A stretch of 64,000 nt of DNA from the human T2T-CHM13v2.0 reference genome, Homo sapiens: the NCBI RefSeq assembly GCF_009914755.1, contig NC_060935.1; one strand, given 5' to 3'. Positions 1-64,000 of this stretch are shown here, piece after piece (the first letter of the stretch is position 1; each line of letters starts with the position of its first letter). Below the pieces are notes generated by a model that did no database searches, was not told the DNA's origin, and was given only the letters and a program-made list of their open reading frames with translations. Made by a program: the position numbers and the translations under genes.

Positions 1-1765
1 AGTGCTTAATATAAGATGATGATGATGATTATTATTATTCTTTCATAGTACCAGTTCTTGCCTTCATTCATTTAGTCATTCAAAAAAACATTTACTGAGC
101 ATCCACTGAGTACTCTTATCCTCTTCATTGTGCTACTGGGCTTGAAGGGAGAAACTGACGAGACTCCTGTCAATAGAGAATTTCAAAAAGAGACAAAAAA
201 AAACAAAACTTTACTTGAACTTGAGCAGCTGCATTGTTTGAGCTCAGTTCTTTATCTGAAAAATGGAGAATAAAATACCAATTTTCCATGGTTAGTGTAA
301 TAGAATATAATAGCCTCAGTGTGATATCTGTTACATAGTAGAGACTCAATAAAAAACAGTCATTATCACAGTTATTCTTGCTATAAGGGAATTTAATGAA
401 GGTACTATGAAATCACAAAGGAGAGAACACTTACCTCTGTGGAACTATTCAATGAGGGAATAAAGGCATCATGTCACCAAGCCAATACTGTACTTCAGAG
501 ATTTATGGAATCACTGCTTATGTGCCACTTAGCAACTTCTGAATGCCTATTAACTTGTATTTGAAAACCTCAACTCAGGGGTCTATGTCTCTTTCTGTCC
601 ACAGTGACATCTGATGTCTAGGTCTTCACTTTCTTTGACAGACCTAGAATCTGCTAAGGAGAAAAACAGAGGGAAATTGAGAGTACATAACCATTAAAAT
701 TAATTGCTCACAAACATTAGAAATCAGACACCCATTGCAGTCATAAAATATGGATAAGGATTTGCTGAAAGTCATTTATATTAAATTACTTTTATAATAA
801 TATTTAACTTTTAAGCTTTAAATATTTAGTGCTTCTTTTCTTGTTGTTTGCAAGGAAACTTGCAGCTGTTTCATAGCTGAAGAACTCCATATCCATTCTG
901 ACTTGAGGCCCAGAGGACTGGACATCAAACCAGCAGCTCTGAGAGTTGAGACCAGCATGTGTGTCAGTGACTTGATATTAGCCAACTCTCATTCATTCAA
1001 CAAAAATTAACTGAAACTCTTGGCATTCCAGATTCCAGGATATAAAGATATATAAAGCATGATCCAAGAACCCAAAAACTATCAAGAAAAGACAGGAAGG
1101 AAAAACCCAACTGTTACAAAATGTTGCCTACATTTCCCCCACACTCATTCCCAAATTACTTAATAGCTTAGAAATGCATCTTGCTCTTTCCCACCTCCAT
1201 GTCTCTGCCTGTGCTAGTCCCCCTACCTTAAATGACAACCCTCCGCCTTGCCATCTCCCAATTCTCCTTATGGATTTAGCTTTAATTGTAACGGGGGTCA
1301 TCACTTCCAAGAGGCTTTTCCAGGAACTACTTGCAGTGTAATTTAGACGTCAAACATTTAATCCACTCTGTTCATACTTAATCCACCCTTTAGACACTAA
1401 CTCTTAATTCACTCTGTGCATACTTCAGTCATAATACCCATCACACTTCCCTGCACTTGTTGATTTACTTGTCAGTCTCCTCTGCCAGCCTGTGAGATAC
1501 TTGTGTCTAATGCATGATTATATTCCTATGTCCTTTGCAGTAACTGACACAGCATAGATGTTCAATTAAACTTTTGGAAGTCAATAAATTAATTGCATAA
1601 TTAATTAATTTGGTAGTATAAGTGTTATAGTAGATAGGTTTACTTAGTATAATGCAACTGTATGGAGGGATACAACCAACTTCTTGTGGGGAATGAGGAG
1701 GAGGGATGCTGTCAGGAAATACTTAGAAATGATCATAGCATTTGAGCAAATTTCTGGAAAAACTG

Positions 1766-2119
1766 TGATATGGTTTGGCTCTGTGTCCCCACCCAAATCT
1801 CACCTTGAATTGTAATAATCCCTATGTGTCAAGGGTGGGACCAGGTGGAAATAAATCATGGGGGTGATTTCCCCCATGCTGTTCTCATGATAATGAGTGA
1901 GTCTTGTGAAATCTGACTGTTTCATAAGCATCTGGCATTTCCCCTGCTGGCACTCATTCTCCCTTCTGCCACCCTGTGAAGAGGTGCCTTCCACCAAGAT
2001 TGTAAGTTTCCTGACGCCTCCCCAGCCAGGCGGAACTGTGAATCAATTAAGCCTCTTTTCTTTATAAGTTACCCAATCTTGGGTATTTCTTCATAGCGGC
2101 ATGAGAATGGACTAATACA
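1766..2119 (+). mobile_element. THE1 (MaLR) solo LTR, THE1C/THE1D-like
   Basis: Starts TGATATGGTTTGGCTCTGTGTCCCCACCCAAATCTC and ends GGACTAATACA. Perfect 5-bp TSD AACTG at 1761-1765 and 2120-2124. Confidence 0.92.
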
Positions 2120-4435
2120 AACTGGATATCTTATAATTATGTACACTAAAAACTGAAATTACTTAATTGTCATTGTGCCCTCAAAAAACTACTTCAGATA
2201 TTTTCACATCTAATTAGCATCGTATGGCCTCTGGTCCTCTCCTATTGCATCGTCCATCACACTGCCATCATCACACCCACTAAAAACATTGTGAACACCA
2301 AAGAACAAGCAGGAACAAAGGAAAGAAAAGGTCTTTCTTCCCTCTCCTCCTACCAACTTTAGATGGTATAAAGTGCCCATCCTATTAGCTTTTCTGTTAA
2401 TGTATTCAGAAAGAATTCCAGTCAGATGCCAGGGTAAAACCTAAGTTGACTGCCAGGAAAGTCTTCATCAAACCCAATCCTATTATTGCAACCCATACAT
2501 TCATTCATTCATTAAAACCATCACCTTCTGGGTAAACCTGTCAATCTACCAGAGTAACAACAGGAGTCACAGAGACACCAACTGCTTCCTGACTCCATTT
2601 CAATACCTCAGAAAGTTTTTCAAAAGACAGAGTCAGACAAAGTCCTGGGATCCTCTAGACTTAAACTAAATTGTGATTATCATGACCTAGTATAACCTTG
2701 GTTCCAGCTACTGCCAAAGGTGATGATAACCTAAACAGGAATAGAAATCTAACTGTTATTATTGCTGGGAAAGTCTTTTTATGTGAGAAAACAATAGGCT
2801 GATCTCTGAACAGGAACTTCTGGTGCTTGTTCTGTAACTTGGAATACATTAAGCTTTGCAGTGCCCTGGAACCTCCATTAAACATACCCAAGGGAGGACA
2901 CCACCCCTTGCAGGCCTAAGGAAATGACTTGCTTCCAACTGCAAATCCCTTCGACCTACTTCCAACCTGTAGTTGGAACATCTCTGCTGGATCCTTTTGA
3001 ATTGTTAAGAGTTGGCATTTGGTATTATTTGGGTAACCTAATATCAGAAAAAAAACAGATCCAAAAATATATGGTGGCTAAACAAAATAGAAATTTACAT
3101 GTTGTTTACAAACCAGTAAAGGCAGATGAAAGAATTGTGGGTTGGGGGCAAAGAGGTGTCTTCCTGTTCCACACAGCACTGACAAAGAATCTTCCATCTT
3201 TGACATGTGGTTTCTATACCCCAGGGAAACTCTCTCATCACAACCAGCTACAAGGAGAGAAGCACCTGGAGTGATGTGTACCACTTCTACTTATCTTGCA
3301 TTCTACAGAACTCAGTCACATGGCCACATCAAACTTCAAGAAAGGCTGGGAAATGTAATCTAGCAGTGTGCCCCAGAAGAAGAGAGTAACAAGGATTTTG
3401 GTAAGCAGCAGATATTGTTGGAAAATAACTTGCAATTTTTAAGAGCATTCATGCAACAATCACCCTATAATAGGCAATAACAAACCTAAGGAAGCAAGTG
3501 CAAGAACATAGGTAGACCTATCTTTAATCCTCTCTGAGCCTCAGATTTCTCCTCAATGAAACAGAGAGAAAAACCAATGTAGGAATAAGTGAGCCAATGG
3601 GGTCAAACACCTATCACAATGCCTGGCACATACGTGTTCAACAAATGTGGTGGTGCTGGTGGTAATTTGCAGTTACTCACTATTCATGGGTAAGATATTG
3701 TTTTCATTTTCAGTATGTAAAATAGTAAGTGCCAAGTTCTAACCTTTGCTGGAGCAATTAGCCACCAATTCAGTTCACACTCTCCTTCCCCCACCTCAGC
3801 TTTTTCCCCTAGAGCTACCACTCTGTCTGCATGGGAAGTCTTAACCATTGATGAGGGACCAATGTCCACTCCATACCCCAAGAGCATTCCTGCTTAGTCT
3901 TTAACTGCAGCCCTGATAAATCACTAGGATTGGTCTGCCTGTCACGGCACATAAAATACAAACCATCAAATGCTAATGAAATTGTATCCACCACTGAGTG
4001 CACAAAAGTGTGTGGCTGGAAGGAGGTCTGACTGCCCAGCAAGTTCATTTGTTCCTTGCTTTAAAGTGATCAATCATTTACTCAAATTTCAGTGAAATGG
4101 CCTGAAATGTGGAAGATAAAACAGCCCAGAGCTCGGGCACAGTAGATTGGAGGCAAGTCTCAGCAGTGGTCATAAGTAGGCAGCCACATCAGAAACAGTA
4201 AAGCCCCAGGGGTCCTGGGTTTTTCAGCTGGGAGCAGAAGGGGTTCTTCATGTGATTGAGTCTCAGTAGGAGCCTTCTGCTTTAGCTCGAACTAAGCTGC
4301 AGCTTCCATCACTTGCTGTGGCACTTAGAGCACTTGCAGTTCAAGGTACTCCCTGGAGTCCCACTCTCAACTTCTGGAGCACCTGCTCCTCCAGTTCATT
4401 TCCGGCAGCTCTCCTACAGCAACTGCCAATAAATA

Positions 4436-5717
4436 TGAGGTGACTTCAAAAAGTTCATAGAATAATGGAATTAAAAGACAAAAATAAAAAGTATAAACTT
4501 CGTTTCCCAACATAAGCTCCATCAAGGTCAAGACAGTTTAGTAAGTGATGATACCAGCCATTGAGTTCATCCCTAAAGAACCAAGGGTCCTAGGAATTTA
4601 ATCATGTCACCGCAGTCCCTTTTACATTAAAAACTGAAGAAAAATGGTGCTCTTTACAGATTTTTTAAGATTAGGACACAAAAAGATATCAGAAGGAGCC
4701 AAATCATGACTGTCAGGTGGATGCCTAATGATTTCTCATTGAAACTCTTAAAAAATGGTCCTTGTTTAATGAGAGGAATGAGCAGGAGCATTGTCATGGT
4801 GGAGAAGGACTGTCTGGTAAAGTTTTCTTGGACATTTCCCTGCTAAAGCTTTGCCTTTCTCAAAACACTCTCATAATAAGCAGATGTTATCATTTTTGGC
4901 ACTCCTGAAAGTTAACAAGCAAAATGCCTTGAGCATCCCAAAAACCTGTTGCCATGACCTTTCCTCTTGATTGGTCCACTTTTGCTGTGACTGGACCACT
5001 TCCACCTCTTGGTAGCCATTGCTTTGATTGTGCCTTGTCTGTGGAATCATACTGGTAAAGTCATGTTTCATCTCCTCTTCCAATTCTTTGAAGAAATGCT
5101 TCAAGATCTTGATCACACTTACTCAGAATTTACATTGAAAGCTCTGCTTTTCTCTGCAGCTACTCGACGCAATGATTTTGTCACTCATCAAGTGGAAAGT
5201 TTGTTAAACTTTAGTTTTTCAGGCAGAATTGAGTAAGTAGAACCAATTGAGAAGTCTGTGCTGTTAGCTAGTGTTTCTGCTATTAATCATTGGTCCTCTC
5301 ATTTAGGGCATAAGCCAGATTAATTTTTTCCTCACAAATTGATCTGCAGCTGAGGGTTTCATCTTCAACATCATCTTGTCCCTTCTTAAAATGAGTTATC
5401 TGCTTGTAAACTGTTGATTTCTTTGAGGCATTGCCCTCATAAACATTTTGTGAAGTATCAATTATTTCACCATGTTTCCACCCAGGCTCCACCATAAATT
5501 TGATGTTTGTTCTTGATTCAATTTTATCAGAATTCATGTTGTTCTGGTAGGGGCTCTTTTCAAAGTGATATCTTAGCATTTTTAGTCCCTCAAACTAGAT
5601 CCTGTCTAGACATGTTATAACAAGTTAGTATGAGTTTATTTTAGTGCAAAAAAAAATGAAATCCAAGCATAGTTATTTTACAATGCACATGTTACAAGGA
5701 ATTATTAAGTCTCCTTG
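4436..5717 (-). mobile_element. HSMAR2 mariner DNA transposon, essentially full length, dead transposase
   Basis: About 1.28 kb between TA dinucleotides (4434-4435, 5718-5719) with degenerate TIRs (TGAGGTGACTTCAAAAAGTTC...). ORF 5283-5579 contains MNSDKIESRTNIKFMVEPGWKHGEII...VYKQITHFKKGQDDVEDE, matching the Hsmar2 transposase N-terminal HTH as I recall it. Stops and frameshifts follow. Confidence 0.9.
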
Positions 5718-5809
5718 TATATATATTAAAAGATTTTTAGCCATTCAGATTCTCTCACCCAGAAATTTCACCTTCAGTAGTCACTCCTAAAAAAAATTAT
5801 CCTGGCTGG

Positions 5810-6607
5810 TAAAAAACATATGAAAAAAAGCTCAACAACACTGATCATTAGAGAAATGCAAATCAAAACCACAATGAGATACCATCTCACGACAGTCAGA
5901 ATGGTGATTATTAAAAAGTCAAGAAACAACAGAGGCTGGCAAGGTTACAGAGAAATAGGAATGCTTTTACACTGTCGGTGTGAATGTAAATTACTTCAAC
6001 CATTGTGGAAGACAGTATGGCGATTCCTCAAAGATCTAGAACCAGAAATACCATTTGGCCCAGCAATCCCATTACTGGGTATATACCCAAAGGAATATAA
6101 CTCATTCTATTATAAAGATACATGCCCACAGATGTTCATTACAGCACTATTCACAATAGCAAAGACATAGAATCAACCCAAATGCCCATCAGTGATAGAC
6201 TGGATAAAGAAAATGTGGTACATATATACCACGGAATACTATGAACCCACAGAAAGGAATGAGATCATGTCCTTTGCAGGGACATGATGGAGCTGGAAGC
6301 CATTATCCTCAACAAACTAATGCAGGAACAGAAAATCAAACACCACATGTTCTCACTTGTAAGTGGGAGCTGAACAATGAGAACACATAACACAGGGAGG
6401 GGAACAACAGACACTGGTGCCTGTCAGGGGGTGGGGTGGTAGGAGGGAGAGCATTAGGAATAATAGCTAATACATGCTGGGCTTAATACCTAGGTGATGG
6501 GTTGATAGGTGCAGCAAACCACCATGACACAAACTTTACCTGTGTAACGAACTTGCACATCCTGCACGTGTACCCTGGAACTTAAAATTAAAATTAAAAT
6601 TAATTTT
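5810..6607 (+). mobile_element. 5'-truncated primate L1 (L1PA-type): ORF2 C-terminus plus 3' UTR
   Basis: ORF 5820-6170 (REMQIKTTMRYHLT...LWKTVWRFLKDLE...PAIPLLGIYPK) is the L1 ORF2 C-terminus. It is followed by a G-rich 3' UTR and A-rich tail and flanked by the duplication AAAAAATTATCCTG(G/T)CTGG. Confidence 0.93.
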
Positions 6608-6620
6608 AAAAAATTATCCT

Positions 6621-6918
6621 GTCTGGGCATGGTGGCTCATGCCTATAATCCCAGCACTCTGGGAGGCTGAGACAGGAGGATTGCTTGAGGCCAGGAATTT
6701 GAGACCAGCCTAGGCAACATAGCAAGACCCTGTCTCTACAAAAATTAAAAATTAGCCAGGCATGTTGGCACATGCCTGTAGTCCCAACCACTCAGGAGAC
6801 TGAGGTGGGAGAATCCCTTGAGGCCAGAAGTTCAAGGTTGCAGAGTGCTATGATCACACCACTGCTGCACTCCAGCCTGAATGACAGAATGAGACCCTGT
6901 CTCAGAAATGAATAAAAT
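6621..6918 (+). mobile_element. AluJ
   Basis: Dimeric Alu with J-type diagnostics (GGATTGCTTGAGGCCAGG, GCTATGATCACACC) and A-rich tail. Confidence 0.92.
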
Positions 6919-7854
6919 AAAATAATCCTAAGTATGGAAATAGCCTTATGCACAAGGATGCTCAATAATAACAAAACAGTAAAAACAACTCATACAATTG
7001 GAATCCCATTGCTAGTCCAATAGTAAGAAAATTGCTTCAATTAGAGTATGAAACATCAAGACATTGAAATACATGTTTGCCATGAATTTGTGATAAATGA
7101 AAGTGTGTATAATGTTATGTTAAGTGAGAAGAGGAAGAAACAACAGCACTATGAGTACAGCTCAGTTTTTAAAGAAGGAACAAAACTATGGTTATATAAG
7201 ATATTATAACTGGGGGAAGTTAGATGAAAGGTACACAAAACTCTGTATTATTTTTATAATTTCTTATAGATCTTAAACTATTTCCAAATAAAAACTTATT
7301 TTTACAAACCGGAAACAGTTGTGCATTGGAAGGCAATATAGTATAGGAGCTAAGAGCATATGATGAAAAAAAAATAAGTGCAGGTGGTCAATTACAGAAG
7401 AGATTTTAAACCATTCATTCTTTTTGTTTAATCACAGCTCATAATAAAACTCCCATAAGAATCCTTTCTAAAAATCTCCTCTCCTTGCAGTTGACTTTTA
7501 TTACTACAGTCTTCTTAGCAGAATAGACCAGAAACCAAGGTGATACAGAAAGTTGTTTCCTTATAACTATAATTACCAGAACAATAATGGAATTTATTAT
7601 TTACCACAGTGTGCCAGGCACAGGTGTTTTATAAATATTAATCCTCATCACAACTTCTAAAGGCAAGTACCATTAAATCCATTTTAAAGATGAAAACATG
7701 AAATTAAGAGAAGTCCAGTGACTTGTCTAACAGTCATAACTAGTGAGCAATTTAGGCAGAGTTTAAACAGAGCTATACAAGGCCTAATCCCAGGCTTTTT
7801 CCAAAACAAATTATTTATCGATTATTTACTTCTTTAAAAATTTATTTACCTGAT

Positions 7855-8196
7855 TGCTATGGTCTGAATTTGTCCTCCAAAATTCATGTGTTAAAAATTT
7901 AGTCCCTAGTGCAAGAGTGTTTGGAGATAGGGCTTGGGAGGTATTTAGGTCATGAGGGCTTTGTCCCCATAAATGAATTGATACCACTATAAAAAGTGTT
8001 TTCAGGGGTGGGTTTGCTATCTCTTGCCCTTCTGCCTTCCTCCATGTGATGACACAGCAAGAAAACCCTCACCAGATGCTAATGCCTTGATCTTGGGCTT
8101 TCCAGCCTCTACAACTGTGAGGAAATAAATTTCTGCTCTTTAAGAACTATCTAGTCTCAGGTATTCTGTTATAAGAGCACAAAACGGACTAAGACA
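7855..8196 (+). mobile_element. MST (MaLR) solo LTR
   Basis: TGCTATGGTCTGAAT...AAAATTCATGTGTT start, ACGGACTAAGACA end, TSD CTGAT/CTAAT. Confidence 0.85.
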
Positions 8197-9087
8197 CTAA
8201 TGTAACAGCAAATGCCCTTCTGGGGCTTTAGTTGCTCATCTGTGAAATTGAGCTGCTGGACTGAGTTTCCCCAACTCTAAGACACAAGGATTCCCCAGGA
8301 GCTCTAGCTCTCCTTTGAGACATTTCCCCCACCAGGCAATGGTCTCCTAGCTCAGTGATGCTCAGCCACTCAGGGAACTTTTAATTCCAAGACTGGGAAC
8401 TCAAACCTGGACATTTTGATTTACTTTGTCTGGGATGGGCTTAGTCATAGGTACTGTGGCCAGGGTTGAGAACCACTGTCCTAACTTGACGACCTTTCTC
8501 TTCTTCCAATCTCCACCCATCCTACAGCTCCTCCATGATACTCCATGACATTCCCAACCTGCCTTTCCAAATTATGCTTATCAATGGAACCAGAATGATC
8601 TTTATAAAACAGATATGACTGTGCGACTCTCCTGTATATACAAGTTTAGTATCTCCCCAGGGTTTACCCAATGGGGTTCTTAAGATGGCACACAGGCCCT
8701 TACCTGGCCTGACCCCAGAGCTCTGCATCCCCAGCATCTTCTGCAGCCATTTCAGACAGCACCCCACACAGATTACGCAATATGCCCCAACCACACCAAA
8801 CACTGTCATACAACTAAGCCCAAATTCACCCTGCATTTACCTGGAAGGCTCTCCCATCCTGTTATCTACTTTGTCCATTCACCCAGCTTTTCAAACCCAT
8901 TGCCCCTCTTCCCCTGCTCCCACCTTCACACCTCACTGCATCCTCCTAGAACTCTTCTGTAGTTCCCTCAGGCAGAGCTAAGAATTCTGTCATCCATGTT
9001 CCTATATGTCTATCAGGCAGCTTAATATGTCTATTAAGTCCTCACCACACTGAATCATTGCAACCACACATGTTGCTCTCCTCTCCT

Positions 9088-9122
9088 CTGCACTCCAGCC
9101 TGGGCGACACAGTGAGACTCTG
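9088..9122 (+). mobile_element. 35-bp Alu right-arm fragment embedded in an L2 3' end
   Basis: CTGCACTCCAGCCTGGGCGACACAGTGAGACTCTG with no poly(A) tail or TSD. Surrounded by L2 3'-end sequence (TGAGCTCCTTGAG...TGAATGAATGAA). Confidence 0.75.
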
Positions 9123-10342
9123 AGCTCCTTGAGAGCCATGCAGTGTTCACTCCAGCACCCTGAGAGAGCAATATGTGTATAAAATACCCTTCAATATGTG
9201 TCAAATAACTGAATGAATGAACAGACATAATAACAAGCAAATGCCATGCTCATGGGTCACTGAGAAAGGTTCGAATAATTTTCAAACTGCTTCTTCCTTA
9301 GACCAACAATGTCTCCTGATTAACAGGCACTACCATGGAACTCAAATAGGGCAGAGTGGCAGGGAGAAGTGGCAGAAAAGTAGACAGAACCAGGACCTCT
9401 TCTCGCAGTTTAAACCAGACTTAAGCCAGCAGCTTACACACCAAGCAAGCACAGAGAGGTTTCCTTTGGCCCAGAAAGTGCTTTAAAATTCTGGTTCTAC
9501 ACTTTCACTTGATGTGTCGGAGGCTCAGGCAACCCGCAACCTGCATTCCCACCAGGCTTCAATGACAGCAGTGGGGTAGCTGCTCCCCCATTTTGAGAAA
9601 GCACCTGTGTTCTCCAATGCGCCACAGTCCCCAACAGTCTCTGTTGTCTTCCCTTAGCTCATCTCTCCCAGTATGTTTGCTGTCTGGCCACTGTAGGCAT
9701 TTGAGTTTGCAACCCTGGGTTTAAACAGATTTCTTGGCTTAAGGAGTTAAAATGCCTGGGGGTGTGCTCATTCTTTGCACCAAAGATTAACAGAAAGGAT
9801 CTCTGCAGCTCCATTTCTCTCCAGGCTAGAAAGTTTAATAAAACCCAGCTGATGCTGCCTGGCTTTAGGGCTGAGAATGCCAGGGGCCATGACTGGGAAA
9901 GGAGAACAAAGTGGGGGGAAGAGGAGGCTAGGTGTAGCACAAAGAGGCTGTCTGGAAGTGTGACCCTCTGTTCTGCCAGGCTGAGATAAGCTCCTCAGCA
10001 GGACTGTTAAGGAAAGGTGAGGACGGAGCTGGACACTCAGCAAAGGGAAATGTTCAGGAAGAAATTCCCCAGCAAGTCTGTTAGACAAGCCACTGTCTCG
10101 TGAAGCTTTAGCTCCACTCACTGGCTGGCTATAAATTAAGCTCCAGGAAGCCAGCACAGCTCAGCAAAGCTTCCAGGCAGCCCCAAGGCACTGCTTAGAA
10201 GAGGAACTTTTCCTCAAACTCCACCTCTTACAGAGTTTCCATAGGCTGGCCATTTATGGGTTGTGTGACCCTGGACTTCAGTGTCCTCCCGTAGAAAACA
10301 AGGAGTATGAACTAGATTTATCTCTAGTGTCCTTTCTAGGTG

Positions 10343-10573
10343 TTTCTTTCTTTCTTTTTAAACAAGGTCTCACTCTGTCACCCAGGCTGGAATGCAATGG
10401 AACGATCATGGCTCACAGCAGCCTCAACCTCCTGCGCTCAAGTGATCCTCCTGCCTCAGCCTCCCAAGTAACTGGGACCACAGGCATGCACCACCACTCT
10501 GGGCTAATTTTTTTACTCTTTGCAAAGATGGGGTTGCAATGTTTCCCAGGTTAGTCTTTAACTCCTGGGCTTC
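10343..10573 (-). mobile_element. AluJ, 5'-truncated
   Basis: T-rich tail, then GGTCTCACTCTGTCACCCAGGCTGG...CTCAAGTGATCCTCCTGCCTCAGCC; breaks off in the left arm. Confidence 0.88.
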
Positions 10574-11049
10574 TAAGAATTTTAACATTTGCTCTTTCTT
10601 CCAACAAAGAGGTGATGCCCACATAGAGGAAAATGTAACTTTATATAAACATATATAAACCCTGCTTTCCACTTTAATTAAGACATAAATACCTGCAGCA
10701 GCTAGAGATGTGAAGAGGCAAGTGAGCAGAGGAAATGTGCATAAGACTCTCAGCAGCTTGGTAATAAACAGGGAGGACTGAAGTGACCCTGTGGCTCCAA
10801 AGGTGGCTGTTCATTAGCCTCCTCCTATCCTTAGACCCAGCTGGAACATTGCATGCACTGGCTCCCAGGTTGCAGAGGATGTCAGCAGCTCCAGCTCACC
10901 TGATTGAAGGAGGCCATGTGACTTTCCCTGGACTTCCTGCTTGGACAGTGAATCCCTGTAGGGCCTGGATCCATTACCCTCTTCTTCTCCCACTCTACCC
11001 AGCACTCTTCTTCATGAGTTTGCTTTCTCCTGTCTTTTTTTCCTCCACT

Positions 11050-11470
11050 TTTCATTCAAAAATTGTTGATTAAGCACCTCCTATGGGACAGACATTTTTC
11101 TAGAGTCTGGGAACACCTCAGTGAACAGACAGGTTCTTATTCTTATAGATCTTCCATTCTAGAGAGAAAGCTGAAAGATAAATAACACAGCAGGCAGTGA
11201 GGGGTGCTACAAAGAAGGATAAGCAGGGTAAGTGCGTGGGAAAATGTGCTACTTTGTCCTCTAGAGGCCAGGGAAAGCCTCTCTGTTAAGGTGATATTTG
11301 ACAGAGATTTGAAGACACTGAAGGAGTGAGCCATTTGGATCTCTAGGGAAAGAGCATTCTTCTCCACGCAGAGAAGAGCAAGTGCAAAGGCCATGATGAA
11401 GAAGTGAGCTTGGCCAGAGTGAGGGACACCAAGGGTGGCCTACAGTGCATGCAAGTCTTAAGAGATGAGG
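11050..11470 (-). mobile_element. L2 fragment
   Basis: TTCATTCAAAA...TTGATTAAGCACCTCCTATG...GTGATATTTGACAGAGATTTGAAG is typical antisense L2 3' sequence. Boundaries approximate. Confidence 0.7.
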
Positions 11471-11767
11471 TTCCCGGTGCCCTTTGACTGCTCCAGAGAT
11501 CCTGTGCTCACAACACAAAGCCCCAATCATCCTAAAATATATCTATGCTAAGGAAATTTGTCCCAAAATTTCCTTTCATCATGATTTACCTTCTGGTATC
11601 CCACCCATGAAAGCAGAAATTTCCTGCTTTCTCCTAATAATTGCTAACCTGTCTCCTCCCCTAAAATGTAAGACCAAGGAGAACAGGGACTTGGTCTATT
11701 CATTCACTGCTCTATGTTCAGCTCCTATTTCAGTACTGAAAACCAAGTAGGCCCTCAATAAGTATTT

Positions 11768-12047
11768 TTTAATTAATTTATTTATTTATTTTATTATTAT
11801 TATTATTTTATATTTTTGAGATGGAATCTCTCTCTGCTGCCCAAGCTGAGTGCAGTGGCACAATCTCGGCTCACTGCAACCTCCACCTCCCAGGTTTAAG
11901 CAATTTCTGGCTAATTTTTGTATTTTTAGTAGAGACAGGGTTTCACCATGTTGGCCAGGCTGATCTCAAGCTCCTGACCCCAAATGATCCCTCTGCCTCA
12001 GCCTCCCAAAGTGCTGGGATTACAAGCATGAGTTACCGCCCCTGGCC
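11768..12047 (-). mobile_element. AluS with ~50-bp internal deletion
   Basis: Antisense Alu whose right arm jumps from AAGCAATT to TCTGGCTAATT. TSD CCCTCAATAA(G/A)TATTT at about 11752 and 12050. Confidence 0.9.
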
Positions 12048-12843
12048 AACCCTCAATAAATATTTATTTTCTAGATGAAATGGGGAAACTAGCTATGTTA
12101 CATGGTAATGAGGCAGCTGACTTTCTTGGAAGCAGAAGACTTAATTCTAGATTTGGTGACACAAAAGCAATAAAGGAAGGACCTCTATAAATCACTCATG
12201 TCTCTGAGCCTCAGCTCTCAAAGTGTTGGATTAGAACTAGGGATGGCAAAATCCTGCTACAGGCACAACCACTACCCCCTTCCATGCCCACTAGACCCTC
12301 TAATGAACCGTAGCTGTCTCTCTCTAGAAAAAACTTCGGAATTCTTCCCACCCAATGCTCTTAGCAGCCACAACCAAAGGGTCAGAGGTGACTCTTACAA
12401 TGAACCCAATTTGCCATCCATCAATTAGATGTTTAAGATTCCTTTCCACTTTAATATCCTATAATTCAAATCTAAGCAAGCTTGTTTGGCCATATGGAGG
12501 TACATTTTTCTGCAAAATCAATCCCAAGAAATCCTACTGCTCACAGGCAAGCAGGTAACCCCTGCTTCCATAGCACAGACAGTCACTAATAACACTTGCT
12601 TCAATTGGGACAAATAGTTTTCCCCCAGAACCTAATTCAAGGCTATCTTTTTCAGGCTCTTTAGAAGGCTGCTAGAGTTGGTCCCTTGAGTAAGCTGAGT
12701 ATTGTGGTGCCCTTCAGTTCCTATGCCATAGAAGCTTGAACCTCATTCATTAATCCACTAGCCCTAAGGCTTAAAACCAGTCTGGCCTGGCTTGGAGCCT
12801 TTAGATCACTCTCTATCTTCTGGCCAATAAGAATGAATTTCTA

Positions 12844-13135
12844 GGCCAGGCATGGCGGCTCACGCCTGTAATCCCAGCACTTTGGGGGACTGAGGGTGGC
12901 GGATCAATTAAGGTCAGGAGTTGAGGTCAGGACCAGCTGGGCCAAGCCCATATCTACAAAAAATACAAAAATTAGCCAGGCATGGTAGCACACACCTGTA
13001 ATCCCAGCTACTGAGGGAGGCTGAGGCACAGGAATCGCTTGAACCCAGGAGGCAGAGGTCGCAGTGAGCTGGGATCGCACCACTGCACTCCAGCCTGGGC
13101 GACAGAGTGAGACTCCGTTTCAAAAAAAAAAAAAA
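12844..13135 (+). mobile_element. AluS
   Basis: GGCCAGGCATGGCGGCTCACGCC start and A tail. TSD AAGAATGAATTTCT / AAGAGTGAGTTTCT. Confidence 0.93.
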
Positions 13136-15623
13136 GAGTGAGTTTCTGAGGTCTCTGATATGGTTATGGTCTTCTGGCTCTCGAGCCCTTCAGCCTCATT
13201 CCTCCTCAGGCATTCATTCCTGACCTGTCCCTCATGCCTTTCTGTGTCTCCTGTCTAAGCGTTCTTGCTCCCCATGCCTGATGGGAGTTGAATGCACCTT
13301 TTCCTACAATGTGCACTCACCCCTCAGAACATGTTCTCCTCCAGCCACTCCAGGTACAAATCCAATAAAATCCACCCTGAAGTCAGGAACACTCCCCATT
13401 GGCAGGCCCATGAGATGGGCATTTCTGCTGAGGAAGAAAAATACACAAATATCCAGATATAGAAGAGGACCATGAAAGATGCCCAAACCCCTATGGAGAA
13501 ATGTGGCATTGTCTCAACTTCCTCCCAAAACCACGAAGAGGAGTGTTTTAAATGACATGATCCCATAAGGACAAAGGAAATTGGAGAAGTATGAGCAGAG
13601 GAGAAAAGCCAACAACATTTTAGAAGCTGAAAGTTGATGAGCAGTGACTGTCCTAGTTAGCCAGAGAATATGAGCTAAAAGAGAACTTTATTACATGGGC
13701 CCTGTAACAGGAGACTTAAAAACACCATGGAAAATGTCTCCAAATGTGTGTTCTTGAAAGTTGCTTGTTCAGGTACTTGTCATCGAAATAACTTCCCTTT
13801 CAACCCAAACATCTTAATGTCACCATCACTGACTACAATTTCCTTCTGACTCCATATCTCACAATGGTGGTGCCCTGGGGTAACTGGAGTGCTTTAAACC
13901 CCTTTAAACTCCAGTGGCCCTCTACCGAAGTCACCCAAATAAATACACGATGGAGGTGAAAATGCTGTGCTGGGTATGCAAGCACTGAACAAGATAACTC
14001 TCCAGCCCTCCAACCCTCTACTCCAATCACCATCCTAAGCCCCTCACTCTCCCATACAAACTCTGGAGTGACCACTGGGATCTCAGCCACCGGTTCTTCT
14101 TAATATTCCTCCTCAAGTTAGCATCATGGTCCCCTTTAAAAGTCATCCCCATGCCTACTCTGAGCAATCATTTCATCTGGGTCAGGGGTCTGGATCTCAA
14201 TAGAAGTGGAGGGTATACCAGTAATATTTATTTTTATGGAGGCTTTTCTGGAGTTATATCTAAGATAGTGTGGTCAGAGACATGCCTGTGAGGATTTGCT
14301 TTAGTAGAGACAGAGTTTAGGAAAGCTAGAGGCCCAGAAAGTTAATACATCCATTAGACAGTCTTTCTACTGGGTGCTTGGATGCTAGAGAGTCTGAAAT
14401 GGCCATTGAGGGCACTGCTGAGTGTATAGGAAACCATGCACATTTTGCTCCAGATATCTAGAAGTCAGAACTTATAATTATAGGGGGTAAAGTCTTGACT
14501 CCAACTTGTCCTGAATTGTCCTCAGTTTATGTTGCATGATGTAATAAAAAGACCCAGAGCTTTCAATTTATGGATATGGGTTTCAAGCCCAAATCTACCA
14601 ATTTACCTGTGCGATCTTGCTTGATCATTCTGGACCTTGATTTCCTCAGCTGCAAAACAGAGGCAATAATAATACCAACCTTGCATGGTTGTGTCTAGGA
14701 TTTTAAATAATATACGTAAAAATTTTTCAGTGCAATGCTAATTACACAGGAGCCCCTGAGGAAGTGATGGATATTCTTTTTCTTCTCACTTAGGCAAAGG
14801 CCCATTTCACTGCCACATGGAAGTGAGTATTCCACAAGAATACTCAAGGTAGGGTAAAAATTTTCCTTTAAAAATACCTTAAAATCATCTGACATGTTTG
14901 AATAAGTTTCTTATTTGATTAAGGCCCCACAGTTCTGGGCTCTACAACGGAGAAAAGGAAAAAAAATAACGGATTTAAGAGCAGGAGTTACCAATCAACC
15001 GCCTTCTCAAAAAAGAGTCTCCAATTCCTAAAGAGATGAGTTCTTCATGGGACCAACCAGGATGAATTGCATGCAAAATGTGCTCCAACTGAAGGGATCA
15101 ACCTGTAATTCTCAGTCTTCTTATAAAAAACCCAAACAATTAATTCAGAATGGCTTGAAATGGAGAATATTTTTAAAAGCTCTCCAGTGACCCTAGTGTA
15201 CAGCCAGGATGAAAAGCCACCCTCTTTTTAAAAAATGACCTATTGGATGGAGAAAAAGGATTTTACTCATTTAAATATTTGAAATACCTTCCAAACACAA
15301 TCACCTAAGTCTCAGCATAGTTGCTGCTAAATCACTTGTCAGAAAGTTCTGACACAAAGTCATCTGCTTAAGCAGAGGTGCCTCAGGTTATCTGAGTGTG
15401 TTGAGGCCAAAAGGAGATAACATCAGGCCCAAAAGAAGAGGCAGGTCTGCAGTTGAAGAAGCAGGTAATCTAAAGTTTCAAAAAGGAGATAAGGCAGAAG
15501 CAGAGAGAAACTTTGGAAGTAGGGCAGAGGCCAGTTTGATCACAAGACATGAAGATGCAGAACAAGGTAGCCACAGAATGACTCTTGTGGGCAGCACACA
15601 CACGCCACATTAAATATAGCCTG

Positions 15624-15930
15624 GGCCGGGTGCGGTGACTCATACCTGGAATCCCAGCCCTTTGGGAGGCCGAGGCAAGTGGATCACTTGCACCCAGGAT
15701 TTTGAGACCAGCCTAGGCAACATGGTAGAACCCCATATCTACAAAAAAATACAAAAAATTAGCCAGGCATGGTGGCACGGACCTGTAGTCTCAACTACTC
15801 AGGAGGCTGAAGTGAGAGGATTGCTTGTGCTGGGGAGGTCAAGGCTGCAATGGGCTGTGATCATGCCACTGTACTCCAGCCTGGGTGACAGAGTAAGGTT
15901 GGAGTGCAGTCTCAAAAAAAAAAAAAAAAA
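15624..15930 (+). mobile_element. AluJ
   Basis: Dimeric Alu with GGATTGCTTG...GGGAGGTCAAGGCTGCA and an A18 tail. Confidence 0.9.
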
Positions 15931-16430
15931 CCCTGCAGCCTGCACCACTCCTACTGGTAGGCTTGCTCTGGTATCAGCACTTCAAGCAGGTGATAACACT
16001 ATGAAGTTTATTTTTAATTGCTAGGTGTGGTGGTTGTCCTTCTTCAGAGTAAAAATGCACTTTCTTACTCCCTTTGAAGTGAGATGTGGACCTGTGCATT
16101 GATCTGGCCAAGAAAATGTGACCAAAAATGACCTGGACACTTCCGATGGGAGCTTTAAAAGCCAGTGCACAATTTATCACTGATCCTTTTCCTGCTTCAG
16201 TCATCATGGAAGCCCAGGTCAGGATGGAACTCCCACCAGCCTGGATTGCTGATTAAGGATGCTCCATGTTAGCACAAAAAAATGAGTTGTTGTGTTAAGC
16301 CACAGAAATTTGGAGGTGGTTTCTTATTGCAACATAACTAGTCTCCATGGCTTGAGATTATTAATGGGATTTTTCTAGCTTAGAGTTTCTCAATTTTGGT
16401 AGGATTGATGTTTGGAGTTAATGCTTTCTT

Positions 16431-16669
16431 TTTTTTTTAATTATACTTTAAGTTTTAGGGTACATGTGCACAACGTGCAGGTTTGTTACATATATATACA
16501 TGTGCCATGTTGGTGTGCTGCACCCATTAACTCATCACTTAACATTAGGTATATCGACTAATGCCATCCCTCCCCCCTCCCCCCACCCCACAACAGGCCC
16601 CAGTGTGTGATGTTCCCCTTCCTGTGTCCATGTGTTCTCATTGTTCAATTCCCACCTATGAGTGAGAAC
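16431..16669 (-). mobile_element. L1PA 3' end
   Basis: TTATACTTTAAGTTTTAGGGTACATGTGCACAACGTGCAGG... with TSD ATGCTTTCTT at 16421-16430 and 16670-16679. Confidence 0.93.
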
Positions 16670-16787
16670 ATGCTTTCTTGTGGGGATTGTCCTGTGTATT
16701 GCAGGATGTTGAGTGGCCTCCCTAGCCTCTACCCACTAGACACCAGCAGCACCCCACCCCAAGTTGTGACCATGAAAAATGCCTCCA

Positions 16788-17071
16788 CCAGTATGATTCC
16801 ACTTATGTGAGGTACCTAGAGTAGTCAAAATCATGGAGACAGAAAGTGAAATGATGGTTGTCAGGGGCTAGGAGAAGAGGGAAATGGGGAGTTAGTGTTT
16901 AATGGGTACAGAGTCTCAGTTTTGCAGAATGAGAAGAGTTATATGGATGGATGGTGGTGATGGTTGCACACCAGTGTGAATGTGCTTAATGCCACTGAAC
17001 TATACACATGATATGGTTCAAATGGCTAATTTTATGTTAGGTGCTTTGTCACAATTTTTGAAAATGGAAAA
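16788..17071 (+). mobile_element. L1MB-type 3' end
   Basis: TATGATTCCACTTATGTGAGGTACCTAGAGTAGTCAAA...ATGGTGGTGATGGTTGCAC with TSD AAAA(A/G)TG(C/T)CTCCA. Confidence 0.85.
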
Positions 17072-18494
17072 AAAAGTGTCTCCAGACATTGCCAACATAC
17101 TCGGGAAAGCAAAATCGCCCCTGGTTGAGAACTAGTGTTCCAGCTGTAGCACAACACATTCAATTGTATAATATGTGTAAAAACATGGGCCTAGGGCTCA
17201 GCCCTGCTTTTTGCCATTAAGGGTTAGAATCTCATCTCTCCTAAAATATTTTTTATCTACTCAGATTTTAGGCCAGGATCAAAAGGACAATTGACCTGTT
17301 TGATCTAGAAAAAGCCCGTCTATGGACTCAAAACTGGTGTGATATAAAACTGTAAAAACTCTTACACTGTTTTAAGCTTTCCATCTGATAAACAGTACAG
17401 TAGAGATTCCATTTGGGATAATTTTTCCTGAAACCTACTTGTTTTTCATGCTGATTCTACAGTTAAGGGGCCTGGTCTTAACATGTGTTGAAGCAAAAGA
17501 GTGAGAAGAGCTGAGGGAGACATCAGAGACTTTCCAAATGACAGAATTGCAAATCTTCTGGGCAGTCCTCCCCTGAGGAAGGGGTAGCTTATACTTTGAA
17601 TGCATCTTGAGGAGTATTCTCCACACCTGAGGAATAAATTAAGGCTAATACGGTTGGCTCAGCTCTTGACAAATTGAATTCCATGCTGGGACTGAGGCAG
17701 CAGAGGGCTTTTTACATCTACCTCCACCACCACCACCCTGCCTAAGTCATCTCGGAGAATCCTCTTTCTATCTCAGTATTGGGCCTACATTCTTATACTT
17801 CAGCCCTTTTCCATAATGACCCCTCCAGATTGCCACACTCTAGAACCACTACATAGAAGGCGGCGCTACTGCTGTGTGGACACTTCATCTCAAAGTGAGG
17901 GGTCGGCTCACATGATCGCAGGGCTCCTCTCTCTGGCCTTCTAAAACATTCTCCGGGTTGAGGCTAAAACTGCTCCCCCAAAGCCCCATAATAGGCATGA
18001 ACAGATTATCCTCCCCTTCTTTGTTCCAATGGCTGGAATCCTTAACTAATCCTCTCCCCACAAAGTAGGGCTGATTTCACAAGCTGTTACTTCAGCTGCT
18101 TGCTCTGCCATCTGCTCTTGATTTGCTTGGTGAACACCTCCAGGGTGCTCAGAGCTGCCCTGTCACACTTCACCCCACTCAGCTTCTGGCCCCCCACCCG
18201 CAAACACATCTGCATCTGCACAACCCTCCCATGCTCCAGTTCTGCCCACTGTTGATCCATCCATCTGCGCTCCAGGCCCCAGCACCTTGGGAGCTTATGC
18301 TGTCAATTACTTGCGCTTAGTTCAGAATCTTTAGCCTCTCCACATCCATGGCTCTTTCATTTACTCAATGTAGTAACATGTTTAAACCTCTCCCATCCTG
18401 GAAAAAACAAAAAAAAAGTCATACATTCATTTAACCCTATCTCCCTCTCTAGCTTAAAGTAATCTGTAATCTTCCTGGCCATTTATTTACTCCA

Positions 18495-18936
18495 TGTCCC
18501 AGGTTGAACGGTATTCACACACTCCCAAAAATTCATGTTCTTCCTAGGAATCTTAGAATACGAATTTATTTGGAAATAGGGTTGTTGCAGATGTAATTGG
18601 TTAGGAGTGGACCCTTAATCTACTATGACTGGTGTCCTTAGAAGGAGAGGAGAGGGAACACAGACATACACACAGAGAGGAAGCCATGTGATGACAGAGG
18701 CGGGAACTGGATGATGCGTCTACAAGCCAAGGAATGTCAGGACTTGCAGAAACCCCAGAAGCAAATGGAAAGGCATGTAACAGATTCTTCCTAGCATCTT
18801 CAGAGAGAGCGTGATGCTGCCTACACCTTGTTTTGAACTTCTAGCCTCCAAAACTGTGAGAGAATAAATTTCTGTTGTTTTATCAAGACACCTAGTTGCT
18901 GTTATTTTGTGACAGCAGACCTAGAAACTGAATATA
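18495..18936 (+). mobile_element. MLT1 (MaLR) solo LTR inserted into an L2
   Basis: CCCAAAAATTCATGT...TTATTTGGAAATAGGGT...CTAGCCTCCAAAACTGTGAGAGAATAAATTTCTG. L2-like sequence on both sides. Confidence 0.85.
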
Positions 18937-19660
18937 CCCCTTAAACCACTGCGGTTTTCCTTTTGGTTCCAAGATTCTTTCATGTATGACCTGTGAGAGC
19001 CAAATCCAGTCTTTATTTGGCCTCTCTGGAGCACATGCGACTCATTTATTCCTTGTTGTTGCTCCTCCCCAACATCCTTCTTGGCCTCCTTCATTGCTTC
19101 CTAATCTCACAGCCATCTACCGCACAGTGGAGTCCCTGGGTTCATCACCACATCCTCCCACTCTATTCATGCTCCACTGCAATCTCATCCAAATACCAGC
19201 TCTCCTCCTACCCCCCATGCTGATGATTCCCCAAGCCCTCTAGCCCAAGCATCTCTCCTGAGATCTACTTTTGAGTTCCCCACTGCTTCCTGAACATTTC
19301 CACTTAGAACTTCTACAAGCACCTCAAAAACTACATGGCTAAAATGGAAGTCATGGTCTAGAAGCCTCCTTCCCAAATAAACTTGCTTTTCCTCCTGTAA
19401 CCGGAATGTCTATGAGAGGCTTCACATTCACACAGGGGCATAAGCCAGACACCTGGCATCTTCTTGGGCTTCTCCCCTGCACCCTTCGCCATAGTCACTG
19501 AGGCCAAAGGACTCTGCCTATAAGGGTTCAGGGAATGCATCCTCTGCATCCCTGCTGCAGCTGCTTTAGCTCAACTTCTTACTACCTCTTGTGACTAGTG
19601 GAGACATCCACTACACCCAACTTTGATGCTGCTCTGGGAGCACTTTCTTATACCACCTTG

Positions 19661-19810
19661 TTTTTTTGTTTTTTTTGTTTTAATTTTATTATTATTATAC
19701 TTTAAGTTTTAGGGTACATATGCACAACGTGCAGGTTTGTTACATATGTATACATGTGCCACGTTGGTGTGCTGCACCCATTAACTCGTCATTTAGCATT
19801 AGGTATATCC
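19661..19810 (-). mobile_element. Very short young L1PA 3' end
   Basis: T tail, then ATACTTTAAGTTTTAGGGTACA...TTAGCATTAGGTATATC. TSD ACCACCT(T/A)GTTTT. Confidence 0.9.
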
Positions 19811-19934
19811 ACCACCTAGTTTTAAGTCACTCCCCTGCTTCAAATGCTTCAGGGGTTCCTGGTCGCCTGCAGGATGACGTCCTTAGCATTCCTCCACTTG
19901 GAATAACAAGGCCTTATAGCATCTGGCTCTCAGG

Positions 19935-20170
19935 AGCTTAGAGTGAAGGGACTCTGCATTCAGCTCCAGAACCTACCACATACTTGCTGTGTGGCCCTGG
20001 GCAATGTACTTACTCTCTCTGGGCCTCAGATTCCTCATCTGAAAATGGGGATAATAACAGTACCTACCTCATAGCGCTGTTGTAATGATCAAATGAGCGA
20101 ATATGTTGAGAGTACCTGGAACTGTGTCCAGCATGTAGTAAGTGGGCACTAAATATTAACTGCTGTTGCC
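19935..20170 (+). mobile_element. MIR
   Basis: MIR core GCTGTGTGGCCCTGGGCAA...CTCTCTGGGCCTCAGATTCCTCATCTGAAAATGGGGATAATAACAGTACCTACCTCATAG. Confidence 0.85.
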
Positions 20171-21470
20171 GTAAGTATTACCTTTCTCCACTCATTTCCA
20201 TACAGCTTCCCATGTATGTTGTTTTCCGGCCAAGCAGCACACTCTTCCATCTCAGAATTTAAAAAAAAAAAAAAAAGAGAGAGAGAAAGAAAAAAAAAGT
20301 CCTACCTGTGTTCCCCTGGCTCTTGGCCTTGACACACACTGTCTGGAATACCTTTCCCACCACCTCTTATCCCACGGTCCCTATGAACATACTTCGACTC
20401 ATCTTCTCTACCCTAAGTACCCTCCCCTGCCATCAAACATGCTCTTCATTGAGCCTTCATAAGGCCCTTGTGCTCACCTCTATTGGAGCACAGATCACAC
20501 TGCATTATAAAGGACCATGTCCTGTCTCTCTGTCCATCTTTCAGAGTTTGCCTTATTGATCTTAGTGATGTCAGCACGTGACACTCAGCTGGACAAAGAA
20601 AGCAGGCTCAATAAAGGCTTTAGAGTTCAGTAAAGAATTGTATAAAGGCATAAAATAGAGATGGGATACAAATATTTCCCAGGCTGCCTGGGATAGTCCT
20701 GGTTTAGGCCATGGTCCTGATATAATTACTAACAACACCATCTTTCACTGTCAAAAGTATCTCCTTTGGACAATACATTATAAAGTCACTCTAGGTATTA
20801 GAGCTGTGATTCTCACCCTATCAGGCCCGATTTTCTCTTTGTTTAACAGCTATTTTAGAATATCCTATGCACTATCTTTAAATGAAATTGATAGGCAATA
20901 GAAACTGCCAGTAACAGAATTTCCAAAAAATCAATGTAATAACCTAAAAAGAATGCTAAATGGAAAATGAAGGAGATTTTTAAAAAGTAGCTTAAACTAA
21001 AATTATATATGCAGTATTTTGAGATATAAATGCATAGGTAAGTGACTTACGCTTCTGGCCAAGATGGAGTAACAGAGACCAAAATTACCTTCTGACCTAA
21101 AACAACAAAAATACTGGACAAAATATATGAAACTATGGCCCTCAAGCAACAAAGGGAATCAATCACTGGAATCAAGCAACAAAGGGCAGTGATCCTCAAG
21201 AGATGAGAAACAAAGGAGGCTAGTCCCAAAAGTTTCCAGGCCACAGCACGGGAAGGAAGAATGCAGATGGAGCTCAGAGATCTTCCTGAGTTGAGAAGAC
21301 AGAACTGTAAGTCTGGGAAGGCCAATGTGGCTAGAATTCACAGGGCAGAATATTGAGGAGGAGAGGGCTGTACAGAGACAGAGCTCTGGAAATCTGAAGA
21401 GAATACATATCCTCCTTGACTATTTAACGGAATAGTGATCAGAGTATGCAGGTAAGAAACCTGCCTGAGA

Positions 21471-21781
21471 GGCCGGGCGCAGTAGCTCACACCTGTAATC
21501 CCAGCACTTTGGGGGCTGAGGCAGGTGGATCACAATGTTAGGAGATCGAGAGCATCCTGGCCAACATGGTGAAACCCCATTTCTACTAAAAATACAAAAA
21601 TTAGCTGGGCGTGGTGACAGGCGCCTGTAGTCCCAGTTACTCAGGAAACTGAGGCAGGAGAATCGCTTGAACCTGGGAGGCCAAGATTGCAGTGAGCCGA
21701 GATCATGCACTCCAGCCTGGGCAGCAAAGCAAGACTCCATCTCAAAAAAAAGTAAAGAAAGGAAAAGAAAAGAAAAAAGGA
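21471..21781 (+). mobile_element. AluS (Sc-like)
   Basis: GGCCGGGCGCAGTAGCTCAC...GGAGATCGAG...CATCCTGGCCAAC. 17-bp TSD AAGAAA(C/A)CTGCCTGAGA. Confidence 0.93.
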
Positions 21782-22414
21782 AAGAAAACTGCCTGAGAAT
21801 AGAAAAAGAATCATCTGCAAAGATTAAAGGGGTTAGAGGATTCCCAGTGCTCACAGGGAACAGTCCCTGTTAACATCAGTCAGAATAGAAAATCTCATAA
21901 TTCATGAAGAGAGAGTACTTAGAAGGGTTCTGCCCAGTAGTGAGCAAAACAACCCTAGACCAAATACTATTCTTATCACCTATCAAAACTTACAGGCAAG
22001 GTCTGGAAGGCTCAAAATTTTCCAGGTAGCCTAATTGTATAACAGAACAAAGCTCAGGAATATTTATGGAAATATAAAAACATGCAAGAAGCCAATAAGG
22101 TAAAATTGGTGATCTCTGTCATCTAATCAAAAATCATCATTGATGTGAAGAGGCAAAAAATATGACACATAATGAGGATAAAAATCAATGATAGAATTAG
22201 TAGATAAGATAATAAAATTAGCAGATAAGTATGCTTGAAGCATTGATGTAACTGTATTTCATATGTTCCATAAGCTAGAGTAAAGATTGGGCTTTTAAAC
22301 TATGGAAGATATAGGAAAAAACCCAAATTGAATTTCTAGAAATGAACATTACAGTGTGTGAGATGAAAAATACACTGGATGGAACTAACAGTAGATTAGA
22401 AATTGCAGAATAAT

Positions 22415-22726
22415 GGCTGGGCGCGGTGGCTCACACCTGTAATCCCAGCACTTTGGAGGCCGAGGTGGGAGGATCATGAGTTCAGAAGATCGAGACCATC
22501 CTGACTAACACGGTGAAACCCTGTCTCTACTGAAAATACAAAAAATTAGCCAGGCGTGGTGGCAGGCACCTGTAGTCCCAGCTGCTGGGGAGGCCGAGGC
22601 AGGAGAATGGCATGAACCTGGGAGGCAGAGCTTGCAGTGAGTCAAGAAGCACCACTGCAGTCCAGCCTGGGCAACAGAGTGAGACTCCATCTCAAAAAAA
22701 ATAAAAAATAAAAAAATATAAAATAA
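22415..22726 (+). mobile_element. AluY
   Basis: Y-type diagnostics CTAACACGGTGAAACC, GGAGAATGGC, GAGCTTGCAG. TSD AGAAATTGC(A/G)GAATAA. Confidence 0.9.
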
Positions 22727-23590
22727 AGAAATTGCGGAATAAAATACAAGTGAATTTTAAAACATAGCGATAGAAATTATCCAAAATAAAACACAAGGAG
22801 AAAAAATACTAAAAAAAAAAAAAAAAAAAAAAAAAAAGTAGATCATCATGAAGCTGTGGGACACCTTTAAGCCACCTAATATAAGTGTATTTGGAATTCC
22901 TGGGAGGAGGAGGAACAGAAAAAAATACTTAAAGAAATAAAGTTTGAAAATTGTTCAAATGCTCAGGCAAAACTAACCTGCAAGATGAAGAAGTAGTCAG
23001 ATGTTTACATTTAAACACATAAATCACTATGGAATTGACAGCTACAGATGCAGACCACTGCCAGAGGTGTTATTTGGGTGACTTGAGTTTGAATACTATA
23101 TGTGCTTTTCCTTCTTGGGTGGGACTGCCTGGTATATTCCAGGATGTTCATCATCCCTAGACCTTGCCTAATAAATGTAGTAATACCACCAATCACTGTG
23201 CCTGCCCCCCACCAAAAAAAAATACTCTCTAGAGTGCAGTGCCACTTCTTTGAGAATGATTGGTCTAGAATACACCAAGGATCCAAAAACTGTGGCCTGC
23301 TTCTGTATGGTCTGTAAGCTAAAAATAGTTTTACATTTTTTAAAAGTTGTAAAGGAGTAGGAAGAAGGGGAAGAAGAAACGGAGGAGAAGAAAATAAAGC
23401 AGGAAGAGGAGGAGGAAAAGTGGAAGTAGAGAAGAAGTAGAAGAAATAGTAGTACTAGAAGAAGGAAGTGGGGAAGGGAAGGGCAGCAGAGGTGGAGAGA
23501 AGCAACAGAGACTTTATGTGGTCCATAAAGTCTAAAATAAGATTTTGCTGATCACAGGCATAGATTCCAGGGGGAAAAGGGATATCATTC

Positions 23591-23878
23591 TTTTTTTTTT
23601 TTTTTTTTTTTTTTGAGAGAGAGAGAGAGAGGGTCTCACTCTGTTGCCCAGGCTTGAATGCAGTGGTGTGATGATACTTTACTGAAGCCTCTAACTTGGG
23701 CTCAAGTGATCCTCCTGCCTCAGCCTTCCAAGTAGCTAGGACTGCAGGTACATGCCACCATGCCCAGTTAACTTTTTTGCTCTATCTGCCCAGGCTGATC
23801 TCAAACTCCTGGGCTCAGGCAATCCTCAAGCCTTGGCCTTCCGAGGTGCTGGGATTTTACAAGCATGAACCACTGGCC
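23591..23878 (-). mobile_element. AluJ
   Basis: T24 and (GA)n tail, then GGGTCTCACTCTGTTGCCCAGGC...CTCAAACTCCTGGGCTCAGG...CACTGGCC. Confidence 0.88.
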
Positions 23879-26049
23879 CTTTTCTTCAAGGTGTCTATAA
23901 CCTAAGGGGGAATGTATCTGTTAGAATTAAATCACAGAAGCAGAACTACTTGCATGATATGCAATAAGGAATTTATTATACAAATTAGACTTTATGCAAT
24001 TGTGGGAGCTGATGAAGAAGTCTATGGAAGGCTGCCTTTGTGTCTGGTGGTGGCCAGAAGTCACTGCAGGTCAACAAGGCCATCAGTCGGGAAGAAAAGC
24101 TGCACATAATGTGGGAGAAAGCAAGGACAAACCAGAACCCATGAGAATCAACTAGAACCCACAAAGACAAACTAAAACCCACGCCTGTCTGTCACCACCT
24201 CCAATTTCTTTGGTGGTAACGATCAGAATAAGAAGATGGCACCCTCTGCCACAGAGCTGCACACGTGCCTGCCTGGTACTCTGGGAGCCGAGAGATGGGA
24301 TCAGGTAGAGCTCTAGGAGCAAGGGTTCTGGCTGTGGACCCACATCTGCAAGATGGGACGTAGCTCTGCAGCGACCTGTGCCAGGTGCTCGACATTGACC
24401 TTTGGAACATCACAGTTGCTGCTTTCCTTCTGCCTTCCAATTCTTGAGCAAATTTCTCCTTTGGCCAACCTTAATCCAGAGCCATACAGGGAAAGAGACT
24501 CTGGGAAACATAGTTCTGGCTTAACTAAGTTGAGATAATACAAAGCCCCCGCAGGGAGAAAAGGCTAGCAATTGTAAAATAATAGGAAATAATACAAAAT
24601 GAAACAATAATATAAAATGAGTGACATATGGGAGAGTTCTGGATTTAAATGCTACAGAAATGTGCAGGAAAGTGTGATCAGTGAGATGGCAAGGACCAGG
24701 GAAGCTGCCTTAGGGCCAGTGGGTTGTGAACAGGGCCGGGAAGGGAGCATAGGATCTGACCAGAGACGGAGTAGGGTGGGTACTGGGGGCTGATGAAACA
24801 ACTCAGGGAGTCCAGGGCCAGCAAGGCTTGGGCTAGGACAGTGAGGAGATTGGCTGGACCAGAGAACAAGGCTGGAGGCAGAATTTCAAAGGCTGTGCTA
24901 TGAGAAACATTGTTGCCCCTGACATTTCTGGGCCCCATTGTGAAAGGGACGCTTGGAGAGGATGAAGCCAGTGCATGGACTGCTTAGAGGCCAGCAGCTT
25001 GGAGGCTGTGTTCTGAGGAGGTGAAGGTAGAAATGAACACATATTGAATGCCTACAATGAGTCAGGCTGTGCTGGGGTTTTTTGGTTTTTGTTTTTTGAA
25101 TCTGAGGAAATGGAAAATGAAAGAAGTTCCCCCTTTAGGTGCTGGGCCCCAACAGGTTCAGGGTACTGGATGAACAGAGAGGGCAAAAGCAGGGCATGTC
25201 CACACTAGAGCTGAGAAGGGGCAGAGAGGAGGGGTTTCTCCAGGGGCAGTGCAGTGGAGAGCCAGCTACATGGCCAGGAAGGCTGTGCATGGTGCCAGCA
25301 GCTGCATGGCCAAAGGTTCGCCACACACAGAAATGGGGTTATTCTGGATTGGGGAAGGGACACTGGCAGGGGCATTCACAGCAGGCTGAATTAGCAACTG
25401 GGAGGCAGAAACGTGTGTAGGCAGGAGCACTGGGGTTAGAGCCGCAAGGAAGGATGGCTCCCCTCCTTAGTGAAGGAGAGAAACAAGAAAGCAGCATGCA
25501 GCAAGAATACTTCACCCTATTCCACTTTCTCTCATCTTTTTCACTCTCTCCCAAGTTCCTCCTGTCAGGATCTATTGACTTCAAGTTATACTGACTCCAA
25601 GTATTCTATCTTCTAGAATCTTTTATGAAAACTTACGACAAACATACATTTTGCAAAACAGTGACAGTTACATAAAATGCATCCATTCATTCACAGATCT
25701 CTATTGAATGCGTACTACGTGGCAGGCTCCATGCCAGACACCGAGGATAGGACAACTAAGACAAACCCTGCCCAGTAGCAGACACAGATCTGTAACTAAG
25801 TTTAACCATTAGGGGAAACAGGCAACTCTATTGTCTCTCACTGTGTCCTTAGATCTACTCTCTGGGGATCTTACTCCATCATCCCCCAAAACTCACGCAG
25901 GACATGCACAACCACCCACTCTGTCCCCACCCATGCCTTTCTGGTCACTGTCAGGAAATATAAAAAGTTCTTTGCCTGTAGAATGGTGATTACTAGGGAC
26001 TAGGCTGTTGGCGGGGAGGGTGGAAAGCAGAAAAGAGTTGGGTTTTTTT

Positions 26050-26281
26050 GTTTGTTTGTTTTCTTGTTTTTCTTATTATGCTTTAAGTTCTGGGATACAT
26101 GTGCAGAATGTGCAAGTTTGTTACATAGGTATACACTTGCCATGGTGGTTTACTGCACCCATCAACCTGTCATCTACATTAGGTATTTCTCCTAATGCTA
26201 TCCCTCCCCTAGCTCCCTACCCCCCAACAGGCCCCAGTGTGTGATGTTCCCCTCCCTGTGTCTATGTGTTCTCATTGTTCA
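26050..26281 (-). mobile_element. L1PA 3' end nested in an L1MB-type 3' end (about 25975-26440, +)
   Basis: CTTTAAGTTCTGGGATACATGTGCAGAATGTGCA...CATTAGGTATTTCTCCTAATGCTATCCC. The host resumes at ATGGATATAGAGTTTTAATTTTGC. Confidence 0.85.
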
Positions 26282-29200
26282 GAGTTTTTTTTTTTTATGG
26301 ATATAGAGTTTTAATTTTGCTAGATGAAAAAGCTCTGGAGCTCCATTGCGAAACATGTAAATGTACTTAACACTATTGAACTGTATGCTTAAAAACAGTT
26401 ACGATGGTAAATTTTATCTTAGGTGCTTTTTACCACACACGTACGTAAAGTTATTTAGCTATTTCATGTCATACAATGTAGCCTCAATTTAGTAAAATTA
26501 AAATATCAGTTCTAAGTAATAGTCAAGACCTCAATTTTGTGTAAGGGTTTAGATTTCTTCCCCTGAGACTGGGGCCAGTTGCAGTTGAGAATCTGCCTTT
26601 TGCAAAGGAGGTCATGAGGGTGATATTGGCATTTATATAATCCTCTTCAACGTTGTGAACACTATTATAGGGGGTTGTACACCTTCTGCAATATTGGAAG
26701 TAATATTATTCTCTTCAATTTTGGAAATTACAAACCATATTATGGGGTGTTGTACACCCCTTGAGATATTGGGAGTAATATTATCTCGCACCTGGATATT
26801 AGGAAAAATATCACACAGGCAGGGTGTGTACACCCACTGCGACATTGGGCATACTATTATCCTCTCCCCCATTGGATATTAGGGACAATATCACAGGGAG
26901 GTGTACACTTCCTGTGACATTGTAAGTAATATCATCCTCTCCAACACTAGATATCACGAGCAATATCAAAAAAATGGTGTACACTTCCTGCGAGTAATAT
27001 CGTCTTCACTCCACCCCCCAGATATTAGGAACAATATCACAAAAAAGGTGTTCACCTCATGCGATATTGGGAATGATATCTTCTTCTCCCTTTCTATATA
27101 TTAGGAACAATATCACAGAAGGGGTGTTCAGCCGCTGCGATATTGGGAGTGATAGCATACTCTCCCATCCTAGATATTAGAAACAATATCACAGGGGGGT
27201 GTACCACTCGTGCGATATTGAAAGTAATAAGTTCCTCCCTCCCTGGATATTATGAGCCATATGACAGGGGGGTGTCCAGCCCCCGCCATATGGGGAGGAA
27301 TATCACCCTCCTCTTCCCCCCTGGATGTTATGAACCATATGACAGGGGGGTGTCCACCCCACGCAATATGGGGAGTAATATCACCCTCCTCTCCCCACCC
27401 TGGATATTACAAGCCATATGAAAGGGGGGTGTCCACACAGCACATTTACAATATTGGGAGTAATATCATATCCCCCTTTCAAAATTATGAACAATATCAC
27501 AGGAAGGTGTACAGCACCTCTTATATTGGGAGTAATATTATTCTCTCCCTTCCCCGGATATTAGGAAAAATATCACAACAAAGGTGTACACTTCCTGCAA
27601 TATTGGGAGTAATATCATCCTCTCCTCCCCTGGATATTAGGAACAATATCACAGAGAGGTGTACACCTCTTTCGATATTGGTATTAATATTGCCCACTCC
27701 CCCACTCGATATTAGAGAAAATATCACGGGGGGGTGTACACTCTCTGTGATAATGGGAATAATATCATCTTCTCCCTTACTGGATATTACAAACAATATC
27801 ACAGAAGGGGTGTACACCCTCTGCATTATTGAGAGTAATATCATCCAAGTAATTGGAAGTAATAATATCCAAATAATAACACCCTTGGATATTAGATACA
27901 ATATCACAGGGGAGATATACCTTAACTGTGATATTGGGAATACTATCATCCTCTTTCCTTTGGATATCAGGAACAATATCACTGGGAGGGTGTACACCCC
28001 ATGCGATACTGGAAGGAATATTATCCTCTTCCCTCATGGTTATTAGAAACAATATCACAGGGTGGGGGATGTACACCTTCTTTGACATTGAGAGTAATTT
28101 CATTTTCTCACCTCCTGGATATTACAAACAATATCACAAGGGGTTGTACATCCCCTGCAATATTGAAAGTATTATCATCCTCTGCCTCTTTGAATATTAA
28201 AGAAAAATCACAAGGGTGGTGTACACTTTCTGCCATATGGGAAGTAATATCACGCTCTTCCCCACCTGGATATTAGGAGAACAAAGGGGGTGTACACCAC
28301 CTTCGATTTTGGGAGTTATATCATCCTCTCCCCCTTTGAATATTAGGAAAAATATCACCGAGGGGGTGAGCACCCTCTGTGATATTGGGCATAATATAAT
28401 TCTCTTCCCCCCGGATATTAGGAACAATATCACAGAAGGGTGTACACCCTGTGATACTGGGAGTAATATCCTCTCCCCACCTGGATATTAGGAACAATAT
28501 CACAAGGGGGTGTACAGCTCCTGCGATATTGGGAGTAATATTGTCGTCTCTCTCCCTAAATATTACGAACAATATAACAATATCACAGGGAGGTTATACA
28601 TCCCCTTGTAATCTCATCCTCTCTCTTTCTGGATTTTAGGAACAACATCACAGAAGGGGTGCACACTCCCCTCGATATTAGGAGTAATATCATCCTCTCC
28701 CCCACTGGACATTATGAGCCATATGACAGGGGGGTGTCCACCCCACACCATATGGGGAGTAATATCACCCCCCTCTCCCCACCTGAATATTACAAGCCAT
28801 ATGACAGGGAGGTGTCCATCCCCCCCCCACCAAATGGGGAGTAATAGAATCCCCCTCCCCCCCGGATATTACGAGCCATGTGAGAGGGGAGTGTCCACAC
28901 AGTGTGTTTACAATATTGGGAGTAATATCATATCTACCTTTCGAAATTATGAACAATATCACAGGAAAGTGTAAAGCACCGGCGATGTTGGGAGTAATAC
29001 TATTCTCTCCCTTCCCCAGATATTAGGAAAAATATCACAACAAATGTGTACAACTCCTGCGATATTAGGAGTAATATCAACCTCTCCTCCTCTGGATATT
29101 AGGAACAATATCACAGAGGGGTATACACCTCTTTCGATATTGGTATTTATATCACCCACTCCCCAACTCGATATTAGAGAAAATATCACGGGGGGTGTAC

Positions 29201-30046
29201 ACCCCCTGCGATACTGGGATTAATAATATCCTCTCTCCCCTGGATGTTATTAACAATATCACAGAGGGGTGTACACCCTTGCGATATTGGGAGTAATATC
29301 ATCCTCTCCCTACCTGGATATTACGAACAATATCACAAGGGGGGTGTACACCCCCTGCGGTATTGGGAGTAATATTGTCGTCTCCCGCCCTAAATATAAG
29401 GAACAATATCACAAGGAGGATATACACCCTCAGCCATATTGGGAGTAATATCATTCTCTCCTTTCGTGAATCTTAGGAACAATGTCACAGGAGAAGTGTA
29501 CGCCCCCTGCTATATTGGGAGCAATATCATTCTCTCCCCCCTGGATACTAAAAACAATACAACAGTGGGGTGTACACCCCGTGCGATACTGGGAGTAATA
29601 TCATCTTCTCCCTTACTTGATATTAGAAACAATATCACAGAAGGGATGTACACCCTCTGCATTAATGGGAGTAATATACTTGCCCCCTTGGATATTAGAG
29701 ACAATATCACAGTGGGGATGTACCTTAACTGTGATGTTAAAAGTAATATCATCCTCCTTCCTTTGGATGTTAGGAACAATATCACTGGGAGGGTGTACAC
29801 CCCCTGCGATATTGGGAGTAATATCAGCCTCTCCCCTCCATGGATATTAGAAACAATACCACAGGAGTGGTGTACACTTCCTGCGAAATTAGGAGAAATA
29901 TCATCCTCTCCACCTTTAGATATTACGGAAAATATCACAGGGGAGGCCTACACCTGCTGTGATATTGGGAGTAATATCATCCTCTCCCCACCTGGATATT
30001 AGGAACAATATCACAGGTGGGTGGAAACCCACTGTGGTATTAGGAG

Positions 30047-30392
30047 TAATATTATTATTAATTATTAAGCATTTATTTTTATCATCTATATTAAAAATAT
30101 TAATGTTAATATTAATTATTAACATTATTTTACTGTTATCAATATTACTATTTATAATAGCTAATATTATTATGTTAACAAAATTTTGATGATCAATATT
30201 AGTCATAATATTAATAATATTAATTATTATCTATTATCATTGGTTTAGTTATTAATATTGGTAATTAATATTAATCACTATCATTGCTATAAATATTAAT
30301 GTTAATAATTAATATTAATCATTATCAGTGTTATAAATGTTAACATTAATTACTATTCATTATATCAATATTAATTATTATCAATATTATTT
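30047..30392. repeat. AT-rich core 1 at a satellite inversion centre
   Basis: Almost entirely A/T and built of ATTAAT/AATATT motifs. Satellite orientation flips across it. Confidence 0.9.
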
Positions 30393-33300
30393 CTGATATC
30401 CAGGGAGGAGAGGATGTTATTACTCCCAATGTCGCAGAAGGTGTACACCCCCCTGTGCTGTTGTTTCTAACAGTCAGGGGGTAGAGGATGACATTACTCC
30501 AAATATCGCAGTGGGTGTACAGCCCTTCAGTGATCTTGTTCCTCAGTATCCGGAGGGGAGAGGATGATATTACTCTCAATATCGCAGGAGGCTGTAGACG
30601 TCCCCTGTGCTATTTTCCCTAATATCCCAAGGTGGAGAGGATGACATTTCTCCCAATTTCCCATGGGGTGTACACCACTCCTGTGATATTGTTCCTAATA
30701 TCCATGGAGGGAAGAGGCTGATATTACTCTCAATATCGCAGGTGGTGTACACTTCCCAGTGATATTGTTTCAAATATCCAGGGACAGAGAGGATGATATT
30801 ACTCGCAATATATTGTTCCTAATATCCAGGGGGAAAGAGTATGATATTAGTCTCAATATCACAGAAAGCGTACACTCCCCAGTGATATTGTTCCTAATAT
30901 CCAGGGACAGAGAGGATGATATTACTCCCAATATAGCAGGGCATGTACACCCCTTCTGTGACATTGTTTTTAATACCTGGCGGGGGAGAGGGAGATATTA
31001 CTCCCAGTATCCCAGCAGGTATACACCCTTTTGTGATATTGTTCCTAATATCCCAGGAGGGAGACAAGGATACTAATGGCAACATCGCAGGAGGTGTACA
31101 CCACCTGTGATATTGTTCTGAGTATCCAGAGGGGGAGAAAATTATATTACTCCCAATATCGCAGTGGGTGTACATCCCCCTGTGATATTGTTTCTAATAT
31201 TCAGGGGGAAAAGGATGATACTACTCCCAGTATGGCAGGGGGTGTACACACCTCCTGTGATATTGTTCCTAATATGCAGAAGGGGGAGTATAATATTACT
31301 CTTAATATCACAGGGGGTGAACAGCTCTTCTGTGATATTGTTCTTAATATCCATGTTGGAAGAGGATGGTATTACTCCCAATATCACAAGAAGCGTACAG
31401 CTTCCTGAGATACAGTTCCTAATATCTAGGTGGGGAGAGGATGATATTACTCCCAATATCGCACGAGTTGTAAAACCCCATCATTACTTTTTCTACAATC
31501 TGGGAGGGAGAGGATGATATTACTCTCAATATTGAAGGAGGTGTACACCCCCCCTGTGACATTGTTCCCAATATCCAGGTTGGGAGACAATGATATTATG
31601 CCCAATATTGCAGGGGATGTACACCACCCTGCGATATTGTTCCTAATATCGAGAGGGGGAGAGGATGGCATTACTCCCAATATCGCAGTGGCTGTACATC
31701 CCCCTTCTGATATTGTTCTTAATATCCTAGGGGGAAAAGGATGATATTACTCCCAATATCGCAGGGGGTGCACACCCACCCAGTGATATTGTTCTTAATG
31801 TCCAGGAAGGAAAAGGATGATATTATTCCCAATATCAAAGGGTTTGTACACACCCCCTATGATATCATTCTTAATATTTAAGGGGGAGTGTATAACATTA
31901 TGCCTAATATCGCAGGGGGTGTACAACCCCCCCGTGATATTGTTCCTAATATCCAAAGGTAGAGAGGATGATATTATTCCCAATATCGCAGGGGTTGTAC
32001 ACCCCCATTGTGATACTGTTCTTAATATTTAGGGGGGAAGATAATTATATTACTGTTCGTATCACAGGGGTGGACAACAACACTGTGATATGGTTTTTAA
32101 TATTCCGTGGGGGAGAGCATGATATTAATTCCAATATCACAGGGGACACACCCTCTCTGATATTGTTCCTAATATCCAAGGGTAGAGAGAATGATATGAC
32201 TTACAATATGGCAGGGGGTGTACATCCCCTCCATGATATTGTTCCTAATATCCAGGGCGTGTACACGCCCCCTGAGATATTGTTCCTGATATCCAGGAAG
32301 GGAGAGGATGATATTACTCCCAATACCATAGGGAGCGTACACCCCCCGCCCGTGATATTGTTCTTAATATTTAGATAAGGAGAGAATAACATTACTCCCA
32401 ATATCGCTGAGGATGTACACCCTTTCTGGGATATTGTTCCTAATATCAAGTGGGGGATAGGATGATATTACTCCCAATATCGCAGAGGGTGCACACCCTT
32501 CTTGGAATATTGTTCCTAATATCAAGTGGAGGAGAAAATGGTATTACTCCCAAAAGCGCAGGGGGTGTACACACCCTTGTTTTTAATATCCAGGTTGGGA
32601 GAGGGTGTGATATTGCTCCTAATATCCAGAGGGGGAGTGGAGGATATTACTTCAAATATCGCAGGGCGTGTATACCCCCCTTGTGATATTGTTCCTAATA
32701 TCCCGGGGGTGAGACTATGATATTACTGGCAATATCGCAGGTGGTGTGCACCTCCCCGTGATATTGGTCCTAATGTCCAGCACAAGAGAAAATAATACTA
32801 CTCTCAATATGGCAGGGGATATACACTTCCCTTGCAATATTTTTAATAATATCCATGGGGGGAAGGATGATATTCCTCCCAATGTCACGGCGGGTGTACA
32901 ACCCCAGTGTGATACTGTTCTTAAAATCTAGGTGGGGAGAGGATGATATTACTCCCAGTATATCAGGGGGTGTAAACCTCCCTGTGATATTGTTCTCAAT
33001 ATCCATGGGGGGAGAGCATGATATTACTCCCAATATCGCAGGTGGTGTACACCCCTCCTGTTATATTGTTCTTAATATCCAGGTCAAAAGAGGATGCTAT
33101 CACTCTCGAAATCACAGGGAGTGTACACCCCGCCTGTGATATTGTTCCTAATATCCCGGGGAAGAGAGGATGATATTATTCTCAATAGCACAGGATGTGT
33201 ACGCCCACTTTGTGATATTGTTCCTAATATCCATTGGGGGGAGAGGGTGATATTACTCCCAATACCCTTTCATGATATTTTTCCTAATATCCAGGGGGGA

Positions 33301-36300
33301 AGAGCATGATATTACTCTCAATATCACAGGGAGTGTACACCCCTTCTGTGATATTGTTTCTAATTGTCAGGGGGTCAGAGTAGGATATTACTCCCAATAT
33401 CACAGGGGGTGTACACCCCCGCATGACATTGTTTCTAATATCCAGAGGGGGAGTGGATGTCATTAATATGCATAATCTTAGGAACAATACATCATCCCCT
33501 GTGATATTGCTGCTAATATCCAGGAAAGAAGAGGACGATATTACTTCCAATATTGCAGGGGGTGTACACCCCGCCTGTGATATAGTTTCTTATATCCATA
33601 AGAAAAGAGAATAATATTACTACCAATATCGAAGGGGGTGTACACTGCCCCTGTGATATTGTTTCTAATATCCAGGTTGGGAGAGGATTATTACTGTGAA
33701 TAACAGAGGGGGTAAACACCCTCCTTGTGATATTGTTTTTAATATCCAGGGGGTGAGAGGATGATATTACTCCCGATATCGCCGGTGGTGTACACCCCCC
33801 CTGTGATATTGTTCCGAATATCCAGGAGAAGAGAGGATATATTACTCCCAATACTGCAGGAAGTGTACACTCCGCTGTGACATTGTTTCTAATATCCATG
33901 GGGGGACAGCATGATATTACCCCCAATATCACAGTGGGTGTACAGCCTCCTTGTGATATTGCTCTTAGTTTTCAGGGGGTAGAGTATAATATTACTGCCA
34001 ATATAGCAGTGGGTGTACACCCTCCCTTTGATATTGCTCCTTATATTCACCGGAAAGAGGATGATATTGCTCCCAATTATCACAGTCTGTGTACACCCAC
34101 CCTGTGATATTGTTCCCTATATCCAGGGAGGAAGAGAATGATACTACACTCAATATTGCAGGTGGTGTACACCGCGCCTGAGATATTGTTTCCTGTCTCA
34201 ACGGAAGGAGAGGATGATGTTACCACCAGTATCGAAGGTGGTGTACACCCCGCTGTGATATTGTTCCTAATATCTAGGTTGGGAGAGAGTGATATCACTG
34301 CCAATATACCAGGAGGTGTACACCCCGTCTGTGACATTACTCCTAATATGCAGGGGAAGAGAGAATTATATTACTCCCAATAGCGCAAGAGGTGAACACA
34401 CCCCTGTGAAATATCCAGTGGGAGAGACAATGATATTACTGGCCATATTGCAGGAGGTATACACTCCCTCTGTGATATTGTTTTTAATATCCACGAGGTA
34501 TAGGATGATATTACTCCCAATATCGCAGTGAGTGTACACCAATCCTGTGGTATTGTTCTTAATATCCAGGGAGAGAGAGGATGATATTACCGTCAATATC
34601 GCAAGGGGTGGACACCCCTTCTTTGATATTCTTCCTCTTATCCAGGGAGGAGAGCATAATATTAATCCCAATATCGCTGGAAGTGTACACTCCCCCTTTG
34701 ATATTGTTCCCAATATCTCAGAGGGGTGGAGTCTATGATATTATCAGATGGTGTGTTCAACACCCCTGTAATATTGTTTCAGCAATGAAGAAAGATTTAA
34801 CTCCCAAAATGGGATGGGCTATACACCCCCCATGAGATATTGTTTTTAATATCCAGGGGGGGAAGGTGGATATTTCACTTCCCCTGTTGCAGCGGGTGTA
34901 TAAACCCCTGTGATATTGTTCCTAATGTCCAGGAGGGGTTAAGATAATATTACTCCCAATATCGCAAAGGGTGTACACCTCCTCTGTGATATTATTCTCA
35001 ATATCCATAGGGGTAGAAAATTATATTACTCCCAGTGATATTGTTTCTAATATCCAGGTTAAAAGAGGATGATATTACACACAATATCGCAGGGGGTGGG
35101 GTGTACATTCCTACTGTGTTATTATTTCTAATATTCAGGGGAAGAGGGAATAATATTACTCCCAATAGCGCAGGGGGTGTACACACCCTGTGATATTGTT
35201 CCTAATATCCAGGGAAGGAGACAATGATATTACTGGCCATATCGGAGGAGGTGCACACCCTTCTGTGATATTGTTCCTAATATTCAGTGGGGGAAAATAT
35301 AATATTAATCCCAATATCGCAGGGGGTGTACAGCCCCCCTATGATATAGTTCGTAACGCACGGGGAAAAGAGAATAATATTACTCCCAATATCGCTGGGG
35401 GTATACGCCCCCCCCCCGGTATATTACTCCTAATATGCAGCGAAGTAGATGCTGATGATACTCCCAATATCGCAGGAGTTATACACACCCCCTGTAATGT
35501 TGTTCCTAATATCCAGCGGGAAAGAGACTATTATTCCCAATATCGCAGTGGGTGTACATACCCCCTGTGATATTGTTCCTAATAACTAGTGGGGGAGAGC
35601 ATGATATTATTTCCAATGTCACGGTGGCTGTACCCACCCCCGGTGATATTGCTCCTAATTTTCAGTGGGTAGAGTAGGATATTATCCCCAATATAGCAGT
35701 GGGTGTACACCCAACCTGTGATAATTCTGCAAATATTCAGGGAAACACAAGATATTACTTCTAATAACGCAGGGAGTGTACACCCCTTTTGTGATATTGA
35801 TCTTAATATCCAAAGAAAGAGAAAAAAATACTTTCAATATTGCAGGTTGTGTACACCCACCCTGAGAAATTGTTCCTAATATCAAGGAAGGGAGAGGATA
35901 TTACTCCCCGTATAGCAGGGGGGTGGACAGGGGACTAATATCACCCCCCTCTCCCCTTTTGGATATTACGATCCACACCACAAGGGGGTGGACAACCCCC
36001 GCTATATGGGGAGTAATATCACCCCCCTCTCTTCCCCTAAATATTACAATCCCTGGTGGACACACAGAGTGTTTACTATATTGTGAGTAATATCATCTCC
36101 CCCTCTGGAAATTACGAACTATTTCACAGACGATGTACACCCTCTGCAGTATTGGGAGTAATATCATCCTCCTCCCCCCTGGATATTAAGGACAATATCA
36201 CAGGAGTGTTTATACTCCCTACGATACTGGGTGTCATATCATCTTCTCCCACATTGAAATTAGAAACAACATCTTTGGGGGCGTTTACACCTTCTGTATT

Positions 36301-38540
36301 ATTGAAAGCAATATCATCCATTCCTCTCCTGGATCATGAGAACAGTATCACCGGGGGGTGTACACTTTCTGCGATATTGGTAGTAATATCATCCTCTCCG
36401 TCTTTTAATATTAAGGACAATCTCATAGGGGGGTGTACAACCCCTGCGATATTGGAAACATTATTATTCCCTCCCCCGCTGCATATTAGGGAAACTATCA
36501 TAGAGTGAGTGTACACCTCCTGCGATATGGGGAATAATATCATCTTCTCCCCTTCTGGATATTAGGAACAGTATCACATGGCGGTTTACACTTTCTTCAA
36601 TATCTGGAGTAATGTCATCCTCCCCTCCATTGAGTGGTAAGAAAAATATCACTGGGGAGATGTACACCTCCTGCGATACTGGGAGTAATATCAGGCTCTC
36701 CCCGCCTTGATATTAGGAACAATATCCCAGCGCAGGTGTACATCTCCTAACATATGGAAAGTAATATCCTCTCCCTTCCTGGGAGGAACAATATCACAGC
36801 TTGGGTGTACACAGCTTGCAATATTGGAAGTAATATCCTCTCCCCCTCCGGTTATTAGGAACAATATCACAGAAGGGTTGTACACTCTCTGCCATATTGG
36901 GAGTAATATCATTTTCGCCTTCCCTGAATGTTAGGAGCAATATCCCCTGGTGGATGTACTCCCACTGTTATATTGGGAGTAATGTCATACTCTACCCCTG
37001 GATATTAGGAGCAATATCACAGGGTGGGTGTACACCCACTGCTATATTGGGGGTAATATCATGCTCTCTCTCCCTGGATATTAGGAACAATATCACAGAG
37101 GAATGTACACCCCCCTGCAATATAAAGAATAATATTATCTTCTCTTCCTTCAGCTAGTAAGAACAATATCACATAGGAAGTGTATACCCCCTGCACTATT
37201 GAGAGTAATATTCTGTCTTATTCTGGATAGTAGGAATAATATCACAGGCGGGGTGTACAACCCCTGTGATATTGGGAGTAATGTCATCCTCTCCCAACGT
37301 GGATATTCGGAACAATATCACAGGGGGCGTGTACAGTTCTTCGATATTAGTAGTGATATCATACTCTCCCCCCTGGATATAAGAAACAATATGACAGGCC
37401 AAATGGCCACCCCCCGCGATATGGTTAGTAATATCCCTCCATGAATATTATGATCCACGGTGGGCACACAGCGTGTTTATGATATTGTGAGTAATATCAT
37501 GTCCCCCTCTAGAAATTAGGAACAATATCAAAGACGGGTGTCCACCTTCTGCAGTATAGGGAATAATATCATCCTCTCCCCCCGCAGGATATTAGGAGCA
37601 ATATCGAAGGAGTGTTTATAACCCCTGCGACACTGGGAGTAATATCATTCTCTCCCACGTTGAAATTAAGAACAGTATCACTGGGGGCGTGTGCAACTTC
37701 TGTGATATTGAAAGTAATATCATTCTCTTCCCTCCTGGATCATGGGAACAATATCACCAGGGGATGTACACTTTATGCGATATTGGGAGTAATATCCTCT
37801 CCGCCTTGGAATATTAAAGACAATATCACGGGGGGGTGCACACCCCCTGCGATATTGGGAATAATATTATCCTCTGCCCCCTGTATATTAGGAAAAATAA
37901 CACAGAGTGGGTGTACACCTCCTGCGATATGGAGAATAACATCATCTTCTCCCCTTCTGAATATTAAGAACAATATTACACGGGGGTGTACCCTTTCTAT
38001 GACATTGGGAGTAATATCAACCTCTCAGCCTTTGAATATTAAGAACAATATCGCAGGGTGGATGTACATCTCCTGCGATATTAAGAGTAATATCAGCCTC
38101 TCCCCTCCATAGATATTAGAAAGAATATCCAAGGGTGGGTGTACACCAACTGCTATATGGGGAGTAATATCATCCTCTTCCTCCCAGGATATCACAGGGT
38201 GAGTGAACACAGCCTGCGATACTGAAAGTATTATCATCCTCTCCCCCTCGGGATACTAGGAACAATATTACAGAAGATGGGTACACTCCCTGCAATATTG
38301 GGAGTAATATCATACATTTCTTCCGTGAATATTAGGAGCAATATCACAGGGTGGATGTACACCCACTGCTATATTGGGAGTAATGTCATACTCTATCCCC
38401 TGGATAGTAGGATCAGTGTCACAGGGTGAGTGTACACCTAGTGGAATATTAAAACTAATATCATGCTTCCTGTCCCTGGATATTAGGAACAATATTAAGG
38501 GTAGGTGTACACCCCCTGCAGTATTAGGAGTATTCGAAGC

Positions 38541-38916
38541 AATAATATTAATTATAAAACATTAATTATTAATATTAATAATAATATCAATGTTGATATA
38601 CATTAATTACTAATATCATATTAATAGCTAATAATTAGTTATTGTAATTACAAACAATTGATTGTTAATATTAATATTATGTATTCAGAACATGTTATCA
38701 ATATTAATATGGATTATCAATTTTATTATCAGTAGTATTTATTAATAATTTGCTTTATCGATATTAATTACTGATATTATTTTATTATTAATCATGATAT
38801 TACTATTATTTATAATGATCATTAATGTTAATAATTAATATTAATTTTGTCATTCTGGTTAATATCAGAGATTACTATTATTATATTTATTCATATTAAT
38901 AACTAATATTATTATT
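38541..38916. repeat. AT-rich core 2 at a satellite inversion centre
   Basis: As core 1. Right end TAATAATTAATATTAA...TCATATTAAT...ATTCCTGATATCC is homologous to cores 1 and 3. Confidence 0.9.
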
Positions 38917-40972
38917 CCTGATATCCGGGGGGTAGAAGATGATAATACTCCCAAATTCACAGAAGGTGTACACCCCCCTATGATGTTATTCCTAATAGCC
39001 AGGGGGTAGAGGATGACATTACTCAAAATGTTGCAGTGGATATACATTTCTTCTGTGATCTTGTTCCTAATATCCTTCATGGGGAGAGGATGATATTACT
39101 CCCAATATCACAGGGGGCGTAGACCTCCCTTGTGATATTGTCCCTAACATCCAAAGGTGGAGAGGATATTTCTCCCAATATCGCAGGGGGCATAGACCTC
39201 CCCTGTGATATTATCCCTAATATCCTAAGGTGGAGAGGATGATATTTCTCCCAATTTCGCAGGGGGTGTAGACCACCCCAGTGATATTGTTCCTAATATC
39301 CATGGGGTGAGAGGATGATATTAGTCTCAATATCACAGGAGGTGTACACTCCCCAGTGATATTGTTCCTAATATCCAGGGACTGATAGGATGCTATTGCT
39401 CCCAATATAGCATCGGGTGTATACCCCTTCTGTGACATTGTTTTTAATAGCCAGCGGGAGAGAGGAAGATATTACTCCCAATATCGCAAGGCATATACAC
39501 CCAATTGTGATATTGTTCCTTATATCCCGGGAGGGAGACGATGATACTAGTGGCACTATCGCAGGGGGTGTACACACCCGCTGTGATATTGTTCCAAATA
39601 TCCCAGAGGGGAAGAAAATGATATTACTCCCAATATTGCAGGGGGGTGTACATCCTCCTGTGATATTGTTTCTTATATTCAGTGGGGAGAGGATAATACT
39701 ACTCCCAATATCGCAGGGGCTGTATACACCTCCTGCGATATTGTTCCTAACATCCTGAAGGGGAGAGCATAATATGACTCTCAATATCACGGGGAGTGTA
39801 CACCTCCTTTGTAATATTGTTCTTAATATCCATGATGAGAGAGGATATTACTCCCAATATTGCAGGGGATGTACAACCACCCTGGGATATTGTTCCTTAT
39901 GTCAACAGGGGGAGAGGATGATATTACTCCCAATATCGCAGGGGCTGTACACACCTCCTGTGATATTGTTCCTAATATCCCAGGGAAGAGAGGACGACAT
40001 TACACCCAATATCGCAGGGGATTTACACCCACCCAGTAATACTCTTCTTAATGTCCAGGAAGAGAAAGGATGCTATTAATCCCGATATCAAAGAGGTTTT
40101 ACTCTCCGCCACCCCGGGATATTGTTCCTAATATCCAAAGAAAGAGAGGATAACATCATGCCCAATATCGCAGGGGGTGTACACACCCCCTGTGATATTG
40201 TTCCTAATATCCAAAGGCAGAGAGGATGATATTACTCCCAAAATCGCAGGGGATGTTCACCCCTCTTGTGATAATTTTCTTAATATTTAGGGGGCAAGAC
40301 AATGATATTACTGTCCATATCACAGGGGTCACAACACCCCTGTGATATTGTTTTTAATATTCAATGGGGGAGAGGATGATAATAATTCCAATATAACAGG
40401 GGACACACCCCTTGTGATATTGTTCCTAATATCCGGGGGAAGATAAATGATATGACTCACAATATGGCAAGGGGTGTACAGCCCCTCCATAATATTGTCC
40501 CTAATACCCAGGAGGATTAGAATGATATTACTCCCAATATCACAGGGGGTGTACATGACCCCTTTGATATTGTTCCTAATATCCAGGAAGGGAGGGGATA
40601 ATATTACCCCCAATATCATAGGGGATGTACACCCTTGTGTGATGTTGTTTCTAATATTCAGTGGGAGAGAGGACAACATTAATCCCAATATCACAGGAGG
40701 TGTATAGATCTCTGTGATATAGTTCCTAATGAACAGGGAAAAGAGAAAAATATTACTCCCAATATTACAGGGTGTGTAAACCCCTCTGTATATTTTTCCC
40801 AACATGCCGTGGGGTAGAGGTTGATATTACTCCCAATATCGCAGCGGGTGCACACACTCCCTGTTACATTGTTCCTAATATACAGGAGAAGAGAGGATGA
40901 TATTAATCCCCATATAGAAGGATGGTGGGCACCTCTTGATGTACACAGTAAAGCACCCTCTCACTCCCTGGC

Positions 40973-41846
40973 TAGTGCAGGATCTGGCCAGCAGCCCACA
41001 ATGCAAGGGGGCTCTTTCTTTGTCCCCAGGCAGATCAGCAGGTCGAGAAATAATAGACACACACAAGATAGTGAAAACTGGGTCCAGGGGGGTCACCACT
41101 TTCTGGTCCCATGGTGCTGCCAATGCACTGGATATACCAGCATTTATTATTAAGTTTAGTGAGGGTGGGGGTAGGTTAGTGAGGGATTTAGGGTTGTTTG
41201 ATTATGAGGTGAGATGGTCACATGGGGATGAAGTAATTCTTTAACATAACATCTGTATGCAGAAGTACAGTATACAGAGATAAGAATTTACAGTATAGTG
41301 TGTGCATCAGTAATTTCCAACAGAGCCTTAAAACAGAAACACAGTCTTTCCATAACCTATGATTAGCAAGATATCAATCAACAGTAACAGTTGCAGCAAA
41401 AGCTGGTTACAAACAATCCGTAGAAACAGGATGTGAAGCTAGACAACCGGTTAGACCAGAAATTCTCAGAAGGGAGTATGCCTTAACCCTGAAGAGGCCT
41501 AGAAGAGCCGTGGCAAGATGAGGGCGTTTATAGCCCTATCTTATCCATATGAACAGGCACCCCTCATGCATCCATTTATAGGCTCTCCACAAGGGTCGCA
41601 TTCCATTCCCAGAGCTATGAACATCTGCTTTTCTGGGAAAGGAATCTTGGTGATGTGAAGCCTCCCTGACTGCACATCCGTTCATGGGCTCTCTTCAGGG
41701 GGAAGCACATCAAGCACTGTTGGCTCATTCTGGCAGTCCAACATGGCATTGTCTTTACACGACCCTGCATGCAACTTTGTATTTACAATAATCAGGAGCA
41801 TTTCATCTTTTATTCTGTAGCAATAGTTTCAGGGGGTCTCCCTACA
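40973..41846 (-). repeat. 3' LTR (MER11D-like)
   Basis: Direct repeat of 46989-47861. Adjacent to PPT AGAGAAAAGGGGGAGA (minus strand, 41847-41862). Minus-strand AATAAA at 41143-41148. Confidence 0.95.
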
Positions 41847-43873
41847 TCTCCCCCTTTTCTCTGATTTAAATGAACCATAGCAATCATAGCTTGGTGCTGA
41901 TTATGATTGGATTGAAGAATTTTTTTTCCAATTTTACACATGAACAATAAACCAATAGCACAAATTATACACAGAACAAAATTAATGATAGTGGATCCTT
42001 CCAAAGATTTTACCCATTGAATGGGGTTGAGATTAGATAACCCCTTAGAGATACCGTCTAAAACTTCAGCAATGGGTAAAGCAGTTAAGTGTGCTTGAGA
42101 GGCCTCAAATATCTGTTCTTCTAGCTTGCTTATGTCTAAACTTAAATTATCTTCACTTCCTTGTAAATGGAGTTTTACTGATTCCCAATTGTGAACAGAC
42201 TCATTATATTGAAACTGAGTTATACAAAAATCAGAAGTATTCCAATCACATTGCATTTGTAATCTATGTTCTAAAGTTATAATTCTATCTCCCATCCATA
42301 TAACAGTTTGTCTTAGATCATTAATTTGATTGGCCAATTTTTGATCAATACCTGACTGAGAATTCCACATCTGAGTGGAATTTTTTTGCCATTTATCCAT
42401 AAATGAACAGTTTGAATAGATTGATGTAATGCAACTCCAGCAGTAGCAGCAGTCGCAGTAACAGCAATCAAGCCCATTATTACTGCAATTAATGTAAAAA
42501 TAAATCATTTATTCCTTTTAAGAATTTTTTGTAGAATATTGTTAATAACACAGATAGAAGGGAAGATTCCCGAGGCCTATGTAAGGCTACAGGGAGCCAA
42601 ATAGCTTCTCTGGCTCTGAGTATTAAAATACTATGATATTGATTAAAGGATGAGTCAATACAAGCATACAAGTAACAATTAACACAGGTAATTATGTTGG
42701 TTTTTGAACTAATATGCATCTTTCCTACTAAAAACATATATGGTGGTTTAACACAACTTTTAAGTGGTATAGTTTTGTCAGTTTCCATATAGATAGTATA
42801 TATATTTCAGGATGGTACTCTTGTTTGTGAATGTGGGGTGGGGGAATAGGTTGTATGAGAGGTGGTGGGGGGACATTAGCAACGGGGAGGTATAAGTCCT
42901 CATAATCTTTACTGTCCCATCTTTGGATTGACCTTTTGATGATTGCCATAGTGATATTTTTGGCTGTTTGGAAATAGTAGTGTAAATTAATCTGTTGTCT
43001 TAGTTTTCAAGGTGACAAGGTGGATTTACTTATAACACTTTTTCCAGCCCAAACTCTCATACCAGTCATAGCTGTGGTTAATCTCCATAATTCTGAATGC
43101 TCACGTTGTAAGTGGGGAACAATGAGCCTTGGCTTTGGAGGGGCAACCACTACCTCTTTCCACTTAAAAGGACAAAAGGAGTTAAATCTAAGATATGAAA
43201 GGGAAGGGTTGTCACTACTTTTTTGATAAGTAATATCATAGAGAAAATGTTGACAATCTCTGTGACCTTGAGAGCAATCATTAGTAATATGACTTTTGGG
43301 AGCCCAATCAACAATGGTGTAGTGAGAAGAATTAAATAACACAGTTCCTTCTGAACTAACACAATCCTTCCATATTAATTTGTTAGCATTTGAAGACAAG
43401 TTGAGAAGACATGCAGATCCTAAAGGGTTATATCGGGATGTGTGAATACAATCAGTGATTCCTGTTTTGATCTGTCTTAGAGGTTTTACTGACAGCCCTG
43501 ATACCAAGTGTCCCAAAGGAGGCACAGAGTGACCAGATGGTAGTGTGACTGCCCAAGTTTGAATATCTAATGCGAGACATCCATTAGTGGGTCCCAGGCA
43601 CAAAGGTGGATACCTAAAACCTAAAGTGATATCCGAAGGGGTTCCTTCTTCTGAAGGTTGTGCAGGACAATGATCATCTATAGAACCAGGCATCCAAATA
43701 CTATCATTAACATAGACCTCTATAGGAGCATCCATCCATGTCACAGCTTGAATAAGAGGAGGAAAAGGAATATAGGCCCAATATGTATAGTTTTTAACAG
43801 TCTGTGGAGTGACAGAGTGTAGAAGGATCAGTGTCATCAGGAAGAGGCAGAGGTTGAGCCGGACCTGGATCAC
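41810..43873 (-). pseudogene. env: HERV-K env pseudogene (SU+TM) with stops and frameshifts
   Basis: SU motifs NYTYWAYIPFPPLIQAVTW and IPLKSCVKPPY. Furin site reads K-R-N-K-stop before fusion peptide [29 protein letters not shown] motif [22 protein letters not shown]...CDWNTSDFC. The frame ends inside the 3' LTR. Confidence 0.93.
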
Positions 43874-43880
43874 TGGATCA

Positions 43881-46125
43881 CAAGTTTAGTTGTATGTGAG
43901 GGGTAGACAACTCCTTATCCCCCTCTTTTTGTTTAAGTGATTGTAATTTTAGAGTTCTGTTACTTCTTTCTACATTAGCTTGGCCTTGTGGGTTATAAGG
44001 AATACCAGTAATATGTTTAATATGCTACTGATCAAGAAAATTTTTAAAAGCTTTACTGCAATAGGCTGGACCATTGTCTGTTTTGAGCTCACTGGGAATT
44101 CCCATAATCACAAAACATGAAAACATATGTTTTTTAACGTGAGAAGTGGCTTCTCCAGTTTGACAGGTAGCCCAGATGAAATTGGAAAAATGTGTCAATG
44201 GTGACATGCACATAAGCTAATTGCACAAAAGAAGGAACATGAGCAACATCCATTTGCCAAATAGCATTAGGAGAAAGGCCTTGGGGATTAACTCCAGGAG
44301 ATTGTGTGGCTAAGACAAGAATCTGACATTGAGAACAGCATTGTACAATTTGTTTAGCTTGTTTCCAACTGAGAGAATATTTATGTTTAAGACCTGAGGC
44401 GTTAGTATGAGTGAGTTGATGAAATTGTTCTGCATCTGTAATGGCTAGAGAAACTAGAGTATCAACTTTATGATTATCACTGGATAAAGGTCCAGGCAAA
44501 TTAGGATGAGATTGAATGTGAGTGATGAAAAAAGGGTGGTTTCAGTTTCTGACAGTCTTTTGTAACAAAGAGAACAAGGAAAACAGAATAGTGTCAGCAA
44601 TATTTTTGATGGTAACTGTTTCTATTGCCTTAGTGGCATGGACTACATAAGCTGAGTCAGAGACAATATTAAGAGGCTGATCAAAATCCTGTAATGCAGA
44701 GATAACAGCAAACAACTCGGCTTTTTGAGCAGAAGTGTATGGAGTAGAAATGACTTGATCTTTTGGTCCTGCATACCCTGCCTTTCCATTACTGGATCCA
44801 TCAGTAAAAATGGTAATGACTGCCTCTAGTGGTGATGAATGTGTAAGTTTTGGTAGAATCCAGGAAGTATTTCGTAGAAATTGAAAGAATTTTGACTTAG
44901 GCAAATGATTATCAATAGTGCCAATGAAGTCAGAGAGATTAGTCTGCCAGCACAAAGATGTAGAAAAGGCATTTTTAACTTCATTTTTTGACAAAGGGGC
45001 CACAATAATGTTTGGATCAAAGCCGGAAATTTTAGTGATATGTTGACGTCCTAACCCAATTAAAGTGGCCATTTGATCAAGATATATTGAAAGAGTTTTA
45101 GAGACTGAATTAGGAAGGAATACCCATTCAACTAGAGAATCATTTTGTATAATAAGTCCTGTAGGAGAGTAGATGGAAGGAAAAACTAAAAATTGTAAAG
45201 GCAAATTTGGGTCAATACGAGAGACTTGTGCCTCTCTCACTCATTATTCTGCAAAAGACAACTTTTGTTTTGTTGGTTCAGAGAGAGAGCAAGGACAGTT
45301 CTAAACCTGTATCTCCTGATAAAGTGGCAAATAGATGAGATAATGCATAAGTAGGGAAGGCTAGGGTTGGTCTGAGATAATTGATGTCATCTAGTAAATT
45401 TGAAAATCATTTAAGGTGTTTAAATTGTCAGTATGAAGTTGGACTTTTTGGTGTTTAATGGAGTGAGCTTCTAGCTGCATTCCTAAGTACAGAAAAGGAG
45501 TGGCTTGTTGAATTTTATCAGGAGCAATGTGGAGTCCTGCATTGGCAACAGCTAATTTTAAAGAGGTAAAACATTGAATTAATTCATCTTTAGTGGGAGC
45601 TGCAATCAGTATATCATCCATGTAATGAAGAATGTAATTATTTTTAAAAGTCTGTCAGATAGGTTGTAACACTACTGACAAACAACTGACAAATAGTAGG
45701 ACTGTTAATCATTCCTTGAGGTAAAACTTTCCATTGATATTTAGCTGCGGGATCTGAATTGTTAATGGAAGGTATAGTGAAAGCAAATTTTTCACAGTCT
45801 GACTTGTCTAAAGGAATATGAAAAAAGCAATCATTAAGGTCAATGATAATTAAAGGCCATTCCTTAGGAATCATGGAGGGGGAGGGCATACTGGGTTGTA
45901 ATGCCCCCATAGGTTTAATAACTGCATTAACAGCTCTTAAGTCTGTTACCATCCTCCATTTTCCTGACTTTTTTTGTACAACAAACACAGGCAAGTTCCA
46001 TGGAGACAAGGAGTGCTCAATAGTGTTTGCTTGTAGTACATTATTAACAATTTCAATTAAAGCCTCCAACTTGTGTTTGGAAAGCAGCCACTGCCCTACC
46101 TAAACAGGTAACTCACACACCCATT
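43881..46125 (-). pseudogene. pol: HERV-K pol pseudogene (RT, RNase H, C-terminally deleted integrase)
   Basis: RT motifs [40 protein letters not shown] and YMDD (about 45613-45624). RNase H motifs FTDGSS, SAQKAEL and SDSAY. Integrase motifs [22 protein letters not shown] and [10 protein letters not shown]. Several frameshifts and stops. Confidence 0.95.
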
Positions 46126-46827
46126 ATGCAGGGGCAGAGGAAAAGAGAGAAGAGAGTGAGGACACCGGGATGTGGACTGGGGGGAAGCAGGATTCCAAGC
46201 CTCTGAAGGAAGGGGTCCCAGAACATCAAAAGAAACAGTAGGCTTAGAAGAGTGGAGAGGTCCAAAAGGACAAGAGGAATGAGAAACAGGCCATTTAGCT
46301 GAATGCCACATGTCCTCCTCTGGCAGAGGGGGCAACGGCTTAGTAGAAGAAGAGTTAACATATACAGGTTCCAAGATAGGAGGTGGAGGGAGGAGATCAT
46401 CACCAGGTTCCTCCTCTTGGGGAGAAAACAAGGAAAGATTGAATTCCTCCTCATCATCAGAAGGAGGACTGGTAGGGGGGTCAGCTACCTGAGGTAAAGG
46501 GAGCGGCTCACCATCCGCATTAACTTGTGGCAGTTGAAGAGGATCACCAGACTGAAAAGGAAGTAAAGCAACATGAATAAGAGCCCAGTCGGTCCAAACA
46601 GAAATAGGAAGTAAAACACCATCTTTCATGAGTTGGTGACGCATGGCGCCAACTCTATCCCAGTCTAACAGGTCCATAGAACCTTTGCCAGGGAACCAAG
46701 GACAATATTTTTCAATAGTCTGAAATAAGAGAATAAGGTTATTGGAATCAGCCTTGATTCCACCCTGTTTAAGAAGAAGTTTAATAAAAGACAGATAAGC
46801 CTGGTGTTTAGATTGTCATTGTCCCAT
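46096..46827 (-). pseudogene. gag: HERV-K gag 5' part (matrix plus proline-rich region), truncated by deletion
   Basis: ATG at 46827 gives MGQ*QSKHQAYLSFIKLLLKQGGIKADSNNLILLFQTIEKYCPWFPGKGSMDLLDWDRVG, a betaretroviral matrix with a stop at codon 4, in frame with ORF 46096-46677. No capsid, nucleocapsid or protease follows. Confidence 0.9.
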
Positions 46828-46968
46828 AATAACCCTGGAATAATACCGGTCGACAAACCTGAAAAGAGGGGAGAGTCGGAAAAAGAGTACCCAGAGACCT
46901 TACCGTCAAGACTGAAGACTAGTCGTCATGAACCTGCACTCAGAGTGCACTGAGCTGAGAAACAAAGA

Positions 46969-46986
46969 AGGCCATGTTGGGCGCCA
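46969..46986 (-). promoter_or_regulatory. Primer-binding site, tRNA-Lys(CUU)-like
   Basis: Minus strand TGGCGCCCAACATGGCCT, 2 nt downstream of the 5' LTR. Resembles the Lys1,2 PBS TGGCGCCCAACGTGGGGC. Confidence 0.88.
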
Positions 46987-46988
46987 GA

Positions 46989-47861
46989 TATTGCGGGATC
47001 TGGCTAGCAGCCTGCAATGCAACAGGGCTCTTTCTTTGTCCCCAGGTGGATCAGCAGATCAAGAAACAATAGACACACACAAGATAGTGAAAGCTGGGTC
47101 CGGGGGGTCACCACCTCCTGGTCCCATGGTGCTGCCAATGCACTGGATGTAGCAGCATTCATTATTAAGTTTAGTGAGGGTGGGGGTAGGTTAGTGAGGG
47201 ATTTAGGGTTGTTTGATTATGAGGTGAGATGGTCACATGGGGATGAAGTAATTCTTTAACATAACATCTGTATGCAGAAGTACAGTATACAGAGATAAGA
47301 ATTTACAGTATAGTGTGTGCATCAGTAATTTCTAACAGAGCCTTAAAACAGAAACACAGTCTTTCCATAGCCTATGATTAGCAAGATATTAATCAACAGT
47401 AACAGTTGCAGCAAAAGCTGACTACAAACAATCCATAGAAACAGGATGTGAAGCTAGACAACCGGTTAGACAAGAAATTCTCAGAAGGGAGTATGCCTTA
47501 ACCCTGAAGAGGCCTAGAAGAGCCGTGGCAAGATGAGGGTGTTTATAGCCCTATTTTATCCATATGAACAGGCACCCCTCATGCATCCATTTATAGGCTC
47601 TCTGCAAGGGTTGCATTCCATTCCCAGAGCTATGAACATCTGCTTTTCTGGGAAAGGAAACTTGGTGATGTGAAACCTCCCTGACTGCACATCTGTTCAT
47701 GGGCTCTCTGCAGGGGGAAGCACATCACGTGCTGTTGGCTCATTCTGGCAGTCCAATCTGGCATTGTCTTTACACAATCCTGCATGCAACTTTGTATTTA
47801 CAATAATCAGGAGCATTTCATCTTTTATTCTGTAGCAATAGTTTCAGGGGGTCTCCCTACA
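46989..47861 (-). repeat. 5' LTR (MER11D-like)
   Basis: Adjacent to the PBS. About 42 differences from the 3' LTR by manual alignment (about 5%). Confidence 0.95.
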
Positions 47862-49528
47862 CCTGGCTATTATGATCCACATCGCAGTGGGGTGAGGCAC
47901 CCCCTGTGAGATGGGGAGTAATAGCATGATCCACGGTGGTTCCACTGCATGTTTATGATTTTGTGAGTAATATCAGCTCCCCCCTTGGAAATTACAAACT
48001 ATTTCACAGAGGGGTGTACACCCTCTGCAGTATTGGGAGTAATATCATCCTCTTTCTACCTGAATATTAAGGACAATATCACAGGAATGTTTATACTCCC
48101 TACAATATTGGGTGCCATATCATCCTCTCCCTTTTTGAAATTAGAAACAATATCACTGGGGGGCGTGTACACCTTCTGTGATATTGAAAGTAATATCATC
48201 CTCTTCTCTTCTGGATCTTGCGAACAATATCACTGGGGGGTGTACACTTTCGGCAATATTGGTAGTAATATTATCTTTTCCACCTTTGAATATTAAGGAC
48301 AATATCACAGGGGCGTGTACAACCCCTGCAATATTGGGAGGATTGTTATTCTATTCCCCCCTGCATATTAGGAAAAATATCAGAGTGAGTGTACACCTCC
48401 TGTGATATGGTGAGTAATATCCTCTTCTCCCCTTCTGGATATTTGGAACACTATCACACAGGGGTTTACACATTCTTCAATATCGGTGTAATGTCATCCT
48501 CTCCTTTTTTGAATGGTAAGAACAATATCACAGGGAGGGATGTACACCCCCTGCACTATTGGGAGTAATATCAGGCTCTCTCCGCCCTTGACGTTAGGAA
48601 CAATATCCCAGCGTTGGTCTCCACCTCCTACTATATTGAAAGTAATATCATCCTCTCCCTTCCTGGATATTAGAAACAAAATCACAGGGTAGGTGTACAC
48701 AGCCTGCGATATTGAAAATAATATAATCCTCTCCCCCTCTGGATATTAGGAACAATATCACAGAAGGGTTGTACACTCTCTGCCATATTGGGAGTAATAC
48801 CATTTTCTCCTTCCCTGAATATTAGGAGCAATATCCCCTGGTGGATGTACACCCACTGTTATATTGGGAGTAATGTCATACTCTACCCCCTGGATATTAG
48901 GAGCAATGTCAACTAATGGGTGTACACCCATGGCGATATTGGGGATAATATCATGCTCTCCCTCCCTGGATATTAGGAACAATATCACAGGTGGGTGTAC
49001 ACCTTCTGCAGTATAAAGAATAATGTTATCTTCTCTTCCTTTAGCTATTAAGAACAATATCACATGGGAAGTATACACCTCCTGCTCTATTGGGAGTAAT
49101 ATTCTCTCTTATTCTGGATAGCAGGAATAATATCACAGGCGGGGTGTATATCCCCTGTGATATTGAGAGTAATATCATCCTCTCCCAACGTGGATATTCG
49201 GAACAATATCACAGGGGGCATGTACTTCTCCGATATTGGTAGTAATATCATCCTCTCCCCCTGGATATAAGAAACAATATGACAGGCAGAATGGACACCC
49301 CCTGCGACATGGGGAGTAATATCCCTCCCTGGATATTGTGATCCACAGTGGACACACAGAGTGTTCATGATATTGTGAGTAATATCATCTCCCCCCTAGA
49401 AATTATGAACAATATTAAAGACGGGTGTACACCCTCTGCCATATAGGGTGTAATATCATCCTCTCTCCCCCTGGATATTAGAAACAACATCGCAGGTAGG
49501 AGTAGCATCCTCTGCAGTATTAGGAGTG

Positions 49529-49928
49529 ATAATATTATTAATTATTAATCATTAATTTCAATGTAATTATCCATGTTGTATTAATTAATATTAACTACTA
49601 ATATAATATTAATTATTAACAATTAATTTTATAGTTATACATTATTAATTATATGTAATTATGATTATATAATTATTAATAATTAAAATCTTTTATCAAT
49701 ATATTAATTACTAGTATTAATATTAACCATCAATTGTATATGTGTATTATTTATTAATTTTAAATTTAATTAATGTAAATTACTGATATTTTATTGATCA
49801 TAATACTATTAATTGTAAATAGTGATCATTAATATTAATAATTAATATTAGTTTGTCATTATGATTATTAATATCAATGATTGCTAGTAATTATTATATT
49901 TATTCATATTAATAATTAATATCCTTAT
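49529..49928. repeat. AT-rich core 3 at a satellite inversion centre
   Basis: As cores 1 and 2. Orientation flips across it and it has the same right-hand junction. Confidence 0.9.
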
Positions 49929-52424
49929 TCCTGATATCCACGTGGGGAGAAGATGATATTACTTCCAATTTCTCAGAAGGTGTACACCCCCCTATAATGT
50001 TATTCCTAATAGCCAGGGCGTAGGGGATGACATTACTCTAAATATCGCAGTGGGTGTACATCCCTTCTGTGATCTTGTTCCTAATATCCTGTTGGGGAGA
50101 GGATGATATTACTCCCAATATCGCAGGGGGCGTAGACCTTCTCTGAGATATTGCTCCTAATATCCGAAGGTGGAGAGGATGATATTTCTCTCAATTTCTC
50201 AGAGGGTGTACACCACCCCTGTGATATTGTTCCCAATATCCATGGGGTGAGAGGATGATATTAGTCTCAATATCGCAGGAGGTGTACACTTCCTAGTGAT
50301 ATTGTTCCTAATATCTAGGGACTGAGAGAATGATATTATTCCCAATATAGCAGTGGGCGTACACCCCTTCTGTGACATTGTTCCTAATAGCCAGCGGGGG
50401 AGAGGAAGATATTACTTTCAATATCGCAGGGCGTATACACCCAATTGTGATATTGTTCCTTATATCCCGGGAGGGAGACAATGATACGAGTGGCAATATC
50501 GCAGGCACTGTACACACCCACTGTGATATTGTTTTGATTATCCAGAGGGGAAGAAAATGATATTACTCCCAATATCACAGGGGGTGTACATCCTCCTGTG
50601 ATAATTGTTTCTTATATTCAGGGGGGAGAGGATAATATTACTCCCAATATTGCAGGGGTTGTACACACCTCCTGCAATATTTTCCCTAATATCCTGAAGG
50701 GAAGAGCATAATATGACTCTCAATATCGCAGGGGGTGTATACCTCCTTTGTAATATTGTTCTTAATATCCATGATGGCAGAGGACGATATTACTCCCAAT
50801 ATCACAATAAGTGTACAGCCTCCTGTGATACAGTTCCTAATATCTAGGTGGGGAGAGGATGATATGACTCCCAATATCGAAGAAGGTGTACACTACCGCC
50901 CCCCCCGCAATGTGACATTATTCCCAATATCCACGTTGGGAGATGATGATATTATGCCCAATATCGCAGGGGCTGTACACCCCTCCTGTGATATTATTCC
51001 TAATATCCTAGGGAAGAGAGGATGATATTACACCCAATATCGCAAGAGGGGTACATCCACCAAATGATATTCTTCTTAATGTCCAGGAAGGGGAAGGATG
51101 TTATTACTCTTGATATCGAAGTGGTTGTACTCCCCCCCCTGGGATATTGTTCCCAATATCCAGGGAAAGAGGGGATAACACCATGCCCAATATCGCAAGG
51201 GGCGTATATCTCCCCCGTGATATTGTTCCTAATATCCAAAGGTAGAGAGGATGGTATTACTCCCAATATCGCAGGGGGTGCACACCCCTCTTGTGATCCT
51301 GTTCATAATATTTAGGGGGCAAGAGAAGGATATTACTGTCCATATCACCGGGGTCACAACACTTCTGTGATAATTGTTTTTAATATTCAGTGGGGGAGAG
51401 GATGATAATAATTCCAACATAACAGGGGACACACCCTCTGTGATATTGTTCCTAATATCCGGGAGAAGAGAAATAATGTGACTCACAATATGGCATGGGG
51501 TGTACAGCACCTCCATAATATTGTTCCTAATATCCAGGAGGGATTAGAATGATATTATTCCCAATATCACAGGGAGTGTACACGACCCCTTTGATATTGT
51601 TCCTAATATCCAGGGAGGGAGAGGGTGATATTACTCCCAATATTGTCGGAGGTGTACAATACCCCTACTCCCATGTCATTGTTTTTAATCTTTAGGTGGG
51701 GAGAGGATGATATTACTCTCAATATCTCAGAGGGTGTACCCCTTCCTTCAGCCCATGTTTCAGCAGAGCCCCTTGAAGGGAGTCACAGTCTGTCTTAAGA
51801 AGGGGATTAGCCAGGAAGAGGGTTAATATGGCCCCACTGGAAATGGGTGGTCCACGTCTCACTTTGCCTGTTCCTTGTCTTTCTTCTCCTTCCACTCATG
51901 AGACCCCAGCAGTCTAGAAGAGAACGCTGCTCACTTCTGAGCACCCACTATAGTTGGGCTTATGGACAGATACAGGTTGAAGTTTATATCATTTCAGATA
52001 CCATTTTTTAGAAAGAAAGCTACAAATTTCTGAATACAAAGTAGACTTGGTGCCTTGAAAGAGATGGTTTCTGGCACAAGCCCCTGTGGTCAGGCATTTT
52101 CCATATGCCATCCCAGACCATAAGAATTGGACTCTAATTCTGACTCTAGCGCCTACTAGCTGATGGAAAAATAACCTCTCAGGGCCTCAGTTTTCTCCTC
52201 TATAAAATCTATCTTTAGGTAAAGAATTATCATTAGTAAGGCAAAGAGGCTCACACAGGGCTGCACTGAGGCTTGGATTTAGGTTTCCAATCTTAATAGA
52301 CAGACCATCCACCTGGTAACACAATCTTTCATCATCTCTGCATTCCAAGAGAGGACCACTGCTACAAAACAAACAAGAGTTTGAAGCCACCGAGACTATG
52401 ACCCTCAACCTTTCTTTGCATGAG

Positions 52425-52575
52425 GCCACCTGGAAAGCTTTAAAAATATAACAGTGACAAAACCCCTCCCCACAGGTTCTGATTTAATTGCTCTGGGTGT
52501 AATGCCCAGGCATTGGCTTTTTTTTTAACTCTCCAGGTGATTTTAATGTGCAGCCAGAGTTGAAATCCACTGCAC
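52425..52575. mobile_element. MER5-like hAT fragment
   Basis: CACCTGGAAAGCTTTAAAAATA...TTCTGATTTAATTG...CTCCAGGTGATTTTAATGTGCAGCCAGAGTTGA. Confidence 0.7.
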
Positions 52576-52649
52576 TAAAGCATTGTTTCCCTAGTACCTG
52601 GCTTCCTTCCGACCCACCTCTGTAACAGCTGCTTCAAATGGGGCCCATC

Positions 52650-53754
52650 AGTGGGAATGTAAATGAGTACAGCTGCTGTAGAAAACAGTGTGGAGGTTCC
52701 AAAAATAAACAAACAAAAAAAGAACTACCATATGATCCAGCAACACCACTACTGGGTATTTATCCAGAGGAAAGGAAATCAATATATTGAAGAAATATCT
52801 GCACCTCATGTCCCCATGTTTATTCCAGCATTATTCACAATAGCCAAGATATGGACTCCATCTAAATGTCCGTCAACAGATGAATAGATAAAGAAAATGT
52901 GGTACGTATACACAATGGAATAGTATTCAGCCATAAAAAGAATGAAATCCTGTCATTCACAGAAACATGGATGGGCCTGGAGGACATCATGTTAAATGAA
53001 ATAACTCTGGCACAGAAAGATGTATACCACATGATATGGTTTGGCTATGTTCCCACCCAAATCTCATCTTGAACTTTAGCTCTCATAATTTCCACGTGCT
53101 GTGGAAGGGAACCAGTGGGAGATAATCAAACCATGGGAGCGGTTCTCACAAGATGTGATGGTTTCATAAGCGGTTTCTCCTTTGGCTTGGCTCTCATTCT
53201 CTCTTGCCTGCCGCCAGGTAAGACATGACTTTCACCTTCCACCACGATTGTGAGGCCTCCCCAGCCATATGCAACTGTGAGTCCATTAAACTTCTTTTTC
53301 TTTATAAATTACCCAGTCTTGAGTATGTGTTTATCAGCAGTGTGAAAACGGACTAATACACCACATGTTCTCACTCATAAATTGGAGCTAAAAAGAAAAT
53401 TGAGCTCACAGAAGTACAGACTAGAATAGTAGTTATTAGAGGACAGAAATTCTGGTGGGGTAAGGGGAGGATAGGGAGATGTTGGTTAACAGATACAAAT
53501 TTATAGCTAGATGGGAGGAATGAGCTCTAGTGTTCTGCAGCACAGTAGGGTGATTATAGTTAACAATAATTTAGTGTATAATTTCAAAAATCTAGAAGAG
53601 AGGATTTTGAATGTTCCCAACACAAAGAAATGATGTTTGAGATGATGGATATGCTAATTATCCAGATTTGACCATTACACATTGTATGCATGTTTCAAAA
53701 TATCACTCTTAGCCCATAAATATTATTACATGTCAACTAAAAATAAAAGGAGAA
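52650..53754 (+). mobile_element. L1MA-type 3' portion interrupted by a THE1 LTR
   Basis: ORF2 end and 3' UTR (CATATGATCCAGCAA...TTATTCACAATAGCCAAGATATGG). 14-bp TSD AAATGGGGCCCATC at 52636-52649 and 53755-53768. Confidence 0.9.
53032..53360 (+). mobile_element. THE1 (THE1B-like) solo LTR
   Basis: TGATATGGTTTGGCT...GAAAACGGACTAATACA with perfect TSD CCACA at 53027-53031 and 53361-53365. Confidence 0.92.
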
Positions 53755-55249
53755 AAATGGGGCCCATCTGAGAGGACAGCAATAAGAGTGACAACCTCAA
53801 AAACAATATTCCAACATTTATAGAGTATGTTACAGTCACAGAGCATTTGCACAGACCCAGCCTCATTTGGTTTCCACAAGAAGGCAAAGAGGCAGACACT
53901 ACTTCTATGATCCTCCTTTTATAATTGAGAAAAGAGAGGCTCAGAAGCAGGACTGAAATCCAGAAGATCAGTCCCATAAGCCAGCAGCACAAATGTCTCA
54001 GGGTTACAAAGGAGAATACTGTAAGATATTAAAAAGAGCATCAGAAGGAGTCAGAAGACCTGAGTTTCTAGTTTTGGCAATTTGGTCTTAGACAAGTCAT
54101 ATGCTATCTCTGTCAAGCACTTGGCCCATTTATAATCTGAAGGGTCTGACTTCTTGAGCTCTAAACTCCCTTTGACAGGCTGGAGTCTAGGCCTGGGTTA
54201 GTCACTGAAGTGTGACTTTCAAATCATTAACTTCTCTGAACCTCAAATTGTAATTCTCCACATGTCAAATCAAGAGAGGGCAATAAATTTTAAAAAAGCA
54301 AGATCAGAGACTGTAGTGAAAGCCATATGCTCTCTCTCCCTATGATTTTGTCAGCCAATAAAACACCACTTGGGTGTAATTGGCAGAATCTGTTGTTCTC
54401 TACAGTTTCATTGGCTTCTCCTCACAGGAGCAAGAATGATTCATCCAGCAGGTGAAAAAGTAAGAGGCAAACATTCAGTCATCCACCTCTCTTTATTCTG
54501 GAGGGGTAAAATTCTACAGCTCTCTTGCCTTGAGGACCTTCCTCTCCCTGGCTCCCCGCATGCACCTGGTATGAGGCAGCCATGTTTCTCTACTCAACTG
54601 GCCCTAGATGTGACCCTTCCCAAATGCAGATCCCAACATCCAGCTTCAGCAAGGGTTTCAAGGGAGTATGAGGAAGAGCATTTGGGTATACATTCAAGAC
54701 ATGAGATCCAATCCAAGCAATAATCCTGAAATTGTAATCCCTGACTATTACATATATATATGTTTCTCAAATGATCCAGGATTCAAATGCAAGAGACTAA
54801 CTGATTAACTAACCACTAAAATCCCAAATTAAAATTTTCCTCATGTATCTCCAAAGAGTTGTTCTAAGGATTCAAAAAGATAAGGAATAAGAAGTCTTTG
54901 CTTCCCCATCACATCTCCAGAAAAAAGGTGAATTTCTTAGAAGCCAAGCCAACCAAGCTCCAAGGCAAAGTGAAGAATACCATTTATTCTGGGGATTCTC
55001 TTAGAAAGGCATGTTTTAATCATGAGTTTCAGTAATTACTTAATTAGCATGGCATTTTTACCTCCCTGGCCTAATGCTGAGCCTCAGAATTCTAATGGAA
55101 ATTTTCCTTCAGCCGAATTCACTCCTTTCAAGAAGATGCTCAAGATGGTTTTGTTGTTCAGTTTGTTTTTTGGTAAAGGGAGAGGAAAGTACAAAAGAAC
55201 CCATCAAACATGGAAATCAAAGCCAGAGTGAAGCTGTGAACTGTAAGGC

Positions 55250-55500
55250 ACAAGGCAAGAGGAAGGGTAGCATGGCGGTTAAATATCAGCTTTGGAACCA
55301 AGAAGGCTGAGCCTGAATCCTCACTCTACACTGACTGTGTGGCCCTGGGCAATTTGTTTAATTTTCCAGGGGGTCTCTGTTTTCTCAGCCATAAAATGAA
55401 GATAACAGTAGTATCTCTTTTCTCCAGTGGTTGTGAAGACTCTGTAAGATACTATGCATCCAGCATCAAGTGAAGTGCCTAGAACATGTTACTCATTCAT
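55250..55500 (+). mobile_element. MIR
   Basis: GCATGGCGGTTAA...CTGTGTGGCCCTGGGCAA...TAAAATGAAGATAACAGTAGTA. Confidence 0.75.
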
Positions 55501-55991
55501 TTAGCTACTCTTTGAATTTTCAATTAGCCACTTACTAATAGTTGGGTAATATGCCTGTCCTTTCTGAGCTTCAATTTCCTTTTTGAAAAGCAGAAAAAAT
55601 AAAATGTCTACCTTGAATGGTTGTCATAAGAACTGGAAAAAGACCAACATTATACCTAGCACTTAGAAGGTACTTCACAAAGAAAGCTATTATTTAAGTG
55701 ATCATAAAACTTTAAGGAAATTTAGTATGTCTTCATCAGGAAACATTTTAGAATGGGCTTTTTAAAATCTTCTACTCGACAACAAGCTGTTCAAGAGAAG
55801 AAACTGTGTCTCTTTTCATCTTTACACTCCCAGTGCCTGATACATTAGACACTCAGCAAAATTTTATTTGGGTGAACTAGACAAAATCCCTAGCCCATTC
55901 CTCAATCTTGATTTTATGGGTCAACTTTTCCAAATTTTCAGCCAGTAAAGAATCACTCTTTAAAATAGTGTTTCTTAAGCTCCTGTATAAC

Positions 55992-56409
55992 TGTGATGAT
56001 TAATTTTACATGTCAACTAGACTATGCCACAGGGTGCCCAGATTAAGCATTATTTTCTGGGTGTGTTTGTGAGAGTGTCTCTGGCAAAGATTAGCATATG
56101 AATTCGGAGACTCAATATTGCCCTCCCCAGTGTGGCTGTGCATTTATCCAATTTATTGAAGGCTTGAATAGGACAAAAAGGAGGAAGGAAACAAATTCAC
56201 CCCTTTCACTTCTTGTCTGCCTGTTTAAGCTGGGTTATTGGTCTTCTCGTACCCATGGACTGGGATCTATGTGATAGACCCTCCTAGTTCTCAGGCCTTC
56301 AGACTCAGAATGGGATTACACCACTGACTACACTGACTATCCTGTAGCTTGTAGATGGCAGATTATGGGACTTCTCAGCCTCATGTGAGCAAATTCCTCA
56401 TGATAAATC

Positions 56410-56411
<2 letters not shown>
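55992..56411 (+). mobile_element. MLT2 (ERV-L) LTR, partial
   Basis: TGTGATGATTAATTTTACATGTCAACTAGAC...GGGTGCCCAGATT...TTCTCAGGCCTTCAGACTC...GATGGCAGATTATGGGACTTCTCAGCCTC. Confidence 0.85.

Positions 56412-56450
<39 letters not shown>
56412..56450. repeat. (TG)19 microsatellite
   Basis: Perfect TG run at the end of the MLT2 piece. Confidence 0.97.
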
Positions 56451-56453
<3 letters not shown>

Positions 56454-58339
56454 CTAAATGCGATTAGAGATAAGGTGGTTTCATCTTGCGATATATGGAC
56501 AAGGAAAAAAAACCCAGACTTTTCATTAAGCTCACAGTGCACCCTTTGCCCATAGCTCCCTCCTGCCTCCCTTTTTCCATCCTATATCTGTTCCTTCCTT
56601 CATCCTTCAACCTCAAAAGATTCTTTCCTGGTCACTCTATGAGCTCATGCATGCTCACTGTCCTCAGGACTCACAAAATCATGGAATGACAAAGTCATAT
56701 GAGTATTATAAAGGTCATCTAAAGGAAACCACCCATCAGAGATACAATAATGCTCTCTACAAACACCCTTCCTAAGTGCTCATCCAGACTGGCTTACACA
56801 CAGCGCATGATAAGAAATTCACCTCTCTATTAGGCCTTCCAACTTATCGTTGGTCAGCTCTGTTAGAAACTTACATTTAACCCAGACCTATCTCTCTGTA
56901 GCTTCTACCCAGTCCCTGTTTGTAGCTTTGTCTTTTGCAGGCTCACAGTATGAGCTGACTCTCCTTTCAATATCACAAATCTTCAACTTAACTCATTGTG
57001 CATGTATATCCTATCCCCACAACCAGATTAAAAGCCGCTAACAAGCAGTCTCCATGTTTCATGTTCTTTGTGCCCAACAGGTGCTTAATAAATACATACC
57101 TAATAAATGCTGTAAACACTTCTTTGCTATGTTGGCTGTTTTCTCTTAGTCTAGACTCATCCCATTGGGGCACCTATAAACAATTTCTTCCTCTGTTCAG
57201 GTGCTTAACAGCCAACTCACGTAATGCTGAGTAAATAGAAAGAGAAAAGGAAGGAAGAAGAAACATTTTTTAAAATTCCATCTTCAGGTGAACCAGGAGG
57301 CAATTTTCTTTTGCAGGCACATTATTTGCAACCCTGACAGTCACACATCAAAGTAAGGAAAAATCTAAGTGCTGTCCATTTCCCTCACAATATGCATGGG
57401 AGATCACATTATGTCCTGCGGAGCTATGAACAAATGGGAAGAAGTAGAATATATCCCTAATTGCTGTTTGCTTGGATTATTTTGAAATTGGTCAGAGGGC
57501 TTTCCACTTTGCTGAGCGCTTTATACAATACATTTGAATTTTCACTGAATATTTAAATGTCTGGTTCATATTCAAGTGTTTGACAGCTGGTTGAGCTTTT
57601 TTTTAAACCAAAGAAGATAAAGAGCCCCACACTTCCTGTAGAGTATTGAAGAAGGAATTGTTTGACTAATTTAATACTGTCTAAGGCAAAGAAATGCAAA
57701 ACTGGCCAGATTTATAAAATATTCTGATTTTTTAATATAAGAGGGATAAGCATTTTGTTTGTTTTGTATGAGGGTTGGGGAAGTAATGTGATTGGAGACT
57801 GTATTCATCAATATTATGCAAATAATAGACATCTGATCATATCACTTTGGAAGAGAATATTAAAATGGCAGTTTTCCTATTGTCTCAGTTTGAACTAAAG
57901 CCCCAGATTTAAGAAAAAAGATGCCAGCTACAACCACACTAGAAAGCAAGGTCCTAGGTATGCAAAGAATATAATCCAAAACAAGTCTTGCAAATCTTAA
58001 CCCAATAGGCTCAATCAGCCAATTGAGGAGTGATTGGGAAACCTTCGGTGGATTCTGTGGCAGTCCCAAGTTCATGGGGAGCTTCAGGAGAAATACTTGG
58101 AAAGCTTGGAACTTGTGAGAAAACAAAGATGGTAAACTGAAGCATGCCTAAAAAGAAATCCAAATACAAGAGTCTGGCCAGCCTAATGGCAGAGTGAAGA
58201 GTGAGGCTGTTTTGGAAAGAGTTGCACTCTTGAAGTTTGATGAAAGAGGGAGCATGCCTCCTCCTACAGTTTGCCTGATGCCTCCACCAACCCTAAGCTT
58301 CCTTTAAAGGGATTTCATCCAAAATAACCATTTGAGGTG

Positions 58340-58785
58340 TATATTAGTCAGGGTTCTCTAGAGGAACAAAACTAATAGGATAAAGTATAAATATGGGAGT
58401 TTATTAAGTATCAACTCACACAATCAAAAGGTCCCACAATAGGCCATCTGCAAGGTGAGGAGCAAGGAGAGCCAGTCCAAGTCCCAAAACTGAAGAATTT
58501 GGAGTCCAATGTTTGAGGACAGGAAGCATCCAGCATAGGAGAAACATACAGGCTGGGAGACTAGGCCAGTCTAGTCTTTTCACATTTTTTTTCTGCCTGC
58601 TTTATATTCTAGCCATGCTGGCAGCTGATTAGATGGTGCCCACCCAGATTAAGTGTGGGTCTGCCTTTCCCAGCCCACTGACTCAAACATTAATCTCCTT
58701 TGGCAACACCCTCACAGACACACCCAGGATCAATAATTTGCATCCTTCAATCCGATCAAGTTGACACTCAGTATTAACCATCACA
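58340..58785 (-). mobile_element. MLT2A solo LTR
   Basis: TATATTAGTCAGGGTTCTCTAGAGG...AAGTTGACACTCAGTATTAACCATCACA with TSD AGGTG at 58335-58339 and 58786-58790. Confidence 0.92.
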
Positions 58786-60491
58786 AGGTGGAAGGTGAGA
58801 TCAGCAGAAAGGGGCTAACCCTGAACTGGTAGAACTCAGAGTTTGAGGGCAGGGGTTGATCATTGGTGCCCAGCCACAGTAGCACTGCTGGCAAAAAAGA
58901 AACGAGGTGCATCAGAGAAATCTTTCCGGATGAGGACAGCCCCATCCTTTCCTGGCCTCCAACCCTGGAGGAGCCAGAGATAGCACGGTTAGTGGGCAAG
59001 GGAGAGGAGAAAAGCAATATGAAGAAGTAGATGAACATGCTCCTTCCTTGATGTAAGCTCAAAGCCTGCCTCAGGCCTGAGCTAAGGGAAGAAAATAATT
59101 TCATAATCAGATGAAAACGTGAAGTTGATATTAGACTGAACTAGACATTTATAACTGAAAAAAAGAGATAGAACATTTATATCCAAGATGGATGAGAAAG
59201 GCAATGCTACCTAGCCAAATCTCATTTGGAATCTTGGAAAAAATGACTCAGTGGAGCAAGTTTAACAGAAACTGGTGAGAAAGAAAAGTTGCTTTCTGCT
59301 CGTGACCACCACCAAGTTCAGCGGGGGAAATGTGTTACTTACAAGTGTCTTGCTTTAAAAAACAAATAAATAAAATTAAAATTAAAAACTACATGATTGA
59401 TTTTAAGATAATCAAATCCTCACAAGGCATGTGTTTGCATATCAGGTCCCTGCCAATCTTGTGAACTCCATCTCAAGCTAACCCCCACCTACACCCACAC
59501 AATAACTCCAGCCACGTAGATTTCTGGAAGCTTCTCAAAATATAAGCTGCTTATCACCTCAGGCACATACTTTTCCCTTTGCCTTTGAATTGCTTGCCTC
59601 TTCTCATCCTCACATGGCTAATTTCTCCTTATTCTTGGAGTGCTTATAGGCAACAGAAACTAGCAGAAACAAGCAGAAAGTGAATTCATTGGAAGGGTAG
59701 AGGGTAGCTCACACAAACAAATACTAAAGAAACAATTCATTTAAAACACAGCTGGAAAAGAACAAAAGCCAAGGGAGTCCAAGGAATTAAGATGGAAGGA
59801 AATGATGGACAAGCTCTTCCAGAGGGTGAATCATCTTCAGCTGTTTTCATTTTGCTTGTTCACAGGAGAAGAGTCAGTGCTAGGCTGGGACATAGGCTCA
59901 CCCCTGACTAGGAGAGGGCTGAGTACTTGCACACAATGCAGAAGCAAAAATTCCTCCCAAGAAAATCGGGACACAATTACTACAATAATGGTAGGCAGGC
60001 AAAACAACTGAAATCCACTCCACTTAAGAACGACTTTAAATGTTTCTTCCTTTGCCAGTTAATAGCCAGCAACCTTTGGGTAGATTGCTTACAGTATCTC
60101 TGCCTCAGTTTTTAATCTCAAAATGGTAAAAGTACCCACCTCATAGGATAGCTGTGAAGATTAAATTAATAAATACATATAACCCACTGAGCACAACTAT
60201 TGTACACAGGAAGTATTATCTGTTATTATCTTTTCGGAAAATTTTCTATGATCACCTTGCCAGGTCAATCTGTTATATTTTCTTATCCCATCTTACATTT
60301 CTCCTTTGAACACTCAGCATAAGTGAACTTCAGAATTATTTGTGTAAAGGTGTCTATCCCACTAGGCTGTGTATGTATATATGTATTTGTATAATTTTTA
60401 ACTGTGTATATCTCATTGGCTCTATAAGGGCAGAGGAAATAGTCATCTTTTCCAACTTGTATATGTTTCCAATGCATAGGTCATAGCAGAG

Positions 60492-60984
60492 TACCGTAGA
60501 CTGACAATGGACCCCAAAGATATTCAGGTCCTAATTCCTGGAACCTGGGAACATTACCTTAAATGAGAAAAAGGACTTTGAAGGTATGACTAAGTTAAAG
60601 ATCTTGCGATGGGGAGGTTATCCTGGATTGTCTGAGTGGTCCCTAAATGTAATCACAAATGTCTTTATGAAAAGGAAGTAGAAGGAGATTTGATACAGAA
60701 GAAGAGAAGGCAATGAGATGTCAAAAGCAAGAAGTTGGAATGATGTGAAGAAGGAGTCACAGGCCAAGGAATGCAGGCAGCTTCCAGTAGCTAGAAAAAG
60801 GCAAGGAAGCCAATTCTCCCCTAGAGCCTCCAAGAAGGAACCAGCCCTGCTGGCACCGTGGTGTTAGCCCAGTTAAACTGATTCTGGACTTTTGACCTCC
60901 AGATTTATACAGGAATAAATCTGTGTTGTTTTAAGCTACTAAGTTTGTGGTAATTTATTACAACAGCCATAAGGAACTAATACA
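60492..60984 (+). mobile_element. MLT1D-like solo LTR
   Basis: AATGGACCCCAAAGAT...GGTTATCCTGGATT...GCCAAGGAATGCAGGCAGC...GGAACTAATACA. Confidence 0.85.
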
Positions 60985-61043
60985 TAGGCACATAAGAAAT
61001 ATTTGCTGAATAAATATATGAGACTTTGCAAACGGCAAAAAGA

Positions 61044-61335
61044 AGCCAAGCATGATGGCTCATGCCTGTAATCCCAGCACTTTGAGAGGCCAAGGCGGGC
61101 AGACAGCTTGAGCTCAGGAGTTTGAGACCAGCCTGGGAAACATGACAAAACCCTGTCTCTACCAAAAATACAAAAAATTAGCTGGGCATGGTGGCATACA
61201 CATGTGGTTCCAGCTACTCGGGAAGCTGAGGTGGGAGGAATACTTGAGCCTGGAAGTTTCAAGTGAGCTGCTATCGCACCATTGCCCTCCAACCTGGCCT
61301 ACAGATGAGACCCCATCTCAAAAAATAAAATAAAG
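61044..61335 (+). mobile_element. AluJ
   Basis: GCTCATGCCTGTAATCCCAGCACTTTG...CTTGAGCTCAGGAGTTTGAGACC and A-rich tail. Confidence 0.9.
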
Positions 61336-62655
61336 AATAGCAAAACGAGTGGAAATAAAAACCAGCATGGAAGCTGAAGTATGAGAAGTCTTCATGATGT
61401 AGATAACTCTGAGCAATTTATTTTGGTCCACACCTCTCAAATGTCATGATAGGTGGATCAGTTAAATACTGCACATCCCTGTGTTTGTCAAAGCTCTTAG
61501 TTGCAAGCTGAAGGAGTTACCACTGGCTGATTTAAGCAGGCAAAAGGAATTTATTGAAAATATTGTGTTTATTTCAGATTCACCAGGATAACTGAAGTAC
61601 TAGTTTCAAGCCTAGCCATGCACCTTGTTCATTGCAACATGACAGCCCTGTAGAAGTCATGCAGTCAGAAGAAACATACTAAACATGCTGCACAATTGGT
61701 CTGGGGAAGACACCATTGGCACTGCACCAAACACAGCATTGCATCACAAGCCCAGCTGGCACCCAATACTGGCTGCCACCATTGTTACTGCAGTTTCTCA
61801 TCTCCCTGCAGCACTGCAGCTGGAGAGTTCCTCAAGAGTCCTAAACTACAAGGAAGTCTAGGAAAGTAAGGACTGGACATTTTTAGTGTTTGTAATAAGA
61901 GGCATCTCAAGCACCTAACAAGATGCAAAATGAGGGCAGGGGAGATTCCCCACCGAAAAAAAGATTCAGGTGATGAGGAACCACAACGGAAAGATAAATG
62001 GATTCTACCATTCCATATCCAAAGCTTACAGTAAACTTACTTTCAAGCACTGGAATTCACCATGAATTCCCAAAATTAGAATGCGTACTCATGTAGCTAA
62101 TGACCTTCTGTGTCCAATCACTTTTAAATTCGAATTAAAGCAGGTAACAAAATATTGAAGCTATTGAGGTTAAATATGTCCTCCTCAATTTCTAAATTAA
62201 ATGAAAACATCTTGAGGAATTTTTAATGATGAATTTCCTTACTCAGATTGCCAAATGACATGATCAACAGAGAAAAGCCTGGTTTTGTTTCTCCATCACA
62301 CTGCCCTATTAGATTGAATTAGAGCCATATTAACTACTTGTCAAAATGGTAAAAGATAATCTTATTTGGAAGCAATCAAATAACTAGAGTTTGGGTAGAT
62401 ATAAAATGTCACTATAATAAAGGAAGTATGGAAATCCTAGACCTTGGGCTATCAAAGTCTGCTACTTAAAATAGCCATTCAACTAATATTTTGCCTTTTT
62501 CCATATCAGAAAACTGGCTAATCACTGGGAATTTTTTTTTCCTGCTTAAGAAGGAATTCCTGAAGGAATGTATATTCTATGGAGGGTTGAAAGGATACTG
62601 ATATGTAAAAAATGATTATAATAATTATAAGATATAGCGGGTGCCCTAACAGATG

Positions 62656-63092
62656 TGTTATGGTTTGAATTGTATTCCACCCAAGATTCATGTGCTGAAA
62701 TTCTAACTCCTGGTGCTTCAGAATGTGACCTTATTTGGAAGTAGGACCATAGCAGATGTCACTAATTAAATTAAAATGAGATCTTACTGAAGTAGAGTTG
62801 GCCTCTAATCCAGTTGACTGTCATCCTTATAAAAAGAATGTCATGTGAAGAGACAGGCATGCACATGGGAAGAATGCTATGTGAAGGTTTGAGTTATACT
62901 GCAACAAGCCGAGAAACTTCCAGAAGTTAGGACAGAGGCCTAGAACAGATCCTTCCCCATCATCTTTAGAGAGATCATGGCCCTGCCAATACCTGATCTT
63001 GGACTGCTAGAACTGTGAGAAAATACATTCCTCTTGTTCTAAATCACTCAGTGTGTGATACTTGTTAATGGTAGCCTTAGAAAACTGATACA
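62656..63092 (+). mobile_element. MLT1 solo LTR
   Basis: TGTTATGGTTTGAATTGT...AAACTGATACA with perfect TSD AGATG at 62651-62655 and 63093-63097. Confidence 0.9.
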
Positions 63093-63254
63093 AGATGTAT
63101 GGGTCAAGTGTTCTGTGACCACATGGGAGGGACAGATTCATTATGGCTGAGGATCTGAAAAAAGTGACCTCAGGGAAGGTGCCATCAGTTGCATATATGG
63201 AAAAGCGAAAAGGATTTCAACTGGCAGGGAAAATATAGGTTAAGAAAGGAGCGT

Positions 63255-63633
63255 TATATTAGTCTGTCCTCACACTGCTATAGAGATACTACCTGAGACT
63301 GGGTAATTTATGAAGGAAAGAGGTTTAATTGATTCACAACTCTGCATGGCTGGGGAGGCCTCAGGAAACTTACAATCATGGTGGAAGGTGGAAGGAGAAG
63401 AGGAAGCAAGGCTCATCTTACATGGCAGCAGGTGAGAAAGAAGAGCACAGGGGGAACTGCCAAACAATTTTTAAAACCATCAGTTTTTGTCAGAACGTCC
63501 TCACTATCACGAGAACAGCATGGAGGAAACCATGCCCGTGATCCAATCACCTCCCACCAGGTCCCTCTCTCAACACATGGGAATTACAATTGGAGATGAG
63601 ATTTGGGTGGGGACACAGAATCAAACCATATCA
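63255..63633 (-). mobile_element. THE1D/MSTA-like solo LTR
   Basis: TATTAGTCTG...CACACTGCTATA...GAGATTTGGGTGGGGACACAGA..CAAACCATATCA. Confidence 0.9.
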
Positions 63634-63689
63634 GGCATCTTTTCTCCTTTCTTAAGGAGAGTCTTTTCACTTTCACAACTCCCAGGAGG

Positions 63690-63845
63690 ACATGGGTTGA
63701 AAAGATACGTATTGGGTATTAAGCTCACTACCTGGGTGATGAGATCCATACCCTAAACCTCAGCATCACACAACATACCCATGTAACACAAACCTGGATA
63801 TGTACCCCCTGAGTGTCAAATAAAATTTGAAATTATTTTTTGAAA
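63690..63845 (+). mobile_element. L1 3' end fragment
   Basis: GGGTTGAAAA...CTACCTGGGTGATGAGATC...CATACCCATGTAACA...ATGTACCCCCTGA. Confidence 0.75.
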
Positions 63846-64000
63846 AAGACACTCCTTCAGAACAAAACAAATATACAAAAGAATGAAAAGGAATTCCCCA
63901 GAAAAATTTTAGAGAACCAACTTAAAATTAACTATGGATATTATGTATCTATTTATTCTTCTCTATGAACTAAAAGCCTAATATTATAGTGCAGGGCCCA

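What the first reader, a model, noticed from the sequence alone, without database searches (positions are those of the whole stretch)
26620..51741. Satellite organised as three tandem foldback-like macro-palindromes (arm, AT core, inverted arm)
Seen: orientation flips five times in a regular pattern, giving unit 1 (about 26620-35925), unit 2 (about 35930-40925) and unit 3 (about 40950/47862-51741). Each unit is a forward arm, an AT-rich core and a reverse arm. The units are homologous beyond monomer level. The first monomers right of each core carry the same variants in the same order (30393, 38917, 49929: ...AGAAGGTGTACACCCCC...GGATGACATTACTC...GTGATCTTGTTCCT), and 36060 onward aligns with 47950 onward. 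Inference: the amplified unit is a 4-9 kb palindrome, not the monomer. The layout recalls foldback elements and PATRR-like palindromes, and suggests fold-back or template-switch replication followed by tandem duplication. The satellite family itself is known; I cannot tell whether this architecture has been described. This is the best candidate for an undescribed system in the window.
Basis: partly seen in the sequence, partly recalled or inferred. Interest (0 to 1): 0.8.

Follow-up and report, generated by a model that had tools for sequence, protein, structure and literature searches.

The report
Old satellite array with repeated orientation flips
This is an old locus of a known primate satellite whose repeating block holds a backward run of 76-base units, an AT-rich spacer and a forward run; the same block sits at about 40 other places in this genome, and its two runs are not mirror copies.

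Summary
226 monomers of about 76 bp form six runs of alternating orientation (five flips). They make three units of '-' arm, AT-rich core (328, 414 and 435 bp) and '+' arm. A betaretrovirus-like provirus (40976-47861) lies between units 2 and 3. The units match beyond monomer level: 79-87% by BLAST against about 73% between random monomers, and three variant motifs recur at fixed offsets.

All 40 scored candidates in this genome matched the core with both junctions end to end, 37 of them outside the window on 11 chromosomes. In 20 fetched loci plus the window, 27 of 27 '-' to '+' junctions carry the core and 19 of 19 '+' to '-' junctions do not.

The "palindrome" reading is weaker. Arms show no mirror-register identity (0.724-0.734, background 0.72-0.73). 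Core self-complementarity comes mostly from short AT motifs. One '-' to '+' flip on chr6 has no core.

The best reading is one ancient rearrangement, most simply an inversion with one breakpoint in the monomer's own ~36-bp palindrome. The result was then copied as a higher-order unit and dispersed. SATR1-SATR2 composites (Xiao/DA duplicons) and an inverted-SATR1/AT-rich/forward-SATR1 unit in macaque are in print. This is a new member of a known kind.

The parts
26620..30055 (-). Unit 1 '-' arm: 45 monomers of about 76 bp. It holds an internal duplication of about 19 monomers (27235-27846 matches 28697-29304 at 85.7%).
30056..30383 (+). AT-rich core 1, 328 bp, GC 0.13. It was remodelled by an internal 44-bp tandem repeat, and its interior matches the other cores only weakly.
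30384..35922 (+). Unit 1 '+' arm: 75 monomers. The first 430 bp or so are collinear with the first monomers of units 2 and 3.
35923..36060 (.). '+' to '-' junction 1/2, at the monomer's GC-rich TGTACA palindrome. It is followed by GC-richer variant monomers in '-' orientation. There is no AT core here.
35980..38495 (-). Unit 2 '-' arm: 34 monomers. It consists of two copies of a segment of about 1.4 kb (36040-37093 and 37444-38495, 81% identical).
38496..38909 (+). AT-rich core 2, 414 bp, GC 0.17.
38910..40934 (+). Unit 2 '+' arm: 27 monomers.
40935..40975 (.). Left part of '+' to '-' junction 2/3. It is homologous to junction 1/2 (79% over 234 aligned columns once the provirus is left out).
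40976..47861 (-). Later insertion: a betaretrovirus-like (HERV-K-type) provirus inside a '-' monomer. Its LTRs are 40976-41846 and 46992-47861. It is not part of the satellite unit.
47862..49489 (-). Unit 3 '-' arm: variant junction monomers at 47862-47955, then 21 monomers. It is 87% identical to the outer half of the unit 2 '-' arm.
49490..49924 (+). AT-rich core 3, 435 bp, GC 0.15.
49925..51745 (+). Unit 3 '+' arm: 24 monomers. The array ends just after a TGTACA-type palindrome, and homology to other loci stops here.

Best explanation
The region is an old, diverged locus of the primate satellite that the literature calls SATR1/SATR2. These names were not checked by sequence here.

Its repeating block is a higher-order unit, not the 76-bp monomer. 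The unit reads: a few GC-richer variant monomers ('-'), a '-' array, an oriented AT-rich core of about 330-435 bp, a '+' array, and a '+' to '-' junction at the monomer's GC-rich palindrome. The window holds three tandem units. Their arms later grew or shrank by whole monomers and by duplications of about 19 monomers. A HERV-K-type provirus then landed in the outermost '-' monomers of unit 3.

Inferred origin: one ancient rearrangement inside a head-to-tail array, most simply an inversion of a block of monomers. One breakpoint lay in the ~36-bp palindrome around TGTACA. The other lay in the AATATT-rich part of the monomer, where the AT-rich core now sits. Unequal exchange then copied the two-flip block in tandem, and the block was dispersed to other chromosomes. 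More recently it also travelled as part of the Xiao/DA segmental duplications.

The anatomy, the unit homology, the genome-wide recurrence and the order of events are shown. The inversion and the means of dispersal are inferred. No function is indicated. The likely consequence is local instability at the monomer palindromes and the AT core.
For: Anatomy and five flips.

Unit-level homology including both junction types. Junctions 1/2 and 2/3 are 79% identical and share the variant monomers.

Recurrence across the genome. All 40 scored candidates of 546 match the 701-bp core-plus-junction query end to end; 37 lie outside the window on chr2, 3, 4, 5, 7, 9, 11, 12, 13, 14 and 22. A core-only query gave 47 candidates, 40 scored and 41 matches. 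In 20 fetched loci plus the window, 27 of 27 '-' to '+' junctions carry the core and 19 of 19 '+' to '-' junctions do not.

Whole units are collinear between chromosomes at 80-95% over 2.0-2.8 kb, for example window unit 2 against chr9:117.996 Mb at 81.3% over 2.3 kb.

The core is oriented. The profile reports one full-length orientation at each site, and reverse-complement scores between cores lie at shuffle level.

There is no mirror identity between arms. An inversion of a different stretch of the array predicts this; a fold-back copy does not.

All 8 close '+' to '-' junctions found in the fetched loci and the window have both ends at profile positions 59-76, in or next to the TGTACA palindrome. 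The monomer's 36-nt segment matches its own reverse complement at 30 of 36 positions.

Order of events by K2P distance: LTR pair 0.048; units 2 against 3, 0.10-0.14; unit 1 against units 2 and 3, 0.14-0.17.

Homology to other loci stops at the right array edge, and no SATR locus appeared among the scored matches to the left flank.

Literature. SES = SATR-HERVE-SATR (PMC2700803, passages and the Background section read). SATR1-SATR2 define the Xiao structure (PMC5088589, passages read). The macaque unit is SATR1v, inverted SATR1, an AT-rich repeat, then forward SATR1 (10.1101/2025.08.04.668424, passages read).
Against: The 20 comparison loci were chosen because they hold a core, so the 27/27 and 19/19 counts are not an unbiased census.

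The one locus picked for another reason (chr6:104.66 Mb) flips '-' to '+' at the TGTACA palindrome with no core. Flips can therefore arise more than once.

Core 1 is barely alignable in its interior to the other cores.

Absence of mirror identity does not exclude a fold-back event that happened long before the unit was copied.

The cores do fold better than dinucleotide shuffles (z -3.2, -4.2, -3.3). They also keep some long-range self-complementarity: 1 of 200 and 5 of 200 block shuffles reach the observed score for cores 2 and 3.

The trees of arms and cores are noisy, and the three window units do not form one clean clade. Simple local triplication is therefore not proven.

No other primate genome could be searched, so in-situ growth and insertion of the array cannot be told apart. 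The names SATR1, SATR2 and SATR1v rest on literature and locus coincidence, not on a comparison with Dfam consensus sequences.
Confidence: 0.6

Rival explanations
1. Fold-back or template-switch origin. A hairpin-primed or fork-switching event copied an array back on itself around the AT-rich centre, making a true palindrome. The palindrome was then duplicated in tandem.
For: The arms are inverted around a spacer at every core-bearing site. The cores fold better than dinucleotide shuffles. Their self versus reverse-complement alignments span nearly the whole core with z 5.2-5.9 against dinucleotide shuffles. Every monomer carries a hairpin-prone palindrome.
Against: Mirror-register identity is at background in units 1-3. 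It is also at background in the eight monomers nearest each core: fractions of equal-length diagonals at least as high are 0.076, 0.278 and 0.076. The same holds in a 14-unit consensus. Direct collinearity between units survives at 79-95%, so any mirror copy must have decayed to background before the unit was amplified. The arms are out of phase at the core: the '-' arm stops near profile position 32 and the '+' arm starts at positions 1-4. Core self-complementarity falls to z 1.1-3.0 against 20-nt block shuffles.
Confidence: 0.2
2. The module is a relic of a mobile foldback-like element, or another self-propagating unit such as one that re-inserts from extrachromosomal DNA. Its long inverted arms are built of tandem subrepeats around a loop. 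It seeded dispersed loci without carrying flanking DNA.
For: About 40-50 copies lie on 11 chromosomes. Homology to other loci stops at the right edge of the window's array, and no SATR locus appeared among the scored matches to the left flank. The older loci share the unit but, as far as seen, not their flanks. The five array ends of the '-' left / '+' right type that were examined fall at profile positions 50-70, within the monomer palindrome.
Against: No target-site duplication is visible at the window's array ends. Other array ends fall at other phases: positions 1, 23 and 29. The arms of one unit are no more alike than random monomers, unlike the terminal repeats of an active foldback element. 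No coding partner is known. The many young copies are explained by the Xiao/DA segmental duplications (PMC2700803, PMC5088589). Satellites can also disperse by duplicative transposition alone.
Confidence: 0.08
3. The alternation of orientation is an assembly artefact.
For: None from the calls. It is listed only because satellites and inverted repeats are hard to assemble.
Against: Substitution divergence (K2P) between the units is 0.10-0.17, so reads place uniquely. The same module recurs at 37 other sites. A provirus with LTRs 95.4% identical over aligned columns sits cleanly inside one arm.
Confidence: 0.02

Closest known systems
SATR1-SATR2 composite satellite of the Xiao/DA core duplicons, the 'SES' element SATR-HERVE-SATR (Ji and Zhao 2008, recalled and not held; PMC2700803; PMC5088589)
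   Same: The core-bearing module occurs at chr4 ~8.9-9.8 Mb, chr7 ~7 and ~99 Mb, chr11 ~68 and ~71.5 Mb, chr12 ~8.4 Mb and chr3 ~75.7 Mb. The chr4, chr7, chr11 and chr12 places match the DA/Xiao loci listed in PMC2700803 (4p-9, 7p/q-6.6/97.5, 11q-67, 11q-71, 12p-8); chr3 ~75.7 Mb has no counterpart in the passage I saw. One copy there (chr4:9.50 Mb) has a truncated core followed about 220 bp later by gammaretrovirus-type gag, protease and RT. That fits SATR-HERVE-SATR.
   Different: The window's locus is much older: its cores are 69-79% identical to the consensus of the young copies. Its arms are longer (21-75 monomers against 12 and 10). Its provirus is a different, HERV-K-type element at a junction unique in the genome. 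The papers I read do not spell out the inverted-arm layout.
Macaque SATR1-SATR1v 'core unit' and SATR1-SATR2 mixed arrays (bioRxiv 10.1101/2025.08.04.668424)
   Same: The order of parts is the same: a GC-rich variant array, inverted SATR1, an AT-rich repeat, forward SATR1. That paper also reports SATR1 arrays of variable length interspersed with SATR2 pieces of a uniform ~377 bp, close to the 328-435 bp cores here, and calls the arrays palindromic.
Foldback (FB) transposons of Drosophila (recalled)
   Same: Long inverted arms built of tandem subrepeats around a central spacer. Dispersed copies.
   Different: The arms here are not mutually similar beyond family level. No target-site duplication or conserved termini were found, and there is no evidence of mobility.
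PATRRs, palindromic AT-rich repeats such as those at 11q23 and 22q11 (recalled)
   Same: An AT-rich stretch of a few hundred bp with some self-complementarity, lying in a family linked to rearrangement breakpoints.
   Different: PATRRs are near-perfect palindromes. These cores are 69-77% self-complementary over aligned columns, are oriented, and owe most of the signal to short motifs.
Strand-switching satellite arrays in T2T assemblies, such as alpha, beta and HSat arrays (recalled; not checked in papers here)
   Same: Blocks of monomers of alternating orientation within one array.
   Different: Here the two flips belong to a conserved higher-order unit that is itself copied in tandem and dispersed.

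Membership tests
SATR1/SATR2 composite satellite (RepeatMasker/Dfam names) | Sequence match of the arms to the SATR1 consensus and of the core to the SATR2 consensus | not testable with these tools
No Dfam or Repbase library was available.
SATR1/SATR2 composite satellite (RepeatMasker/Dfam names) | Relatives of the module lie at the published Xiao/DA (SES) loci, next to an ERV1-type provirus | tested here: met
   Searches give the locus list. Searches show that at chr4:9.50 Mb a truncated core is followed about 220 bp later by Gag_p30, RVP and RVT_1. The published locus list is in PMC2700803.
SATR1/SATR2 composite satellite (RepeatMasker/Dfam names) | Variable SATR1 arrays interspersed with a short element of uniform size (~377 bp in macaque) | tested here: met
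   Cores measure 328-452 bp between arms of 9-75 monomers at 27 junctions.
Macro-palindrome or fold-back duplication | Arms are mirror copies: position x left of the centre matches position x right of it above background | tested here: not met
   Register k=0 gives 0.734, 0.729 and 0.724 against background 0.73, 0.72 and 0.728. A 14-unit consensus gives 0.742 against 0.745. The first eight monomers are not significant.
PATRR-like AT-rich palindrome | Near-perfect self-complementarity of the AT-rich stretch about a centre | tested here: not met
   Self versus reverse-complement identity is 69-77%. z is 1.1-3.0 against 20-nt block shuffles. Folding energy is only -38 to -47 kcal/mol for 361-466 nt.
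Foldback-type transposon | Inverted arms made of tandem subrepeats around a spacer | tested here: met
Foldback-type transposon | Target-site duplication and conserved outer termini | tested here: not met
   No direct repeat is seen at 26620 and 51745. Array ends fall at differing monomer phases across loci.
Foldback-type transposon | Filled and empty orthologous sites showing insertion | not testable with these tools
   No other primate genome was searchable.
Higher-order-repeat satellite | A multi-monomer unit whose copies are more alike than its monomers are to one another | tested here: met
   Units match at 79-95% against 73% for monomers.

The most novel reading that the evidence does not exclude
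The '-' arm / AT core / '+' arm block is a self-propagating unit. It would move as a foldback-like non-autonomous element, or as a hairpin-ended or circular intermediate opened at the monomer's TGTACA palindrome. On this reading it seeded some 40-50 loci without flanking DNA, and its palindromes and AT core are the fragile sites that made the Xiao/DA core duplicons hotspots of duplicative transposition and of the 8p23.1 rearrangements.
Probability: 0.1. Interest if true: 0.7.

Novelty: new member of a known kind. Interest (0 to 1): 0.3.

Why it matters
The SATR1-SATR2 repeats mark the edges of the Xiao/DA core duplicons. A 746-kb duplicative transposition at 8p23.1 breaks inside SATR2 (PMC5088589), and that paper leaves open why these cores are unstable.

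This work gives a precise anatomy to test. Every monomer carries a ~36-bp palindrome, and all 8 close '+' to '-' flips examined and the one coreless flip sit at it. An oriented, easily melted AT core lies between inverted arrays. The anatomy also shows that long cruciforms between the arms are unlikely, because the arms are only about 73% alike. For annotation, the chr11p12 array is one of the oldest and most diverged copies and may help root the family.

Tried and rejected
1. Mirror-symmetry tests came out negative each time. I tested all registers, the first eight monomers, and a consensus of 14 young units.

2. I tested whether the window's provirus is the HERV-E of the published SATR-HERVE-SATR element. 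It is not. Its domains are betaretroviral (Gag_p10, HERV-K_env_2), and the LTR/satellite junction matched nowhere else among the 40 scored of 812 candidates.

3. The core as a true palindrome: it is significant against dinucleotide shuffles but mostly explained by short motifs.

4. The core as decayed monomers: the monomer profile finds nothing inside the cores except at the left edges of cores 2 and 3.

5. I looked by eye for target-site duplications at the array ends and saw none.

6. I looked for shared flanks. The right flank matches no other locus beyond the array end. The left-flank searches were swamped by interspersed repeats, so they are only weak evidence.

7. An Rfam scan of 24000-54000 gave 0 matches.

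8. I looked for an olfactory-receptor gene next to a young copy. None of 9 ORFs from chr4:9.49 Mb matched any Pfam family, so the Xiao identity of that copy rests on its location only.

9. A wider census of coreless arrays was not possible.

Ji and Zhao 2008 is not held.

11. Literature searches for 'SATR1', 'SATR2', 'OR7E + satellite + tandem + inverted' and 'satellite / foldback / T2T / palindromic / strand' were run. From listings, and from passages of eight papers, only the macaque preprint describes this internal layout.

Full report
**1. What is in the sequence**

Tandem Repeats Finder reports arrays of period 75-76 on both sides of three AT-rich stretches. GC falls to 0.23, 0.22 and 0.18 at 30.0-30.5, 38.5-39.0 and 49.5-50.0 kb, against 0.39-0.47 in the arrays.

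A monomer profile built from the window finds 444 raw hits. After overlaps are resolved, 226 monomers remain in six runs:
- '-' 26669-30055 (45 monomers)
- '+' 30384-35922 (75)
- '-' 35980-38495 (34)
- '+' 38910-40934 (27)
- '-' 47956-49489 (21)
- '+' 49925-51745 (24)

Random orientation would give about 112 runs. The three '-' to '+' switches enclose AT-rich cores of 328, 414 and 435 bp. The two '+' to '-' switches have no such core. One is a 57-bp gap. The other is a 7021-bp gap that holds a provirus.

**2. Units are homologous beyond the monomer**

Any two monomers are on average 72-73.5% identical, whichever blocks they come from. Against that background, self-BLAST gives long direct matches:
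- 36070-37610 with 47950-49496, 87.1%
- 38785-40616 with 49791-51643, 81.5%
- 30368-30812 with 49906-50349, 85.5%
- 30813-32256 with 39061-40512, 78.7%

Monomer-by-monomer diagonals say the same: 0.888 for the '-' arms of units 2 and 3, 0.821 for their '+' arms, and 0.786 and 0.785 for the '+' arm of unit 1 against those of units 2 and 3.

The two '+' to '-' junctions are also homologous. They are 79% identical over 234 columns once the provirus is left out. They share unusual GC-richer '-' monomers. The copied unit therefore includes both kinds of flip.

Arms changed length afterwards. Segments of about 19 monomers are duplicated within the '-' arms of units 1 and 2.

**3. The provirus is a later, unrelated insertion**

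40976-47861 has two 870-bp LTRs that are 95.3% identical (K2P 0.048). ORF fragments on the minus strand carry Gag_p10, RVT_1, RNase_H, Integrase_Zn, HERV-K_env_2 and GP41. This is a betaretrovirus-like (HERV-K-type) element.

Its LTR family is common in the genome, but the LTR/satellite junction matched nowhere else among the 40 scored of 812 candidates. It sits inside a '-' monomer of unit 3.

The K2P distances give the order of events. Unit 1 split from units 2 and 3 first (0.14-0.17), then unit 2 from unit 3 (0.10-0.14), then the provirus arrived (0.048).

**4. The module is a property of the family**

A 701-bp query of core 3 with both junctions was searched against the window's own genome. 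All 40 scored candidates (of 546) matched end to end at 71-76% identity. Three are the window's own cores. The other 37 lie on chr2, 3, 4, 5, 7, 9, 11, 12, 13, 14 and 22, and several are in tandem. A core-only query taken from a chr4 copy gave 47 candidates, 40 scored and 41 matches.

I fetched 10 kb around 20 of these sites and mapped monomers and cores. Every core has a '-' array on its left and a '+' array on its right, whichever way the core itself points. Including the window, 27 of 27 '-' to '+' junctions hold a core and 19 of 19 '+' to '-' junctions hold none.

Many copies share a fixed layout of 12 monomers, a core of about 420 bp and 10 monomers, repeated every 2.2 kb or so.

Whole units are collinear between chromosomes at 80-95% over 2.0-2.8 kb. 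Window unit 2 matches chr9:117.996 Mb at 81.3% over 2.3 kb.

The caveat is that these loci were picked for having a core. The listing (150 of 480 matches shown) includes arrays in which every listed match has one orientation, for example chr6:58.1 Mb over 6 kb and chr5:136.32 Mb over 7 kb. The only locus I chose for another reason, chr6:104.66 Mb, flips '-' to '+' with no AT core, right at the monomer's TGTACA palindrome.

**5. It is not a palindrome in the strict sense**

If a unit had arisen as a fold-back copy, monomer i left of the core should match monomer i right of it. It does not. Mirror-register identity is 0.734, 0.729 and 0.724, against backgrounds of 0.73, 0.72 and 0.728.

The eight monomers nearest each core are not significantly elevated. 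The fractions of equal-length diagonals scoring at least as high are 0.076, 0.278 and 0.076.

A majority consensus of 14 younger units, which removes private mutations, gives 0.742 on the mirror diagonal against 0.745 overall.

The arms are also out of phase at the core. The '-' arm stops near profile position 32, and the '+' arm starts at positions 1-4.

The cores fold better than dinucleotide shuffles (z -3.2, -4.2, -3.3; 0 of 100 shuffles fold as well). They also align to their own reverse complement over nearly their whole length (z 5.2-5.9). When 20-nt blocks are shuffled instead, z falls to 1.1-3.0, and 36, 9, 1 and 5 of 200 shuffles reach the observed score. Most of the signal therefore comes from short palindromic AT motifs.

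The cores are oriented. Forward scores between cores 2 and 3, and between either of them and the young consensus, are z 8-12 above block shuffles. Reverse-complement scores sit at shuffle level.

Core 1 is the exception. Its interior is only weakly alignable (z 2.8, 2.2 and 1.1), probably because an internal 44-bp repeat expanded there. Its edges and the adjacent monomers are clearly homologous.

**6. The monomer itself explains where flips fall**

The consensus monomer contains a segment of about 36 nt, AATATC..GGGGGTGTACACCCCC..GATATT. It matches its own reverse complement at 30 of 36 positions. 122 of the 226 monomers still carry TGTACA.

All 8 close '+' to '-' junctions found in the window and the fetched loci have both ends at profile positions 59-76, in or beside that palindrome. 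The coreless chr6 flip is there too. Several of these junctions share the same variant of the last '+' monomer, so they are probably copies of one ancestral junction.

**7. Best explanation**

One rearrangement in a head-to-tail array created a '+' to '-' junction at the GC-rich palindrome and a '-' to '+' junction where the AT-rich core now lies. A simple inversion of a block of monomers gives exactly these two junctions. It also predicts arms that are not mirror copies, which is what is seen.

The two-flip block then became a higher-order unit. It was amplified in tandem, three units here, and dispersed. The younger copies travelled with the Xiao/DA segmental duplications.

Shown: the anatomy, the unit homology, the recurrence and the order of events. 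Inferred: the inversion and the way the older copies dispersed.

Homology to other loci ends at the window's right array edge. No SATR locus appeared among the scored matches to the left flank, but that search was dominated by interspersed repeats.

**8. Comparison with what is known**

- Li, Ji and Zhao (PMC2700803; passages and the Background section read) describe a conserved flanking element 'SES', SATR-HERVE-SATR, of the Xiao and DA duplicons.
- Mohajeri et al. (PMC5088589; passages read) call SATR1-SATR2 the canonical repeat structure of Xiao. They place a 746-kb duplication breakpoint inside SATR2.
- The chr4 ~9 Mb, chr7 ~7 and ~99 Mb, chr11 ~68 and ~71.5 Mb and chr12 ~8.4 Mb hits match their locus list. 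At chr4:9.50 Mb a truncated core is followed about 220 bp later by gammaretrovirus-type gag, protease and RT.
It also describes SATR1 arrays interspersed with SATR2 pieces of about 377 bp, and speaks of palindromic configurations. That is the same order of parts as here.
- PMC1794570 (one passage read) lists SATR2 annotations of 2.3-2.6 kb on chr13, close to the size of the fixed 12-core-10 unit.

I could not compare sequences with Dfam, so the names are inferred. My four literature searches turned up no paper that spells out the human layout.

**9. Verdict**

The satellite composite, and in macaque its internal order, are already in print. The chr11p12 array is an old, diverged member of a known kind. 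Interest is modest. It lies in the link between the monomer palindrome or AT core and the instability of the Xiao/DA duplicons.

Noticed in passing
window 40976-47861: HERV-K-type provirus on the minus strand with an internal deletion: the Gag_p10 ORF runs straight into an RT ORF. The LTRs are 95.3% identical. The 8-bp string CCTGGCTA lies on both sides (40967-40974 and 47862-47869). On the left one extra base separates it from the LTR, so the exact target-site duplication is unclear.
   Followed up: partly
L041 (chr6:104660500-104662999), positions 1214-1349: A '-' to '+' flip with no AT core. The switch lies at the TGTACA palindrome, with about 19 nt of the expected monomer missing.
   Followed up: partly
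L040 (chr2:82523000-82532999), positions 4949-5780: Two partial cores lie head to head (one '+', one '-') inside a single '-' to '+' junction.
   Followed up: no
L031 (chr14:45945000-45954999), cores at 4422-4839 and 7749-8169: Two neighbouring units have cores pointing in opposite directions. This could be a larger inverted duplication, or a flip of a core between its inverted arms.
   Followed up: no
L027 7447-7816, L033 2683-3042, L034 1364-1725, L037 7505-7864: Four young copies have a core cut off at profile position 341-351. In L027 gammaretrovirus-type gag, protease and RT follow about 220 bp later. This fits the published SATR-HERVE-SATR element, with the provirus sitting in the core.
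   Followed up: partly
window 26620 and 51745; L040 3029 and 8337; L023 6049: All five array ends of the '-' left / '+' right type fall at profile positions 50-70, inside the monomer palindrome. Joined together, the window's two ends would re-form one complete palindrome. The sample is small, and other array ends fall at positions 1, 23 and 29.
   Followed up: partly
window 35960-36060 and 47862-47955; L026 3932-4003 and 6088-6159; L036 1721-1929: GC-richer variant monomers (of the type ..GATCCACATCGCAGGGGGTGAGGCACCCCC..GGGGAGTAATAGCA..) flank the ordinary arrays and follow each '+' to '-' junction. They may be the 'SATR1v' of the literature.
   Followed up: partly
window 26043-26282 and 26300-26438: The left flank holds a young high-copy interspersed repeat (89-96% identical to 39 other scored matches) and an older one (77-82%).
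   Followed up: no
window 27231-28046 (+), 29400-30002 (+) and others: Stop-free frames of 130-271 codons run through the satellite. They are most likely a by-product of the periodic sequence. They were not searched against protein libraries.
   Followed up: no
window 24500-25499: Strong positive GC skew (0.32) and GC of about 0.5 lie just left of the array, overlapping the RefSeq enhancer annotated at 24918-25247.
   Followed up: no
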